Shown: positions 1 through 64,000 of the stretch, one piece after another
Numbering within the stretch: the first letter of the stretch is position 1
How the letters are laid out: each line of letters begins with the position of its first letter
Assembly: GCA_051294905.1 (NCBI GenBank)
Contig: CM119372.1
Location: forward strand, 28,832,001 to 28,896,000
Source: Botryllus schlosseri
Taxonomy: Eukaryota
DNA length: 64,000 bases
Direction of reading: 5' to 3'
Program-made: the position numbers and the translations under genes
Notes under the pieces: generated by a model
The model's input: only the letters and a program-made list of their open reading frames with translations
Databases searched by the model: none
What the model was told of the DNA's origin: nothing

Positions 1-65
1 TTCATTTTGCTTCGGCGATTCAAAGCGCACTTGGTGAATGCATTTATGCATATGTGGTGAGCGTG

Positions 66-85
66 CTCACCACAATATTTATTTT
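66..85 (+). promoter_or_regulatory. Candidate proximal sequence element (PSE) of the U1 promoter, present upstream of every copy
   Basis: CTCACCACAATATTTA at about -60 to -45 from the U1 start; position and TCACC core resemble metazoan snRNA PSEs, rest of the match is weak. Confidence 0.4.
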
Positions 86-125
86 GTTGTATGAAATTGG
101 GTGTCAATAAATTTCTGGAAAACTC

Positions 126-289
126 ATACTTACCTGACGAGGCAGTGAACCATGATCAAAAAGGCGGTTCTGCCCGGGCGAGGCCTAGCCATTGCACTTC
201 GGCTTGGTTGACCTCGGCGATTACCCTAAATGTGGGTAACTCGGTCGTGTAATTCCTGGTAGTGGGGTCTGCGTTCGCGCTAACCCTTT
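126..289 (+). ncRNA. U1: U1 snRNA, Sm-site variant AATTCCTGG
   Basis: 5' ATACTTACCTG, loop I GATCAAAAAG, loop II ATTGCAC, 3' stem-loop IV GGGGTCTGCG-TTCG-CGCTAACCC, ~164 nt. Confidence 0.95.
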
Positions 290-1118
290 CCATCCAACCA
301 ACCATACTAATTAAATAGCTCACAGTGCACGGAAAAGAATTCGTGGCCAGCGGCTCTCGTAACGACACTCACTTACATGCATTCTCGCAAAGCCGTTGAT
401 TATTATAAATATACCAAATACTTGGTTTGTTGATTTATTTTCCCCCTCGGAACGAACGTGGCCATATAACACGTTTTGAGTTGGCCTACACCTCGATTTG
501 TTCTCGTAGACCTGCGATATAGCAATGGCGTCTGACCGTTACATCGGTATAGTGTCTGTTTCTGGTTAAGATTTCACGGTTAGCGGTTAGTAGGCCTTTT
601 CCGTATAGTGCGAGCCTAATTTCTTTTTCACCTAGCTCTCCTGAACTGATCATATACACTTCATGTATTTTGATAAGCACCTGGATTGTGGCGAGAATTG
701 ATGACAGTCTGCAGATCAGAAATTAATCTACAATAGGCTTTCCCTATATGCCTCGCTTTTGTAGCTGTGAAAACTTTGCATTGCTATGTCTCGCTTCTGT
801 AATCCTATACCGGCTCTTTATTGGCAAAGCGAATATCAGAGCACCATGGAGATGACCATAAAACACAAGATAATGATTATCGCTCTTTTAAGCAAGGAAT
901 GGACGGTGGAATTCGCAATTGGACGCCGCAGTCAGTCCAATATCATCGATGACGTCCCAATCATATTTGGCGTTCGCGTCTAGTAGAAACTATTTCATTT
1001 TGCTTCGGCGATTCAAAGCGCACTTGGTGAATGCATTTATGCATATGTGGAGAGCGTGCTCACCACAATATTTATTTTGTTGTATGAAATTGGGTGTCAA
1101 TAAATTTCTGGAAAACTC

Positions 1119-1281
1119 ATACTTACGTGACGAGGCAGTGAACCATGATCAAAAGGCGGTTCTGCCCGGGCGAGGCCTAGCCATTGCACTTCGGCTTGGT
1201 TGACCTCGGCGATTACCCCAAATGTGGGTAACTCGGTCGTGTAAGTTCTGGTAGTGGGGTCTGCGTTCGCGCTAACCCATT
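1119..1281 (+). ncRNA. U1: U1 snRNA variant (C9G 5' arm, 9-nt loop I, Sm AAGTTCTGG)
   Basis: ATACTTACGTG start; rest of U1 architecture retained. Confidence 0.92.
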
Positions 1282-1542
1282 CCATCCAACCATACTAATT
1301 AAATAGCTCACAGTGCATGGAAAAGGATTCGTGGCCAGCGGCTCTCGTAACGACACTCACTTACATGCATTCTCGCAAAGCCGCTGATTATAATAAATAT
1401 ACCAAATACTTGGTTTGTTGATTTATTTTCTGCCTCGGAACGAACGTGGCCATATAACACGTTTTGAGTTGGCCTACACCTCGATTTGTTCTCGTGGACC
1501 TGCGATATAGCAATGGCGTCTGACCTTTACATCGTTATAGTG

Positions 1543-2424
1543 CAGGGGCTGGCAACTTCTCCAGTCGGCGGGCCAGATAGAGGAAAATTAGGTACTTGGC
1601 GGGCCGGATTGCTGAATCGACACATTATTCGCCCATTTATCCACATATACAAGGAATAAATCGTATTTAATAAATGTATTTTAACGACAGCAATGTCGCT
1701 TCAAAGCCATTTCTCCGATAATGGCGAGGACAGTGTGGATTTGAGAATAACATTATCATACAGGCGCCGCCATGTCTGCTTCACTCTGATCAATCAACAC
1801 ACGGTGCAATCCCTAGTTAAGATTTCAAGTCGTTCGATGACCCCGGTAACCCTAATTTAACAAGATATCAATTCATTAGGGTTGAGTAGGTGCCGTGATA
1901 GCGTCGTTGTTCAACTGTGTGGCGTAAATAATCTCGAATATTGAATTCATACGGCCCGCGTTTTCTACAAAATTTGAAAACTGGCCTGCGACCCGTTTTG
2001 AGATGGCGACCCCTGGAATATGCGGTGCCTTACAAAAGCCTAGAAGTGTGGCGTGCTACAAGTCGGCGGTTGCGGAATCGAAAATAAGAAATATATCAGT
2101 CTGGTGTAAATGACCATTGTAGTCGACAAAAATCATGATTACCACAGACGACATTAGGGTTGAGTGCATATCGCAAATGCCGATAATGCAAGTCTTCTCG
2201 CTTCGACGAACTTACGCGTATGCTCCACTCTCGCAACGATGCGCACACACGTATATAATAATATACAGTCACTTAAATTTGACGTAGTATGCAAGTAGTG
2301 GGGGATCTCGACAGACTGGGGCCGCGGGCTACATTATCATGTAAGACGGAAAACCGTCCGCGGGCCGGACAAAATCCCTTCGCGGGCCGGATCCGGCCCG
2401 CGGGCCGTATGTTGCCCACCCCTG
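1543..2424. mobile_element. Non-autonomous hAT (Buster/Charlie-type) MITE, 882-bp form
   Basis: Imperfect TIRs CAGGGGCTGGCAAC / GTTGCCCACCCCTG, subterminal GGCCCGCGGGCC motifs, 8-bp TSD TTATAGTG (1535-1542, 2425-2432) with central TA; empty-site units have a single TTATAGTG. Confidence 0.93.
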
Positions 2425-2996
2425 TTATAGTGTCTGTTTCTGGGTAAGATTTAACGATTAGCGGTTAGTAGGCCTTTTCCGTATAGTGCGAGCCTAATTT
2501 CTTTTTCACCTAGCTCTCCTGAACTGATCATATACACTTCATGTATTTCGATAAGCGCCTGGATTGTGGCGAGAATTGATGACAGTCAGAAGATTAGAAA
2601 TTAATCTACAATAGGCTTTCCCTATATGCCTCGCTTTTGTAGCTGTGAAAACTTTGCATTGCTATGTCACGCTTCTGTAATCCTATACCGGCTCTTTATT
2701 GGCAAAGCGAATATCAGAGCACCATGGAGATGACCATAAACCGCAAGATAATGATTATCGCACTTTTAAGCAAGGAATGGACGGTGGAATTCGCAATTGG
2801 ACGCCGCAGTCAGTCCAATATCATCGATGACGTCCCAATCATATTTGGCGTTCGCGTCTAGTAGAAACTATTTCATTTTGCTTCGGCGATTCAAAGCGCA
2901 CTTGGTGAATGCATTTATGCATATGTGGAGAGCGTGCTCACCACAATATTTACTTTGTTGTATGAAATTGGGTGTCAATAAATTTCTGGAAAACTC

Positions 2997-3159
2997 ATAC
3001 TTACCTGACGAGGCAGTGAACCATGATCAAAAGGCGGTTCTGCCCGGGCGAGGCCTAGCCATTGCACTTCGGCTTGGTTGACCTCGGCGATTACCCCAAA
3101 TGTGGGTAACTCGGTCGTGTAAGTTCTGGTAGTGGGGTCTGCGTTCGCGCTAACCCATT
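2997..3159 (+). ncRNA. U1: U1 snRNA variant (9-nt loop I, Sm AAGTTCTGG)
   Basis: ATACTTACCTG, ATTGCAC, SL IV. Confidence 0.93.
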
Positions 3160-3420
3160 CCATCCAACCATACTAATTAAATAGCTCACAGTGCATGGAA
3201 AAGAATTCGTGGCCAGCGGCTCTCGTAACGACACTCACTTACATGCATTCTCGCAAAGCCGCTGATTATAATAAATATACCAAATACTTGGTTTGTTGAT
3301 TTATTTTCTGCCTCGGAACGAACGTGGCCATATAACACGTTTTGAGTTGGCCTACACCTCGATTTGTTCTCGTGGACCTGCGATATAGCAATGGCGTCTG
3401 ACCTTTACATCGTTATAGTG

Positions 3421-4284
3421 CAGGGGCTGGCAACTTCTCCAGTCGGCGGGCCGGATAAAGGAAAATTAGGTACTTGGTGAGCCGGATTGCTGAATCGACA
3501 CATTATTCGCCCATTTATCCACATATACAAGGAATAAATCGTATTTAATAAATGTATTTTAACGACAGCAATGTCGCTTCAAAGCCATTTCTCCGATAAT
3601 GGCGAGGACAGTGTGGATTTGAGAATAACATTATCATACAGGCGCCGCCATGTCTGCTTCACTCTGATCAATCAACACACGGTGCAATCCCTAGTTAAGA
3701 TTTCAAGTCGTTCGATGACCCCGGTAACCCTAATTTACCAAGATATCAATTCATTAGGGTTGAGTAGGTGCCGTGATAGCGTCGTTGTTCAACTGTGTGG
3801 CGTAAATAATCTCGAATATTGAATTCATACGGCCCGCGTTTTCTACAAAATTTGAAAACTGGCCTGCGACCCGTTTTGAGATGGCGACCCCTGGAATATG
3901 CGGTGCCTTACAAAAGCCTAGAAGTGTGGCGTGCTACAAGTCGGCGGTTGCGGAATCGAAAATAAGAAATATATCAGTCTGGTGTAAATGACCATTGTAG
4001 TCGACAAAAATCATGATTACCACAGACGACATTAGGGTTGAGTGCATATCGCAAATGCCGATAATGCAAGTCTTCTCGCTTCGACGAACTTACGCGTATG
4101 CTCCACTCTCGCAGCGATGCGCACACACGTATATAGTAATATACAGTCACTTAAATTTGACGTAGTATGCAAGTAGTGGGGGATCTCGACAGACTGGGGC
4201 CGCGGGCCACATTATCATGTAAGACGGAAAACCATCCGCGGGCCGGACAAAATCCCTTCGCGGGCCGTATGTTGCCCACCCCTG
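3421..4284. mobile_element. hAT MITE, 864-bp form
   Basis: Same TIRs, TSD and site. Confidence 0.92.
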
Positions 4285-4835
4285 TTATAGTGTCTGTTTC
4301 TGGGTAAGATTTACCGATTAGCGGTTAGTAGGCCTTTTCCGTATAGTGCGAGCCTAATTTCTTTTTCACCTAGCTCTCCTGAACTGATCATATACACTTC
4401 ATGTATTTCGATAAGCGCCTGGATTGTGGCGAGAATTGATGACAGTCAGAAGATTAGAAATTAATCTACAATAGGCTTTCCCTATATGCCTCGCTTTTGT
4501 AGCTGTGAAAACTTTGCATTGCTATGTCACGCTTCTGTAATCCTATACCGGCTCTTTATTGCCAAAGCGAATATCAGAGCACCATGGAGATGACCATAAC
4601 ACGCAAGATAATGATTATCGCACTTTTGAGCAAGGAATGGACGGTGGAGGCGTCCAATATCATCGATGACGTCCCAATCATATTTGGCGTTCGCGTCTAG
4701 TAGAAACTATTTCATTTTGCTTCGGCGATTCAAAGCGCACTTGGTGAATGCATTTATGCATATGTGGTGAGCGTGCTCACCACAATATTTATTTTGTTGT
4801 ATGAAATTGGGTGTCAATAAATTTCTGGAAAACTC

Positions 4836-4999
4836 ATACTTACCTGACGAGGCAGTGAACCATGATCAAAAAGGCGGTTCTGCCCGGGCGAGGCCTAGCC
4901 ATTGCACTTCGGCTTGGTTGACCTCGGCGATTACCCTAAATGTGGGTAACTCGGTCGTGTAATTACTGGTAGTGGGGTCTGCGTTCGCGCTAACCCTTT
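4836..4999 (+). ncRNA. U1: U1 snRNA, Sm-site variant AATTACTGG
   Basis: ATACTTACCTG, ATTGCAC, SL IV. Confidence 0.93.
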
Positions 5000-5828
5000 C
5001 CATCCAACCAACCATACTAATTAAATAGCTCACAGTGCACGGAAAAGAATTCGTGGCCAGCGGCTCTCGTAACGACACTCACTTACATGCATTCTCGCAA
5101 AGCCGTTGATTATTATAAATATACCAAATACTTGGTTTGTTGATTTATTTTCCCCCTCGGAACGAACGTGGCCATATAACACGTTTTGAGTTGGCCTACA
5201 CCTCGATTTGTTCTCGTAGACCTGCGATATAGCAATGGCGTCTGACCGTTACATCGGTATAGTGTCTGTTTCTGGTTAAGATTTCACGGTTAGCGGTTAG
5301 TAGGCCTTTTCCGTATAGTGCGAGCCTAATTTCTTTTTCACCTAGCTCTCCTGAACTGATCATATACACTTCATGTATTTTGATAAGCACCTGGATTGTG
5401 GCGAGAATTGATGACAGTCTGCAGATCAGAAATTAATCTACAATAGGCTTTCCCTATATGCCTCGCTTTTGTAGCTGTGAAAACTTTGCATTGCTATGTC
5501 TCGCTTCTGTAATCCTATACCGGCTCTTTATTGGCAAAGCGAATATCAGAGCACCATGGAGATGACCATAAAACACAAGATAATGATTATCGCTCTTTTA
5601 AGCAAGGAATGGACGGTGGAATTCGCAATTGGACGCCGCAGTCAGTCCAATATCATCGATGACGTCCCAATCATATTTGGCGTTCGCGTCTAGTAGAAAC
5701 TATTTCATTTTGCTTCGGCGATTCAAAGCGCACTTGGTGAATGCATTTATGCATATGTGGAGAGCGTGCTCACCACAATATTTATTTTGTTGTATGAAAT
5801 TGGGTGTCAATAAATTTCTGGAAAACTC

Positions 5829-5991
5829 ATACTTACGTGACGAGGCAGTGAACCATGATCAAAAGGCGGTTCTGCCCGGGCGAGGCCTAGCCATTGCACT
5901 TCGGCTTGGTTGACCTCGGCGATTACCCCAAATGTGGGTAACTCGGTCGTGTAAGTTCTGGTAGTGGGGTCTGCGTTCGCGCTAACCCATT
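5829..5991 (+). ncRNA. U1: U1 snRNA variant (C9G, 9-nt loop I, Sm AAGTTCTGG)
   Basis: ATACTTACGTG start; U1 body. Confidence 0.92.
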
Positions 5992-6252
5992 CCATCCAAC
6001 CATACTAATTAAATAGCTCACAGTGCATGGAAAAGGATTCGTGGCCAGCGGCTCTCGTAACGACACTCACTTACATGCATTCTCGCAAAGCCGCTGATTA
6101 TAATAAATATACCAAATACTTGGTTTGTTGATTTATTTTCTGCCTCGGAACGAACGTGGCCATATAACACGTTTTGAGTTGGCCTACACCTCGATTTGTT
6201 CTCGTGGACCTGCGATATAGCAATGGCGTCTGACCTTTACATCGTTATAGTG

Positions 6253-7134
6253 CAGGGGCTGGCAACTTCTCCAGTCGGCGGGCCAGATAGAGGAAAATTA
6301 GGTACTTGGCGGGCCGGATTGCTGAATCGACACATTATTCGCCCATTTATCCACATATACAAGGAATAAATCGTATTTAATAAATGTATTTTAACGACAG
6401 CAATGTCGCTTCAAAGCCATTTCTCCGATAATGGCGAGGACAGTGTGGATTTGAGAATAACATTATCATACAGGCGCCGCCATGTCTGCTTCACTCTGAT
6501 CAATCAACACACGGTGCAATCCCTAGTTAAGATTTCAAGTCGTTCGATGACCCCGGTAACCCTAATTTAACAAGATATCAATTCATTAGGGTTGAGTAGG
6601 TGCCGTGATAGCGTCGTTGTTCAACTGTGTGGCGTAAATAATCTCGAATATTGAATTCATACGGCCCGCGTTTTCTACAAAATTTGAAAACTGGCCTGCG
6701 ACCCGTTTTGAGATGGCGACCCCTGGAATATGCGGTGCCTTACAAAAGCCTAGAAGTGTGGCGTGCTACAAGTCGGCGGTTGCGGAATCGAAAATAAGAA
6801 ATATATCAGTCTGGTGTAAATGACCATTGTAGTCGACAAAAATCATGATTACCACAGACGACATTAGGGTTGAGTGCATATCGCAAATGCCGATAATGCA
6901 AGTCTTCTCGCTTCGACGAACTTACGCGTATGCTCCACTCTCGCAACGATGCGCACACACGTATATAATAATATACAGTCACTTAAATTTGACGTAGTAT
7001 GCAAGTAGTGGGGGATCTCGACAGACTGGGGCCGCGGGCTACATTATCATGTAAGACGGAAAACCGTCCGCGGGCCGGACAAAATCCCTTCGCGGGCCGG
7101 ATCCGGCCCGCGGGCCGTATGTTGCCCACCCCTG
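6253..7134. mobile_element. hAT MITE, 882-bp form
   Basis: Same TIRs, TSD and site. Confidence 0.92.
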
Positions 7135-7706
7135 TTATAGTGTCTGTTTCTGGGTAAGATTTAACGATTAGCGGTTAGTAGGCCTTTTCCGTATAGTGCG
7201 AGCCTAATTTCTTTTTCACCTAGCTCTCCTGAACTGATCATATACACTTCATGTATTTCGATAAGCGCCTGGATTGTGGCGAGAATTGATGACAGTCAGA
7301 AGATTAGAAATTAATCTACAATAGGCTTTCCCTATATGCCTCGCTTTTGTAGCTGTGAAAACTTTGCATTGCTATGTCACGCTTCTGTAATCCTATACCG
7401 GCTCTTTATTGGCAAAGCGAATATCAGAGCACCATGGAGATGACCATAAACCGCAAGATAATGATTATCGCACTTTTAAGCAAGGAATGGACGGTGGAAT
7501 TCGCAATTGGACGCCGCAGTCAGTCCAATATCATCGATGACGTCCCAATCATATTTGGCGTTCGCGTCTAGTAGAAACTATTTCATTTTGCTTCGGCGAT
7601 TCAAAGCGCACTTGGTGAATGCATTTATGCATATGTGGAGAGCGTGCTCACCACAATATTTACTTTGTTGTATGAAATTGGGTGTCAATAAATTTCTGGA
7701 AAACTC

Positions 7707-7869
7707 ATACTTACCTGACGAGGCAGTGAACCATGATCAAAAGGCGGTTCTGCCCGGGCGAGGCCTAGCCATTGCACTTCGGCTTGGTTGACCTCGGCGA
7801 TTACCCCAAATGTGGGTAACTCGGTCGTGTAAGTTCTGGTAGTGGGGTCTGCGTTCGCGCTAACCCATT
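7707..7869 (+). ncRNA. U1: U1 snRNA variant (9-nt loop I, Sm AAGTTCTGG)
   Basis: ATACTTACCTG, ATTGCAC, SL IV. Confidence 0.93.
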
Positions 7870-8130
7870 CCATCCAACCATACTAATTAAATAGCTCACA
7901 GTGCATGGAAAAGAATTCGTGGCCAGCGGCTCTCGTAACGACACTCACTTACATGCATTCTCGCAAAGCCGCTGATTATAATAAATATACCAAATACTTG
8001 GTTTGTTGATTTATTTTCTGCCTCGGAACGAACGTGGCCATATAACACGTTTTGAGTTGGCCTACACCTCGATTTGTTCTCGTGGACCTGCGATATAGCA
8101 ATGGCGTCTGACCTTTACATCGTTATAGTG

Positions 8131-8994
8131 CAGGGGCTGGCAACTTCTCCAGTCGGCGGGCCGGATAAAGGAAAATTAGGTACTTGGTGAGCCGGATTGC
8201 TGAATCGACACATTATTCGCCCATTTATCCACATATACAAGGAATAAATCGTATTTAATAAATGTATTTTAACGACAGCAATGTCGCTTCAAAGCCATTT
8301 CTCCGATAATGGCGAGGACAGTGTGGATTTGAGAATAACATTATCATACAGGCGCCGCCATGTCTGCTTCACTCTGATCAATCAACACACGGTGCAATCC
8401 CTAGTTAAGATTTCAAGTCGTTCGATGACCCCGGTAACCCTAATTTACCAAGATATCAATTCATTAGGGTTGAGTAGGTGCCGTGATAGCGTCGTTGTTC
8501 AACTGTGTGGCGTAAATAATCTCGAATATTGAATTCATACGGCCCGCGTTTTCTACAAAATTTGAAAACTGGCCTGCGACCCGTTTTGAGATGGCGACCC
8601 CTGGAATATGCGGTGCCTTACAAAAGCCTAGAAGTGTGGCGTGCTACAAGTCGGCGGTTGCGGAATCGAAAATAAGAAATATATCAGTCTGGTGTAAATG
8701 ACCATTGTAGTCGACAAAAATCATGATTACCACAGACGACATTAGGGTTGAGTGCATATCGCAAATGCCGATAATGCAAGTCTTCTCGCTTCGACGAACT
8801 TACGCGTATGCTCCACTCTCGCAGCGATGCGCACACACGTATATAGTAATATACAGTCACTTAAATTTGACGTAGTATGCAAGTAGTGGGGGATCTCGAC
8901 AGACTGGGGCCGCGGGCCACATTATCATGTAAGACGGAAAACCATCCGCGGGCCGGACAAAATCCCTTCGCGGGCCGTATGTTGCCCACCCCTG
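8131..8994. mobile_element. hAT MITE, 864-bp form
   Basis: Same TIRs, TSD and site. Confidence 0.92.
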
Positions 8995-9545
8995 TTATAG
9001 TGTCTGTTTCTGGGTAAGATTTACCGATTAGCGGTTAGTAGGCCTTTTCCGTATAGTGCGAGCCTAATTTCTTTTTCACCTAGCTCTCCTGAACTGATCA
9101 TATACACTTCATGTATTTCGATAAGCGCCTGGATTGTGGCGAGAATTGATGACAGTCAGAAGATTAGAAATTAATCTACAATAGGCTTTCCCTATATGCC
9201 TCGCTTTTGTAGCTGTGAAAACTTTGCATTGCTATGTCACGCTTCTGTAATCCTATACCGGCTCTTTATTGCCAAAGCGAATATCAGAGCACCATGGAGA
9301 TGACCATAACACGCAAGATAATGATTATCGCACTTTTGAGCAAGGAATGGACGGTGGAGGCGTCCAATATCATCGATGACGTCCCAATCATATTTGGCGT
9401 TCGCGTCTAGTAGAAACTATTTCATTTTGCTTCGGCGATTCAAAGCGCACTTGGTGAATGCATTTATGCATATGTGGTGAGCGTGCTCACCACAATATTT
9501 ATTTTGTTGTATGAAATTGGGTGTCAATAAATTTCTGGAAAACTC

Positions 9546-9709
9546 ATACTTACCTGACGAGGCAGTGAACCATGATCAAAAAGGCGGTTCTGCCCGGGCG
9601 AGGCCTAGCCATTGCACTTCGGCTTGGTTGACCTCGGCGATTACCCTAAATGTGGGTAACTCGGTCGTGTAATTACTGGTAGTGGGGTCTGCGTTCGCGC
9701 TAACCCTTT
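9546..9709 (+). ncRNA. U1: U1 snRNA, Sm-site variant AATTACTGG
   Basis: ATACTTACCTG, ATTGCAC, SL IV. Confidence 0.93.
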
Positions 9710-10538
9710 CCATCCAACCAACCATACTAATTAAATAGCTCACAGTGCACGGAAAAGAATTCGTGGCCAGCGGCTCTCGTAACGACACTCACTTACATGC
9801 ATTCTCGCAAAGCCGTTGATTATTATAAATATACCAAATACTTGGTTTGTTGATTTATTTTCCCCCTCGGAACGAACGTGGCCATATAACACGTTTTGAG
9901 TTGGCCTACACCTCGATTTGTTCTCGTAGACCTGCGATATAGCAATGGCGTCTGACCGTTACATCGGTATAGTGTCTGTTTCTGGTTAAGATTTCACGGT
10001 TAGCGGTTAGTAGGCCTTTTCCGTATAGTGCGAGCCTAATTTCTTTTTCACCTAGCTCTCCTGAACTGATCATATACACTTCATGTATTTTGATAAGCAC
10101 CTGGATTGTGGCGAGAATTGATGACAGTCTGCAGATCAGAAATTAATCTACAATAGGCTTTCCCTATATGCCTCGCTTTTGTAGCTGTGAAAACTTTGCA
10201 TTGCTATGTCTCGCTTCTGTAATCCTATACCGGCTCTTTATTGGCAAAGCGAATATCAGAGCACCATGGAGATGACCATAAAACACAAGATAATGATTAT
10301 CGCTCTTTTAAGCAAGGAATGGACGGTGGAATTCGCAATTGGACGCCGCAGTCAGTCCAATATCATCGATGACGTCCCAATCATATTTGGCGTTCGCGTC
10401 TAGTAGAAACTATTTCATTTTGCTTCGGCGATTCAAAGCGCACTTGGTGAATGCATTTATGCATATGTGGAGAGCGTGCTCACCACAATATTTATTTTGT
10501 TGTATGAAATTGGGTGTCAATAAATTTCTGGAAAACTC

Positions 10539-10701
10539 ATACTTACGTGACGAGGCAGTGAACCATGATCAAAAGGCGGTTCTGCCCGGGCGAGGCCTAG
10601 CCATTGCACTTCGGCTTGGTTGACCTCGGCGATTACCCCAAATGTGGGTAACTCGGTCGTGTAAGTTCTGGTAGTGGGGTCTGCGTTCGCGCTAACCCAT
10701 T
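10539..10701 (+). ncRNA. U1: U1 snRNA variant (C9G, 9-nt loop I, Sm AAGTTCTGG)
   Basis: ATACTTACGTG start; U1 body. Confidence 0.92.
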
Positions 10702-10962
10702 CCATCCAACCATACTAATTAAATAGCTCACAGTGCATGGAAAAGGATTCGTGGCCAGCGGCTCTCGTAACGACACTCACTTACATGCATTCTCGCAAAG
10801 CCGCTGATTATAATAAATATACCAAATACTTGGTTTGTTGATTTATTTTCTGCCTCGGAACGAACGTGGCCATATAACACGTTTTGAGTTGGCCTACACC
10901 TCGATTTGTTCTCGTGGACCTGCGATATAGCAATGGCGTCTGACCTTTACATCGTTATAGTG

Positions 10963-11844
10963 CAGGGGCTGGCAACTTCTCCAGTCGGCGGGCCAGATAG
11001 AGGAAAATTAGGTACTTGGCGGGCCGGATTGCTGAATCGACACATTATTCCCCCATTTATCCACATATACAAGGAATAAATCGTATTTAATAAATGTATT
11101 TTAACGACAGCAATGTCGCTTCAAAGCCATTTCTCCGATAATGGCGAGGACAGTGTGGATTTGAGAATAACATTATCATACAGGCGCCGCCATGTCTGCT
11201 TCACTCTGATCAATCAACACACGGTGCAATCCCTAGTTAAGATTTCAAGTCGTTCGATGACCCCGGTAACCCTAATTTAACAAGATATCAATTCATTAGG
11301 GTTGAGTAGGTGCCGTGATAGCGTCGTTGTTCAACTGTGTGGCGTAAATAATCTCGAATATTGAATTCATACGGCCCGCGTTTTCTACAAAATTTGAAAA
11401 CTGGCCTGCGACCCGTTTTGAGATGGCGACCCCTGGAATATGCGGTGCCTTACAAAAGCCTAGAAGTGTGGCGTGCTACAAGTCGGCGGTTGCGGAATCG
11501 AAAATAAGAAATATATCAGTCTGGTGTAAATGACCATTGTAGTCGACAAAAATCATGATTACCACAGACGACATTAGGGTTGAGTGCATATCGCAAATGC
11601 CGATAATGCAAGTCTTCTCGCTTCGACGAACTTACGCGTATGCTCCACTCTCGCAACGATGCGCACACACGTATATAATAATATACAGTCACTTAAATTT
11701 GACGTAGTATGCAAGTAGTGGGGGATCTCGACAGACTGTGGCCGCGGGCCACATTATCATGTAAGACGGAAAACCGTCCGCGGGCCGGACAAAATCCCTT
11801 CGCGGGCCGGATCCGGCCCGCGGGCCGTATGTTGCCCACCCCTG
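10963..11844. mobile_element. hAT MITE, 882-bp form
   Basis: Same TIRs, TSD and site. Confidence 0.92.
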
Positions 11845-12416
11845 TTATAGTGTCTGTTTCTGGGTAAGATTTAACGATTAGCGGTTAGTAGGCCTTTTCC
11901 GTATAGTGCGAGCCTAATTTCTTTTTCACCTAGCTCTCCTGAACTGATCATATACACTTCATGTATTTCGATAAGCGCCTGGATTGTGGCGAGAATTGAT
12001 GACAGTCAGAAGATTAGAAATTAATCTACAATAGGCTTTCCCTATATGCCTCGCTTTTGTAGCTGTGAAAACTTTGCATTGCTATGTCACGCTTCTGTAA
12101 TCCTATACCGGCTCTTTATTGGCAAAGCGAATATCAGAGCACCATGGAGATGACCATAAACCGCAAGATAATGATTATCGCACTTTTAAGCAAGGAATGG
12201 ACGGTGGAATTCGCAATTGGACGCCGCAGTCAGTCCAATATCATCGATGACGTCCCAATCATATTTGGCGTTCGCGTCTAGTAGAAACTATTTCATTTTG
12301 CTTCGGCGATTCAAAGCGCACTTGGTGAATGCATTTATGCATATGTGGAGAGCGTGCTCACCACAATATTTACTTTGTTGTATGAAATTGGGTGTCAATA
12401 AATTTCTGGAAAACTC

Positions 12417-12579
12417 ATACTTACCTGACGAGGCAGTGAACCATGATCAAAAGGCGGTTCTGCCCGGGCGAGGCCTAGCCATTGCACTTCGGCTTGGTTG
12501 ACCTCGGCGATTACCCCAAATGTGGGTAACTCGGTCGTGTAAGTTCTGGTAGTGGGGTCTGCGTTCGCGCTAACCCATT
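12417..12579 (+). ncRNA. U1: U1 snRNA variant (9-nt loop I, Sm AAGTTCTGG)
   Basis: ATACTTACCTG, ATTGCAC, SL IV. Confidence 0.93.
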
Positions 12580-12840
12580 CCATCCAACCATACTAATTAA
12601 ATAGCTCACAGTGCATGGAAAAGAATTCGTGGCCAGCGGCTCTCGTAACGACACTCACTTACATGCATTCTCGCAAAGCCGCTGATTATAATAAATATAC
12701 CAAATACTTGGTTTGTTGATTTATTTTCTGCCTCGGAACGAACGTGGCCATATAACACGTTTTGAGTTGGCCTACACCTCGATTTGTTCTCGTGGACCTG
12801 CGATATAGCAATGGCGTCTGACCTTTACATCGTTATAGTG

Positions 12841-13704
12841 CAGGGGCTGGCAACTTCTCCAGTCGGCGGGCCGGATAAAGGAAAATTAGGTACTTGGTGA
12901 GCCGGATTGCTGAATCGACACATTATTCGCCCATTTATCCACATATACAAGGAATAAATCGTATTTAATAAATGTATTTTAACGACAGCAATGTCGCTTC
13001 AAAGCCATTTCTCCGATAATGGCGAGGACAGTGTGGATTTGAGAATAACATTATCATACAGGCGCCGCCATGTCTGCTTCACTCTGATCAATCAACACAC
13101 GGTGCAATCCCTAGTTAAGATTTCAAGTCGTTCGATGACCCCGGTAACCCTAATTTACCAAGATATCAATTCATTAGGGTTGAGTAGGTGCCGTGATAGC
13201 GTCGTTGTTCAACTGTGTGGCGTAAATAATCTCGAATATTGAATTCATACGGCCCGCGTTTTCTACAAAATTTGAAAACTGGCCTGCGACCCGTTTTGAG
13301 ATGGCGACCCCTGGAATATGCGGTGCCTTACAAAAGCCTAGAAGTGTGGCGTGCTACAAGTCGGCGGTTGCGGAATCGAAAATAAGAAATATATCAGTCT
13401 GGTGTAAATGACCATTGTAGTCGACAAAAATCATGATTACCACAGACGACATTAGGGTTGAGTGCATATCGCAAATGCCGATAATGCAAGTCTTCTCGCT
13501 TCGACGAACTTACGCGTATGCTCCACTCTCGCAGCGATGCGCACACACGTATATAGTAATATACAGTCACTTAAATTTGACGTAGTATGCAAGTAGTGGG
13601 GGATCTCGACAGACTGGGGCCGCGGGCCACATTATCATGTAAGACGGAAAACCATCCGCGGGCCGGACAAAATCCCTTCGCGGGCCGTATGTTGCCCACC
13701 CCTG
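12841..13704. mobile_element. hAT MITE, 864-bp form
   Basis: Same TIRs, TSD and site. Confidence 0.92.
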
Positions 13705-14276
13705 TTATAGTGTCTGTTTCTGGGTAAGATTTAACGATTAGCGGTTAGTAGGCCTTTTCCGTATAGTGCGAGTCTAATTTCTTTTTCACCTAGCTCTCCT
13801 GAACTGATCATATACACTTCATGTATTTCGATAAGCGCCTGGATTGTGGCGAGAATTGATGACAGTCGGCAGATCAGAAATTAATCTACAATAGGCTTTC
13901 CCTATATGCCTCGCTTTTGTAGCTGTGAAAACTTTGCATTGCTATGTCACGCTTCTGTAATCCTATACCGGCTCTTTATTAGCAAAGCGAATATCAGAGC
14001 ACCATGGAGTTGACCATAAAACGCAAGATAATGATTATCGCACTTTTAAGCAAGGAATGGACGGTGGAATTCGCAATTGGACGCCGCAGTCAGTCCAATA
14101 TCATCGATGACGTCCCAATCATACTTGGCGTTCGCGTCTAGTAGAAACTATTTCATTTTGCTTCGGCGATTCAAAGCGCACTTGGTGAATGCATTTATGC
14201 ATATGTGGAGAGCGTGCTCACCACAATATTTATTTTGTTGTATGAAATTGGGTGTCAATAAATTTCTGGAAAACTC

Positions 14277-14440
14277 ATACTTACCTGACGAGGCAGTGAA
14301 CCATGATCAAAAAGGCGGTTCTGCCCGGGCGAGGCCTAGCCATTGCACTTCGGCTTGGTTGACTTCGGCGATTACCCCAAATGTGGGTAACTCGGTCGTG
14401 TGATTTCTGGTAGTGGGGTCTGCGTTCGCGCTAACCCTTT
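14277..14440 (+). ncRNA. U1: U1 snRNA (Sm GATTTCTGG)
   Basis: ATACTTACCTG, GATCAAAAAG, ATTGCAC, SL IV. Confidence 0.94.
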
Positions 14441-15265
14441 CCATCCAACCATTCTGATTAAATAGCTCACAGTGCATGAAAAAGAATTCGTGGCCAGCGG
14501 CTCTCGTAACGACACTCACTTACATGCATTTTCGCAAAGCCGCTGATTATTATAAAAATACCAAATACTTGGTTTGTTGATTTATTTTCCCCCTCGGAAC
14601 GAACGTGGCCATATAACACGTTTTGAGTTGGCCTACACCTCGATTTGTTCTCGTAGACCTGCGATATAGCAATGGCGTCTGACCTTTACATCGTTATAGT
14701 GTCTGTTTCTGGGTAAGATTTCACAATTAGCGGTTAGTAGGCCTTTTCCGTATAGTGCGAGCCTAATTTCTTTTTCACCTAGCTCTCCTGAACTGATAAT
14801 ATACACTTCATGTATTTCGATAAGCGCCTGGATTGTAGCGAGAATTGATGACAGTCGGCAGATCAGAAATTAATCTACAATAGGCTTTCCCTATATGCCT
14901 CGCTTTTGTAGCTGTGAAAACTTTGCATTGCTATGTCACGCTTCTGTAATCCTATACCGGCTCTTTATTGGCAAAGCGAATATCAGAGCACCATGGAGAT
15001 GACCATAAACCGCAAGATAATAATTATCGCACTTTTAAGCAAGGAATGGACGGTGGAATTCGCAATTGGACGCCGCAGTCAGTCCAATATCATCGATGAC
15101 GTCCCAATCATATTTGGCGTTCGCGTCTAGTAGAAACTATTTCATTTTGCTTCGGCGATTCAAAGCGCACTTGGTGAATGCATTTATGCATATGTGGAGA
15201 GCGTGCTCACCACAATATTTATTTTGTTGTATGAAATTGGGTGTCAATAAATTTCTGGAAAACTC

Positions 15266-15429
15266 ATACTTACCTGACGAGGCAGTGAACCATGATCAAA
15301 AAGGCGGTTCTGCCCGGGCGAGGCCTAGCCATTGCACTTCGGCTTGGTTGACCTCGGCGATTACCCCAAATGTGGGTAACTCGGTCGTGTAATTTCTGGT
15401 AGTGGGGTCTGCGTTCGCGCTAACCCTTT
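15266..15429 (+). ncRNA. U1: U1 snRNA, array-consensus type (Sm AATTTCTGG)
   Basis: All U1 motifs intact. Confidence 0.97.
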
Positions 15430-16258
15430 CCATCCAACCAACCATACTAATTAAATAGCTCACAGTGCACGGAAAAGAATTTGTGGCCAGCGGCTCTCGT
15501 AACGACACTCACTTACATGCATTCTCGCAAAGCCGCTGATTATTATAAATATACCAAATACTTGGTTTGTTGATTTATTTTCCCCCTCGGAACGAACGTG
15601 GCCATATAACACGTTTTGAGTTGGCCTACACCTCGATTTGTTCTCGTAGACCTGCGATATAGCAATGGCGTCTGACCGTTACATCGGTATAGTGTCTGTT
15701 TCTGGTTAAGATTTCACGGTTAGCGGTTAGTAGGCCTTTTCCGTATAGTGCGAGCCTAATTTCTTTTTCACCTAGCTCTCCTGAACTGATCATATACACT
15801 TCATGTATTTCGATAAGCGCCTGGATTGTGGCGAGAATTGATGACAGTCGGCAGATCAGAAATTAATCTACAATAGGCTTTCCCTATATGCCTCGCTTTT
15901 GTAGCTGTGAAAACTTTGCATTGCTATGTCTCGCTTCTGTAATCCTATACCGGCTCTTTATTGGCAAAGCGAATATCAGAGCACCATGGAGATGACCATA
16001 AAACACAAGATAATGATTATCGCTCTTTTAAGCAAGGAATGGACGGTGGAATTCGCAATTGGACGCCGCAGTCAGTCCAATATCATCGATGACGTCCCAA
16101 TCATATTTGGCGTTCGCGTCTAGTAGAAACTATTTCATTTTGCTTCGGCGATTCAAAGCGCACTTGGTGAATGCATTTATGCATATGTGGAGAGCGTGCT
16201 CACCACAATATTTATTTTGTTGTATGAAATTGGGTGTCAATAAATTTCTGGAAAACTC

Positions 16259-16421
16259 ATACTTACGTGACGAGGCAGTGAACCATGATCAAAAGGCGGT
16301 TCTGCCCGGGCGAGGCCTAGCCATTGCACTTCGGCTTGGTTGACCTCGGCGATTACCCCAAATGTGGGTAACTCGGTCGTGTAAGTTCTGGTAGTGGGGT
16401 CTGCGTTCGCGCTAACCCAAG
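16259..16421 (+). ncRNA. U1: U1 snRNA variant (C9G, 9-nt loop I, Sm AAGTTCTGG, altered 3' end)
   Basis: ATACTTACGTG start; ends TAACCCAAG. Confidence 0.92.
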
Positions 16422-16682
16422 CCATCCAACCATACTAATTAAATAGCTCACAGTGCATGGAAAAGGATTCGTGGCCAGCGGCTCTCGTAACGACACTCAC
16501 TTACATGCATTCTCGCAAAGCCGCTGATTATAATAAATATACCAAATACTTGGTTTGTTGATTTATGTTCTGCCTCGGAACGAACGTGGCCATATAACAC
16601 GTTTTGAGTTGGCCTACACCTCGATTTGTTCTCGTGGACCTGCGATATAGCAATGGCGTCTGACCTTTACATCGTTATAGTG

Positions 16683-17564
16683 CAGGGGCTGGCAACTTCT
16701 CCAGTCGGCGGGCCAGATAGAGGAAAATTAGGTACTTGGCGGGCCGGATTGCTGAATCGACACATTATTCGCCCATTTATCCACATATACAAGGAATAAA
16801 TCGTATTTAATAAATGTATTTTAACGACAGCAATGTCGCTTCAAAGCCATTTCTCCGATAATGGCGAGGACAGTGTGGATTTGAGAATAACATTATCATA
16901 CAGGCGCCGCCATGTCTGCTTCACTCTGATCAATCAACACACGGTGCAATCCCTAGTTAAGATTTCAAGTCGTTCGATGACCCCGGTAACCCTAATTTAA
17001 CAAGATATCAATTCATTAGGGTTGAGTAGGTGCCGTGATAGCGTCGTTGTTCAACTGTGTGGCGTAAATAATCTCGAATATTGAATTCATACGGCCCGCG
17101 TTTTCTACAAAATTTGAAAACTGGCCTGCGACCCGTTTTGAGATGGCGACCCCTGGAATATGCGGTGCCTTACAAAAGCCTAGAAGTGTGGCGTGCTATA
17201 AGTCGGCGGTTGCGGAATCGAAAATAAGAAATATATCAGTCTGGTGTAAATGACCATTGTAGTCGACAAAAATCATGATTACCACAGACGACATTAGGGT
17301 TGAGTGCATATCGCAAATGCCGATAATGCAAGTCTTCTCGCTTCGACGAACTTACGCGTATGCTCCACTCTCGCAACGATGCGCACACACGTATATAGTA
17401 ATATACAGTCACTTAAATTTGACGTAGTATGCAAGTAGTGGGGGATCTCGACAGACTGGGGCCGCGGGCCACATTATCATGTAAGACGGAAAACCGTCCG
17501 CGGGCCGGACAAAATCCCTTCGCGGGCCGGATCCGGCCCGCGGGCCGTATGTTGCCCACCCCTG
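16683..17564. mobile_element. hAT MITE, 882-bp form
   Basis: Same TIRs, TSD and site. Confidence 0.92.
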
Positions 17565-18136
17565 TTATAGTGTCTGTTTCTGGGTAAGATTTAACGATTA
17601 GCGGTTAGTAGGCCTTTTCCGTATAGTGCGAGCCTAATTTCTTTTTCACCTAGCTCTCCTGAACTGATCATATACACTTCATGTATTTCGATAAGCGCCT
17701 GGATTGTGGCGAGAATTGATGACAGTCGGCAGATCAGAAATTAATCTACAATAGGCTTTCCCTATATGCCTCGCTTTTGTAGCTGTGAAAACTTTGCATT
17801 GCTATGTCACGCTTCTGTAATCCTATACCGGCTCTTTATTAGCAAAGCGAATATCAGAGCACCATGGAGTTGACCATAAAACGCAAGATAATGATTATCG
17901 CACTTTTAAGCAAGGAATGGACGGTGGAATTCGCAATTGGACGCCGCAGTCAGTCCAATATCATCGATGACGTCCCAATCATACTTGGCGTTCGCGTCTA
18001 GTAGAAACTATTTCATTTTGCTTCGGCGATTCAAAGCGCACTTGGTGAATGCATTTATGCATATGTGGAGAGCGTGCTCACCACAATATTTATTTTGTTG
18101 TATGAAATTGGGTGTCAATAAATTTCTGGAAAACTC

Positions 18137-18300
18137 ATACTTACCTGACGAGGCAGTGAACCATGATCAAAAAGGCGGTTCTGCCCGGGCGAGGCCTAGC
18201 CATTGCACTTCGGCTTGGTTGACTTCAGCGATTACCCCAAATGTGGGTAACTCGGTCGTGTGATTTCTGGTAGTGGGGTCTGCGTTCGCGCTAACCCTTT
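18137..18300 (+). ncRNA. U1: U1 snRNA (Sm GATTTCTGG; GACTTCAGCG)
   Basis: ATACTTACCTG, ATTGCAC, SL IV. Confidence 0.93.
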
Positions 18301-18561
18301 CCATCCAACCATTCTGATTAAATAGCTCACAGTGCATGGAAAAGAATTCGTGGCCAGCGGCTCTCGTAACGACACTCACTTACATGCATTCTCGCAAAGC
18401 CGCTGATTATAATAAATATACCAAATACTTGGTTTGTTGATTTATTTTCCCCCTCGGAACGAACGTGGCCATATAACACGTTTTGAGTTGGCCTACACCT
18501 CGATTTGTTCTCGTGGACCTGCGATATAGCAATGGCGTCTGACCTTTACATCGTTATAGTG

Positions 18562-19425
18562 CAGGGGCTGGCAACTTCTCCAGTCGGCGGGCCGGATAGA
18601 GGAAAATTAGGTACTTGGCGGGCCGGATTGCTGAATCGACACATTATTCGCCCATTTATCCACATATACAAGGAATAAATCGTATTTAATAAATGTACTT
18701 TAACGACAGCAATGTCGCTTCAAAGCCATTTCTCCGATAATGGCGAGGACAGTGTGGATTTGAGAATAACATTATCATACAGGCGCCGCCATGTCTGCTT
18801 CACTCTGATCAATCAACACACGGTGCAATCCCTAGTTAAGATTTCAAGTCGTTCGATGACCCCGGTAACCCTAATTTACCAAGATATCAATTCATTAGGG
18901 TTGAGTAAGTGCCGTGATAGCGTCGTTGTTCAACTGTGCGGCGTAAATAATCTCGAATATTGAATTCATACGGCCAGCGTTTTCTACAAAATTTGAAAAC
19001 TGGCCTGCGACCCGTTTTGAGATGGCGACCCCTGGAATATGCGGTGCCTTACAAAAGCCTAGAAGTGTGGCGTGCTACAAGTCGGCGGTTGCGGAATCGA
19101 AAATAAGAAATATATCAGTCTGGTGTAAATGACCATTGTAGTCGACAAAAATCATGATTACCACAGACGACATTAGGGTTGAGTGCATATCGCAGATGCC
19201 GATAATGCAAGTCTTCTCGCTTCGACGAACTTACGCGTATGCTCCACTCTCGCAACAATGCGCACACACGTATATAGTAATATACAGTCACTTAAATTTG
19301 ACGTAGTATGCAAGTAGTGGGGGATCTCGACAGACTGGGGCCGCGGGCCACATTATCATGTAAGACGGAAAACCATCCGCGGGCCGGACAAAATCCCTTC
19401 GCGGGCCGTATGTTGCCCACCCCTG
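18562..19425. mobile_element. hAT MITE, 864-bp form
   Basis: Same TIRs, TSD and site. Confidence 0.92.
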
Positions 19426-19997
19426 TTATAGTGTCTGTTTCTGGGTAAGATTTACCGATTAGCGGTTAGTAGGCCTTTTCCGTATAGTGCGAGCCTAATT
19501 TCTTTTTCACCTAGCTCTCCTGAACTGATCATATACACTTCATGTATTTCGATAAGCGCCTGGATTGTGGCGAGAATTGATGACAGTCAGAAGATTAGAA
19601 ATTAATCTACAATAGGCTTTCCCTATATGCCTCGCTTTTGTAGCTGTGAAAACTTTGCATTGCTATGTCACGCTTCTGTAATCCTATACCGGCTCTTTAT
19701 TGGCAAAGCGAATATCAGAGCACCATGGAGATGACCATAAACCGCAAGATAATGATTATCGCACTTTTAAGCAAGGAATGGACGGTGGAATTCGCAATTG
19801 GACGCCGCAGTCAGTCCAATATCATCGATGACGTCCCAATCATATTTGGCGTTCGCGTCTAGTAGAAACTATTTCATTTTGCTTCGGCGATTCAAAGCGC
19901 ACTTGGTGAATGCATTTATGCATATGTGGAGAGCGTGCTCACCACAATATTTACTTTGTTGTATGAAATTGGGTGTCAATAAATTTCTGGAAAACTC

Positions 19998-20160
19998 ATA
20001 CTTACCTGACGAGGCAGTGAACCATGATCAAAAGGCGGTTCTGCCCGGGCGAGGCCTAGCCATTGCACTTCGGCTTGGTTGACCTCGGCGATTACCCCAA
20101 ATGTGGGTAACTCGGTCGTGTAAGTTCTGGTAGTGGGGTCTGCGTTCGCGCTAACCCATT
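19998..20160 (+). ncRNA. U1: U1 snRNA variant (9-nt loop I, Sm AAGTTCTGG)
   Basis: ATACTTACCTG, ATTGCAC, SL IV. Confidence 0.93.
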
Positions 20161-20421
20161 CCATCCAACCATACTAATTAAATAGCTCACAGTGCATGGA
20201 AAAGAATTCGTGGCCAGCGGCTCTCGTAACGACACTCACTTACATGCATTCTCGCAAAGCCGCTGATTATAATAAATATACCAAATACTTGGTTTGTTGA
20301 TTTATTTTCTGCCTCGGAACGAACGTGGCCATATAACACGTTTTGAGTTGGCCTACACCTCGATTTGTTCTCGTGGACCTGCGATATAGCAATGGCGTCT
20401 GACCTTTACATCGTTATAGTG

Positions 20422-21285
20422 CAGGGGCTGGCAACTTCTCCAGTCGGCGGGCCGGATAGAGGAAAATTAGGTACTTGGTGAGCCGGATTGCTGAATCGAC
20501 ACATTATTCGCCCATTTATCCACATATACAAGGAATAAATCGTATTTCATAAATGTATTTTAACGACAGCAATGTCGCTTCAAAGCCATTTCTCCGATAA
20601 TGGCGAGGACAGTGTGGATTTGAGAATAACATTATCATACAGGCGCCGCCATGTCTGCTTCACTCTGATCAATCAACACACGGTGCAATCCCTAGTTAAG
20701 ATTTCAAGTCGTTCGATGACCCCGGTAACCCTAATTTACCAAGATATCAATTCATTAGGGTTGAGTAGGTGCCGTGATAGCGTCGTTGTTCAACTGTGTG
20801 GCGTAAATAATCTCGAATATTGAATTCATACGGCCCGCGTTTTCTACAAAATTTGAAAACTGGCCTGCGACCCGTTTTGAGATGGCGACCCCTGGAATAT
20901 GCGGTGCCTTACAAAAGCCTAGAAGTGTGGCGTGCTACAAGTCGGCGGTTGCGGAATCGAAAATAAGAAATATATCAGTCTGTTGTAAATGACCATTGTA
21001 GTCGACAAAAATCATGATTACCACAGACGACATTAGGGTTGAGTGCATATCGCAAATGCCGATAATGCAAGTCTTCTCGCTTCGACGAACTTACGCGTAT
21101 GCTCCACTCTCGCAACGATGCGCACACACGTATATAGTAATATACAGTCACTTAAATTTGACGTAGTATGCAAGTAGTGGGGGATCTCGACAGACTGGGG
21201 CCGCGGGCCACATTATCATGTAAGACGGAAAACCATCCGCGGGCCGGACAAAATCCCTTCGCGGGCCGTATGTTGCCCACCCCTG
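20422..21285. mobile_element. hAT MITE, 864-bp form
   Basis: Same TIRs, TSD and site. Confidence 0.92.
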
Positions 21286-21857
21286 TTATAGTGTCTGTTT
21301 CTGGGTAAGATTTAACGATTAGCGGTTAGTAGGCCTTTTCCGTATAGTGCGAGCCTAATTTCTTTTTCACCTAGCTCTCCTGAACTGATCATATACACTT
21401 CATGTATTTCGATAAGCGCCTGGATTGTGGCGAGAATTGATGACAGTCGGCAGATCAGAAATTAATCTACAATAGGCTTTCCCTATATGCCTCGCTTTTG
21501 TAGCTGTGAAAACTTTGCATTGCTATGTCACGCTTCTGTAATCCTATACCGGCTCTTTATTAGCAAAGCGAATATCAGAGCACCATGGAGTTGACCATAA
21601 AACGCAAGATAATGATTATCGCACTTTTAAGCAAGGAATGGACGGTGGAATTCGCAATTGGACGCCGCAGTCAGTCCAATATCATCGATGACGTCCCAAT
21701 CATACTTGGCGTTCGCGTCTAGTAGAAACTATTTCATTTTGCTTCGGCGATTCAAAGCGCACTTGGTGAATGCATTTATGCATATGTGGAGAGCGTGCTC
21801 ACCACAATATTTATTTTGTTGTATGAAATTGGGTGTCAATAAATTTCTGGAAAACTC

Positions 21858-22036
21858 ATACTTACCTGACGAGGCAGTGAACCATAATCAAAAAGGCGGT
21901 TCTGCCCGGGCGAGGCCTAGCCATTGCACTTCGGCTTGGTTGACTTCGGCTTGGTTGACCTCGGCGATTACCCCAAATGTGGGTAACTCGGTCGTGTGAT
22001 TTCTGGTAGTGGGGTCTGCGTTCGCGCTAACCCTTT
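21858..22036 (+). ncRNA. U1: U1 snRNA variant or pseudogene with 15-bp internal tandem duplication and loop I G>A
   Basis: ACTTCGGCTTGGTTG twice (21928-21957); loop I AATCAAAAAG; Sm GATTTCTGG. Confidence 0.88.
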
Positions 22037-22865
22037 CCATCCAACCAACCATACTAATTAAATAGCTCACAGTGCACGGAAAAGAATTTGTGGCCAGCGG
22101 CTCTCGTAACGACACTCACTTACATGCATTCTCGCAAAGCCGCTGATTATTATAAATATACCAAATACTTGGTTTGTTGATTTATTTTCCCCCTCGGAAC
22201 GAACGTGGCCATATAACACGTTTTGAGTTGGCCTACACCTCGATTTGTTCTCGTAGACCTGCGATATAGCAATGGCGTCTGACCTTTACATCGTTATAGT
22301 GTCTGTTTCTGGGTAAGATTTCACGATTAGCGGTTAGTAGGCCTTTTCCGTATAGTGCGAGCCTAATTTCTTTTTCACCTAGCTCTCCTGAACTGATAAT
22401 ATACACTTCATGTATTTCGATAAGCGCCTGGATTGTAGCGAGAATTGATGACAGTCGGCAGATCAGAAATTAATCTACAATAGGCTTTCCCTATATGCCT
22501 CGCTTTTGTAGCTGTGAAAACTTTGCATTGCTATGTCACGCTTCTGTAATCCTATACCGGCTCTTTATTGGCAAAGCGAATATCAGAGCACCATGGAGAT
22601 GACCATAAACCGCAAGATAATAATTATCGCACTTTTAAGCAAGGAATGGACGGTGGAATTCGCAATTGGACGCCGCAGTCAGTCCAATATCATCGATGAC
22701 GTCCCAATCATATTTGGCGTTCGCGTCTAGTAGAAACTATTTCATTTTGCTTCGGCGATTCAAAGCGCACTTGGTGAATGCATTTATGCATATGTGGAGA
22801 GCGTGCTCACCACAATATTTACTTTGTTGTATGAAATTGGGTGTCAATAAATTTCTGGAAAACTC

Positions 22866-23028
22866 ATACTTACCTGACGAGGCAGTGAACCATGATCAAA
22901 AGGCGGTTCTGCCCGGGCGAGGCCTAGCCATTGCACTTCGGCTTGGTTGACCTCGGCGATTACCCCAAATGTGGGTAACTCGGTCGTGTAAGTTCTGGTA
23001 GTGGGGTCTGCGTTCGCGCTAACCCATT
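22866..23028 (+). ncRNA. U1: U1 snRNA variant (9-nt loop I, Sm AAGTTCTGG)
   Basis: ATACTTACCTG, ATTGCAC, SL IV. Confidence 0.93.
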
Positions 23029-23289
23029 CCATCCAACCATACTAATTAAATAGCTCACAGTGCATGGAAAAGAATTCGTGGCCAGCGGCTCTCGTAACGA
23101 CACTCACTTACATGCATTCTCGCAAAGCCGCTGATTATAATAAATATACCAAATACTTGGTTTGTTGATTTATTTTCCCCCTCGGAACGAACGTGGCCAT
23201 ATAACACGTTTTGAGTTGGCCTACACCTCGATTTGTTCTCGTGGACCTGCGATATAGCAATGGCGTCTGACCTTTACATCGTTATAGTG

Positions 23290-24153
23290 CAGGGGCTGGC
23301 AACTTCTCCAGTCGGCGGGCCGGATAGAGGAAAATTAGGTACTTGGCGGGCCGGATTGCTGAATCGACACATTATTCGCCCATTTATCCACATATACAAG
23401 GAATAAATCGTATTTAATAAATGTATTTTAACGACAGCAATGTTGCTTCAAAGCCATTTCTCCGATAATGGCGAGGACAGTGTGGATTTGAGAATAACAT
23501 TATCATACAGGCGCCGCCATGTCTGCTTCACTCTGATCAATCAACACACGGTGCAATCCCTAGTTAAGATTTCAAGTCGTTCGATGACCCCGGTAACCCT
23601 AATTTACCAAGATATCAATTCATTAGGGTTGAGTAGGTGCCGTGATAGCGTCGTTGTTCAACTGTGTGGCGTAAATAATCTCGAATATTGAATTCATACG
23701 GCCCGCGTTTTCTACAAAATTTGAAAACTGGCCTGCGACCCGTTTTGAGATGGCGACCGCTGGAATATGCGGTGCCTTACAAAAGCCTAGAAGTGTGGCG
23801 TGCTACAAGTCGGCGGTTGCGGAATCGAAAATAAGAAATATATCAGTCTGGTGTAAATGACCATTGTAGTCGACAAAAATCATGATTACCACAGACGACA
23901 TTAGGGTTGAGTGCATATCGCAAATGCCGATAATGCAAGTCTTCTCGCTTCGACGAACTTACGCGTATGCTCCACTCTCGCAACGATGCGCACACACGTA
24001 TATAATAATATACAGTCACTTAAATTTGACGTAGTATGCAAGTAGTGGGGGATCTCGACAGACTGGGGCCGCGGGCCACATTATCATGTAAGACGGAAAA
24101 CCGTCCGCGGGCCGGACAAAATCCCTTCGCGGGCCGTATGTTGCCCACCCCTG
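23290..24153. mobile_element. hAT MITE, 864-bp form
   Basis: Same TIRs, TSD and site. Confidence 0.92.
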
Positions 24154-24725
24154 TTATAGTGTCTGTTTCTGGGTAAGATTTAACGATTAGCGGTTAGTAG
24201 GCCTTTTCCGTATAGTGCGAGCCTAATTTCTTTTTCACCTAGCTCTCCTGAACTGATCATATACACTTCATGTATTTCGATAAGCGCCTGGATTGTGGCG
24301 AGAATTGATGACAGTCGGCAGATCAGAAATTAATCTACAATAGGCTTTCCCTATATGCCTCGCTTTTGTAGCTGTGAAAACTTTGCATTGCTATGTCACG
24401 CTTCTGTAATCCTATACCGGCTCTTTATTGGCAAAGCGAATATCAGAGCACCATGGAGATGACCATAAACCGCAAGATAATGATTATCGCACTTTTAAGC
24501 AAGGAATGGACGGTGGAATTCGCAATTGGACGCCGCAGTCAGTCCAATATCATCGATGACGTCCCAATCATATTTGGCGTTCGCGTCTAGTAGAAACTAT
24601 TTCATTTTGCTTCGGCGATTCAAAGCGCACTTGGTGAATGCATTTATGCATATGTGGAGAGCGTGCTCACCACAATATTTATTTCGTTGTATGAAATCGG
24701 GTGTCAATAAATTTCTGGAAAACTC

Positions 24726-24889
24726 ATACTTACCTGACGAGGCAGTGAACCATGATCAAAAAGGCGGTTCTGCCCGGGCGAGGCCTAGCCATTGCACTTC
24801 GGCTTGGTTGACCTCGGCGATTACCCCAAATGTGGGTAACTCGGTCGTGTAATTTCTGGTAGTTGGGTCTGCGTTCGCGCTAACCCTTT
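24726..24889 (+). ncRNA. U1: U1 snRNA (Sm AATTTCTGG; SL IV variant GTTGGGTCT)
   Basis: U1 motifs intact, one substitution at base of SL IV. Confidence 0.95.
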
Positions 24890-25154
24890 CCATCAAACCA
24901 ACCATATTAATTAAATAGCTCACAGTGCACGGAAAAGAATTCGTGGCCAGCGGCTCTCGTAACGACACTCACTTACATGCATTCTCGCAAAGCCGCTGAT
25001 TATTATAAATTTACCAAATACTTGGTTTGTTGATTTATTTTCCCCCTCGGAACGAACGTGGCCATATAACACGTTTTGAGTTGGCCTACACCTCGATTTG
25101 TTCTCGTAGACCTGCGATATAGCAATGGCGTCTGACCTTTACATCGTTATAGTG

Positions 25155-26018
25155 CAGGGGCTGGCAACTTCTCCAGTCGGCGGGCCGGATAGAGGAAAAT
25201 TAGGTACTTGGCGGGCCGGATTGCTGAATCGACACATTATTCGCCCATTTATCCACATATACAAGGAATAAATCGTATTTAATAAATGTATTTTAACGAC
25301 AGCAATGTTGCTTCAAAGCCATTTCTCCGATAATGGCGAGGACAGTGTGGATTTGAGAATAACATTATCATACAGGCGCCGCCATGTCTGCTTCACTCTG
25401 ATCAATCAACACACGGTGCAATCCCTAGTTAAGATTTCAAGTCGTTCGATGACCCCGGTAACCCTAATTTACCAAGATATCAATTCATTAGGGTTGAGTA
25501 GGTGCCGTGATAGCGTCGTTGTTCAACTGTGTGGCGTAAATAATCTCGAATATTGAATTCATACGGCCCGCGTTTTCTACAAAATTTGAAAACTGGCCTG
25601 CGACCCGTTTTGAGATGGCGACCGCTGGAATATGCGGTGCCTTACAAAAGCCTAGAAGTGTGGCGTGCTACAAGTCGGCGGTTGCGGAATCGAAAATAAG
25701 AAATATATCAGTCTGGTGTAAATGACCATTGTAGTCGACAAAAATCATGATTACCACAGACGACATTAGGGTTGAGTGCATATCGCAAATGCCGATAATG
25801 CAAGTCTTCTCGCTTCGACGAACTTACGCGTATGCTCCACTCTCGCAACGATGCGCACACACGTATATAATAATATACAGTCACTTAAATTTGACGTAGT
25901 ATGCAAGTAGTGGGGGATCTCGACAGACTGGGGCCGCGGGCCACATTATCATGTAAGACGGAAAACCGTCCGCGGGCCGGACAAAATCCCTTCGCGGGCC
26001 GTATGTTGCCCACCCCTG
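25155..26018. mobile_element. hAT MITE, 864-bp form
   Basis: Same TIRs, TSD and site. Confidence 0.92.
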
Positions 26019-26590
26019 TTATAGTGTCTGTTTCTGGGTAAGATTTAACGATTAGCGGTTAGTAGGCCTTTTCCGTATAGTGCGAGCCTAATTTCTTTTT
26101 CACCTAGCTCTCCTGAACTGATCATATACACTTCATGTATTTCGATAAGCGCCTGGATTGTGGCGAGAATTGATGACAGTCGGCAGATCAGAAATTAATC
26201 TACAATAGGCTTTCCCTATATGCCTCGCTTTTGTAGCTGTGAAAACTTTGCATTGCTATGTCACGCTTCTGTAATCCTATACCGGCTCTTTATTGGCAAA
26301 GCGAATATCAGAGCACCATGGAGATGACCATAAACCGCAAGATAATGATTATCGCACTTTTAAGCAAGGAATGGACGGTGGAATTCGCAATTGGACGCCG
26401 CAGTCAGTCCAATATCATCGATGACGTCCCAATCATATTTGGCGTTCGCGTCTAGTAGAAACTATTTCATTTTGCTTCGGCGATTCAAAGCGCACATGGT
26501 GAATGCATTTATGCATATGTGGAGAGCGTGCTCACCACAATATTTATTTCGTTGTATGAAATTGGGTGTCAATAAATTTCTGGAAAACTC

Positions 26591-26754
26591 ATACTTACCT
26601 GACGAGGCAGTGAACCATGATCAAAAAGGCGGTTCTGCCCGGGCGAGGCCTAGCCATTGCACTTCGGCTTGGTTGACCTCGGCGATTACCCCAAATGTGG
26701 GTAACTCGGTCGTGTAATTTCTGGTAGTTGGGTCTGCGTTCGCGCTAACCCTTT
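26591..26754 (+). ncRNA. U1: U1 snRNA (Sm AATTTCTGG; SL IV variant GTTGGGTCT)
   Basis: U1 motifs intact, one substitution at base of SL IV. Confidence 0.95.
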
Positions 26755-27583
26755 CCATCAAACCAACCATATTAATTAAATAGCTCACAGTGCACGGAAA
26801 AGAATTCGTGGCCAGCGGCTCTCGTAACGACACTCACTTACATGCATTCTCGCAAAGCCGCTGATTATTATAAATATACCAAATACTTGGTTTGTTGATT
26901 TATTTTCCCCCTCGGAACGAACGAGGCCATATAACACGTTTTGAGTTGGCCTACACCTCGATTTGTTCTCGTAGACCTGCGATATAGCAATGGCGTCTGA
27001 CCTTTACATCGTTATAGTGTCTGTTTCTGGGTAAGATTTCACGATTAGCGGTTAGTAGGCCTTTTCCGTATAGTGCGAGCCTAATTTCTTTTTCACCTAG
27101 CTCTCCTGAACTGATCATATACACTTCATGTATTTTGATAAGCGCCTGGATTGTGGCGAGAATTGATGACAGTCTGCAGATCAGAAATTAATCTACAATA
27201 GGCTTTCCCTATATGCCTCGCTTTTGTAGCTGTGAAAACTTTGCATTGCTATGTCACGCTTCTGTAATCCTATACCGGCTCTTTATTGGCAAAGCGAATA
27301 TCAGAGCACCATGGAGATGACCATAAAACACAAGATAATGATTATCGCACTTTTAAGCAAGGAATGGACGGTGGAATTCGCAATTGGACGCCGCAGTCAG
27401 TCCAATATCATCGATGACGTCCCAATCATATTTGGCGTTCGCGTCTTGTAGAAACTATTTTATTTTGCTTCGGCGATTCAAAGCGCACTTGGTGAATGCA
27501 TTTATGCATATGTGGAGAGCGTGCTCACCACAATATTTACTTTGTTGTATGAAATTGGGTGTCAATAAATTTCTGGAAAACTC

Positions 27584-27746
27584 ATACTTACCTGACGAGG
27601 CAGTGAACCATGATCAAAAGGCGGTTCTGCCCGGGCGAGGCCTAGCCATTGCACTTCGGCTTGGTTGACCTCGGCGATTACCCTAAATGTGGGTAACTCG
27701 GTCGTGTAAGTTCTGGTAGTGGGGTCTGCGTTCGCGCTAACCCTTT
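27584..27746 (+). ncRNA. U1: U1 snRNA variant (9-nt loop I, Sm AAGTTCTGG)
   Basis: ATACTTACCTG, ATTGCAC, SL IV. Confidence 0.93.
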
Positions 27747-28007
27747 CCATCCAACCATACTAATTAAATAGCTCACAGTGCATGGAAAAGAATTCGTGGC
27801 CAGCGGCTCTCGTAACGACACTCACTTACATGCATTCTCGCAAAGCCGCTGATTATAATAAATATACCAAATACTTGGTTTGTTGATTTATTTTCCCCCT
27901 CGGAACGAACGTGGCCATATAACACGTTTTGAGTTGGCCTACACCTCGATTTGTTCTCGTGGACCTGCGATATAGCAATGGCGTCTGACCTTTACATCGT
28001 TATAGTG

Positions 28008-28871
28008 CAGGGGCTGGCAACTTCTCCAGTCGGCGGGCCGGATAGAGGAAAATTAGGTACTTGGCGGGCCGGATTGCTGAATCGACACATTATTCGCCCA
28101 TTTATCCACATATACAAGGAATAAATCGTATTTAATAAATGTATTTTAACGACAGCAATGTCGCTTCAAAGCCATTTCTCCGATAATGGCGAGGACAGTG
28201 TGGATTTGAGAATAACATTATCATACAGGCGCCGCCATGTCTGCTTCACTCTGATCAATCAACACACGGTGCAATCCCTAGTTAAGATTTCAAGTCGTTC
28301 GATGACCCCGGTAACCCTAATTTACCAAGATATCAATTCATTAGGGTTGAGTAGGTGCCGTGATAGCGTCGTTGTTCAACTGTGTGGCGTAAATAATCTC
28401 GAATATTGAATTCATACGGCCCGCGTTTTCTACAAAATTTGAAAACTGGCCTGCGACCCGTTTTGAGATGGCGACCCCTGGAATATGCGGTGCCTTACAA
28501 AAGCCTAGAAGTGTGGCGTGCTACAAGTCGGCGGTTGCGGAATCGAAAATAAGAAATATATCAGTCTGGTGTAAATGACCATTGTAGTCGACAAAAATCA
28601 TGATTACCACAGACGACATTAGGGTTGAGTGCATATCGCAAATGCCGATAATGCAAGTCTTCTCGCTTCGACGAACTTACGCGTATGCTCCACTCTCGCA
28701 ACGATGCGCACACACGTATATAGTATTATACAGTCACTTAAATTTGACGTAGTATGCAAGTAGTGGGGGATCTCGACAGACTGGGGCCGCGGGCCACATT
28801 ATCATGTAAGACGGAAAACCATCCGCGGGCCGGACAAAATCCCTTTGCGGGCCGTATGTTGCCCACCCCTG
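28008..28871. mobile_element. hAT MITE, 864-bp form
   Basis: Same TIRs, TSD and site. Confidence 0.92.
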
Positions 28872-29443
28872 TTATAGTGTCTGTTTCTGGGTAAGATTTA
28901 ACGATTAGCGGTTAGTAGGCCTTTTCCGTATAGTGCGAGCCTAATTTCTTTTTCACCTAGCTCTCCTGAACTGATCATATACACTTCATGTATTTCGATA
29001 AGCGCCTGGATTGTGGCGAGAATTGATGACAGTCGGCAGATCAGAAATTAATCTACAATAGGCTTTCCCTATATGCCTCGCTTTTGTAGCTGTGAAAACT
29101 TTGCATTGCTATGTCACGCTTCTGTAATCCTATACCGGCTCTTTATTGGCAAAGCGAATATCAGAGCACCATGGAGATGACCATAAAACACAAGATAATG
29201 ATTATCGCACTTTTAAGCAAGGAATGGACGGTGGAATTCGCAATTGGACGCCGCAGTCAGTCCAATATCATCGATGACGTCCCAATCATATTTGGCGTTC
29301 GCGTCTTGTAGAAACTATTTCATTTTGCTTCGGCGATTCAAAGCGCACTTGGTGAATGCATTTATGCATATGTGGAGAGCGTGCTCACCACAATATTTAC
29401 TTTGTTGTATGAAATTGGGTGTCAATAAATTTCTGGAAAACTC

Positions 29444-29606
29444 ATACTTACCTGACGAGGCAGTGAACCATGATCAAAAGGCGGTTCTGCCCGGGCGAGG
29501 CCTAGCCATTGCACTTCGGCTTGGTTGACCTCGGCGATTACCCCAAATGTGGGTAACTCGGTCGTGTAAGTTCTGGTAGTGGGGTCTGCGTTCGCGCTAA
29601 CCCATT
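29444..29606 (+). ncRNA. U1: U1 snRNA variant (9-nt loop I, Sm AAGTTCTGG)
   Basis: ATACTTACCTG, ATTGCAC, SL IV. Confidence 0.93.
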
Positions 29607-29867
29607 CCATCCAACCATACTAATTAAATAGCTCACAGTGCATGGAAAAGAATTCGTGGCCAGCGGCTCTCGTAACGACACTCACTTACATGCATTCTCG
29701 CAAAGCCGCTGATTATTATAAATATACCAAATACTTGGTTTGTTGATTTATTTTCCCCCTCGGAACGAACGTGGCCATATAACACGTTTTGAGTTGGCCT
29801 ACACCTCGATTTGTTCTCGTGGACCTGCGATATAGCAATGGCGTCTGACCTTTACATCGTTATAGTG

Positions 29868-30731
29868 CAGGGGCTGGCAACTTCTCCAGTCGGCGGGCCG
29901 GATAGAGGAAAATTAGGTACTTGGCGGGCCGGATTGCTGAATCGACACATTATTCGCCCATTTATCCACATATACAAGGAATAAATCGTATTTAATAAAT
30001 GTATTTTAACGACAGCAATGTCGCTTCAAAGCCATTTCTCCGATAATGGCGAGGACAGTGTGGATTTGAGAATAACATTATCATACAGGCGCCGCCATGT
30101 CTGCTTCACTCTGATCAATCAACACACGGTGCAATCCCTAGTTAAGATTTCAAGTCGTTCGATGACCCCGGTAACCCTAATTTACCAAGATATCAATTCA
30201 TTAGGGTTGAGTAGGTGCCGTGATAGCGTCGTTGTTCAACTGTGTGGCGTAAATAATCTCTAATATTGAATTCATACGGCCCGCGTTTTCTACAAAATTT
30301 GAAAACTGGCCTGCGACCCGTTTTGAGATGGCGACCCCTGGAATATGCGGTGCCTTACAAAAGCCTAGAAGTGTGGCGTGCTACAAGTCGGCGGTTGCGG
30401 AATCGAAAATAAGAAATATATCAGTCTGGTGTAAATGACCATTGTAGTCGACAAAAATCATGATTACCACAGACGACATTAGGGTTGAGTGCATATCGCA
30501 AATGCCGATAATGCAAGTCTTCTCGCTTCGACGAACTTACGCGTATGCTCCACTCTCGCAACGATGCGCACACACGTATATAATAATATACAGTCACTTA
30601 AATTTGACGTAGTATGCAAGTAGTGGGGGATCTCGACAGACTGGGGCCGCGGGCCACATTATCATGTAAGACGGAAAACCGTCCGCGGGCCGGACAAAAT
30701 CCCTTCGCGGGCCGTATGTTGCCCACCCCTG
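29868..30731. mobile_element. hAT MITE, 864-bp form
   Basis: Same TIRs, TSD and site. Confidence 0.92.
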
Positions 30732-31282
30732 TTATAGTGTCTGTTTCTGGGTAAGATTTAACGATTAGCGGTTAGTAGGCCTTTTCCGTATAGTGCGAGC
30801 CTAAATTCTTTTTCACCTAGCTCTCCTGAACTGATCATATACACTTCATGTATTTCGATAAGCGCCTGGATTGTGGCGAGAATTGATGACAGTCGGCAGA
30901 TCAGAAATTAATCTACAATAGGCTTTCCCTATATGCCTCGCTTTTGTAGCTGTGAAAACTTTGCATTGCTATGTCACGCTTCTGTAATCCTATACCGGCT
31001 CTTTATTGGCAAAGCGAATATCAGAGCACCATGGAGATGACCATAAACCGCAAGATAATGATTATCGCGCTTTTGAGCAAGGAATGGACGGTGGAGGCGT
31101 CCAATATCATCGATGACGTCCCAATCATATTTGGCGTTCGCGTCTAGTAGAAACTATTTCATTTTGTTTCGGCGATTCAAAGCGCACTTGGTGAATGCAT
31201 TTATGCATATGTGGAGAGCGTGCTCACCACAATATTTATTTTGTTGTATGAAATTGGGTGTCAATAAATTTCTGGAAAACTC

Positions 31283-31446
31283 ATACTTACCTGACGAGGC
31301 AGTGAACCATGATCAAAAAGGCGGTTCTGCCCGGGCGAGGCCTAGCCATTGCACTTCGGCTTGGTTGACCTCGGCGATTACCCCAAATGTGGGTAACTCG
31401 GTCGTGTAATTTCTGGTAGTGGGGTCTGCGTTCGCGCTAACCCTTT
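31283..31446 (+). ncRNA. U1: U1 snRNA, array-consensus type
   Basis: All U1 motifs intact, Sm AATTTCTGG. Confidence 0.97.
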
Positions 31447-31711
31447 CCATCCAACCAACCATACTAATTAAATAGCTCACAGTGCACGGAAAAGAATTCG
31501 TGGCCAGCGGCTCTCGTAACGACACTCACTTACATGCATTCTCGCAAAGCCGCTGATTATTATAAATAAACCAAATACTTGGTTTGTTGATTTATTTTCC
31601 CCCTCGGAACGAACGTGGCCATATAACACGTTTTGAGTTGGCCTACACCTCGATTTGTTCTCGTGGACCTGCGATATAGCAATGGCGTCTGACCTTTACA
31701 TCGTTATAGTG

Positions 31712-32575
31712 CAGGGGCTGGCAGCTTCTCCAGTCGGCGGGCCGGATAGAGGAAAATTAGGTACTTGGCGGGCCGGATTGCTGAATCGACACATTATTTG
31801 CCCATTTATCCACATATACAAGGAATAAATCGTATTTAATAAATGTATTTTAACGACAGCAATGTCGCTTCAAAGCCATTTCTCCGATAATGGCGAGGAC
31901 AGTGTGGATTTGAGAATAACATTATCATACAGGCGCCGCCATGTCTGCTTCACTCTGATCAATCAACACACGGTGCAATCCCTAGTTAAGATTTCAAGTC
32001 GTTCGATGACCCCGGTAACCCTAATTTACCAAGATATCAATTCATTAGGGTTGAGTAGGTGCCGTGATAGCGTCGTTGTTCAACTGTGTGGCGTAAATAA
32101 TCTCTAATATTGAATTCATACGGCCCGCGTTTTCTACAAAATTTGAAAACTGGCCTGCGACCCGTTTTGAGATGGCGACCCCTGGAATATGCGGTGCCTT
32201 ACAAAAGCCTAGAAGTGTGGCGTGCTACAAGTCGGCGGTTGCGGAATCGAAAATAAGAAATATATCAGTCTGGTGTAAATGACCATTGTAGTCGACAAAA
32301 ATCATGATTACCACAGACGACATTAGGGTTGAGTGCATATCGCAAATGCCGATAATGCAAGTCTTCTCGCTTCGACGAACTTACGCGTATGCTCCACTCT
32401 CGCAACGATGCGCACACACGTATATAATAATATACAGTCACTTAAATTTGACGTAGTATGCAAGTAGTGGGGGATCTCGACAGACTGGGGCCGCGGGCCA
32501 CATTATCATGTAAGACGGAAAACCGTCCGCGGGCCGGACAAAATCCCTTCGCGGGCCGTATGTTGCCCACCCCTG
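31712..32575. mobile_element. hAT MITE, 864-bp form
   Basis: Same TIRs, TSD and site. Confidence 0.92.
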
Positions 32576-33126
32576 TTATAGTGTCTGTTTCTGGGTAAGA
32601 TTTAACGATTAGCGGTTAGTAGGCCTTTTCCGTATAGTGCGAGCCTAAATTCTTTTTCACCTAGCTCTCCTGAACTGATCATATACACTTCATGTATTTC
32701 GATAAGCGCCTGGATTGTGGCGAGAATTGATGACAGTCGGCAGATCAGAAATTAATCTACAATAGGCTTTCCCTATATGCCTCGCTTTTGTAGCTGTGAA
32801 AACTTTGCATTGCTATGTCACGCTTCTGTAATCCTATACCGGCTCTTTATTGGCAAAGCGAATATCAGAGCACCATGGAGATGACCATAACACGCAAGAT
32901 AATGATTATCGCGCTTTTGAGCAAGGAATGGACGGTGGAGGCGTCCAATATCATCGATGACGTCCCAATCATATTTGGCGTTCGCGTCTAGTAGAAACTA
33001 TTTCATTTTGTTTCGGCGATTCAAAGCGCACTTGGTGAATGCATTTATGCATATGTGGAGAGCGTGCTCACCACAATATTTATTTTGTTGTATGAAATTG
33101 GGTGTCAATAAATTTCTGGAAAACTC

Positions 33127-33290
33127 ATACTTACCTGACGAGGCAGTGAACCATGATCAAAAAGGCGGTTCTGCCCGGGCGAGGCCTAGCCATTGCACTT
33201 CGGCTTGGTTGACCTCGGCGATTACCCCAAATGTGGGTAACTCGGTCGTGTAATTTCTGGTAGTGGGGTCTGCGTTCGCGCTAACCCTTT
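33127..33290 (+). ncRNA. U1: U1 snRNA, array-consensus type
   Basis: All U1 motifs intact, Sm AATTTCTGG. Confidence 0.97.
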
Positions 33291-33555
33291 CCATCCAACC
33301 AACCATACTAATTAAATAGCTCACAGTGCACGGAAAAGAATTCGTGGCCAGCGGCTCTCGTAACGACACTCACTTACATGCATTCTCGCAAAGCCGCTGA
33401 TTATTATAAATAAACCAAATACTTGGTTTGTTGATTTATTTTCCCCCTCGGAACGAACGTGGCCATATAACACGTTTTGAGTTGGCCTACACCTCGATTT
33501 GTTCTCGTGGACCTGCGATATAGCAATGGCGTCTGACCTTTACATCGTTATAGTG

Positions 33556-34437
33556 CAGGGGCTGGCAGCTTCTCCAGTCGGCGGGCCGGATAGAGGAAAA
33601 TTAGGTACTTGGCGGGCCGGATTGCTGAATCGACACATTATTTGCCCATTTATCCACATATACAAGGAATAAATCGTATTTAATAAATGTATTTTAACGA
33701 CAGCAATGTCGCTTCAAAGCCATTTCTCCGATAATGGCGAGGACAGTGTGGATTTGAGAATAACATTATCATACAGGCGCCGCCATGTCTGCTTCACTCT
33801 GATCAATCAACACACGGTGCAATCCCTAGTTAAGATTTCAAGTCGTTCGATGACCCCGGTAACCCTAATTTACCAAGATATCAATTCATTAGGGTTGAGT
33901 AGATGCCGTGATAGCGTCGTTGTTCAACTGTGTGGCGTAAATAATCTCGAATATTGAATTCATACGGCCCGCGTTTTCTACAAAATTTGAAAACTGGCCT
34001 GTGACCCGTTTTGAGATGGCGACCCCTGGAATATGCGGTGCCTTACAAAAGCCTAGAAGTGTGGCGTGCTACAAGTCGGCGGTTGCAGAATCGAAAATAA
34101 GAAATATATCAGTCTGGTGTAAATGACCATTGTAGTCGACAAAAATCATGATTACCACAGACGACATTAGGGTTGAGTGCATATCGCAAATGCCGATAAT
34201 GCAAGTCTTCTCGCTTCGACGAACTTACGCGTATGCTCCACTCTCGCAACGATGCGCACACACGTATATAATAATATACAGTCACTTAAATTTGACGTAG
34301 TATGCAAGTAGTGGGGGATCTCGACAGACTGGGGTCGCGGGCCACATTATCATGTAAGACGGAAAACCGTCCGCGGGCCGGACAAAATCCCTTCGCGGGC
34401 CGGATCCGGCCCGCGGGCCGTGTGTTGCCCACCCCTG
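33556..34437. mobile_element. hAT MITE, 882-bp form
   Basis: Same TIRs, TSD and site. Confidence 0.92.
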
Positions 34438-35009
34438 TTATAGTGTCTGTTTCTGGGTAAGATTTAACGATTAGCGGTTAGTAGGCCTTTTCCGTATAGT
34501 GCGAGCCTAATTTCTTTTTCACCTAGCTCTCCTGAACTGATCATATACACTTCATGTATTTCGATAAGCGCCTGGATTGTGGCGAGAATTGATGACAGTC
34601 GGCAGATCAGAAATTAATCTACAATAGGCTTTCCCTATATTCCTCGCTTTTGTAGCTGTGAAAACTTTGCATTGCTATGTCACGCTTCTGTAATCCTATA
34701 CCGGCTCTTTATTGGCAAAGCGAATATCAGAGCACCATGGAGATGACCATAAACCGCAAGATAATGATTATCGCACTTTTAAGCAAGGAATGGACGGTGG
34801 AATTCGCAATTGGACGCCGCAGTCAGTCCAATATCATCGATGACGTCCCAATCATATTTGGCGTTCGCGTCTAGTAGAAACTATTTCATTTTGCTTCGGC
34901 TATTCAAAGCGCACTTGGTGAATGCATTTATGCATATGTGGAGAGCGTGCTCACCACAATATTTATTTTGTTGTATGAAATTGGGTGTCAATAAATTTCT
35001 GGAAAACTC

Positions 35010-35173
35010 ATACTTACCTGACGAGGCAGTGAACCATGATCAAAAAGGCGGTTCTGCCCGGGCGAGGCCTAGCCATTGCACTTCGGCTTGGTTGACCTCG
35101 GCGATTACCCCAAATGTGGGTAACTCGGTCGTGTTATTTCTGGTAGTGGGGTCTGCGTTCGCGCTAACCCTTT
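35010..35173 (+). ncRNA. U1: U1 snRNA (Sm TATTTCTGG)
   Basis: ATACTTACCTG, GATCAAAAAG, ATTGCAC, SL IV. Confidence 0.94.
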
Positions 35174-35438
35174 CCATCCAACCAACCATACTAATTAAAT
35201 AGCTCACAGTGCACGGAAAAGAATTCGCGGCCGGCGGCTCTCGTAACGACCCTCACTTACATGCATTCTCGCAAAGCCGCTGATTATAATAAATATACCA
35301 AATACTTGGTTTGTTGATTTATTTTCCCCCTCGGAACGAACGTGGCCATATAACACGTTTTGAGTTGGCCTACACCTCGATTTGTTCTCGTGGACCTGCG
35401 ATATAGCAATGGCGTCTGACCTTTACATCGTTATAGTG

Positions 35439-36297
35439 CAGGGGCTGGCAGCTTCTCCAGTCGGCGGGCCGGATAGAGGAAAATTAGGTACTTGGCGGGC
35501 CGGATTGCTGAATCGACACATTATTCGCCCATTTATCCACATATACAAGGAATAAATCGTATTTAATAAATGTATTTTAACGACAGCAATGTCGCTTCAA
35601 AGCCATTTCTCCGATAATGGCGAGGACAGTGTGGATTTGAGAATAACATTATCATACAGGCGCCGCCATGTCTGCTTCACTCTGATCAATCAACACACGG
35701 TGCAATCCCTAGTTAAGATTTCAAGTCGTTCGATGACCCCGGTAACCCTAATTTACCAAGATATCAATTCATTAGGGTTGAGTAGGTGCCGTGATAGCGT
35801 CGTTGTTCAACGGTGTGGCGTAAATAATCTCGAATATTTAATTCATACGGCCCGCGTTTTCTACAAAATTTGAAAACTGGCCTGTGACCCGTTTTGAGAT
35901 GGCGACCCCTGGAATATGCGGTGCCTTACAAAAGCCTAGAAGTGTGGCGTGCTACAAGTCGGCGGTTGCAGAATCGAAAATAAGAAATATATCAGTCTGG
36001 TGTAAATGACCATTGTAGTCGACAAAAATCATGATTCCCACAGACGACATTAGGGTTGAGTGCATATCGCAAATGCCGATAATGCAAGTCTTCTCGCTTC
36101 GACGAACTTACGCGTATGCTCCACTCTCGCAACGATGCGCACACACGTATATAATAATATACAGTCACTTAAATTTGACGTAGTATGCAAGTAGTGGGGG
36201 ATCTCGACAGACTGGGGTCGCGGCCACATTATCATGTAAGACGGAAAACCGTCCGCGGGCCGGATCCGGCCCGCGGGCCGTATGTTGCCCACCCCTG
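35439..36297. mobile_element. hAT MITE, 859-bp form
   Basis: Same TIRs, TSD and site. Confidence 0.92.
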
Positions 36298-36869
36298 TTA
36301 TAGTGTCTGTTTCTGGGTAAGATTTAACGATTAGCGGTTAGTAGGCCTTTTCCGTATAGTGCGAGCCTAATTTCTTTTTCACCTAGCTCTCCTGAACTGA
36401 TCATATACACTTCATGTATTTCGATAAGCGCCTAGATTGTGGCGAGAATTGATGACAGTCGGCAGATCAGAAATTAATCTACAATAGGCTTTCCCTATAT
36501 GCCTCGCTTTTGTAGCTGTGAAAACTTTGCATTGCTATGTCACGCTTCTGTAATCCTATACCGGCTCTTTATTGGCAAAGCGAATATCAGAGCACCATGG
36601 AGATGACCATAAACCGCAAGATAATGATTATCGCACTTTTAAGCAAGGAATGGACGGTGGAATTCGCAATTGGACGCCGCAGTCAGTCCAATATCATCGA
36701 TGACGTCCCAATCATATTTGGCGTTCGCGTCTAGTAGAAACTATTTCATTTTGCTTCGGCGATTCAAAGCGCACTTGGTGAATGCATTTATGCATATGTG
36801 GAGAGCGTGCTCACCACAATATTTATTTTTTTGTATGAAATTGGGTGTCAATAAATTTCTGGAAAACTC

Positions 36870-37032
36870 ATACTTACCTGACGAGGCAGTGAACCATGAA
36901 CGAAAGGCGGATCTGCCCGGGCGAGGCCTAGCCATTGCACTTCGGCTTGGTTGACCTCGGCGATTACCCCAAATGTGGGTAACTCGGTCGTGTAATTTCT
37001 GGTAGTGGGGTCTGCGTTCGCGCTAACCCTTT
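36870..37032 (+). ncRNA. U1: U1 snRNA variant (loop I GAACGAAAG, stem I GGATCT)
   Basis: ATACTTACCTG, ATTGCAC, Sm AATTTCTGG, SL IV. Confidence 0.93.
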
Positions 37033-37297
37033 CCATCCAACCAACCATACTAATTAAATAGCTCACAGTGCACGGAAAAGAATTCGTGGCCACCGGCTCT
37101 CGTAACGAGACTCACTTACATGCATTCTCGCAAAGCCGCTGATTATTATAAATAAACCAAATACTTGGTTTGTTGATTTATTTTCCCCCTCGGAACGAAC
37201 GTGGCCATATAACACGTTTTGAGTTGGCCTACACCTCGATTTGTTCTCGTGGACCTGCGATATAGCAATGGCGTCTGACCTTTACATCGTTATAGTG

Positions 37298-38156
37298 CAG
37301 GGGCTGGCAGCTTCTCCAGTCGGCGGGCCGGATAGAGGAAAATTAGGTACTTGGCGGGCCGGATTGCTGAATCGACACATTATTCGCCCATTTATCCACA
37401 TATACAAGGAATAAATCGTATTTAATAAATGTATTTTAACGACAGCAATGTCGCTTCAAAGCCATTTCTCCGATAATGGCGAGGACAGTGTGGATTTGAG
37501 AATAACATTATCATACAGGCGCCGCCATGTCTGCTTCACTCTGATCAATCAACACACGGTGCAATCCCTAGTTAAGATTTCAAGTTGTTCGATGACCCCG
37601 GTAACCCTAATTTACCAAGATATCAATTCATTAGGGTTGAGTAGGTGCCGTGATAGCGTCGTTGTTCAACGGTGTGGCGTAAATAATCTCGAATATTTAA
37701 TTCATACGGCCCGCGTTTTCTACAAAATTTGAAAACTGGCCTGTGACCCGTTTTGAGATGGCGACCCCTGGAATATGCGGTGCCTTACAAAAGCCTAGAA
37801 GTGTGGCGTGCTACAAGTCGGCGGTTGCAGAATCGAAAATAAGAAATATATCAGTCTGGTGTAAATGACCATTGTAGTCGACAAAAATCATGATTCCCAC
37901 AGACGACATTAGGGTTGAGTGCATATCGCAAATGCCGATAATGCAAGTCTTCTCGCTTCGACGAACTTACGCGTATGCTCCACTCTCGCAACGATGCGCA
38001 CACACGTATATAATAATATACAGTCACTTAAATTTGACGTAGTATGCAAGTAGTGGGGGATCTCGACAGACTGGGGTCGCGGCCACATTATCATGTAAGA
38101 CGGAAAACCGTCCGCGGGCCGGATCCGGCCCGCGGGCCGTATGTTGCCCACCCCTG
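37298..38156. mobile_element. hAT MITE, 859-bp form
   Basis: Same TIRs, TSD and site. Confidence 0.92.
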
Positions 38157-38728
38157 TTATAGTGTCTGTTTCTGGGTAAGATTTAACGATTAGCGGTTAG
38201 TAGGCCTTTTCCGTATAGTGCGAGCCTAATTTCTTTTTCACCTAGCTCTCCTGAACTGATCATATACACTTCATGTATTTCGATAAGCGCCTGGATTGTG
38301 GCGAGAATTGATGACAGTCGGCAGATCAGAAATTAATCTACAATAGGCTTTCCCTATATGCCTCGCTTTTGTAGCTGTGAAAACTTTGCATTGCTATGTC
38401 ACGCTTCTGTAATCCTATACCGGCTCTTTATTGGCAAAGCGAATATCAGAGCACCATGGAGATGACCATAAACCGCAAGATAATGATTATCGCACTTTTA
38501 AGCAAGGAATGGACGGTGGAATTCGCAATTGGACGCCGCAGTCAGTCCAATATCATCGATGACGTCCCAATCATATTTGGCGTTCGCGTCTAGTAGAAAC
38601 TATTTCATTTTGCTTCGGCGATTCAAAGCGCACTTGGTGAATGCATTTATGCATATGTGGAGAGCGTGCTCACCACAATATTTATTTTTTTGTATGAAAT
38701 TGGGTGTCAATAAATTTCTGGAAAACTC

Positions 38729-38890
38729 ATACTTACCTGACGAGGCAGTGAACCATGAACGAAAGGCGGATCTGCCCGGGCGAGGCCTAGCCATTGCACT
38801 TCGGCTTGGTTGACCTCAGCGATTACCCAAATGTGGGTAACTCGGTCGTGTAATTTCTGGTAGTGGGGTCTGCGTTCGCGCTAACCCTTT
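38729..38890 (+). ncRNA. U1: U1 snRNA variant (loop I GAACGAAAG; 1-nt deletion in SL III)
   Basis: ATACTTACCTG, ATTGCAC, Sm AATTTCTGG, SL IV. Confidence 0.92.
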
Positions 38891-39155
38891 CCATCCAACC
38901 AACCATACTAATTAAATAGCTCACAGTGCACGGAAAAGAATTCGTGGCCACCGGCTCTCGTAACGAGACTCACTTACATGCATTCTCGCAAAGCCGCTGA
39001 TTATTATAAATAAACCAAATACTTGGTTTGTTGATTTATTTTCCCCCTCGGAACGAACGTGGCCATATAACACGTTTTGAGTTGGCCTACACCTCGATTT
39101 GTTCTCGTGGACCTGCGATATAGCAATGGCGTCTGACCTTTACATCGTTATAGTG

Positions 39156-40014
39156 CAGGGGCTGGCAGCTTCTCCAGTCGGCGGGCCGGATAGAGGAAAA
39201 TTAGGTACTTGGCGGGCCGGATTGCTGAATCGACACATTATTCGCCCATTTATCCACATATACAAGGAATAAATCGTATTTAATAAATGTATTTTAACGA
39301 CAGCAATGTCGCTTCAAAGCCATTTCTCCGATAATGGCGAGGACAGTGTGGATTTGAGAATAACATTATCATACAGGCGCCGCCATGTCTGCTTCACTCT
39401 GATCAATCAACACACGGTGCAATCCCTAGTTAAGATTTCAAGTCGTTCGATGACCCCGGTAACCCTAATTTACCAAGATATCAATTCATTAGGGTTGAGT
39501 AGGTGCCGTGATAGCGTCGTTGTTCAACGGTGTGGCGTAAATAATCTCGAATATTTAATTCATACGGCCCGCGTTTTCTACAAAATTTGAAAACTGGCCT
39601 GTGACCCGTTTTGAGATGGCGACCCCTGGAATATGCGGTGCCTTACAAAAGCCTAGAAGTGTGGCGTGCTACAAGTCGGCGGTTGCAGAATCGAAAATAA
39701 GAAATATATCAGTCTGGTGTAAATGACCATTGTAGTCGACAAAAATCATGATTCCCACAGACGACATTAGGGTTGAGTGCATATCGCAAATGCCGATAAT
39801 GCAAGTCTTCTCGCTTCGACGAACTTACGCGTATGCTCCACTCTCGCAACGATGCGCACACACGTATATAATAATATACAGTCACCTAAATTTGACGTAG
39901 TATGCAAGTAGTGGGGGATCTCGACAGACTGGGGTCGCGGCCACATTATCATGTAAGACGGAAAACCGTCCGCGGGCCGGATCCGGCCCGCGGGCCGTAT
40001 GTTGCCCACCCCTG
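39156..40014. mobile_element. hAT MITE, 859-bp form
   Basis: Same TIRs, TSD and site. Confidence 0.92.
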
Positions 40015-40586
40015 TTATAGTGTCTGTTTCTGGGTAAGATTTAACGATTAGCGGTTAGTAGGCCTTTTCCGTATAGTGCGAGCCTAATTTCTTTTTCACC
40101 TAGCTCTCCTGAACTGATCATATACACTTCATGTATTTCGATAAGCGCCTGGATTGTGGCGAGAATTGATGACAGTCGGCAGATCAGAAATTAATCTACA
40201 ATAGGCTTTCCCTATATGCCTCGCTTTTGTAGCTGTGAAAACTTTGCATTGCTATGTCACGCTTCTGTAATCCTATACCGGCTCTTTATTGGCAAAGCGA
40301 ATATCAGAGCACCATGGAGATGACCATAAACCGCAAGATAATGATTATCGCACTTTTAAGCAAGGAATGGACGGTGGAATTCGCAATTGGACGCCGCAGT
40401 CAGTCCAATATCATCGATGACGTCCCAATCATATTTGGCGTTCGCGTCTAGTAGAAACTATTTCATTTTGCTTCGGCGATTCAAAGCGCACTTGGTGAAT
40501 GCATTTATGCATATGTGGAGAGCGTGCTCACCACAATATTTATTTTTTTGTATGAAATTGGGTGTCAATAAATTTCTGGAAAACTC

Positions 40587-40749
40587 ATACTTACCTGACG
40601 AGGCAGTGAACCATGAACGAAAGGCGGATCTGCCCGGGCGAGGCCTAGCCATTGCACTTCGGCTTGGTTGACCTCAGCGATTACCCCAAATGTGGGTAAC
40701 TCGGTCGTGTAATTTCTGGTAGTGGGGTCTGCGTTCGCGCTAACCCTTT
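40587..40749 (+). ncRNA. U1: U1 snRNA variant (loop I GAACGAAAG)
   Basis: ATACTTACCTG, ATTGCAC, Sm AATTTCTGG, SL IV. Confidence 0.93.
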
Positions 40750-41014
40750 CCATCCAACCAACCATACTAATTAAATAGCTCACAGTGCACGGAAAAGAAT
40801 TCGTGGCCACCGGCTCTCGTAACGAGACTCACTTACATGCATTCTCGCAAAGCCGCTGATTATTATAAATAAACCAAATACTTGGTTTGTTGATTTATTT
40901 TCCCCCTCGGAACGAACGTGGCCATATAACACGTTTTGAGTTGGCCTACACCTCGATTTGTTCTCGTGGACCTGCGATATAGCAATGGCGTCTGACCTTT
41001 ACATCGTTATAGTG

Positions 41015-41873
41015 CAGGGGCTGGCAGCTTCTCCAGTCGGCGGGCCGGATAGAGGAAAATTAGGTACTTGGCGGGCCGGATTGCTGAATCGACACATTAT
41101 TCGCCCATTTATCCACATATACAAGGAATAAATCGTATTTAATAAATGTATTTTAACGACAGCAATGTCGCTTCAAAGCCATTTCTCCGATAATGGCGAG
41201 GACAGTGTGGATTTGAGAATAACATTATCATACAGGCGCCGCCATGTCTGCTTCACTCTGATCAATCAACACACGGTGCAATCCCTAGTTAAGATTTCAA
41301 GTCGTTCGATGACCCCGGTAACCCTAATTTACCAAGATATCAATTCATTAGGGTTGAGTAGGTGCCGTGATAGCGTCGTTGTTCAACGGTGTGGCGTAAA
41401 TAATCTCGAATATTTAATTCATACGGCCCGCGTTTTCTACAAAATTTGAAAACTGGCCTGTGACCCGTTTTGAGATGGCGACCCCTGGAATATGCGGTGC
41501 CTTACAAAAGCCTAGAAGTGTGGCGTGCTACAAGTCGGCGGTTGCAGAATCGAAAATAAGAAATATATCAGTCTGGTGTAAATGACCATTGTAGTCGACA
41601 AAAATCATGATTCCCACAGACGACATTAGGGTTGAGTGCATATCGCAAATGCCGATAATGCAAGTCTTCTCGCTTCGACGAACTTACGCGTATGCTCCAC
41701 TCTCGCAACGATGCGCACACACGTATATAATAATATACAGTCACTTAAATTTGACGTAGTATGCAAGTAGTGGGGGATCTCGACAGACTGGGGTCGCGGC
41801 CACATTATCATGTAAGACGGAAAACCGTCCGCGGGCCGGATCCGGCCCGCGGGCCGTATGTTGCCCACCCCTG
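41015..41873. mobile_element. hAT MITE, 859-bp form
   Basis: Same TIRs, TSD and site. Confidence 0.92.
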
Positions 41874-42445
41874 TTATAGTGTCTGTTTCTGGGTAAGATT
41901 TAACGATTAGCGGTTAGTAGGCCTTTTCCGTATAGTGCGAGCCTAATTTCTTTTTCACCTAGCTCTCCTGAACTGATCATATACACTTCATGTATTTCGA
42001 TAAGCGCCTGGATTGTGGCGAGAATTGATGACAGTCGGCAGATCAGAAATTAATCTTCAATAGGCTTTCCCTATATGCCTCGCTTTTGTAGCTGTGAAAA
42101 CTTTGCATTGCTATGTCACGCTTCTGTAATCCTATACCGGCTCTTTATTGGCAAAGCGAATATCAGAGCACCATGGAGATGACCATAAACCGCAAGATAA
42201 TGATTATCGCACTTTTAAGCAAGGAATGGACGGTGGAATTCGCAATTGGACGCCGCAGTCAGTCCAATATCATCGATGACGTCCCAATCATATTTGGCGT
42301 TCGCGTCTAGTAGAAACTATTTCATTTTGCTTCGGCTATTCAAAGCGCACTTGGTGAATGCATTTATGCATATGTGGAGAGCGTGCTCACCACAATATTT
42401 ATTTTGTTGTATGAAATTGGGTGTCAATAAATTTCTGGAAAACTC

Positions 42446-42609
42446 ATACTTACCTGACGAGGCAGTGAACCATGATCAAAAAGGCGGTTCTGCCCGGGCG
42501 AGGCCTAGCCATTGCACTTCGGCTTGGTTGACCTCGGCGACTACCCCACATGTGGGTAACTCGGTCGTGTAATTTCTGGTAGTGGGGTCTGCGTTCGCGC
42601 TAACCCTTT
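42446..42609 (+). ncRNA. U1: U1 snRNA (two SL III substitutions)
   Basis: U1 motifs intact; GACTACCCCACATGTGGG. Confidence 0.94.
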
Positions 42610-43387
42610 CCATCCAACCATACTAATTAAATAGCTCACAGTGCATGGAAAAGAATTCGTGGCCAGCGGCTCTCGTAACGACACTCACATGCATTCTCGC
42701 AAAGCCGCTGATTATTATAAATATACCAAATACTTGGTTTGTTGATTTATTTTCCCCCTCGGAACGAACGTGGCCACTGGCCATATAACTCGTTTTGAGT
42801 TGGCCTACACCTCGATTTGTGTTCGCAGACCTGCGATATAGCAATGACGTCTGACCTTTACATCGTTATAGTGTCTGTTTCTGGGTAAGATTTCACGATT
42901 AGCGGTTAGTAGGCCTTTTCCGTAGCTCTCCTGAACTGATCCTACACACTTCATGTATTTTGATAAGCGCCTGGATTGTGGCGAGAATTGATGACAGTCG
43001 GCAGATCAGAAATTAATCTACAATAGGCTTTCCCTATATGCCTCGCTTTTGTAGCTGTGAAAACTTTGCATTGCTATGTCACGCTTCTGTAATCCTATAC
43101 CGGCTCTTTATTGCCAAAGCGAATATCAGAGCACCATGGAGATGACCATAACACGCAAGATAATGATTATCGCGCTTTTGAGCAAGGAATGGACGGTGGA
43201 GGCGTCCAATATCATCGATGACGTCCCAATCATATTTGGCGTTCGCGTCTAGTAGAAACTATTTCATTTTGTTTCGGCGATTCAAAGCGCACTTGGTGAA
43301 TGCATTTATGCATATGTGGAGAGCGTGCTCACCACAATATTTATTTTGTTGTATGAAATTGGGTGTCAATAAATTTCTGGAAAACTC

Positions 43388-43551
43388 ATACTTACCTGAC
43401 GAGGCAGTGAACCATGATCAAAAAGGCGGTTCTGCCCGGGTGAGGCCTAGCCATTGCACTTCGGCTTGGTTGACCTCGGCGATTACCCCAAATGTGGGTA
43501 ACTCGGTCGTGTAATTTCTGGTAGTGGGGTCTGCGTTCGCGCTAACCCTTT
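43388..43551 (+). ncRNA. U1: U1 snRNA (near consensus, GGGTGAGG)
   Basis: U1 motifs intact. Confidence 0.96.
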
Positions 43552-43816
43552 CCATCCAACCAACCATACTAATTAAATAGCTCACAGTGCACGGAAAAGA
43601 ATTCGTGGCCAGCGGCTCTCGTAACGACACTCACTTACATGCATTCTCGCAAAGCCGCTGATTATTATAAATAAACCAAATACTTGGTTTGTTGATTTAT
43701 TTTCCCCCTCGGAACGAACGTGGCCATATAACACGTTTTGAGTTGGCCTACACCTCGATTTGTTCTCGTGGACCTGCGATATAGCAATGGCGTCTGACCT
43801 TTACATCGTTATAGTG

Positions 43817-44698
43817 CAGGGGCTGGCAGCTTCTCCAGTCGGCGGGCCGGATAGAGGAAAATTAGGTACTTGGCGGGCCGGATTGCTGAATCGACACATT
43901 ATTTGCCCATTTATCCACATATACAAGGAATAAATCGTATTTAATAAATGTATTTTAACGACAGCAATGTCGCTTCAAAGCCATTTCTCCGATAATGGCG
44001 AGGACAGTGTGGATTTGAGAATAACATTATCATACAGGCGCCGCCATGTCTGCTTCACTCTGATCAATCAACACACGGTGCAATCCCTAGTTAAGATTTC
44101 AAGTCGTTCGATGACCCCGGTAACCCTAATTTACCAAGATATCAATTCATTAGGGTTGAGTAGGTGCCGTGATAGCGTCGTTGTTCAACTGTGTGGCGTA
44201 AATAATCTCGAATATTGAATTCATACGGCCCGCGTTTTCTACAAAATTTGAAAACTGGCCTGTGACCCGTTTTGAGATGGCGACCCCTGGAATATGCGGT
44301 GCCTTACAAAAGCCTAGAAGTGTGGCGTGCTACAAGTCGGCGGTTGCAGAATCGAAAATAAGAAATATATCAGTCTGGTGTAAATGACCATTGTAGTCGA
44401 CAAAAATCATGATTACCACAGACGACATTAGGGTTGAGTGCATATCGCAAATGCCGATAATGCAAGTCTTCTCGCTTCGACGAACTTACGCGTATGCTCC
44501 ACTCTCGCAACGATGCGCACACACGTATATAATAATATACAGTCACTTAAATTTGACGTAGTATGCAAGTAGTGGGGGATCTCGACAGACTGGGGTCGCG
44601 GGCCACATTATCATGTAAGACGGAAAACCGTCCGCGGGCCGGACAAAATCCCTTCGCGGGCCGGATCCGGCCCGCGGGCCGTGTGTTGCCCACCCCTG
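43817..44698. mobile_element. hAT MITE, 882-bp form
   Basis: Same TIRs, TSD and site. Confidence 0.92.
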
Positions 44699-45270
44699 TT
44701 ATAGTGTCTGTTTCTGGGTAAGATTTAACGATTAGCGGTTAGTAGGCCTTTTCCGTATAGTGCGAGCCTAATTTCTTTTTCACCTAGCTCTCCTGAACTG
44801 ATCATATACACTTCATGTATTTCGATAAGCGCCTGGATTGTGGCGAGAATTGATGACAGTCGGCAGATCAGAAATTAATCTACAATAGGCTTTCCCTATA
44901 TTCCTCGCTTTTGTAGCTGTGAAAACTTTGCATTGCTATGTCACGCTTCTGTAATCCTATACCGGCTCTTTATTGGCAAAGCGAATATCACAGCACCATG
45001 GAGATGACCATAAACCGCAAGATAATGATTATCACACTTTTAAGCAAGGAATGGACGGTGGAATTCGCAATTGGACGCCGCAGTCAGTCCAATATCATCG
45101 ATGACGTCCCAATCATATTTGGCGTTCGCGTCTAGTAGAAACTATTTCATTTTGCTTCGGCTATTCAAAGCGCACTTGGTGAATGCATTTATGCATATGT
45201 GGAGAGCGTGCTCACCACAATATTTATTTTGTTGTATGAAATTGGGTGTCAATAAATTTCTGGAAAACTC

Positions 45271-45434
45271 ATACTTACCTGACGAGGCAGTGAACCATGA
45301 TCAAAAAGGCGGTTCTGCCCGGGCGAGGCCTAGCCATTGCACTTCGGCTTGGTTGACCTCGGCGATTACCCCAAATGTGGGTAACTCGGTCGTGTTATTT
45401 CTGGTAGTGGGGTCTGCGTTCGCGCTAACCCTTT
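45271..45434 (+). ncRNA. U1: U1 snRNA (Sm TATTTCTGG)
   Basis: ATACTTACCTG, ATTGCAC, SL IV. Confidence 0.94.
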
Positions 45435-46263
45435 CCATCCAACCAACCATACTAATTAAATAGCTCGCAGTGCACGGAAAAGAATTCGCGGCCGGCGGCT
45501 CTCGTAACGACCCTCACTTACATGCATTCTCGCAAAGCCGCTGATTATAATAAATATACCAAATACTTGGTTTGTTGATTTATTTTCCCCCTCGGAACGA
45601 ACGTGGCCATATAACACGTTTTGAGTTGGCCTACACCTCGATTTGTTCTCGTGGACCTGCGATATAGCAATGGCGTCTGACCTTTACATCGTTATAGTGT
45701 CTGTTTCTGGGTAAGATTTCACGATTAGCGGTTAGTAGGCCTTTTCCGTATAGTGCGAGCCTAATTTCTTTTTCACCTAGCTCTCCTGAACTGATCATAT
45801 ACACTTCATGTATTTCGATAAGCGCCTGGATTGTGGCGAGAATTGATGACAGTCGGCAGATCAGAAATTAATCTACAATAGGCTTTCCCTATATTCCTCG
45901 CTTTTGTAGCTGTGAAAACTTTGCATTGCTATGTCACGCTTCTGTAATCCTATACCGGCTCTTTATTGGCAAAGCGAATATCACAGCACCATGGAGATGA
46001 CCATAAACCGCAAGATAATGATTATCACACTTTTAGGCAAGGAATGGACGGTGGAATTCGCAATTGGACGCCGCAGTCAGTCCAATATCATCGATGACGT
46101 CCCAATCATATTTGGCGTTCGCGTCTAGTAGAAACTATTTCATTTTGCTTCGGCTATTCAAAGCGCACTTGGTGAATGCATTTATGCATATGTGGAGAGC
46201 GTGCTCACCACAATATTTATTTTTTTGTATGAAATTGGGTGTCAATAAATTTCTGGAAAACTC

Positions 46264-46426
46264 ATACTTACCTGACGAGGCAGTGAACCATGAACGAAAG
46301 GCGGATCTGTCCGGGCGAGGACTAGCCATTGCACTTCGGCTTGGTTGACCTCGGCGATTACCCCAAATGTGGGTAACTCGGTCGTGTAATTTCTGGTAGT
46401 GGGGTCTGCGTTCGCGCTAACCCTTT
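46264..46426 (+). ncRNA. U1: U1 snRNA variant (loop I GAACGAAAG plus stem I/II substitutions)
   Basis: GGATCTGTCC and GGACTAGCC; other motifs intact. Confidence 0.92.
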
Positions 46427-47234
46427 CCATCCAACCAACCATACTAATTAAATAGCTCACAGTGCACGGAAAAGAATTCGTGGCCGGCGGCTCTCGTAAC
46501 GACCCTCACTTACATGCATTCTCGCAAAGCCGCTGATTATAATAAATATACCAAATACTTGGTTTGTTGATTTATTTTCCCCCTCGGAACGAACGTGGCC
46601 ATATAACACGTTTTGAGTTGGCCTACACCTCAATTTGTTCTCGTGGACCTGCGATATAGCAATGGCGTCTGACCTTTACATCGTTATAGTGTCTGTTTCT
46701 GGGTAAGATTTCACGATTAGCGGTTAGTAGGCCTTTTCCGTATAGTGCGAGCCTAATTTCTTTTTCACCTAGCTCTCCTGAACTGATCATATACACTTCA
46801 TGTATTTCGATAAGCGCCTGGATTGTGGCGAGAATTGATGACAGTCGGCAGATCAGAAATTAATCTACAATAGGCTTTCCTTATATGCCTCGCTTTTGTA
46901 GCTGTGAAAACTTTGCATTGCTATGTCACGCTTCTGTAATCCTATACCGGCTCTTTATTGCCAAAGCGAATATCAGAGCACCATGGAGATGACCATAACA
47001 CGCAAGATAATGATTATCGCGCTTTTGAGCAAGGAATGGACGGTGGAGGCGTCCAATATCATCGATGACGTCCCAATCATATTTGGCGTTCGCGTCTAGT
47101 AGAAACTATTTCATTTTGTTTCGGCGATTCAAAGCGCACTTGGTGAATGCATTTATGCATATGTGGAGAGCGTGCTCACCACAATATTTATTTTGTTGTA
47201 TGAAATTGGGTGTCAATAAATTTCTGGAAAACTC

Positions 47235-47398
47235 ATACTTACCTGACGAGGCAGTGAACCATGATCAAAAAGGCGGTTCTGCCCGGGCGAGGCCTAGCCA
47301 TTGCACTTCGGCTTGGTTGACCTCGGCGATTACCCCAAATGTGGGTAACTCGGTCGTGTAATTTCTGGTAGTGGGGTCTGCGTTCGCGCTAACCCTTT
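47235..47398 (+). ncRNA. U1: U1 snRNA, array-consensus type
   Basis: All U1 motifs intact. Confidence 0.97.
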
Positions 47399-47663
47399 CC
47401 ATCCAACCAACCATACTAATTAAATAGCTCACAGTGCACGGAAAAGAATTCGTGGCCAGCGGCTCTCGTAACGACACTCACTTACATGCATTCTCGCAAA
47501 GCCGCTGATTATTATAAATAAACCAAATACTTGGTTTGTTGATTTATTTTCCCCCTCGGAACGAACGTGGCCATATAACACGTTTTGAGTTGGCCTACAC
47601 CTCGATTTGTTCTCGTGGACCTGCGATATAGCAATGGCGTCTGACCTTTACATCGTTATAGTG

Positions 47664-48545
47664 CAGGGGCTGGCAGCTTCTCCAGTCGGCGGGCCGGATA
47701 GAGGAAAATTAGGTACTTGGCGGGCCGGATTGCTGAATCGACACATTATTTGCCCATTTATCCACATATACAAGGAATAAATCGTATTTAATAAATGTAT
47801 TTTAACGACAGCAATGTCGCTTCAAAGCCATTTCTCCGATAATGGCGAGGACAGTGTGGATTTGAGAATAACATTGTCATACAGGCGCCGCCATGTCTGC
47901 TTCACTCTGATCAATCAACACACGGTGCAATCCCTAGTTAAGATTTCAAGTCGTTCGATGATCCCGGTAACCCTAATTTACCAAGATATCAATTCATTAG
48001 GGTTGAGTAGATGCCGTGATAGCGTCGTTGTTCAACTGTGTGGCGTAAATAATCTCGAATATTGAATTCATACGGCCCGCGTTTTCTACAAAATTTGAAA
48101 ACTGGCCTGTGACCCGTTTTGAGATGGCGACCCCTGGAATATGCGGTGCCTTACAAAAGCCTAGAAGTGTGGCGTGCTACAAGTCGGCGGTTGCAGAATC
48201 GAAAATAAGAAATATATCAGTCTGGTGTAAATGACCATTGTAGTCGACAAAAATCATGATTACCACAGACGACATTAGGGTTGAGTGCATATCGCAAATG
48301 CCGATAATGCAAGTCTTCTCGCTTCGACGAACTTACGCGTATGCTCCACTCTCGCAACGATGCGCACACACGTATATAATAATATACAGTCACTTAAATT
48401 TGACGTAGTATGCAAGTAGTGGGGGATCTCGACAGACTGGGGTCGCGGGCCACATTATGATGTAAGACGGAAAACCGTCCGCGGGCCGGACAAAATCCCT
48501 TCGCGGGCCGGATCCGGCCCGTGGGCCGTGTGTTGCCCACCCCTG
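47664..48545. mobile_element. hAT MITE, 882-bp form (right TSD mutated to TTACAGTG)
   Basis: Same TIRs and site. Confidence 0.92.
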
Positions 48546-49117
48546 TTACAGTGTCTGTTTCTGGGTAAGATTTAACGATTAGCGGTTAGTAGGCCTTTTC
48601 CGTATAGTGCGAGCCTAATTTCTTTTTCACCTAGCTCTCCTGAACTGATCATATACACTTCATGTATTTCGATAAGCGCCTGGATTGTGGCGAGAATTGA
48701 TGACAGTCGGCAGATCAGAAATTAATCTACAATAGGCTTTCCCTATATTCCTCGCTTTTGTAGCTGTGAAAACTTTGCATTGCTATGTCACGCTTCTGTA
48801 ATCCTATACCGGCTCTTTATTGGCAAAGCGAATATCAGAGCACCATGGAGATGACCATAAACCGCAAGATAATGATTATCGCACTTTTAAGCAAGGAATG
48901 GACGGTGGAATTCGCAATTGGACGCCGCAGTCAGTCCAATATCATCGATGACGTCCCAATCATATTTGGCGTTCGCGTCTAGTAGAAACTATTTCATTTT
49001 GCTTCGGCTATTCAAAGCGCACTTGGTGAATGCATTTATGCATATGTGGAGAGCGTGCTCACCACAATATTTATTTTGTTGTATGAAATTGGGTGTCAAT
49101 AAATTTCTGGAAAACTC

Positions 49118-49281
49118 ATACTTACCTGACGAGGCAGTGAACCATGATCAAAAAGGCGGTTCTGCCCGGGCGAGGCCTAGCCATTGCACTTCGGCTTGGT
49201 TGACCTCGGCGATTACCCCAAATGTGGGTAGCTCGGTCGTGTTATTTCTGGTAGTGGGGTCTGCGTTCGCGCTAACCCTTT
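49118..49281 (+). ncRNA. U1: U1 snRNA (Sm TATTTCTGG)
   Basis: ATACTTACCTG, ATTGCAC, SL IV. Confidence 0.94.
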
Positions 49282-50110
49282 CCATCCAACCAACCATACT
49301 AATTAAATAGCTCACAGTGCACGGAAAAGAATTCGCGGCCGGCGGCTCTCGTAACGACCCTCACTTACATGCATTCTCGCAAAGCCGCTGATTATAATAA
49401 ATATACCAAATACTTGGTTTGTTGATTTATTTTCCCCCTCGGAACGAACGTGGCCATATAACACGTTTTGAGTTGGCCTACACCTCGATTTGTTCTCGTG
49501 GACCTGCGATATAGCAATGGCGTCTGACCTTTACATCGTTATAGTGTCTGTTTCTGGGTAAGATTTCACGATTAGCGGTTAGTAGGCCTTTTCCGTATAG
49601 TGCGAGCCTAATTTCTTTTTCACCTAGCTCTCCTGAACTGATCATATACACTTCATGTATTTCGATAAGCGCCTGGATTGTGGCGAGAATTGATGATAGT
49701 CGGCAGATCAGAAATTAATCTACAATAGGCTTTCCCTATATGCCTTGCTTTTGTAGCTGTGAAAACTTTGCATTGCTATGTCACGCTTCTGTAATCCTAT
49801 ACCGGCTCTTTATTGGCAAAGCGAATATCAGAGCACCATGGAGATGACCATAAAACACAAGATAATAATTATCGCACTTTTAAGCAAGGAATGGACGGTG
49901 GAATTCGCAATTGGACGCCGCAGTCAGTCCAATATCATCGATGACGTCCCAATCATATTTGGCGTTCGCGTCTAGTAGAAACTATTTCATTTTGCTTCGG
50001 CGATTCAAAGCGCACTTGGTGAATGCATTTATGCATATGTGGAGAGCGTGCTCACCACAATATTTATTTTTTTGTATGAAATTGGGTGTCAATAAATTTC
50101 TGGAAAACTC

Positions 50111-50274
50111 ATACTTACCTGACGAGGCAGTGAACCATGATCAAAAAGGCGGTTCTGCCCGGGCGAGGCCTAGTCATTGCACTTCGGCTTGGTTGACCTC
50201 GGCGATTACCCCAAATGTGGGTAACTCGGTCGTGTAATTTCTGGTAGTGGGGTCTGCGTTCGCGCTAACCCTTT
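50111..50274 (+). ncRNA. U1: U1 snRNA (near consensus, TAGTCATTGCAC)
   Basis: U1 motifs intact. Confidence 0.95.
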
Positions 50275-51048
50275 CCATCCAACCATACTAATTAAATAGC
50301 TCACAGTGCATGGAAAAGAATTCGTGGCCAGCGGCTCTCGTAACGACACTCACTTACATGCATTCTCGCAAAGCCGCTGATTATTATAAATATATCAAAT
50401 ACTTGGTTTGTTGATTTATTTTCCCCCTTTGGAACGAACGTGGCCACTGGCCATATAACACGTTTTGAGTTGGCCTACACCTCGATTTGTGTTCGTAGAC
50501 CTGCGATATAGCAATGGCGTCTGACCTTTACATCGTTATAGTGTCTGTTTCTGGGTAAGATTTCACGATTAGCGGTTAGTAGGCCTTTTCCGTAGCTCTC
50601 CTGAACTGATCCTACACACTTCATGTATTTTGGTAAGCACCTGAATTGCGCCGAGAATTGCTGACAGTCAGTTATGAAAGTAATCTAGACGTAGGTTTGC
50701 ATTTAAAACAAACTTCTTTAAAACCAGGCCCTTGTTTAAAACATGTTTTTTACTGTTTTTTTAATCCGTCACGGCTAAAATATTCAATTCTGATGTCATA
50801 GTGGATTCACATTGACATTTGAAAACATTGGGTATATATAGCTCGTGTGACGAAATATCTACGTACTATAGCTGTTGAACCGACTATTTTGTGGGTTCCA
50901 ACCATCCCATATCTTGTACGTCGGCAATGTCGGGTGGGATTTGTCTGTAGGCTCATACAACGTGTTTTTTAGAAATTATTTACAGAATTATGGCATAATT
51001 TAGCAACTCATTAAAAAAACGATTTTTTTTAAAGGCGTTTGTTTAAAA

Positions 51049-52036
51049 CACTGTTTATCTCAATCCAACACGCGGCCCGCGAGGTCATATTTTGCGGCCC
51101 GGAACTTGATTTGAGATTTCGGAAGAAAGCTGAAAAACCATATTGAAATGCTGAAATATACTAATTTCATCATATTGTTGTTGTTCTTTAAAATTAAGCT
51201 ATTTTTTTGCCCAACATCACTGTTCGTCACTAGCTAAAACGGTTTTGGCGATGGCAACAGCATTCCATCGAGTAAGAATCAGCCGATATGAATGGCTATA
51301 TATAGCCTGGACGTGCAATGGCCCAAACACTGCCAAGTCCGAGACGCTTAGGAAACGGCTTATAGGGCAGTGTTTCTCAAACTGGGGATTGAGAGCATAT
51401 GAAGGGGACGCGAAGCTGCTGTCTACTGAAGTTTTTTTCGCGCATTGCGCGATATCCCTCAGATTCATGAATTTTGCTCTGTGTCTAGTCCGGAATTCAT
51501 ATTATGTATAATTCTCTCATCTACAGTCATAACCTTACATGCCATCAAACTATATCCATTGGGATCACTAGCATTCGGGTTGTATTTTGTGATATGACGA
51601 TAAGGGGGGCGCGAAATTCAGTGTCATAACGGGGAGCGTGCCTAAAAGAGTTTGGGAATTTCTGACTTAAGGCTTCCTCACAAGATCAAGCTTTATACGT
51701 GGAGATGGTCTTTCAGTAGGTAACGTGTCTAGCTAGCCCCAATATCGATTCCTTAGTTTCTGAAAAGCTTTTCCAGGTATTGTGTGGAGCACAGAGTTGA
51801 AATTAAATGAAATTGATAATAATGATTTTCTGTGGTATTTGTATCTCTTTAATAAAATATTACTTCTTTTGTGTTATCACTATGCCAATCGCTTGTGTTA
51901 GGTAGCACAGCGTTGTACTGACGTAGAGTTTTAAAACGTGGTTACCTATTTTATATTGACGTTGAATTCATGCGGCCCGCGGCTGCTACGACATTTGAAA
52001 AATGGCCCACGACCACTTTTGAGTTGGCGACCCCTA
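51049..52036. mobile_element. Degenerate hAT Charlie/Buster-type element nested in 50692-52096
   Basis: Left subterminal TCCAACACGCGGCCCGCG..TTTTGCGGCCC, right end GAGTTGGCGACCCCTA, flanked by GTTTAAAA on both sides; left TIR decayed. Confidence 0.6.
51368..51664. mobile_element. Small Charlie-type MITE (~300 bp), third nesting level
   Basis: Left end CAGTGTTTCTCAAACTGGGG, imperfect right end AGTTTGGGAATTTCTG; no clean TSD. Confidence 0.55.
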
Positions 52037-52323
52037 GTTTAAAACATGTTTTGAGCAAAGTCTTTTAAACAGCTATTTTTTTTAAATGCAACCCTATCTA
52101 CAACTTGTCGTAGGCTATAGCCTTAGGCCTTCTCTATATATGCTCGTTGCTCGTGCATGCAAAAGGAGACGGGCAAGAACACGAACCACAAGCAGAAGAA
52201 ATTATGGGCAACATACAGAAAGACACAAGCAAGAATCACCTACAAACTCAGCGCAGGTGGAATAAGCAAAAACTAAAGAAGGATAGAACTACAACAGCGA
52301 TGTGACACAGGGAAACCGAAAAT

Positions 52324-52352
52324 GTTGGGTCTGCGTTCGCGCTAACCCCTTT
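52324..52352 (+). pseudogene. U1: U1 snRNA 3' fragment (stem-loop IV only), followed by diverged U1 3' flank to ~52430
   Basis: GTTGGGTCTGCGTTCGCGCTAACCCCTTT then CACAGTACATGAAAAAGAATT..TGGCCAG..CGTAAC, matching the array's downstream flank; no 5' arm or Sm site. Confidence 0.85.
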
Positions 52353-52551
52353 CATCCATGTATACTTATTATCAAATCAGCCACAGTACATGAAAAAGAA
52401 TTATTGGCCAGTGCAGCTGTCGTAACTGTACTATAACCTAGGCCAGGGGCGGGCAACTTCTACGGTCGGCGGGCCTGATTGGGGAAAATGAAGTACTTGG
52501 CGAGCCAGAATACAAAATCGATACAATAATCGCGTAATTATCCACCTATAC

Positions 52552-54083
52552 CAGGGGCGGGCAACTTCTCCAGTCGGCGGGCCGGATATAGGAAAATTGA
52601 GTACTTGGCGGGCCGGATCGCTGAATCGATACATTATTCGCCCATTTATCCAAATATACAAGGAATAAATCGTATATAATGAATGTATTTTAACGACAAC
52701 CATGTAACTTCAAAGCGATTTCTCGCCAATAATGACGAAGACAATGTGGATTTGAGAACAGCATTGTCATACAGGCACCACCATGTCTGCTTATCTCTGA
52801 CCAATCAACACACGGTGCAATCCTTAATTAGGATTTCAAGGCGTTCGATAAGCCCAGTACCCCAAATTTACCGAGACATCAATTCATTAGGGTTTAGTAC
52901 AGTGGTTCTCAACCTTTTTGTCTTTGCGGACTCGTTCTGGACCGCCACGGACCCCCGCAAGTTTTCGTTCAAAATTAGATCAATTATCGCGCAACCGTTA
53001 TCTGTCTCCTGTCTTGTGTCTATAGTGATAAACATCCACACAATGACTTTTCTTGAAAATAACATCATACTATATGTAGAAATTGGGTAGACTTTTATTT
53101 TCAGCTGTATTCATTGTCTTGAAAATCCGCGTTTTCGATTAGATATGAGCAAGCGCCGAAAATCCATTTTCGCAAATATATATTGGTGGCGAATATAATA
53201 TTAACGCGTAACGCTTCCGACGACAGCTTTTGGTATGAGTTTTTGCTGTACATATCACGTCCAGTCTGGTCATTTCTATCTTGCATCTCATATTGAAGTT
53301 ATTTAGTGGTTATATCTCAGGACACAATGGATTTCGTGATGAGGTTCCAATTCCTTCATTGGGACAGATTGGGAAAAAATTTCAGGATTTTCTATTTCAA
53401 ACGACTGTTTACTAATATGCTGAGACTGGCAACTCCACTAATTTGCTGAGACTGATAACTCCAAATCCAAAATGCCATCTCCAACATTTTATTTTTCCAC
53501 AAACCCCACCAAAACATCTCTAAACAGCAATATGTTTGCGTCGGCAGGCTATTGGTAATTTGAGAATAAAATGAGTAATCACTGCCGGATATTTGATCTC
53601 GGACGAACATTTTAAGGATGTGGGTCCTAAAGTTTGAGCAATTTTGAAACGAAACTGTCTCATGCTTTTCCTATTTAAAAATAAGAATCAGGTTTGCAAT
53701 CACTTTACAAATTTAGAGGTTTCGCGGACCCCGGAGGTCCGCGAACCCCCGGTTGAGAACCACTGGTCTAGTAGGTGACGGAATCCAAAATAAGAAATAT
53801 CGGCCTGGTGTAAATGACCATTATAGTTGACAAACACCATGATTACCACAAATGACATTAGGGTTGAGTACATCGTAAATGCCGATAATGCAAGTCTTCC
53901 CGCTTCGACGAACTTACGCGTAAGCTCCACCTTCGCTCGCTGCGCATACATGTGCATAGTAACACACAGTCACTAAAATTTGATGTAGTAAGCAAGTAGT
54001 GGGGAATGTCAGAAGACTGGGGCCGCGGGCCATTATCATGTAAGACGGAAAACTGTCCGCGGGCCGTATGTTGCCCGCCCCTG
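52552..54083. mobile_element. Diverged relative of the array MITE inserted into the outer element
   Basis: Perfect TIR CAGGGGCGGGCAAC / GTTGCCCGCCCCTG, perfect 8-bp TSD ACCTATAC (52544-52551, 54084-54091); internal sequence alignable to the array MITE. Confidence 0.92.
52900..53765. mobile_element. Charlie-type hAT MITE (866 bp) nested in 52552-54083
   Basis: Perfect 15-bp TIR CAGTGGTTCTCAACC / GGTTGAGAACCACTG; TSD GTTTAGTA / GTCTAGTA (7/8). Confidence 0.9.
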
Positions 54084-54189
54084 ACCTATACAATGAATAA
54101 ATCGTGTTGAAGCATAGGGGCCATAAACAGTATTTATTGAATTTTTCTAACCTAAATGTGCTCCAATAGTTGTTGAAGTCAATCAGACG

Positions 54190-54660
54190 TCTTTGGTCGA
54201 TCAAAGTTGTCATACAGTTTCTTGAACTTTGCTGAATGCCAGATGCAGAAACCATTAGTAAATACTGCACGCGAGCATCAGTTATATTGGAACGTAGCCT
54301 TGTCTTATTGATGATCATGGTCAAAAATGTTTGATCGCAAACAATGTTCCCCCCAAGCTGCGCAGTGCTGACACGGTCTCTCTGCGCACAGAAAATCTAG
54401 GCCGCGCAAAAAAAAAACCGAAATGATGACCTCATTTTATCGTTACGCAGTGTTGTCCAAGGGACCGCGCAGTGAGTTGGTGAGTGCGCGCGGACTCGTC
54501 AAAAACTAGAGGGAACATTGCTCGCAAATGTATGTAGACCAGAACAGATAGTTTCATGACCATCTTTCTCATGTTGGAAAACTTGATTCATTCTGTAACG
54601 CACAAAATTTGTCTTACTTCTCACCTATCCCTGACTTTCAGATTAGAATTGAATATTATC
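54190..54660 (-). pseudogene. Decayed hAT (Buster/Charlie) transposase C-terminal dimerization region
   Basis: After removing the 179-bp MITE and one TSD, the minus strand reads ..FSNMRKMVMKLSVL/(frameshift)STYICEQTFLTMIINKTRLRSNITDARVQYLLMVSAS.., resembling the STYxCExxFSxMxxxKxxxRSxLTD motif. Confidence 0.82.
54342..54520. mobile_element. 179-bp hAT-type MITE interrupting the transposase remnant
   Basis: TIR CAATGTTCCC / GGGAACATTG; TSD ATCGCAAA / CTCGCAAA (7/8). Confidence 0.88.
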
Positions 54661-56320
54661 TGTATTTAAAATAGCATAACTGGCAATGCGTATAGAGAGC
54701 AAGATTTTCTGATCCTTGCTGCACTGGCATTTGAACAATGATTTTACCTAAACTCTCACACAGACCAGTCCCCCGCATACCAGCAAGGCTTCAATATTGT
54801 GCAGACGTATTTAATTAAATTTCAAGCCACGCCCACAATTGTGCAAGGTTAAGAAGTATCAATGAAGACTGGAGAGCCTCAAGATCCATGGTACAAAACA
54901 GTAAGGCCTAGTTGCAACGCAGAGAATTCTTTGGCAGAAAAATATCACATCTTCACACACGAGTTTCACAATGTTACATATGTTGAGGCAATGACTACCC
55001 TTCTACTTTCAAATCATAGTCGAGTTCAATCTCGTTGTACGGATACGCGAACAGAATGCGATTGGAGGCTATGGAAGCAATCAAGCCGACTTTCATTGTG
55101 ACGATGCGACAAATACAAACGGCAAAACACTATGCACGAACACATTAATAAACAACAAACGCGAATCTATATGATTTCAGAAGAGGACAATTGAGATTTT
55201 GTATAAATAACAAGATGAAGAAAAATTTAGTAGATCACGACAGAGCATCCGGAATCGTACTCTCAACCACGACGACAAAAAAAAAAAAAAAAGTTGAAGC
55301 GACAAGTCAGCATGCCGCGTTAATTTGCGTCGTGCAGCGGTGAGCTGAAATAAAACGGCTTATATTCCCCATTTCCCGCCGTGGTTCGTTCTGATTTCTC
55401 CAGCAGTGTACGGGGGATGATGTCGCGATGGTTTTCTTTGTTTGTTGGGCTGAAGTAATCTGGCTTTGTTGACAACTTCGACTCGTCACAGAGATTCACG
55501 ACTGTTTTAACGTCGAACGTAGTGTTCGCTTCGTCTGAAAACACGGAAATGAAATCGGTTTGAAACACAATATCCCGTGATCGTGATCGCAGTTACTGAC
55601 GAAGAAATAAATATACCAAATACTTGGTTTGTTGATTTATTTTCCCCCTCGGAACGAACGTGGCCATATAACACGTTTTGAGTTGGCCTACACCTCGATT
55701 TGTTCTCGTGGACCTGCGATATAGCAATGGCGTCTGACCTTTACATCGTTATAGTGTCTGTTTCTGGGTAAGATTTCACGATTAGCGGTTAGTAGGCCTT
55801 TTCCGTATAGTGCGAGCCTAATTTCTTTTTCACCTAGCTCTCCTGAACTGATCATATACACTTCATGTATTTCGATAAGCGCCTGGATTGTGGCGAGAAT
55901 TGATGACAGTCGGCAGATCAGAAATTAATCTACAATAGGCTTTCCCTATATTCCTCGCTTTTGTAGCTGTGAAAACTTTGCATTGCTATGTCACGCTTCT
56001 GTAATCCTATACCGGCTCTTTATTGGCAAAGCGAATATCAGAGCACCATGGAGATGACCATAAACCGCAAGATAATGATTATCGCACTTTTAAGCAAGGA
56101 ATGGACGGTGGAATTCGCAATTGGACGCCGCAGTCAGTCCAATATCATCGATGACGTCCCAATCATATTTGGCGTTCGCGTCTAGTAGAAACTATTTCAT
56201 TTTGCTTCGGCTATTCAAAGCGCACTTGGTGAATGCATTTATGCATATGTGGAGAGCGTGCTCACCACAATATTTATTTTGTTGTATGAAATTGGGTGTC
56301 AATAAATTTCTGGAAAACTC

Positions 56321-56484
56321 ATACTTACCTGACGAGGCAGTGAACCATGATCAAAAAGGCGGTTCTGCCCGGGCGAGGCCTAGCCATTGCACTTCGGCTT
56401 GGTTGACCTCGGCGATTACCCCAAATGTGGGTAACTCGGTCGTGTTATTTCTGGTAGTGGGGTCTGCGTTCGCGCTAACCCTTT
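56321..56484 (+). ncRNA. U1: U1 snRNA (Sm TATTTCTGG)
   Basis: ATACTTACCTG, ATTGCAC, SL IV. Confidence 0.94.
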
Positions 56485-56749
56485 CCATCCAACCAACCAT
56501 ACTAATTAAATAGCTCACAGTGCACGGAAAAGAATTCGCGGCCGGCGGCTCTCGTAACGACCCTCACTTACATGCATTCTCGCAAAGCCGCTGATTATAA
56601 TAAATATACCAAATACTTGGTTTGTTGATTTATTTTCCCCCTCGGAACGAACGTGGCCATATAACACGTTTTGAGTTGGCCTACACCTCGATTTGTTCTC
56701 GTGGACCTGCGATATAGCAATGGCGTCTGACCTTTACATCGTTATAGTG

Positions 56750-57608
56750 CAGGGGCTGGCAGCTTCTCCAGTCGGCGGGCCGGATAGAGGAAAATTAGGT
56801 ACTTGGCGGGCCGGATTGCTGAATCGACACATTATTCGCCCATTTATCCACATATACAAGGAATAAATCGTATTTAATAAATGTATTTTAACGACAGCAA
56901 TGTCGCTTCAAAGCCATTTCTCCGATAATGGCGAGGACAGTGTGGATTTGAGAATAACATTATCATACAGGCGCCGCCATGTCTGCTTCACTCTGATCAA
57001 TCAACACACGGTGCAATCCCTAGTTAAGATTTCAAGTCGTTCGATGACCCCGGTAACCCTAATTTACCAAGATATCAATTCATTAGGGTTGAGTAGGTGC
57101 CGTGATAGCGTCGTTGTTCAACGGTGTGGCGTAAATAATCTCGAATATTTAATTCATACGGCCCGCGTTTTCTACAAAATTTGAAAACTGGCCTGTGACC
57201 CGTTTTGAGATGGCGACCCCTGGAATATGCGGTGCCTTACAAAAGCCTAGAAGTGTGGCGTGCTACAAGTCGGCGGTTGCAGAATCGAAAATAAGAAATA
57301 TATCAGTCTGGTGTAAATGACCATTGTAGTCGACAAAAATCATGATTCCCACAGACGACATTAGGGTTGAGTGCATATCGCAAATGCCGATAATGCAAGT
57401 CTTCTCGCTTCGACGAACTTACGCGTATGCTCCACTCTCGCAACGATGCGCACACACGTATATAATAATATACAGTCACTTAAATTTGACGTAGTATGCA
57501 AGTAGTGGGGGATCTCGACAGACTGGGGTCGCGGCCACATTATCATGTAAGACGGAAAACCGTCCGCGGGCCGGATCCGGCCCGCGGGCCGTATGTTGCC
57601 CACCCCTG
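56750..57608. mobile_element. hAT MITE, 859-bp form
   Basis: Same TIRs, TSD and site. Confidence 0.92.
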
Positions 57609-58180
57609 TTATAGTGTCTGTTTCTGGGTAAGATTTAACGATTAGCGGTTAGTAGGCCTTTTCCGTATAGTGCGAGCCTAATTTCTTTTTCACCTAGCTC
57701 TCCTGAACTGATCATATACACTTCATGTATTTCGATAAGCGCCTGGATTGTGGCGAGAATTGATGACAGTCGGCAGATCAGAAATTAATCTACAATAGGC
57801 TTTCCCTATATGCCTCGCTTTTGTAGCTGTGAAAACTTTGCATTGCTATGTCACGCTTCTGTAATCCTATACCGGCTCTTTATTGGCAAAGCGAATATCA
57901 GAGCACCATGGAGATGACCATAAACCGCAAGATAATGATTATCGCACTTTTAAGCAAGGAATGGACGGTGGAATTCGCAATTGGACGCCGCAGTCAGTCC
58001 AATATCATCGATGACGTCCCAATCATATTTGGCGTTCGCGTCTAGTAGAAACTATTTCATTTTGCTTCGGCGATTCAAAGCGCACTTGGTGAATGCATTT
58101 ATGCATATGTGGAGAGCGTGCTCACCACAATATTTATTTTTTTGTATGAAATTGGGTGTCAATAAATTTCTGGAAAACTC

Positions 58181-58343
58181 ATACTTACCTGACGAGGCAG
58201 TGAACCATGAACGAAAGGCGGATCTGCCCGGGCGAGGCCTAGCCATTGCACTTCGGCTTGGTTGACCTCGGCGATTACCCCAAATGTGGGTAACTCGGTC
58301 GTGTAATTTCTGGTAGTGGGGTCTGCGTTCGCGCTAACCCTTT
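58181..58343 (+). ncRNA. U1: U1 snRNA variant (loop I GAACGAAAG)
   Basis: ATACTTACCTG, ATTGCAC, Sm AATTTCTGG. Confidence 0.93.
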
Positions 58344-58608
58344 CCATCCAACCAACCATACTAATTAAATAGCTCACAGTGCACGGAAAAGAATTCGTGG
58401 CCACCGGCTCTCGTAACGAGACTCACTTACATGCATTCTCGCAAAGCCGCTGATTATTATAAATAAACCAAATACTTGGTTTGTTGATTTATTTTCCCCC
58501 TCGGAACGAACGTGGCCATATAACACGTTTTGAGTTGGCCTACACCTCGATTTGTTCTCGTGGACCTGCGATATAGCAATGGCGTCTGACCTTTACATCG
58601 TTATAGTG

Positions 58609-59490
58609 CAGGGGCTGGCAGCTTCTCCAGTCGGCGGGCCGGATAGAGGAAAATTAGGTACTTGGCGGGCCGGATTGCTGAATCGACACATTATTCGCCC
58701 ATTTATCCACATATACAAGGAATAAATCGTATTTAATAAATGTATTTTAACGACAGCAATGTCGCTTCAAAGCCATTTCTCCGATAATGGCGAGGACAGT
58801 GTGGATTTGAGAATAACATTATCATACAGGCGCCGCCATGTCTGCTTCACTCTGATCAATCAACACACGGTGCAATCCCTAGTTAAGATTTCAAGTTGTT
58901 CGATGACCCCGGTAACCCTAATTTACCAAGATATCAATTCATTAGGGTTGAGTAGGTGCCGTGATAGCGTCGTTGTTCAACGGTGTGGCGTAAATAATCT
59001 CGAATATTTAATTCATACGGCCCGCGTTTTCTACAAAATTTGAAAACTGGCCTGTGACCCGTTTTGAGATGGCGACCCCTGGAATATGCGGTGCCTTACA
59101 AAAGCCTAGAAGTGTGGCGTGCTACAAGTCGGCGGTTGCAGAATCGAAAATAAGAAATATATCAGTCTGGTGTAAATGACCATTGTAGTCGACAAAAATC
59201 ATGATTCCCACAGACGACATTAGGGTTGAGTGCATATCGCAAATGCCGATAATGCAAGTCTTCTCGCTTCGACGAACTTACGCGTATGCTCCACTCTCGC
59301 AACGATGCGCACACACGTATATAATAATATACAGTCACTTAAATTTGACGTAGTATGCAAGTAGTGGGGGATCTCGACAGACTGGGGTCGCGGGCCACAT
59401 TATCATGTAAGACGGAAAACCGTCCGCGGGCCGGACAAAATCCCTTCGCGGGCCGGATCCGGCCCGCGGGCCGTGTGTTGCCCACCCCTG
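58609..59490. mobile_element. hAT MITE, 882-bp recombinant form
   Basis: Same TIRs, TSD and site; left part like copy 37298, right end like copy 43817. Confidence 0.92.
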
Positions 59491-60062
59491 TTATAGTGTC
59501 TGTTTCTGGGTAAGATTTAACGATTAGCGGTTAGTAGGCCTTTTCCGTATAGTGCGAGCCTAATTTCTTTTTCACCTAGCTCTCCTGAACTGATCATATA
59601 CACTTCATGTATTTCGATAAGCGCCTGGATTGTGGCGAGAATTGATGACAGTCGGCAGATCAGAAATTAATCTACAATAGGCTTTCCCTATATTCCTCGC
59701 TTTTGTAGCTGTGAAAACTTTGCATTGCTATGTCACGCTTCTGTAATCCTATACCGGCTCTTTATTGGCAAAGCGAATATCACAGCACCATGGAGATGAC
59801 CATAAACCGCAAGATAATGATTATCACACTTTTAAGCAAGGAATGGACGGTGGAATTCGCAATTGGACGCCGCAGTCAGTCCAATATCATCGATGACGTC
59901 CCAATCATATTTGGCGTTCGCGTCTAGTAGAAACTATTTCATTTTGCTTCGGCTATTCAAAGCGCACTTGGTGAATGCATTTATGCATATGTGGAGAGCG
60001 TGCTCACCACAATATTTATTTTGTTGTATGAAATTGGGTGTCAATAAATTTCTGGAAAACTC

Positions 60063-60226
60063 ATACTTACCTGACGAGGCAGTGAACCATGATCAAAAAG
60101 GCGGTTCTGCCCGGGCGAGGCCTAGCCATTGCACTTCGGCTTGGTTGACCTCGGCGATTACCCCAAATGTGGGTAACTCGGTCGTGTTATTTCTGGTAGT
60201 GGGGTCTGCGTTCGCGCTAACCCTTT
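60063..60226 (+). ncRNA. U1: U1 snRNA (Sm TATTTCTGG)
   Basis: ATACTTACCTG, ATTGCAC, SL IV. Confidence 0.94.
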
Positions 60227-61055
60227 CCATCCAACCAACCATACTAATTAAATAGCTCGCAGTGCACGGAAAAGAATTAGCGGCCGGCGGCTCTCGTAAC
60301 GACCCTCACTTACATGCATTCTCGCAAAGCCGCTGATTATAATAAATATACCAAATACTTGGTTTGTTGATTTATTTTCCCCCTCGGAACGAACGTGGCC
60401 ATATAACACGTTTTGAGTTGGCCTACACCTCGATTTGTTCTCGTGGACCTGCGATATAGCAATGGCGTCTGACCTTTACATCGTTATAGTGTCTGTTTCT
60501 GGGTAAGATTTCACGATTAGCGGTTAGTAGGCCTTTTCCGTATAGTGCGAGCCTAATTTCTTTTTCACCTAGCTCTCCTGAACTGATCATATACACTTCA
60601 TGTATTTCGATAAGCGCCTGGATTGTGGCGAGAATTGATGACAGTCGGCAGATCAGAAATTAATCTACAATAGGCTTTCCCTATATTCCTCGCTTTTGTA
60701 GCTGTGAAAACTTTGCATTGCTATGTCACGCTTCTGTAATCCTATACCGGCTCTTTATTGGCAAAGCGAATATCACAGCACCATGGAGATGACCATAAAC
60801 CGCAAGATAATGATTATCACACTTTTAGGCAAGGAATGGACGGTGGAATTCGCAATTGGACGCCGCAGTCAGTCCAATATCATCGATGACGTCCCAATCA
60901 TATTTGGCGTTCGCGTCTAGTAGAAACTATTTCATTTTGCTTCGGCTATTCAAAGCGCACTTGGTGAATGCATTTATGCATATGTGGAGAGCGTGCTCAC
61001 CACAATATTTATTTTTTTGTATGAAATTGGGTGTCAATAAATTTCTGGAAAACTC

Positions 61056-61218
61056 ATACTTACCTGACGAGGCAGTGAACCATGAACGAAAGGCGGATCT
61101 GTCCGGGCGAGGACTAGCCATTGCACTTCGGCTTGGTTGACCTCGGCGATTACCCCAAATGTGGGTAACTCGGTCGTGTAATTTCTGGTAGTGGGGTCTG
61201 CGTTCGCGCTAACCCTTT
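61056..61218 (+). ncRNA. U1: U1 snRNA variant (loop I GAACGAAAG plus stem I/II substitutions)
   Basis: Same variants as copy at 46264. Confidence 0.92.
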
Positions 61219-62026
61219 CCATCCAACCAACCATACTAATTAAATAGCTCACAGTGCACGGAAAAGAATTCGTGGCCGGCGGCTCTCGTAACGACCCTCA
61301 CTTACATGCATTCTCGCAAAGCCGCTGATTATAATAAATATACCAAATACTTGGTTTGTTGATTTATTTTCCCCCTCGGAACGAACGTGGCCATATAACA
61401 CGTTTTGAGTTGGCCTACACCTCAATTTGTTCTCGTGGACCTGCGATATAGCAATGGCGTCTGACCTTTACATCGTTATAGTGTCTGTTTCTGGGTAAGA
61501 TTTCACGATTAGCGGTTAGTAGGCCTTTTCCGTATAGTGCGAGCCTAATTTCTTTTTCACCTAGCTCTCCTGAACTGATCATATACACTTCATGTATTTC
61601 GATAAGCGCCTGGATTGTGGCGAGAATTGATGACAGTCGGCAGATCAGAAATTAATCTACAATAGGCTTTCCTTATATGCCTCGCTTTTGTAGCTGTGAA
61701 AACTTTGCATTGCTATGTCACGCTTCTGTAATCCTATACCGGCTCTTTATTGCCAAAGCGAATATCAGAGCACCATGGAGATGACCATAACACGCAAGAT
61801 AATGATTATCGCGCTTTTGAGCAAGGAATGGACGGTGGAGGCGTCCAATATCATCGATGACGTCCCAATCATATTTGGCGTTCGCGTCTAGTAGAAACTA
61901 TTTCATTTTGTTTCGGCGATTCAAAGCGCACTTGGTGAATGCATTTATGCATATGTGGAGAGCGTGCTCACCACAATATTTATTTTGTTGTATGAAATTG
62001 GGTGTCAATAAATTTCTGGAAAACTC

Positions 62027-62190
62027 ATACTTACCTGACGAGGCAGTGAACCATGATCAAAAAGGCGGTTCTGCCCGGGCGAGGCCTAGCCATTGCACTT
62101 CGGCTTGGTTGACCTCGGCGATTACCCCAAATGTGGGTAACTCGGTCGTGTAATTTCTGGTAGTGGGGTCTGCGTTCGCGCTAACCCTTT
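62027..62190 (+). ncRNA. U1: U1 snRNA, array-consensus type
   Basis: All U1 motifs intact. Confidence 0.97.
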
Positions 62191-62455
62191 CCATCCAACC
62201 AACCATACTAATTAAATAGCTCACAGTGCACGGAAAAGAATTCGTGGCCAGCGGCTCTCGTAACGACACTCACTTACATGCATTCTCGCAAAGCCGCTGA
62301 TTATTATAAATAAACCAAATACTTGGTTTGTTGATTTATTTTCCCCCTCGGAACGAACGTGGCCATATAACACGTTTTGAGTTGGCCTACACCTCGATTT
62401 GTTCTCGTGGACCTGCGATATAGCAATGGCGTCTGACCTTTACATCGTTATAGTG

Positions 62456-63337
62456 CAGGGGCTGGCAGCTTCTCCAGTCGGCGGGCCGGATAGAGGAAAA
62501 TTAGGTACTTGGCGGGCCGGATTGCTGAATCGACACATTATTTGCCCATTTATCCACATATACAAGGAATAAATCGTATTTAATAAATGTATTTTAACGA
62601 CAGCAATGTCGCTTCAAAGCCATTTCTCCGATAATGGCGAGGACAGTGTGGATTTGAGAATAACATTGTCATACAGGCGCCGCCATGTCTGCTTCACTCT
62701 GATCAATCAACACACGGTGCAATCCCTAGTTAAGATTTCAAGTCGTTCGATGATCCCGGTAACCCTAATTTACCAAGATATCAATTCATTAGGGTTGAGT
62801 AGATGCCGTGATAGCGTCGTTGTTCAACTGTGTGGCGTAAATAATCTCGAATATTGAATTCATACGGCCCGCGTTTTCTACAAAATTTGAAAACTGGCCT
62901 GTGACCCGTTTTGAGATGGCGACCCCTGGAATATGCGGTGCCTTACAAAAGCCTAGAAGTGTGGCGTGCTACAAGTCGGCGGTTGCAGAATCGAAAATAA
63001 GAAATATATCAGTCTGGTGTAAATGACCATTGTAGTCGACAAAAATCATGATTACCACAGACGACATTAGGGTTGAGTGCATATCGCAAATGCCGATAAT
63101 GCAAGTCTTCTCGCTTCGACGAACTTACGCGTATGCTCCACTCTCGCAACGATGCGCACACACGTATATAATAATATACAGTCACTTAAATTTGACGTAG
63201 TATGCAAGTAGTGGGGGATCTCGACAGACTGGGGTCGCGGGCCACATTATGATGTAAGACGGAAAACCGTCCGCGGGCCGGACAAAATCCCTTCGCGGGC
63301 CGGATCCGGCCCGTGGGCCGTGTGTTGCCCACCCCTG
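62456..63337. mobile_element. hAT MITE, 882-bp form (right TSD TTACAGTG)
   Basis: Same TIRs and site; matches copy 47664. Confidence 0.92.
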
Positions 63338-63909
63338 TTACAGTGTCTGTTTCTGGGTAAGATTTAACGATTAGCGGTTAGTAGGCCTTTTCCGTATAGT
63401 GCGAGCCTAATTTCTTTTTCACCTAGCTCTCCTGAACTGATCATATACACTTCATGTATTTCGATAAGCGCCTGGATTGTGGCGAGAATTGATGACAGTC
63501 GGCAGATCAGAAATTAATCTACAATAGGCTTTCCCTATATTCCTCGCTTTTGTAGCTGTGAAAACTTTGCATTGCTATGTCACGCTTCTGTAATCCTATA
63601 CCGGCTCTTTATTGGCAAAGCGAATATCAGAGCACCATGGAGATGACCATAAACCGCAAGATAATGATTATCGCACTTTTAAGCAAGGAATGGACGGTGG
63701 AATTCGCAATTGGACGCCGCAGTCAGTCCAATATCATCGATGACGTCCCAATCATATTTGGCGTTCGCGTCTAGTAGAAACTATTTCATTTTGCTTCGGC
63801 TATTCAAAGCGCACTTGGTGAATGCATTTATGCATATGTGGAGAGCGTGCTCACCACAATATTTATTTTGTTGTATGAAATTGGGTGTCAATAAATTTCT
63901 GGAAAACTC

Positions 63910-64000
63910 ATACTTACCTGACGAGGCAGTGAACCATGATCAAAAAGGCGGTTCTGCCCGGGCGAGGCCTAGCCATTGCACTTCGGCTTGGTTGACCTCG
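63910..64000 (+). ncRNA. U1: U1 snRNA, truncated by window end
   Basis: ATACTTACCTG, GATCAAAAAG, ATTGCAC. Confidence 0.93.

What the first reader, a model, noticed from the sequence alone, without database searches (positions are those of the whole stretch)
126..64000. Dense U1 snRNA array made mostly of amplified variant classes rather than one homogenized gene
Seen: of 38 complete copies, 11 have a 9-nt loop I with Sm AAGTTCTGG, 6 have loop I GAACGAAAG, 5 Sm TATTTCTGG, 3 Sm GATTTCTGG, 3 Sm AATT(A/C)CTGG and 10 have both the 10-nt loop I and Sm AATTTCTGG. Only 5 copies (15266, 31283, 33127, 47235, 62027) match the array consensus throughout. Loop II ATTGCAC is unchanged in all copies. Known: the 5' arm pairs with 5' splice sites, loop I binds U1-70K, loop II binds U1A and the Sm site assembles the Sm ring; expressed variant U1 genes exist in humans, frogs, mice and flies. 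Inference: this may be a variant-U1 repertoire (developmental or germline isoforms, or U1A-binding decoys), or a birth-and-death pseudogene array under relaxed selection.
Basis: partly seen in the sequence, partly recalled or inferred. Interest (0 to 1): 0.8.

Follow-up and report, generated by a model that had tools for sequence, protein, structure and literature searches.

The report
U1 array hoarding Sm-site mutants
A row of 74 copies of the splicing RNA U1, in what is likely a sea-squirt genome, is made mostly of mutated copies, with changes piling up where the stabilising Sm proteins bind (a bias repeated in a separate U5 row); these are likely surplus copies whose RNA would be destroyed and so drift freely, not a set of specialised variants.

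Summary
The window is part of a 74-copy array on C2. The genome also holds a more uniform 19-copy array (C6) and at least 10 dispersed U1 genes with covarying stems and intact Sm heptads: these look like the real variants.

C2 classes break stems without compensation (15 of 22 stem alleles), and only 5 of 74 copies keep all conserved positions. The gene diverges far less than spacers between arrays, yet varies as much within C2 (OR 7.9).

The Sm site holds about four times the spacer's mutation events (6 vs 1.4, P=0.0035). A U5 array repeats this (3 vs 0.6, P=0.026). Other gene alleles stay rare; the PSE-like element is unchanged in 74 of 74.

Best reading: a redundant, likely transcribed and hypermutable array in which Sm-damaged copies act as recessive nulls and are amplified by unequal crossing-over. 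Selection for inactivation is not excluded. Expression is untested (6 reads, none from C2).

The parts
126..64000 (+). Part of the C2 U1 tandem array: 38 full genes plus one cut copy. The whole array has 74 full copies (G000:C2:28,748,778-28,897,066). Units are about 0.94-1.01 kb or 1.84-1.88 kb.
15266..15429 (+). Consensus-type copy (also 31283, 33127, 47235, 62027). These five are the only copies of 74 intact at all 115 lineage-invariant columns. The consensus has an A27xC40 mismatch at the top of stem I, which is paired in the other 11 lineages.
15202..15216 (+). PSE-like promoter element CGTGCTCACCACAAT about 64 nt upstream of each gene. It is shared in recognisable form with C6 and all 10 dispersed U1 genes, and has no substitution in 74 of 74 C2 units (P about 0.07). 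Its role as a SNAPc site is inferred from position and conservation.
15391..15399 (+). Sm site (nt 126-134, AATTTCTGG). It has 7 alleles (6 events) in the array and is off-canonical in 41 of 74 copies (22 of 38 in the window). The U-tract itself is hit in 22 of 74 (14 of 38).
2997..3159 (+). Largest class: one A lost from loop I plus T128G (first U of the Sm tract). 11 copies: 1119, 2997, 5829, 7707, 10539, 12417, 16259, 19998, 22866, 27584, 29444. Copies 1119, 5829, 10539 and 16259 also have C9G in the 5' splice-site arm.
36870..37032 (+). Class with loop I GAACGAAAG and T43A, Sm intact. 6 copies: 36870, 38729, 40587, 46264, 58181, 61056.
35010..35173 (+). Class A126T. 5 copies: 35010, 45271, 49118, 56321, 60063.
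14277..14440 (+). Class A126G (14277, 18137, 21858). It still fits the recalled purine-A-U(n) Sm consensus, so it is probably tolerated. Copy 21858 has a 15-nt duplication.
4836..4999 (+). Class C102T plus T130A or T130C (126, 4836, 9546).
1543..2424 (.). 882-bp MITE-like spacer insert with 14-bp imperfect terminal inverted repeats and an 8-bp target duplication (TTATAGTG), hAT-like by inference. It accounts for the long units: 23 of the 37 intervals between full copies are long.
   Evidence: read from the sequence; spacings
50275..56320 (+). Copy of the array's own right flank, carried in by a segmental duplication (10.9-kb block at 99.6%). It includes an old relic unit with a U1 3' fragment at 52324-52351 that has the ancestral C162.
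63910..64000 (+). 39th copy, cut by the window end; it is complete in the genome (A114G, A126T).

Best explanation
This is a surplus tandem array of U1 genes, likely still transcribed and likely mutating faster than its spacers, in which duplications have amplified mutant copies; copies damaged at the Sm site are predicted to be degraded before they become snRNPs, so they would act as harmless recessive nulls and drift to high copy number. Shown: the array, the classes, the duplications, gene conservation between arrays, the Sm excess in both U1 and U5, the rarity skew of other gene alleles, and the backup genes elsewhere. Inferred: transcription, a raised mutation rate (2-4 times the spacer would suffice), degradation of Sm mutants, and weak purging of other mutants because they could form stable faulty snRNPs. 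The classes are young damaged lineages, not isoforms.
For: Redundancy: the C6 array (19 copies, 13 intact at invariant columns) and 10 dispersed genes with intact Sm heptads and 9 covarying pairs. Long-term constraint with relaxed short-term constraint: gene/spacer polymorphism 42/137 against C2-C6 divergence 7/181, OR 7.9, P=2e-8. Damage, not redesign: 15 of 22 native-stem alleles break a pair and none is compensated. Amplification: 21-kb and 10.9-kb duplications at 99.6-99.7%; 502 of 8778 allele pairs fail the four-gamete test. Sm excess: 6 events against 1.43 expected, P=0.0035; U5 array 3 against 0.63, P=0.026; combined P=0.005 with U1 corrected for 7 motifs. The two other AATTT motifs in the unit carry 1 allele each. 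Non-Sm gene events: rare ones at 0.129/nt against 0.067 in spacer (P=0.013), common ones at 0.032 against 0.050; rare/common Fisher P=0.03. Literature: active human RNU genes are hypermutable and pseudogenes are not (bioRxiv 2022.08.20.504670, passages). Sm-mutant U1 is degraded (PMC13573567 sections 8-9; PMC7293007 abstract). Sm-region variants of RNU4-2 are recessive, with lowered RNA (PMC13253345, passages).
Against: No C2 transcript was seen: the 6 raw reads laid fit dispersed genes. A 9-nt window with 7 alleles somewhere in the 969-nt unit is expected by chance with P=0.33, and the U1 Sm site was chosen after it was seen. The U5 replicate rests on 3 events, one of them dominant (T89C, 15 copies); its copy-weighted P is only 0.03-0.06. 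The predicted shielding is absent: Sm-hit backgrounds carry no more other gene mutations than intact ones (U1 5/18 against 22/57, P=0.79; U5 P=0.38). Loop I and loop II mutants are also degraded in human cells, yet they show no significant excess. 13 of the 41 off-canonical copies are A126G, which is probably functional. Single Sm changes in human vU1.15 and vU1A5 still bind Sm (PMC10870369, passages). C6 has no Sm allele (0 of 7, uninformative). Hits per copy are under-dispersed, which this model does not predict.
Confidence: 0.52

Rival explanations
1. Selection favours inactivation. The over-expanded array makes too much (or slightly faulty) U1 that competes for SMN/Sm assembly, and haplotypes in which most copies carry one disabling hit, above all at the Sm site, are favoured.
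For: Hits at invariant columns are under-dispersed: variance/mean 0.31 against 0.86-0.88 for matched spacer columns, P=0.002. Of 73 copies, 5 have no hit, 40 have one and 26 have two. Sm hits per copy are 0.59 against 0.11 (P=0.011). Site 126 is the only site in the unit with all three alternative bases. U1 copies (103 full) far outnumber the U2 (2 strong) and U4 (13 full-length) matches returned (lower bounds). U1 competes with U2 for Sm assembly in vitro (PMC12390936, passages). The C2 consensus has a weakened stem I.
Against: Under-dispersion weakens with indels, stricter columns or the window alone (P 0.03-0.07) and vanishes without the Sm columns (P=0.18); it was one of many tests. Promoter loss would silence a copy as well, but no PSE allele exists. 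Sm alleles are not at higher copy number than spacer alleles (P=0.20). Sm-deleted U1 still binds Gemin5. A 4-fold higher mutation rate in the gene would explain the count without selection.
Confidence: 0.18
2. The C2 array is silent and fully neutral, a recently dead pseudogene array, and the Sm excess is chance.
For: Gene alleles per nt (0.256) are not below spacer (0.170). There is no avoidance of invariant columns (P=0.87). The scan-wide P for the Sm window is 0.33. LINEs and other elements have invaded the left part of the array. No C2 read among 6.
Against: The excess recurs at the Sm site of the U5 array as a pre-set test. The rare/common skew is present in the gene. The PSE is unchanged in 74 of 74. 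The younger C6 array also shows gene equal to spacer within the array (0.043 each), so that feature does not mark a dead array.
Confidence: 0.15
3. The classes are a functional variant-U1 repertoire (stage- or germline-specific isoforms, or Sm-less U1A decoys).
For: Promoters are intact. Loop II is unchanged in 73 of 74. The T128G class occurs on several spacer lineages. Expressed, stage-regulated U1 variants exist in many animals (PMC4291461, PMC10870369, passages). Under-dispersion could also reflect diversifying selection.
Against: There is no compensatory change, unlike the dispersed variants. The Sm heptad and the 10-nt loop I are invariant in all 12 lineages compared. Loop II invariance is not significant. 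In runs X1 and X2 the one contig covering nt 128 reads T. X2's C2-type spacer is 35 of 525 letters away from this array, more than the roughly 2% within it (contigs drop rare variants, so absence is not shown).
Confidence: 0.1
4. Assembly artefact: classes are read errors or stacked haplotypes.
For: Two long near-identical duplications could be uncollapsed haplotigs.
Against: Variants recur on distinct spacer backgrounds. 50 of 73 units are distinct, and the main statistics count distinct alleles, not copies. No N occurs in the 363 kb examined.
Confidence: 0.03

Closest known systems
Human RNU1/RNVU1 family (PMC10870369 passages; PMC13573567 sections 8-9; PMC5786027 passages)
   Same: A multigene family with tandem and single genes. 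Many transcribed variants are unstable. PMC13573567 says nearly all U1 variants have changes in the U1A and/or Sm sites and are removed by quality control.
   Different: Here the damaged copies are near-identical units of one young head-to-tail array with intact promoters, so the spacer gives a neutral yardstick. The 2017 review (PMC5786027) says human variants show few Sm changes, the opposite of this array; the two papers disagree.
Developmentally switched U1 isoforms of Xenopus, sea urchin, mouse and fly (PMC4291461 passages; tandem embryonic versus dispersed late layout recalled, primary paper PMC286959 not held)
   Same: The layout: tandem arrays of one U1 type plus a few dispersed genes of other types. 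A U5 array with dispersed U5 genes exists too.
   Different: Stage-specific expression was not tested. Those arrays are recalled as homogeneous, whereas only 5 of 74 C2 copies are intact.
Hypermutable human snRNA genes and recessive Sm-region alleles of RNU4-2 (bioRxiv 2022.08.20.504670; PMC13253345; passages)
   Same: Supplies the two inferred steps: raised mutation in active snRNA genes, and recessive loss of function at the Sm region.
   Different: Those are population data on single genes. Here the signal lies among paralogues of one assembly.
Intragenomic variation in rDNA/5S arrays under mixed concerted and birth-and-death evolution (search listing only)
   Same: New mutations are spread by unequal exchange in a redundant array.
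   Different: A motif-specific excess at a protein-assembly site is not mentioned in the listed abstracts' openings; the papers were not read.

Membership tests
U1 snRNA gene (Rfam RF00003) | Full-length covariance-model match above the gathering score | tested here: met
   38 of 38 at 118-141 bits, cut-off 69.5
U1 snRNA gene (Rfam RF00003) | 5' arm ATACTTACCTG | tested here: met
   34 of 38; C9G in 4
U1 snRNA gene (Rfam RF00003) | 10-nt loop I and intact Sm U-tract together | tested here: inconclusive
   Both canonical in 10 of 38; 9-nt loop in 17; U-tract hit in 14
U1 snRNA gene (Rfam RF00003) | Proximal sequence element upstream | tested here: met
   Conserved element at about -64 in all 12 lineages and unchanged in 74 of 74 C2 units; SNAPc binding is inferred
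U1 snRNA gene (Rfam RF00003) | TMG cap and snRNP assembly | not testable with these tools
   Needs immunoprecipitation
Functional variant-U1 repertoire | Variants are transcribed and accumulate | tested here: inconclusive
   6 reads in 6 raw-read runs, none fitting C2; 4 of the 6 runs gave no read
Functional variant-U1 repertoire | Structure kept by compensatory change | tested here: not met
   15 of 22 stem alleles break pairs, 0 compensated; the 12-lineage set, mostly dispersed genes, shows 9 covarying pairs
Functional variant-U1 repertoire | Sm site retained | tested here: not met
   Most variable 9-nt region of the unit; U-tract hit in 22 of 74
Functional variant-U1 repertoire | Classes shared across individuals | tested here: inconclusive
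   T128G absent from X1 and X2 contigs, but contigs drop rare variants
Embryonic-type tandem U1 array | Head-to-tail repeat with separate dispersed genes | tested here: met
Embryonic-type tandem U1 array | Homogeneous gene sequence (feature recalled) | tested here: not met
   5 of 74 intact in C2; 13 of 19 in C6
Embryonic-type tandem U1 array | Oocyte/embryo-specific expression | not testable with these tools
   No staged total-RNA data could be identified
Silent pseudogene array | Promoter decay | tested here: not met
   0 alleles in the 15-nt element, 2.6 expected, P=0.08
Silent pseudogene array | Gene evolves like spacer in allele number and frequency | tested here: inconclusive
   Overall diversity is equal (pi 0.021), but the Sm excess and rare-allele skew depart from it
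snRNA-specific LINE (Keno-like) in the array's left part | Most copies sit in U1 | tested here: not met
   Of 30 of 37 element ends read, 2 are in U1 loop I and 1 in the U1 spacer

The most novel reading that the evidence does not exclude
Over-expanded snRNA arrays in this animal turn themselves down by selection: copies that lose the Sm site are favoured because surplus U1 (and U5) would otherwise drain the shared SMN/Sm assembly line. The result is arrays in which nearly every copy carries one disabling hit, most often at the first U of the Sm tract in both U1 and U5. This would be dosage compensation written into a gene array.
Probability: 0.18. Interest if true: 0.75.

Novelty: new variant of a known kind. 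Interest (0 to 1): 0.45.

Why it matters
Tandem snRNA arrays and unstable U1 variants are known. This locus adds a within-genome, spacer-calibrated readout of which snRNA mutations are tolerated. Two independent arrays point to the Sm site as the place where damage accumulates, which matches the recessive, degradation-type alleles now seen in human snRNA disease. It makes the question 'are variant snRNAs isoforms or tolerated debris?' testable in one animal that holds both kinds side by side: covarying dispersed genes and a decaying array. If selection drives the Sm loss, it would be a new form of dosage control.

Tried and rejected
Expression. No RNA holder was listed. Raw runs X15, X17, X21 and X22 gave 0 reads, which is no test. 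X8 gave 4 reads from 2 start places and X12 gave 2, out of 6 and 13 in 100 of those runs read. The X8 reads carry C162 and a 3' flank that fits the dispersed C11 gene (L061), then join an exon end on C7, probably a library chimera. The X12 pair is 90-95% alike, as a dispersed type would be. A filter for human-like reads may remove U1 reads, so none of this counts against C2 expression. X1 and X2 contigs cover spacers and behave like DNA; their depths were not used as copy numbers.

LINE escape. The idea that loop I variants escape a U1-targeting LINE was rejected: the main classes keep the ATGA start of the target site, and the element is not U1-specific.

CpG decay as the cause of gene variation was rejected: gene CpG sites have 2 alleles in 24, and 5 of 7 Sm alleles are transversions at A/T.

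Shielding of other mutations by Sm loss was not seen.

The first C6 spacer diversity figure was inflated by mis-aligned edge and insertion units. It was replaced, which dropped 3 of 19 upstream spacers. Four alleles on a non-native pairing of the 5' arm with the Sm flank were removed from the 26 stem alleles.

An ESM Atlas look-up gave no host information.

Literature. Searches for an Sm-site excess in snRNA arrays or for ascidian U1 arrays returned no such report; the library is incomplete. PMC286959 and PMC4834709 are not held. No supplements were read; those of the bioRxiv mutation-rate paper (active versus pseudogene comparison) bear on the hypermutation step.


Full report
OBSERVATION. 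Rfam finds 38 full U1 genes in the window. Alignment gives 20 haplotypes and reproduces every class count and the five consensus copies. Loop II is unchanged in all 38, but only 1.0 allele is expected there at the spacer rate (P=0.35).

SETTING. The window is G000:C2:28,832,001-28,896,000 of a 495.5-Mb assembly. The neighbouring KIF4 kinesin has its highest named identities with tunicates (44-47%, against 37-44% for other named hits), and earlier notes call the host a sea squirt. An ascidian is therefore likely, not shown. In 363 kb around the window the array has 74 full copies and several split ones. Units are about 1.0 kb, or about 1.86 kb when they carry an 882-bp MITE-like insert. Blocks of 21 kb and 10.9 kb are duplicated at 99.6-99.7%, and the 6-kb gap in the window is a copy of the array's right flank.

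OTHER U1 LOCI. A second array on C6 has 19 copies, all with AATTTCTGG and a 10-nt loop I. Ten dispersed full genes lie on C4 (2), C5, C6, C10, C11 (2), C13, C15 and C16 (a lower bound). The nine scanned score 127-146 bits; the C5 gene was not scanned. Three are identical despite unrelated flanks. Across these ten plus one C6 copy and the C2 consensus, 115 of 164 columns are invariant, including the Sm heptad, and loop I is always 10 nt. Nine stem pairs change on both sides. All share a PSE-like element at about -64. These dispersed genes have the marks of selected variants. The C2 consensus alone has a mismatch at pair 27-40 and scores -53.9 kcal/mol on the common fold, against -64.3 for C6.

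SELECTION ON C2. I aligned 560 nt upstream, the gene and 245 nt downstream for all 74 units; one downstream spacer, an insertion junction, was left out. Distinct substitution alleles number 42 in 164 nt of gene and 137 in 805 nt of spacer. Between one C2 and one C6 unit the differences are 7 and 181 (OR 7.9, P=2e-8, uncorrected for multiple hits). So the gene has been held over the long term, while young alleles are barely filtered. 29 of 42 fall on invariant columns (70% expected), 15 of 22 stem alleles break a pair with none compensated, and only 5 of 74 copies are intact at all invariant columns. C6 also shows gene equal to spacer within the array (0.043/nt each), so this is a property of young array variation, not proof of death. 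A weak filter is visible. With linked alleles merged into events, non-Sm gene events are richer in rare ones (0.129 against 0.067/nt, P=0.013) and poorer in common ones (Fisher P=0.03). The PSE has no allele (P=0.07-0.08).

THE Sm SIGNAL. Nt 126-134 carry 7 alleles, or 6 events, against 1.4-1.5 expected (P=0.001-0.0035). None of 89 non-overlapping spacer windows reaches 7, and site 126 is the only tri-allelic site. 41 of 74 copies are off-canonical, 22 of them in the U-tract. Against this, some 9-nt window of the unit reaches 7 by chance with P=0.33, the right-hand third of the array shows no excess, and 13 copies are the likely tolerated A126G. For an independent test I used a U5 array found on C10 (42 full copies). 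Three units with missing or diverged spacers were dropped for the event count. Its commonest gene allele is again the first U of the Sm tract (T89C, 15 of 39). The site has 3 events against 0.63 expected (P=0.026), and no non-Sm gene event reaches 5 copies. Combined with the U1 value multiplied by 7 motifs, P=0.005. The signal is real enough to follow up, but it rests on nine events in one assembly.

MECHANISM. Human data supply two steps. Active snRNA genes mutate 7- to 32-fold faster and pseudogenes do not (bioRxiv 2022.08.20.504670, passages). U1 that cannot take an Sm ring is uridylated and degraded (PMC13573567 sections 8 and 9; PMC7293007 abstract), and Sm-region alleles of RNU4-2 are recessive with lowered RNA (PMC13253345, passages). 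Applied here by inference: a transcribed, redundant array receives many mutations; those that destroy the RNA cost little and spread by unequal exchange, while those that leave a stable faulty RNA stay rarer. A gene rate 2-4 times the spacer's would account for the Sm count with no positive selection. Two results do not fit neatly. Sm-hit backgrounds do not carry more other mutations. Hits per copy are under-dispersed (variance/mean 0.31 against 0.88, P=0.002, but 0.03-0.07 under other settings and 0.18 without Sm). The second keeps alive the bolder reading that inactivation is favoured. It is plausible because U1 competes with U2 for Sm assembly (PMC12390936, passages), and because only 2 strong U2 and 13 full-length U4 matches were returned (lower bounds).

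READS. Six raw RNA runs gave 6 reads in all, and these fit dispersed genes; four runs gave none. This is inconclusive. Contigs of X1 and X2 look like DNA of other individuals and hold the exact C6 flank. The single contig over nt 128 reads T in each. X2's C2-type spacer differs at 35 of 525 letters, more than the roughly 2% diversity within C2, which suggests the classes are younger than that split. Contigs cannot show absence.

MOBILE ELEMENTS. Left of the window, two LINE families (RVT_1 in both, APE endonuclease scored in one) split U1 genes at the same base, with a 13-15-bp duplication of loop I. X2 shows a third junction near nt 37. A 2015 paper listed only Keno, Utopia and Dada as snRNA-targeting (PMC4640811, passages; PMC3706591, passages; PMC4494074, passages).

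OTHER PAPERS SEEN. PMC10870369, PMC4291461, PMC5786027, PMC5006418, PMC13083235 and bioRxiv 2025.08.15.670264 were seen as passages only. No supplements were read. The Sm consensus rule and the Xenopus/sea-urchin array layout are recalled.

VERDICT. The array is a member of the U1 gene family, but its classes fail the tests for a functional variant repertoire. The best-supported reading is a surplus array that accumulates and amplifies recessive, Sm-damaged copies (0.52); selection for inactivation (0.18), neutral decay (0.15) and a repertoire (0.10) remain. New variant of a known kind; interest 0.45.

Noticed in passing
G000:C10:7,357,111-7,395,586 and 7,544,411-7,576,268 (L098-L102, L107-L110): U5 tandem array of 42 full copies, unit about 1008 bp, in two inverted blocks. 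Its consensus Sm site has C before the A, unlike four dispersed U5 genes, and T89C is in about 40% of copies.
   Followed up: yes
G000:C10:7,368,221-7,373,325 (L099-L100) and split copies in L107-L109: 5.1-kb LINE (ORFs of 428 and 1175 aa; RVT_1, zf-RVT) inserted in U5 loop I with a 14-bp target duplication and no poly(A) tail. Five split U5 genes share the 3' junction at nt 38. It may be U5-targeting; its specificity was not tested.
   Followed up: partly
L056:481-644 and 2325-2488, L059-L065, L096: Ten dispersed U1 genes with loop I types such as GATCAAGCAG and GATCACTCAG, altered loop II ends and covarying stems. Three are identical on different chromosomes. These are the likely true variant repertoire.
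   Followed up: partly
G000:C2:28,717,840-28,775,517 (L009-L015): Two LINE families inserted at U1 nt 27. Only C2-type U1 has ATGATC there; C6 and the dispersed genes do not.
   Followed up: partly
G000:C2:28,789,204-28,816,036 (L016-L019): 27-kb block of elements with a 6.35-kb inverted duplication, entering just behind a U1 gene.
   Followed up: partly
window 36870-37032: T31A and T43A swap GATC/GTTC to GAAC/GATC, as a template switch in a quasi-palindrome would; this may be one mutational event.
   Followed up: no
L022:1415-4522 (minus strand): Uninterrupted 1036-codon KIF4-like kinesin frame 9 kb right of the array, possibly a retrogene.
   Followed up: partly
G000:C1:6,173,439 and 6,181,142; C14:22.18-25.70 Mb: Only two strong U2 matches, plus four longer, weaker U2-like copies on C14.
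   Followed up: no
G000:C4:8.30-8.75 Mb: Cluster of ten spaced U4-like copies of declining score.
   Followed up: no

Follow-up and report, generated by a model that had tools for sequence, protein, structure and literature searches.

Background

Four genes in a tandem array of U1 snRNA genes of Botryllus schlosseri carry G in place of C at nucleotide (nt) 9 of the 5' splice-site recognition arm (hereafter G9 copies, as opposed to C9), which raises the question whether they encode a natural U1 with shifted specificity, analogous to the engineered suppressor U1s, as proposed in the original prediction. Such shifts are known: according to the accessible text of PMC12380619, a change of nt 9 in an otherwise intact human U1 alters the preference for the base at donor position -1. 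Our analysis suggests that the G9 copies are real variant U1s of a known type, most likely carried in the array as inert passengers.

Results

G9 copies in the U1 array

The window (the whole stretch of DNA analysed, 64 kb) was searched for ATACTTACNTG, which yielded 39 matches, all of them on the + strand, compared to a mean of 3.8 and a maximum of 9 in 100 shuffles. The units of the array are ~0.94-1.0 kb or 1.84-1.88 kb long, and the window ends within the 39th copy, at 63910, leaving 38 complete ones.

126..64000, + strand: U1 genes in tandem (39 copies), the left end of the array organised as a 4710-bp higher-order repeat (RF00003, pattern search)
1119..1281, + strand: U1 gene, G9 copy 1 (G at 1127; RF00003, 126.3 bits; ATACTTACGTG)
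5829..5991, + strand: U1 gene, G9 copy 2 (G at 5837; RF00003), 4710 bp past copy 1
10539..10701, + strand: U1 gene, G9 copy 3 (G at 10547; RF00003)
16259..16421, + strand: U1 gene, G9 copy 4 (G at 16267; RF00003), not in the 4710-bp period
1119..1129, + strand: 5' splice-site recognition arm with C9G (copy 1, from the sequence)

Among the 39 5' ends, nt 9 is C in 35 and G in four, which read ATACTTACGTG and lack the canonical arm ACUUACCUG by this one base; they are exactly the copies at 1119, 5829, 10539 and 16259 for which an altered start had been reported. All four match RF00003 over its full length (model positions 1-166) with 126.3-126.5 bits (gathering score 69.5), and both loop II (AUUGCAC) and the 3' UUCG hairpin are unchanged. 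With respect to the 1878-bp unit of copy 1, that of copy 2 is identical, while copy 3 departs from it at 3 sites and copy 4 at 14. Thus, a minority of copies (4 of 39) with changes in functional elements stand beside normal ones, as in known variant U1s and pseudogenes.

In a survey of metagenome contigs, which covered 7 of 64 parts of the collection with a pattern demanding GATCA and ATTGCAC and is therefore biased to intact genes, nt 9 was C in all 121 distinct outside U1 genes. In the contigs scanned, the U1 start of this species gave 0 matches, the generic U1 scan revealed no close relative (best score 228 of 328), and no G9 relative was found. Neither a C9G allele of U1 snRNA nor self-pairing of the type described below was found in the literature searched, which included few subscription papers, and 'U1 snRNA' did not appear among the matches listed for the ascidian literature.

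Probable single origin on a changed haplotype

The G9 copies share alleles outside the U1 gene, and also lesions within it.

791..1326, + strand: three flank alleles private to the four G9 copies (791, 884 and 1326 in copy 1; 37-copy alignment)
2997..29606, + strand: seven C9 copies with G in the Sm site and a short loop I (2997, 7707, 12417, 19998, 22866, 27584 and 29444; from the sequence)
1147..1155, + strand: loop I of 9 nt (GATCAAAAG), one A below the majority 10-nt loop of the array (from the sequence)
1243..1251, + strand: Sm site AAGTTCTGG, with G at 1245 in place of the first U, equivalent to human U127 (from the sequence)
1049..1118, + strand: proximal promoter, same as the majority type (20 of 39 copies; upstream 70 nt identical)

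The private flank alleles occur in 4 of the 37 aligned copies, all of them G9, and these copies form one clade (support 100/98) nested in an 11-copy group with G in the Sm site (support 98/96). The latter comprises four G9 and seven C9 copies, united by the 9-nt loop I and the Sm site AAGUUCUGG. Four independent C9G mutations were rejected in view of the three private alleles in common; a single C-to-G mutation, on a haplotype already changed in the Sm site and loop I, is the likely source of all four genes. Two earlier caveats were therefore well placed, namely that a single mutation lies behind all four copies and that they also carry a short loop I and a changed Sm site (GAUCAAAAG and AAGUUCUGG in each); the seven C9 copies share both of these lesions. 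Random base-calling error is an unlikely source of the allele, because G9 travels with three other private alleles in four copies of differing surroundings.

Loop I is the binding site of U1-70K, the contacts of which are described in PMC4383343 (accessible in part). In the G9 copies it has 9 nt (GAUCAAAAG) instead of 10, and where an Sm site would read A-U-U-U-N-U-G and be single-stranded, they have AGUUCUG, predicted to be partly paired with the arm. G at the first Sm U was found in none of 83 other U1 genes retrieved with a pattern permitting any letter there; U at the third Sm position was forced by the pattern in outside genes, and its count was not used. The proximal promoter of the G9 copies is intact as judged by its identity to the majority type, which rules out a promoter lesion in the upstream 70 nt; it includes, at 1060-1079, a TCACC element that we take to be PSE-like.

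Donor pairing of the G9 arm

The numbering underlying the original prediction is correct: the changed base is nt 9, which faces exon position -1, in agreement with the accessible text of PMC12380619. The predicted complementarity to CAC/GTAAGT likewise holds, as the G9 11-mer pairs with CAC/GUAAGU (-1C) at -11.0 kcal/mol (C9: -5.4), with CAU/GUAAGU (-1U) at -9.2 (C9: -5.2), and with the normal CAG/GUAAGU (-1G) at -7.8 (C9: -11.8). The pairing logic of a natural suppressor-type U1 is therefore sound. The inference to such an RNA, however, is weakened by two features overlooked earlier, an internal GUAAGU and a predicted lock on the G9 arm; with the loop I deletion, the Sm change and the predicted self-helix, the body of the G9 copies is not otherwise intact and is probably impaired in assembly.

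Predicted self-helix between the arm and the Sm region

The Sm change of the haplotype spells a consensus donor, GUAAGU, inside the U1 RNA itself, and ViennaRNA predicts that the arm pairs with it.

1236..1246, + strand: partner strand GTCGTGTAAGT of the predicted self-helix, with the donor mimic GTAAGT at 1241-1246 (ViennaRNA, naked RNA)

In the predicted 11-bp helix, nt 3-13 (1121-1131) pair with nt 118-128, and G9, paired with U122 (1240), closes the sole mismatch of the corresponding helix in the parent haplotype. At 37 C, arm nt 3-8 are predicted to pair with the Sm region with a probability of 0.97 in the G9 copies; the parent haplotype reaches 0.93-0.94 and the remaining 27 copies 0.00-0.12, and a temperature of 20 C changes little. 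When loop I is blocked and the RNA is extended by 25 nt at its 3' end, the values become 0.97, 0.97 and at most 0.44, respectively. On naked RNA, for which the native fold is not recovered even with the consensus copy and energies are thus rough, opening the arm is predicted to cost 6.8-7.0 kcal/mol in G9 vs 1.2-4.6 in the other 27 copies; for 105 of the 121 outside genes (16 that were short or without an Sm match were dropped) the median is 1.5 and the maximum 4.8 kcal/mol. Opening the 7-nt Sm core is predicted to cost 4.7 in G9 vs 1.6-2.1 in three intact copies. With the core held open, the predicted cost for the G9 arm falls to 3.8, comparable to 3.0-3.8 in intact copies, so any assembled G9 molecule could read donors.

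In these predictions most of the lock is due to the Sm change, with G9 contributing less: it adds 1.3-1.5 kcal/mol, and ranks 5th of the 45 possible changes at nt 1-15. G9 was rejected as the main cause of the lock, since on its own it gives 0.57 cross-pairing and no rise in the opening cost, whereas the Sm change alone gives 0.93.

Constraint within the array

In the U1 body, 23 substitution alleles fall on 164 nt, while the 616 nt of flank have 63 (P=0.21); with the Sm site and loop I set aside, the densities are 0.110 alleles per nt in the body and 0.102 in the flank. Within this array, then, the body is no more conserved than its flanks, as far as the alignment goes. Altogether, the Sm site or loop I is altered in 28 of the 38 complete copies, and 10 of the 38 have the majority form of both. 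Stronger conservation of the intact-looking copies was considered and rejected, as these 10 copies carry 5 of the 16 other body alleles, about their share (by-eye count).

Discussion

What the G9 copies probably are

We consider it probable that the G9 copies are disabled passengers of one origin, with an arm predicted to be self-locked, poor loading of Sm proteins and little effect on splicing; on the folding model, a G9 U1 is probably impaired in assembly. The copies would be transcribed like their neighbours, nt 3-13 of the RNA would pair with nt 118-128, with G9-U122 in place of the single mismatch present in the parent haplotype, and the tightened helix together with the short loop I would reduce SMN-dependent Sm loading, so that most of the RNA would be degraded. 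Unequal crossing-over may have spread the allele to four copies, three of them via the 4710-bp triplication, in an array presumably big enough to tolerate dead copies. Transcript data comprise 4, 12 and 14 reads from RNA runs X23, X21 and X22 (3-6% of each read), with a single read that spans nt 9 and enters the upstream flank; at 1245, all five reads of X22, few and from another sample, have the normal U and not the G of the haplotype. In the available text of PMC10584915, human U1 no longer accumulated in Cajal bodies when the helices surrounding its Sm site were tightened, and in that of PMC10870369, 13 of 15 human variant U1s failed a splicing assay despite a matched arm. The same portion of PMC10870369 reports that several splicing-inactive variants still reach the nucleus and that vU1.15 (U127C) binds Sm proteins, hence one substitution at this point of the Sm site does not necessarily prevent assembly.

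The latter observation bears on an unlikely variant of this scenario, in which a minority of the G9 RNA gains an Sm ring and causes cryptic donors with -1C and -1U to be used slightly more often, a form of noise that is tolerated but not selected. The intact promoter, the retention of Sm binding by human U127C (PMC10870369, as accessible) and the G9 arm, which is predicted to be about as accessible as that of intact copies when the Sm core is kept open, agree with it, and so do the 505 introns whose splicing is altered by g.9C>T in human tumours according to the accessible text of PMC12380619. However, the two further lesions and the predicted lock argue against it, as does the presence of G9 in just 4 of the 39 copies of the window. 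Transcript data comprise 4, 12 and 14 reads from RNA runs X23, X21 and X22 (3-6% of each read), with a single read that spans nt 9 and enters the upstream flank; at 1245, all five reads of X22, few and from another sample, have the normal U and not the G of the haplotype.

We regard as very unlikely the stronger proposal of a working U1 with shifted specificity, the RNA of which would assemble, perhaps after a helicase opens the self-helix, and serve a set of -1C or -1U donors. It is in line with the duplex energies, with the natural co-change of arm and donor in Entamoeba (bioRxiv 10.1101/2022.06.08.495308, accessible portion) and with the invariance of C9 in the outside genes, which indicates that the change is rare. 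On the other hand, the allele has a single origin and owes most of its copies to one recent triplication, its haplotype has an altered Sm site and loop I, within the array no purifying selection is seen in the U1 body when it is compared to its flanks, and the metagenome contigs scanned contain no G9 relative. Just as improbable is a gated second U1, in which the arm would be shut on the donor mimic within the Sm site, and which would open and assemble solely where there is much unwinding activity, there to direct splicing to the -1C and -1U donors that are poorly read by normal U1.

Selected silencing is, in our estimate, more doubtful still: in an overgrown array, changes that stop assembly, namely those in the Sm site and loop I with G9 as an extra lock, would be favoured, either cutting U1 dosage or sparing the SMN complex from faulty RNA. 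Across 37 copies, the 9 nt of the Sm site hold four distinct alleles (five if the copy at 126 is included), where ~1 is expected (Poisson P=0.019 and 0.0035), and together with loop I there are 7-8 alleles in 19 nt (P=0.006-0.0015), in 28 of 38 copies; faulty U1 can sequester SMN, according to the available text of PMC12390936, and G9 belongs to the small number of arm changes by which the predicted lock is tightened. However, the test for excess is post hoc, 2.6% of all 9-nt windows reach four alleles and one in the flank has five, the fifth Sm allele, seen in one copy and the sole difference between two 4710-bp repeats, may be an error, and G9, as one event, cannot demonstrate selection.

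The remaining candidate, an origin of G9 or of its copy number in sequencing or assembly error, has the least to recommend it: the first two 4710-bp repeats differ at 1 site, so that one may be an over-expansion. The contigs of DNA run X1 (662 contigs), which may be the source sample, are uninformative at 1127, as their table has no row there and omits also 1326 (non-reference in 33 of 37 copies) and a common T at 1279. Against an artefact speak the linkage of G9 to three private alleles and the divergence of copies 3 and 4 from copy 1, a pattern in which an error would not recur.

If the G9 copies are inert, they illustrate how an arm change of the kind seen in tumour splicing can persist by riding on a copy predicted to shut itself. 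If they are active, an animal would possess a natural minority U1 that serves a donor class of its own, a function which has long been suggested for variant U1s but rarely demonstrated. Self-locking via a donor written in the RNA's own Sm site is cheap to test, and no description of it was found in the literature searched. The high share of copies changed in assembly elements is a separate lead on how dosage is handled in snRNA arrays.

Comparison with known systems

The comparisons below are to the accessible parts of the papers cited. The human vU1/RNVU1 genes and U1 pseudogenes are, like the G9 copies, extra U1 genes altered in the arm, loop I or the Sm site; nearly two-thirds of the expressed human variants are changed in the arm or loops I/II, and most fail in splicing (PMC8457000, PMC10870369, PMC3561869). 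Unlike these, the G9 copies are at least 97% similar to their neighbours, have the majority promoter and lie in a tandem array of 1-2 kb units, and their Sm change creates an internal donor predicted to pair with the arm; the human set was compared via the papers' text only, and may include a G9 member. The somatic U1 mutation g.9C>T of CLL (PMC12380619) affects the same nucleotide, also in a minority of copies, and also shifts the preference at donor -1. However, it favours -1A, with no second lesion mentioned in the accessible text, while the change described here is C>G, would favour -1C and -1U, and comes from a genome assembly, where its haplotype bears two additional lesions.

The engineered compensatory (suppressor) U1s likewise have an altered arm, by which a donor with a mutated last exon base can be paired again, but these have an intact body and are overexpressed (PMC10572768). 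In the stNSS pre-snRNA mutants (PMC10584915), snRNP maturation is blocked by strengthening a helix that covers or adjoins the Sm site, which resembles the situation predicted for the G9 copies; these mutants are, however, designed, and the structure in human U1 needs a 3' extension, while the G9 change is natural and the predicted partner is the 5' arm of U1 itself. Finally, the U1 of Entamoeba and Mastigamoeba also has a naturally changed recognition arm, but in these organisms it is the only candidate for a U1 and fits the donor used throughout the genome (bioRxiv 10.1101/2022.06.08.495308), whereas G9 is present in 4 of 39 copies, beside normal U1.

The U1 array and the G9 copies

The window is a tandem array of U1 snRNA genes, comprising 38 complete copies in the Rfam search, all on the + strand, and a 39th truncated where the window stops. 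Only 10 of the 38 retain the majority loop I together with a normal Sm site; in the other 28 (window 126-62190) one or both are changed. The consensus body is matched throughout by five copies. The features discussed here are:

1119, 5829, 10539 and 16259, + strand: U1 genes with the 5' end ATACTTACGTG, i.e. C9G (G9 copies)
15294-15303, + strand: example of the array's majority loop I, GAUCAAAAAG, found in most copies
21858-22036, + strand: U1 copy whose stem-loop II contains a 15-nt tandem duplication; its loop I and Sm site are changed as well
36870, 38729, 40587, 46264, 58181 and 61056, + strand: six-copy haplotype with loop I GAACGAAAG and a stem I change, Sm site and arm normal
1543-2424: ~880-bp element by which long repeat units differ from short ones; its ends are inverted (CAGGGG...CCCCTG) and it has an 8-bp target duplication, TTATAGTG, as seen in the sequence
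50650-55600: ~5-kb interruption that contains an older spacer copy and, near 52325-52360, a diverged fragment of the U1 3' part; it has no ORF >160 aa
52900-53765: element nested in that interruption; its ends are inverted and its 8-bp duplication is near-perfect

The ~880-bp element, which we take to resemble a non-autonomous hAT-type DNA transposon, looks to have been amplified along with the array. The majority loop I lacks the G seen at loop position 7 in the Rfam consensus and is found exactly in only 1 of 121 U1 genes from metagenome contigs; this rarity suggests that the array may represent a divergent class of U1. The six-copy haplotype, if transcribed, is of all copies here the likeliest to load Sm proteins without binding U1-70K.

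The altered arm was found exactly at the four positions where it had originally been noted, the other 35 of the 39 copies having C9. As was also noted, all four G9 copies carry a short (9-nt) loop I and a changed Sm site, AAGUUCUGG, both shared with seven C9 copies (the parent type). Outside the array, nt 9 is C in all 131 U1 loci (121 distinct) from metagenome contigs, in a scan that covered 7 of 64 parts of the collection with a search pattern biased to intact genes, which argues that changes of nt 9 are rare in intact U1 genes.

Three of the G9 copies lie within a 4710-bp higher-order repeat, whose first and second units are identical but for 1 of 4710 sites. Relative to the unit of the first G9 copy, 3 of 1878 sites are changed in that of the third and 14 of 1878 in that of the fourth, which lies outside this period. 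The original prediction of one mutation behind all four is supported by three alleles private to them (alignment of 37 copies with flanks, omitting copy 126, which has no upstream sequence, and the truncated copy 63910) and by their grouping at 100/98, inside an 11-copy Sm-change group at 98/96, in a midpoint-rooted tree where gene conversion is evident. The feature is real and likely of single origin, and on the simplest reading a haplotype that already had the Sm change and the loop deletion later acquired G9 in one event.

Predicted occlusion of the 5' arm

The Sm change converts GUGUAAUUUC into GUGUAAGUUC, which contains the consensus donor GUAAGU, and in the predicted fold nt 3-13 pair with nt 118-128. 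In the parent type this helix has one C-U mismatch, in place of which the G9 copies are predicted to form a G-U pair, giving an unbroken 11 bp. Over 20 distinct U1 bodies, the probability that nt 3-8 pair with the Sm region at 37 °C is 0.97 in G9 and 0.93-0.94 in the parent type, as against 0.00-0.12 in the other 27 copies, with similar values at 20 °C; blocking loop I and adding a 25-nt extension gives 0.97, 0.97 and <=0.44, respectively. Freeing the arm costs 6.8-7.0 kcal/mol in G9, 5.5-5.7 in the parent type and 1.2-4.6 in other copies, all naked-RNA predictions by a folding that fails to reproduce the consensus copy's native structure; for outside U1 genes the median is 1.5 and the maximum 4.8 kcal/mol (105 of 121, after dropping 16 that were short or had no Sm match). 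G9 itself adds 1.3-1.5 kcal/mol and stands 5th among the 45 changes that could be made at nt 1-15. In these models the main cause of the lock is the Sm change, with G9 a minor addition, and the G9 arm is probably not free.

In human cells, tighter helices around the U1 Sm site stopped Cajal-body accumulation (PMC10584915). Most of the loop I bases take part in binding U1-70K (PMC4383343), the protein that links U1 with the SMN complex (PMC12390936), so the loop I deletion is likely a second block. We consider it quite likely, on these predictions, that the G9 copies are inert, self-occluded variant U1s.

Alternative readings

That the G9 copies yield leaky noise is unlikely, if the best placed of the alternatives. 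The 70 nt upstream of them are of the majority type, which makes their transcription likely. The RNA runs gave only 30 reads in all, none with a letter reported at nt 9; in run X22, the normal U stands at the Sm position in 5 of 5 reads. In another RNA run, X23, 4 of 4 reads contain a U1 3' end and flank (1279-1292) that match no complete copy in the window, and their C at 1279 is also present in 7 contigs of the DNA run X1; further U1 types probably exist outside the window. In the single-cell RNA runs X21 and X22, a few reads, nearly all in one orientation, fall in the spacer 5' of the U1 start (900-1100); at such very low counts they may be read-through from the preceding copy, or DNA.

A working U1 for donors with C or U as the last exon base (-1), which pairs with nt 9, is more doubtful still. 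Duplexes of the first 11 nt of U1 with CAN|GUAAGU give, in kcal/mol for -1 G, A, C and U, -11.8, -5.3, -5.4 and -5.2 with the C9 arm and -7.8, -5.7, -11.0 and -9.2 with G9, so that a free G9 arm would favour -1C and, through wobble, -1U. This is biologically plausible: human leukaemia U1 g.9C>T altered 505 introns with a -1 shift, borne out in cell lines (PMC12380619), and compensatory U1s rescued last-exon-base mutations (PMC10572768). When the 7-nt Sm core is constrained to be open, the modelled cost of opening the arm is 3.8 for G9 vs 3.0-3.8 for three intact copies, so an assembled G9 particle could read donors. In human vU1.15 the same Sm position is altered (U127C); this RNA bound Sm proteins and did not support splicing (PMC10870369). 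Of the originally proposed natural U1 with shifted specificity, the predicted -1C pairing stands, and the likeness to suppressor-type U1s breaks down at one point, the intact body.

Selected silencing is slightly less probable again. The 38 complete copies carry five changed Sm-site alleles (AAGUUC, UAUUUC, GAUUUC, AAUUAC and AAUUCC). Within 9 nt this makes four when copy 126 is left out and five when it is counted (Poisson P=0.019 or 0.0035, respectively), a density ~4x the local one by modest statistics on a pattern spotted only afterwards; at least four alleles turn up in 2.6% of 9-nt windows, and one flank window holds five. This post hoc excess is a lead only. The U1 body has 23 substitution alleles over its 164 nt and the flank 63 over 616 nt (P=0.21), or, leaving out the Sm site and loop I, 0.110 vs 0.102 per nt; with rates so alike, purifying selection on the array copies is not detectable. 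At the local rate, one change in the 11-nt arm is to be expected.

An artefact is the least credible reading. The contig table of the independent DNA reads (X1) is blank at 1127, but also at 1326, where 33 of 37 copies depart from the reference, and so speaks neither for nor against G9.

Comparison with known U1 variants

By its sequence the G9 RNA gene is a member of the U1 family, differing from a canonical working U1 in the arm, loop I and Sm site. In the texts of the part of the literature covered, neither a naturally occurring C9G U1 (a human G9 variant is possible in figures or supplements) nor the pairing of a U1 arm to a donor that arose within the Sm site is described. A natural retargeted U1 has been reported in Entamoeba, but it is the sole U1 there and is fitted to genome-wide donors (bioRxiv 10.1101/2022.06.08.495308). 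Nearest in working to the G9 copies are the human variant U1s, among which arm or loop changes are common (PMC8457000) and of which 13 of 15 tested were unable to support splicing (PMC10870369).
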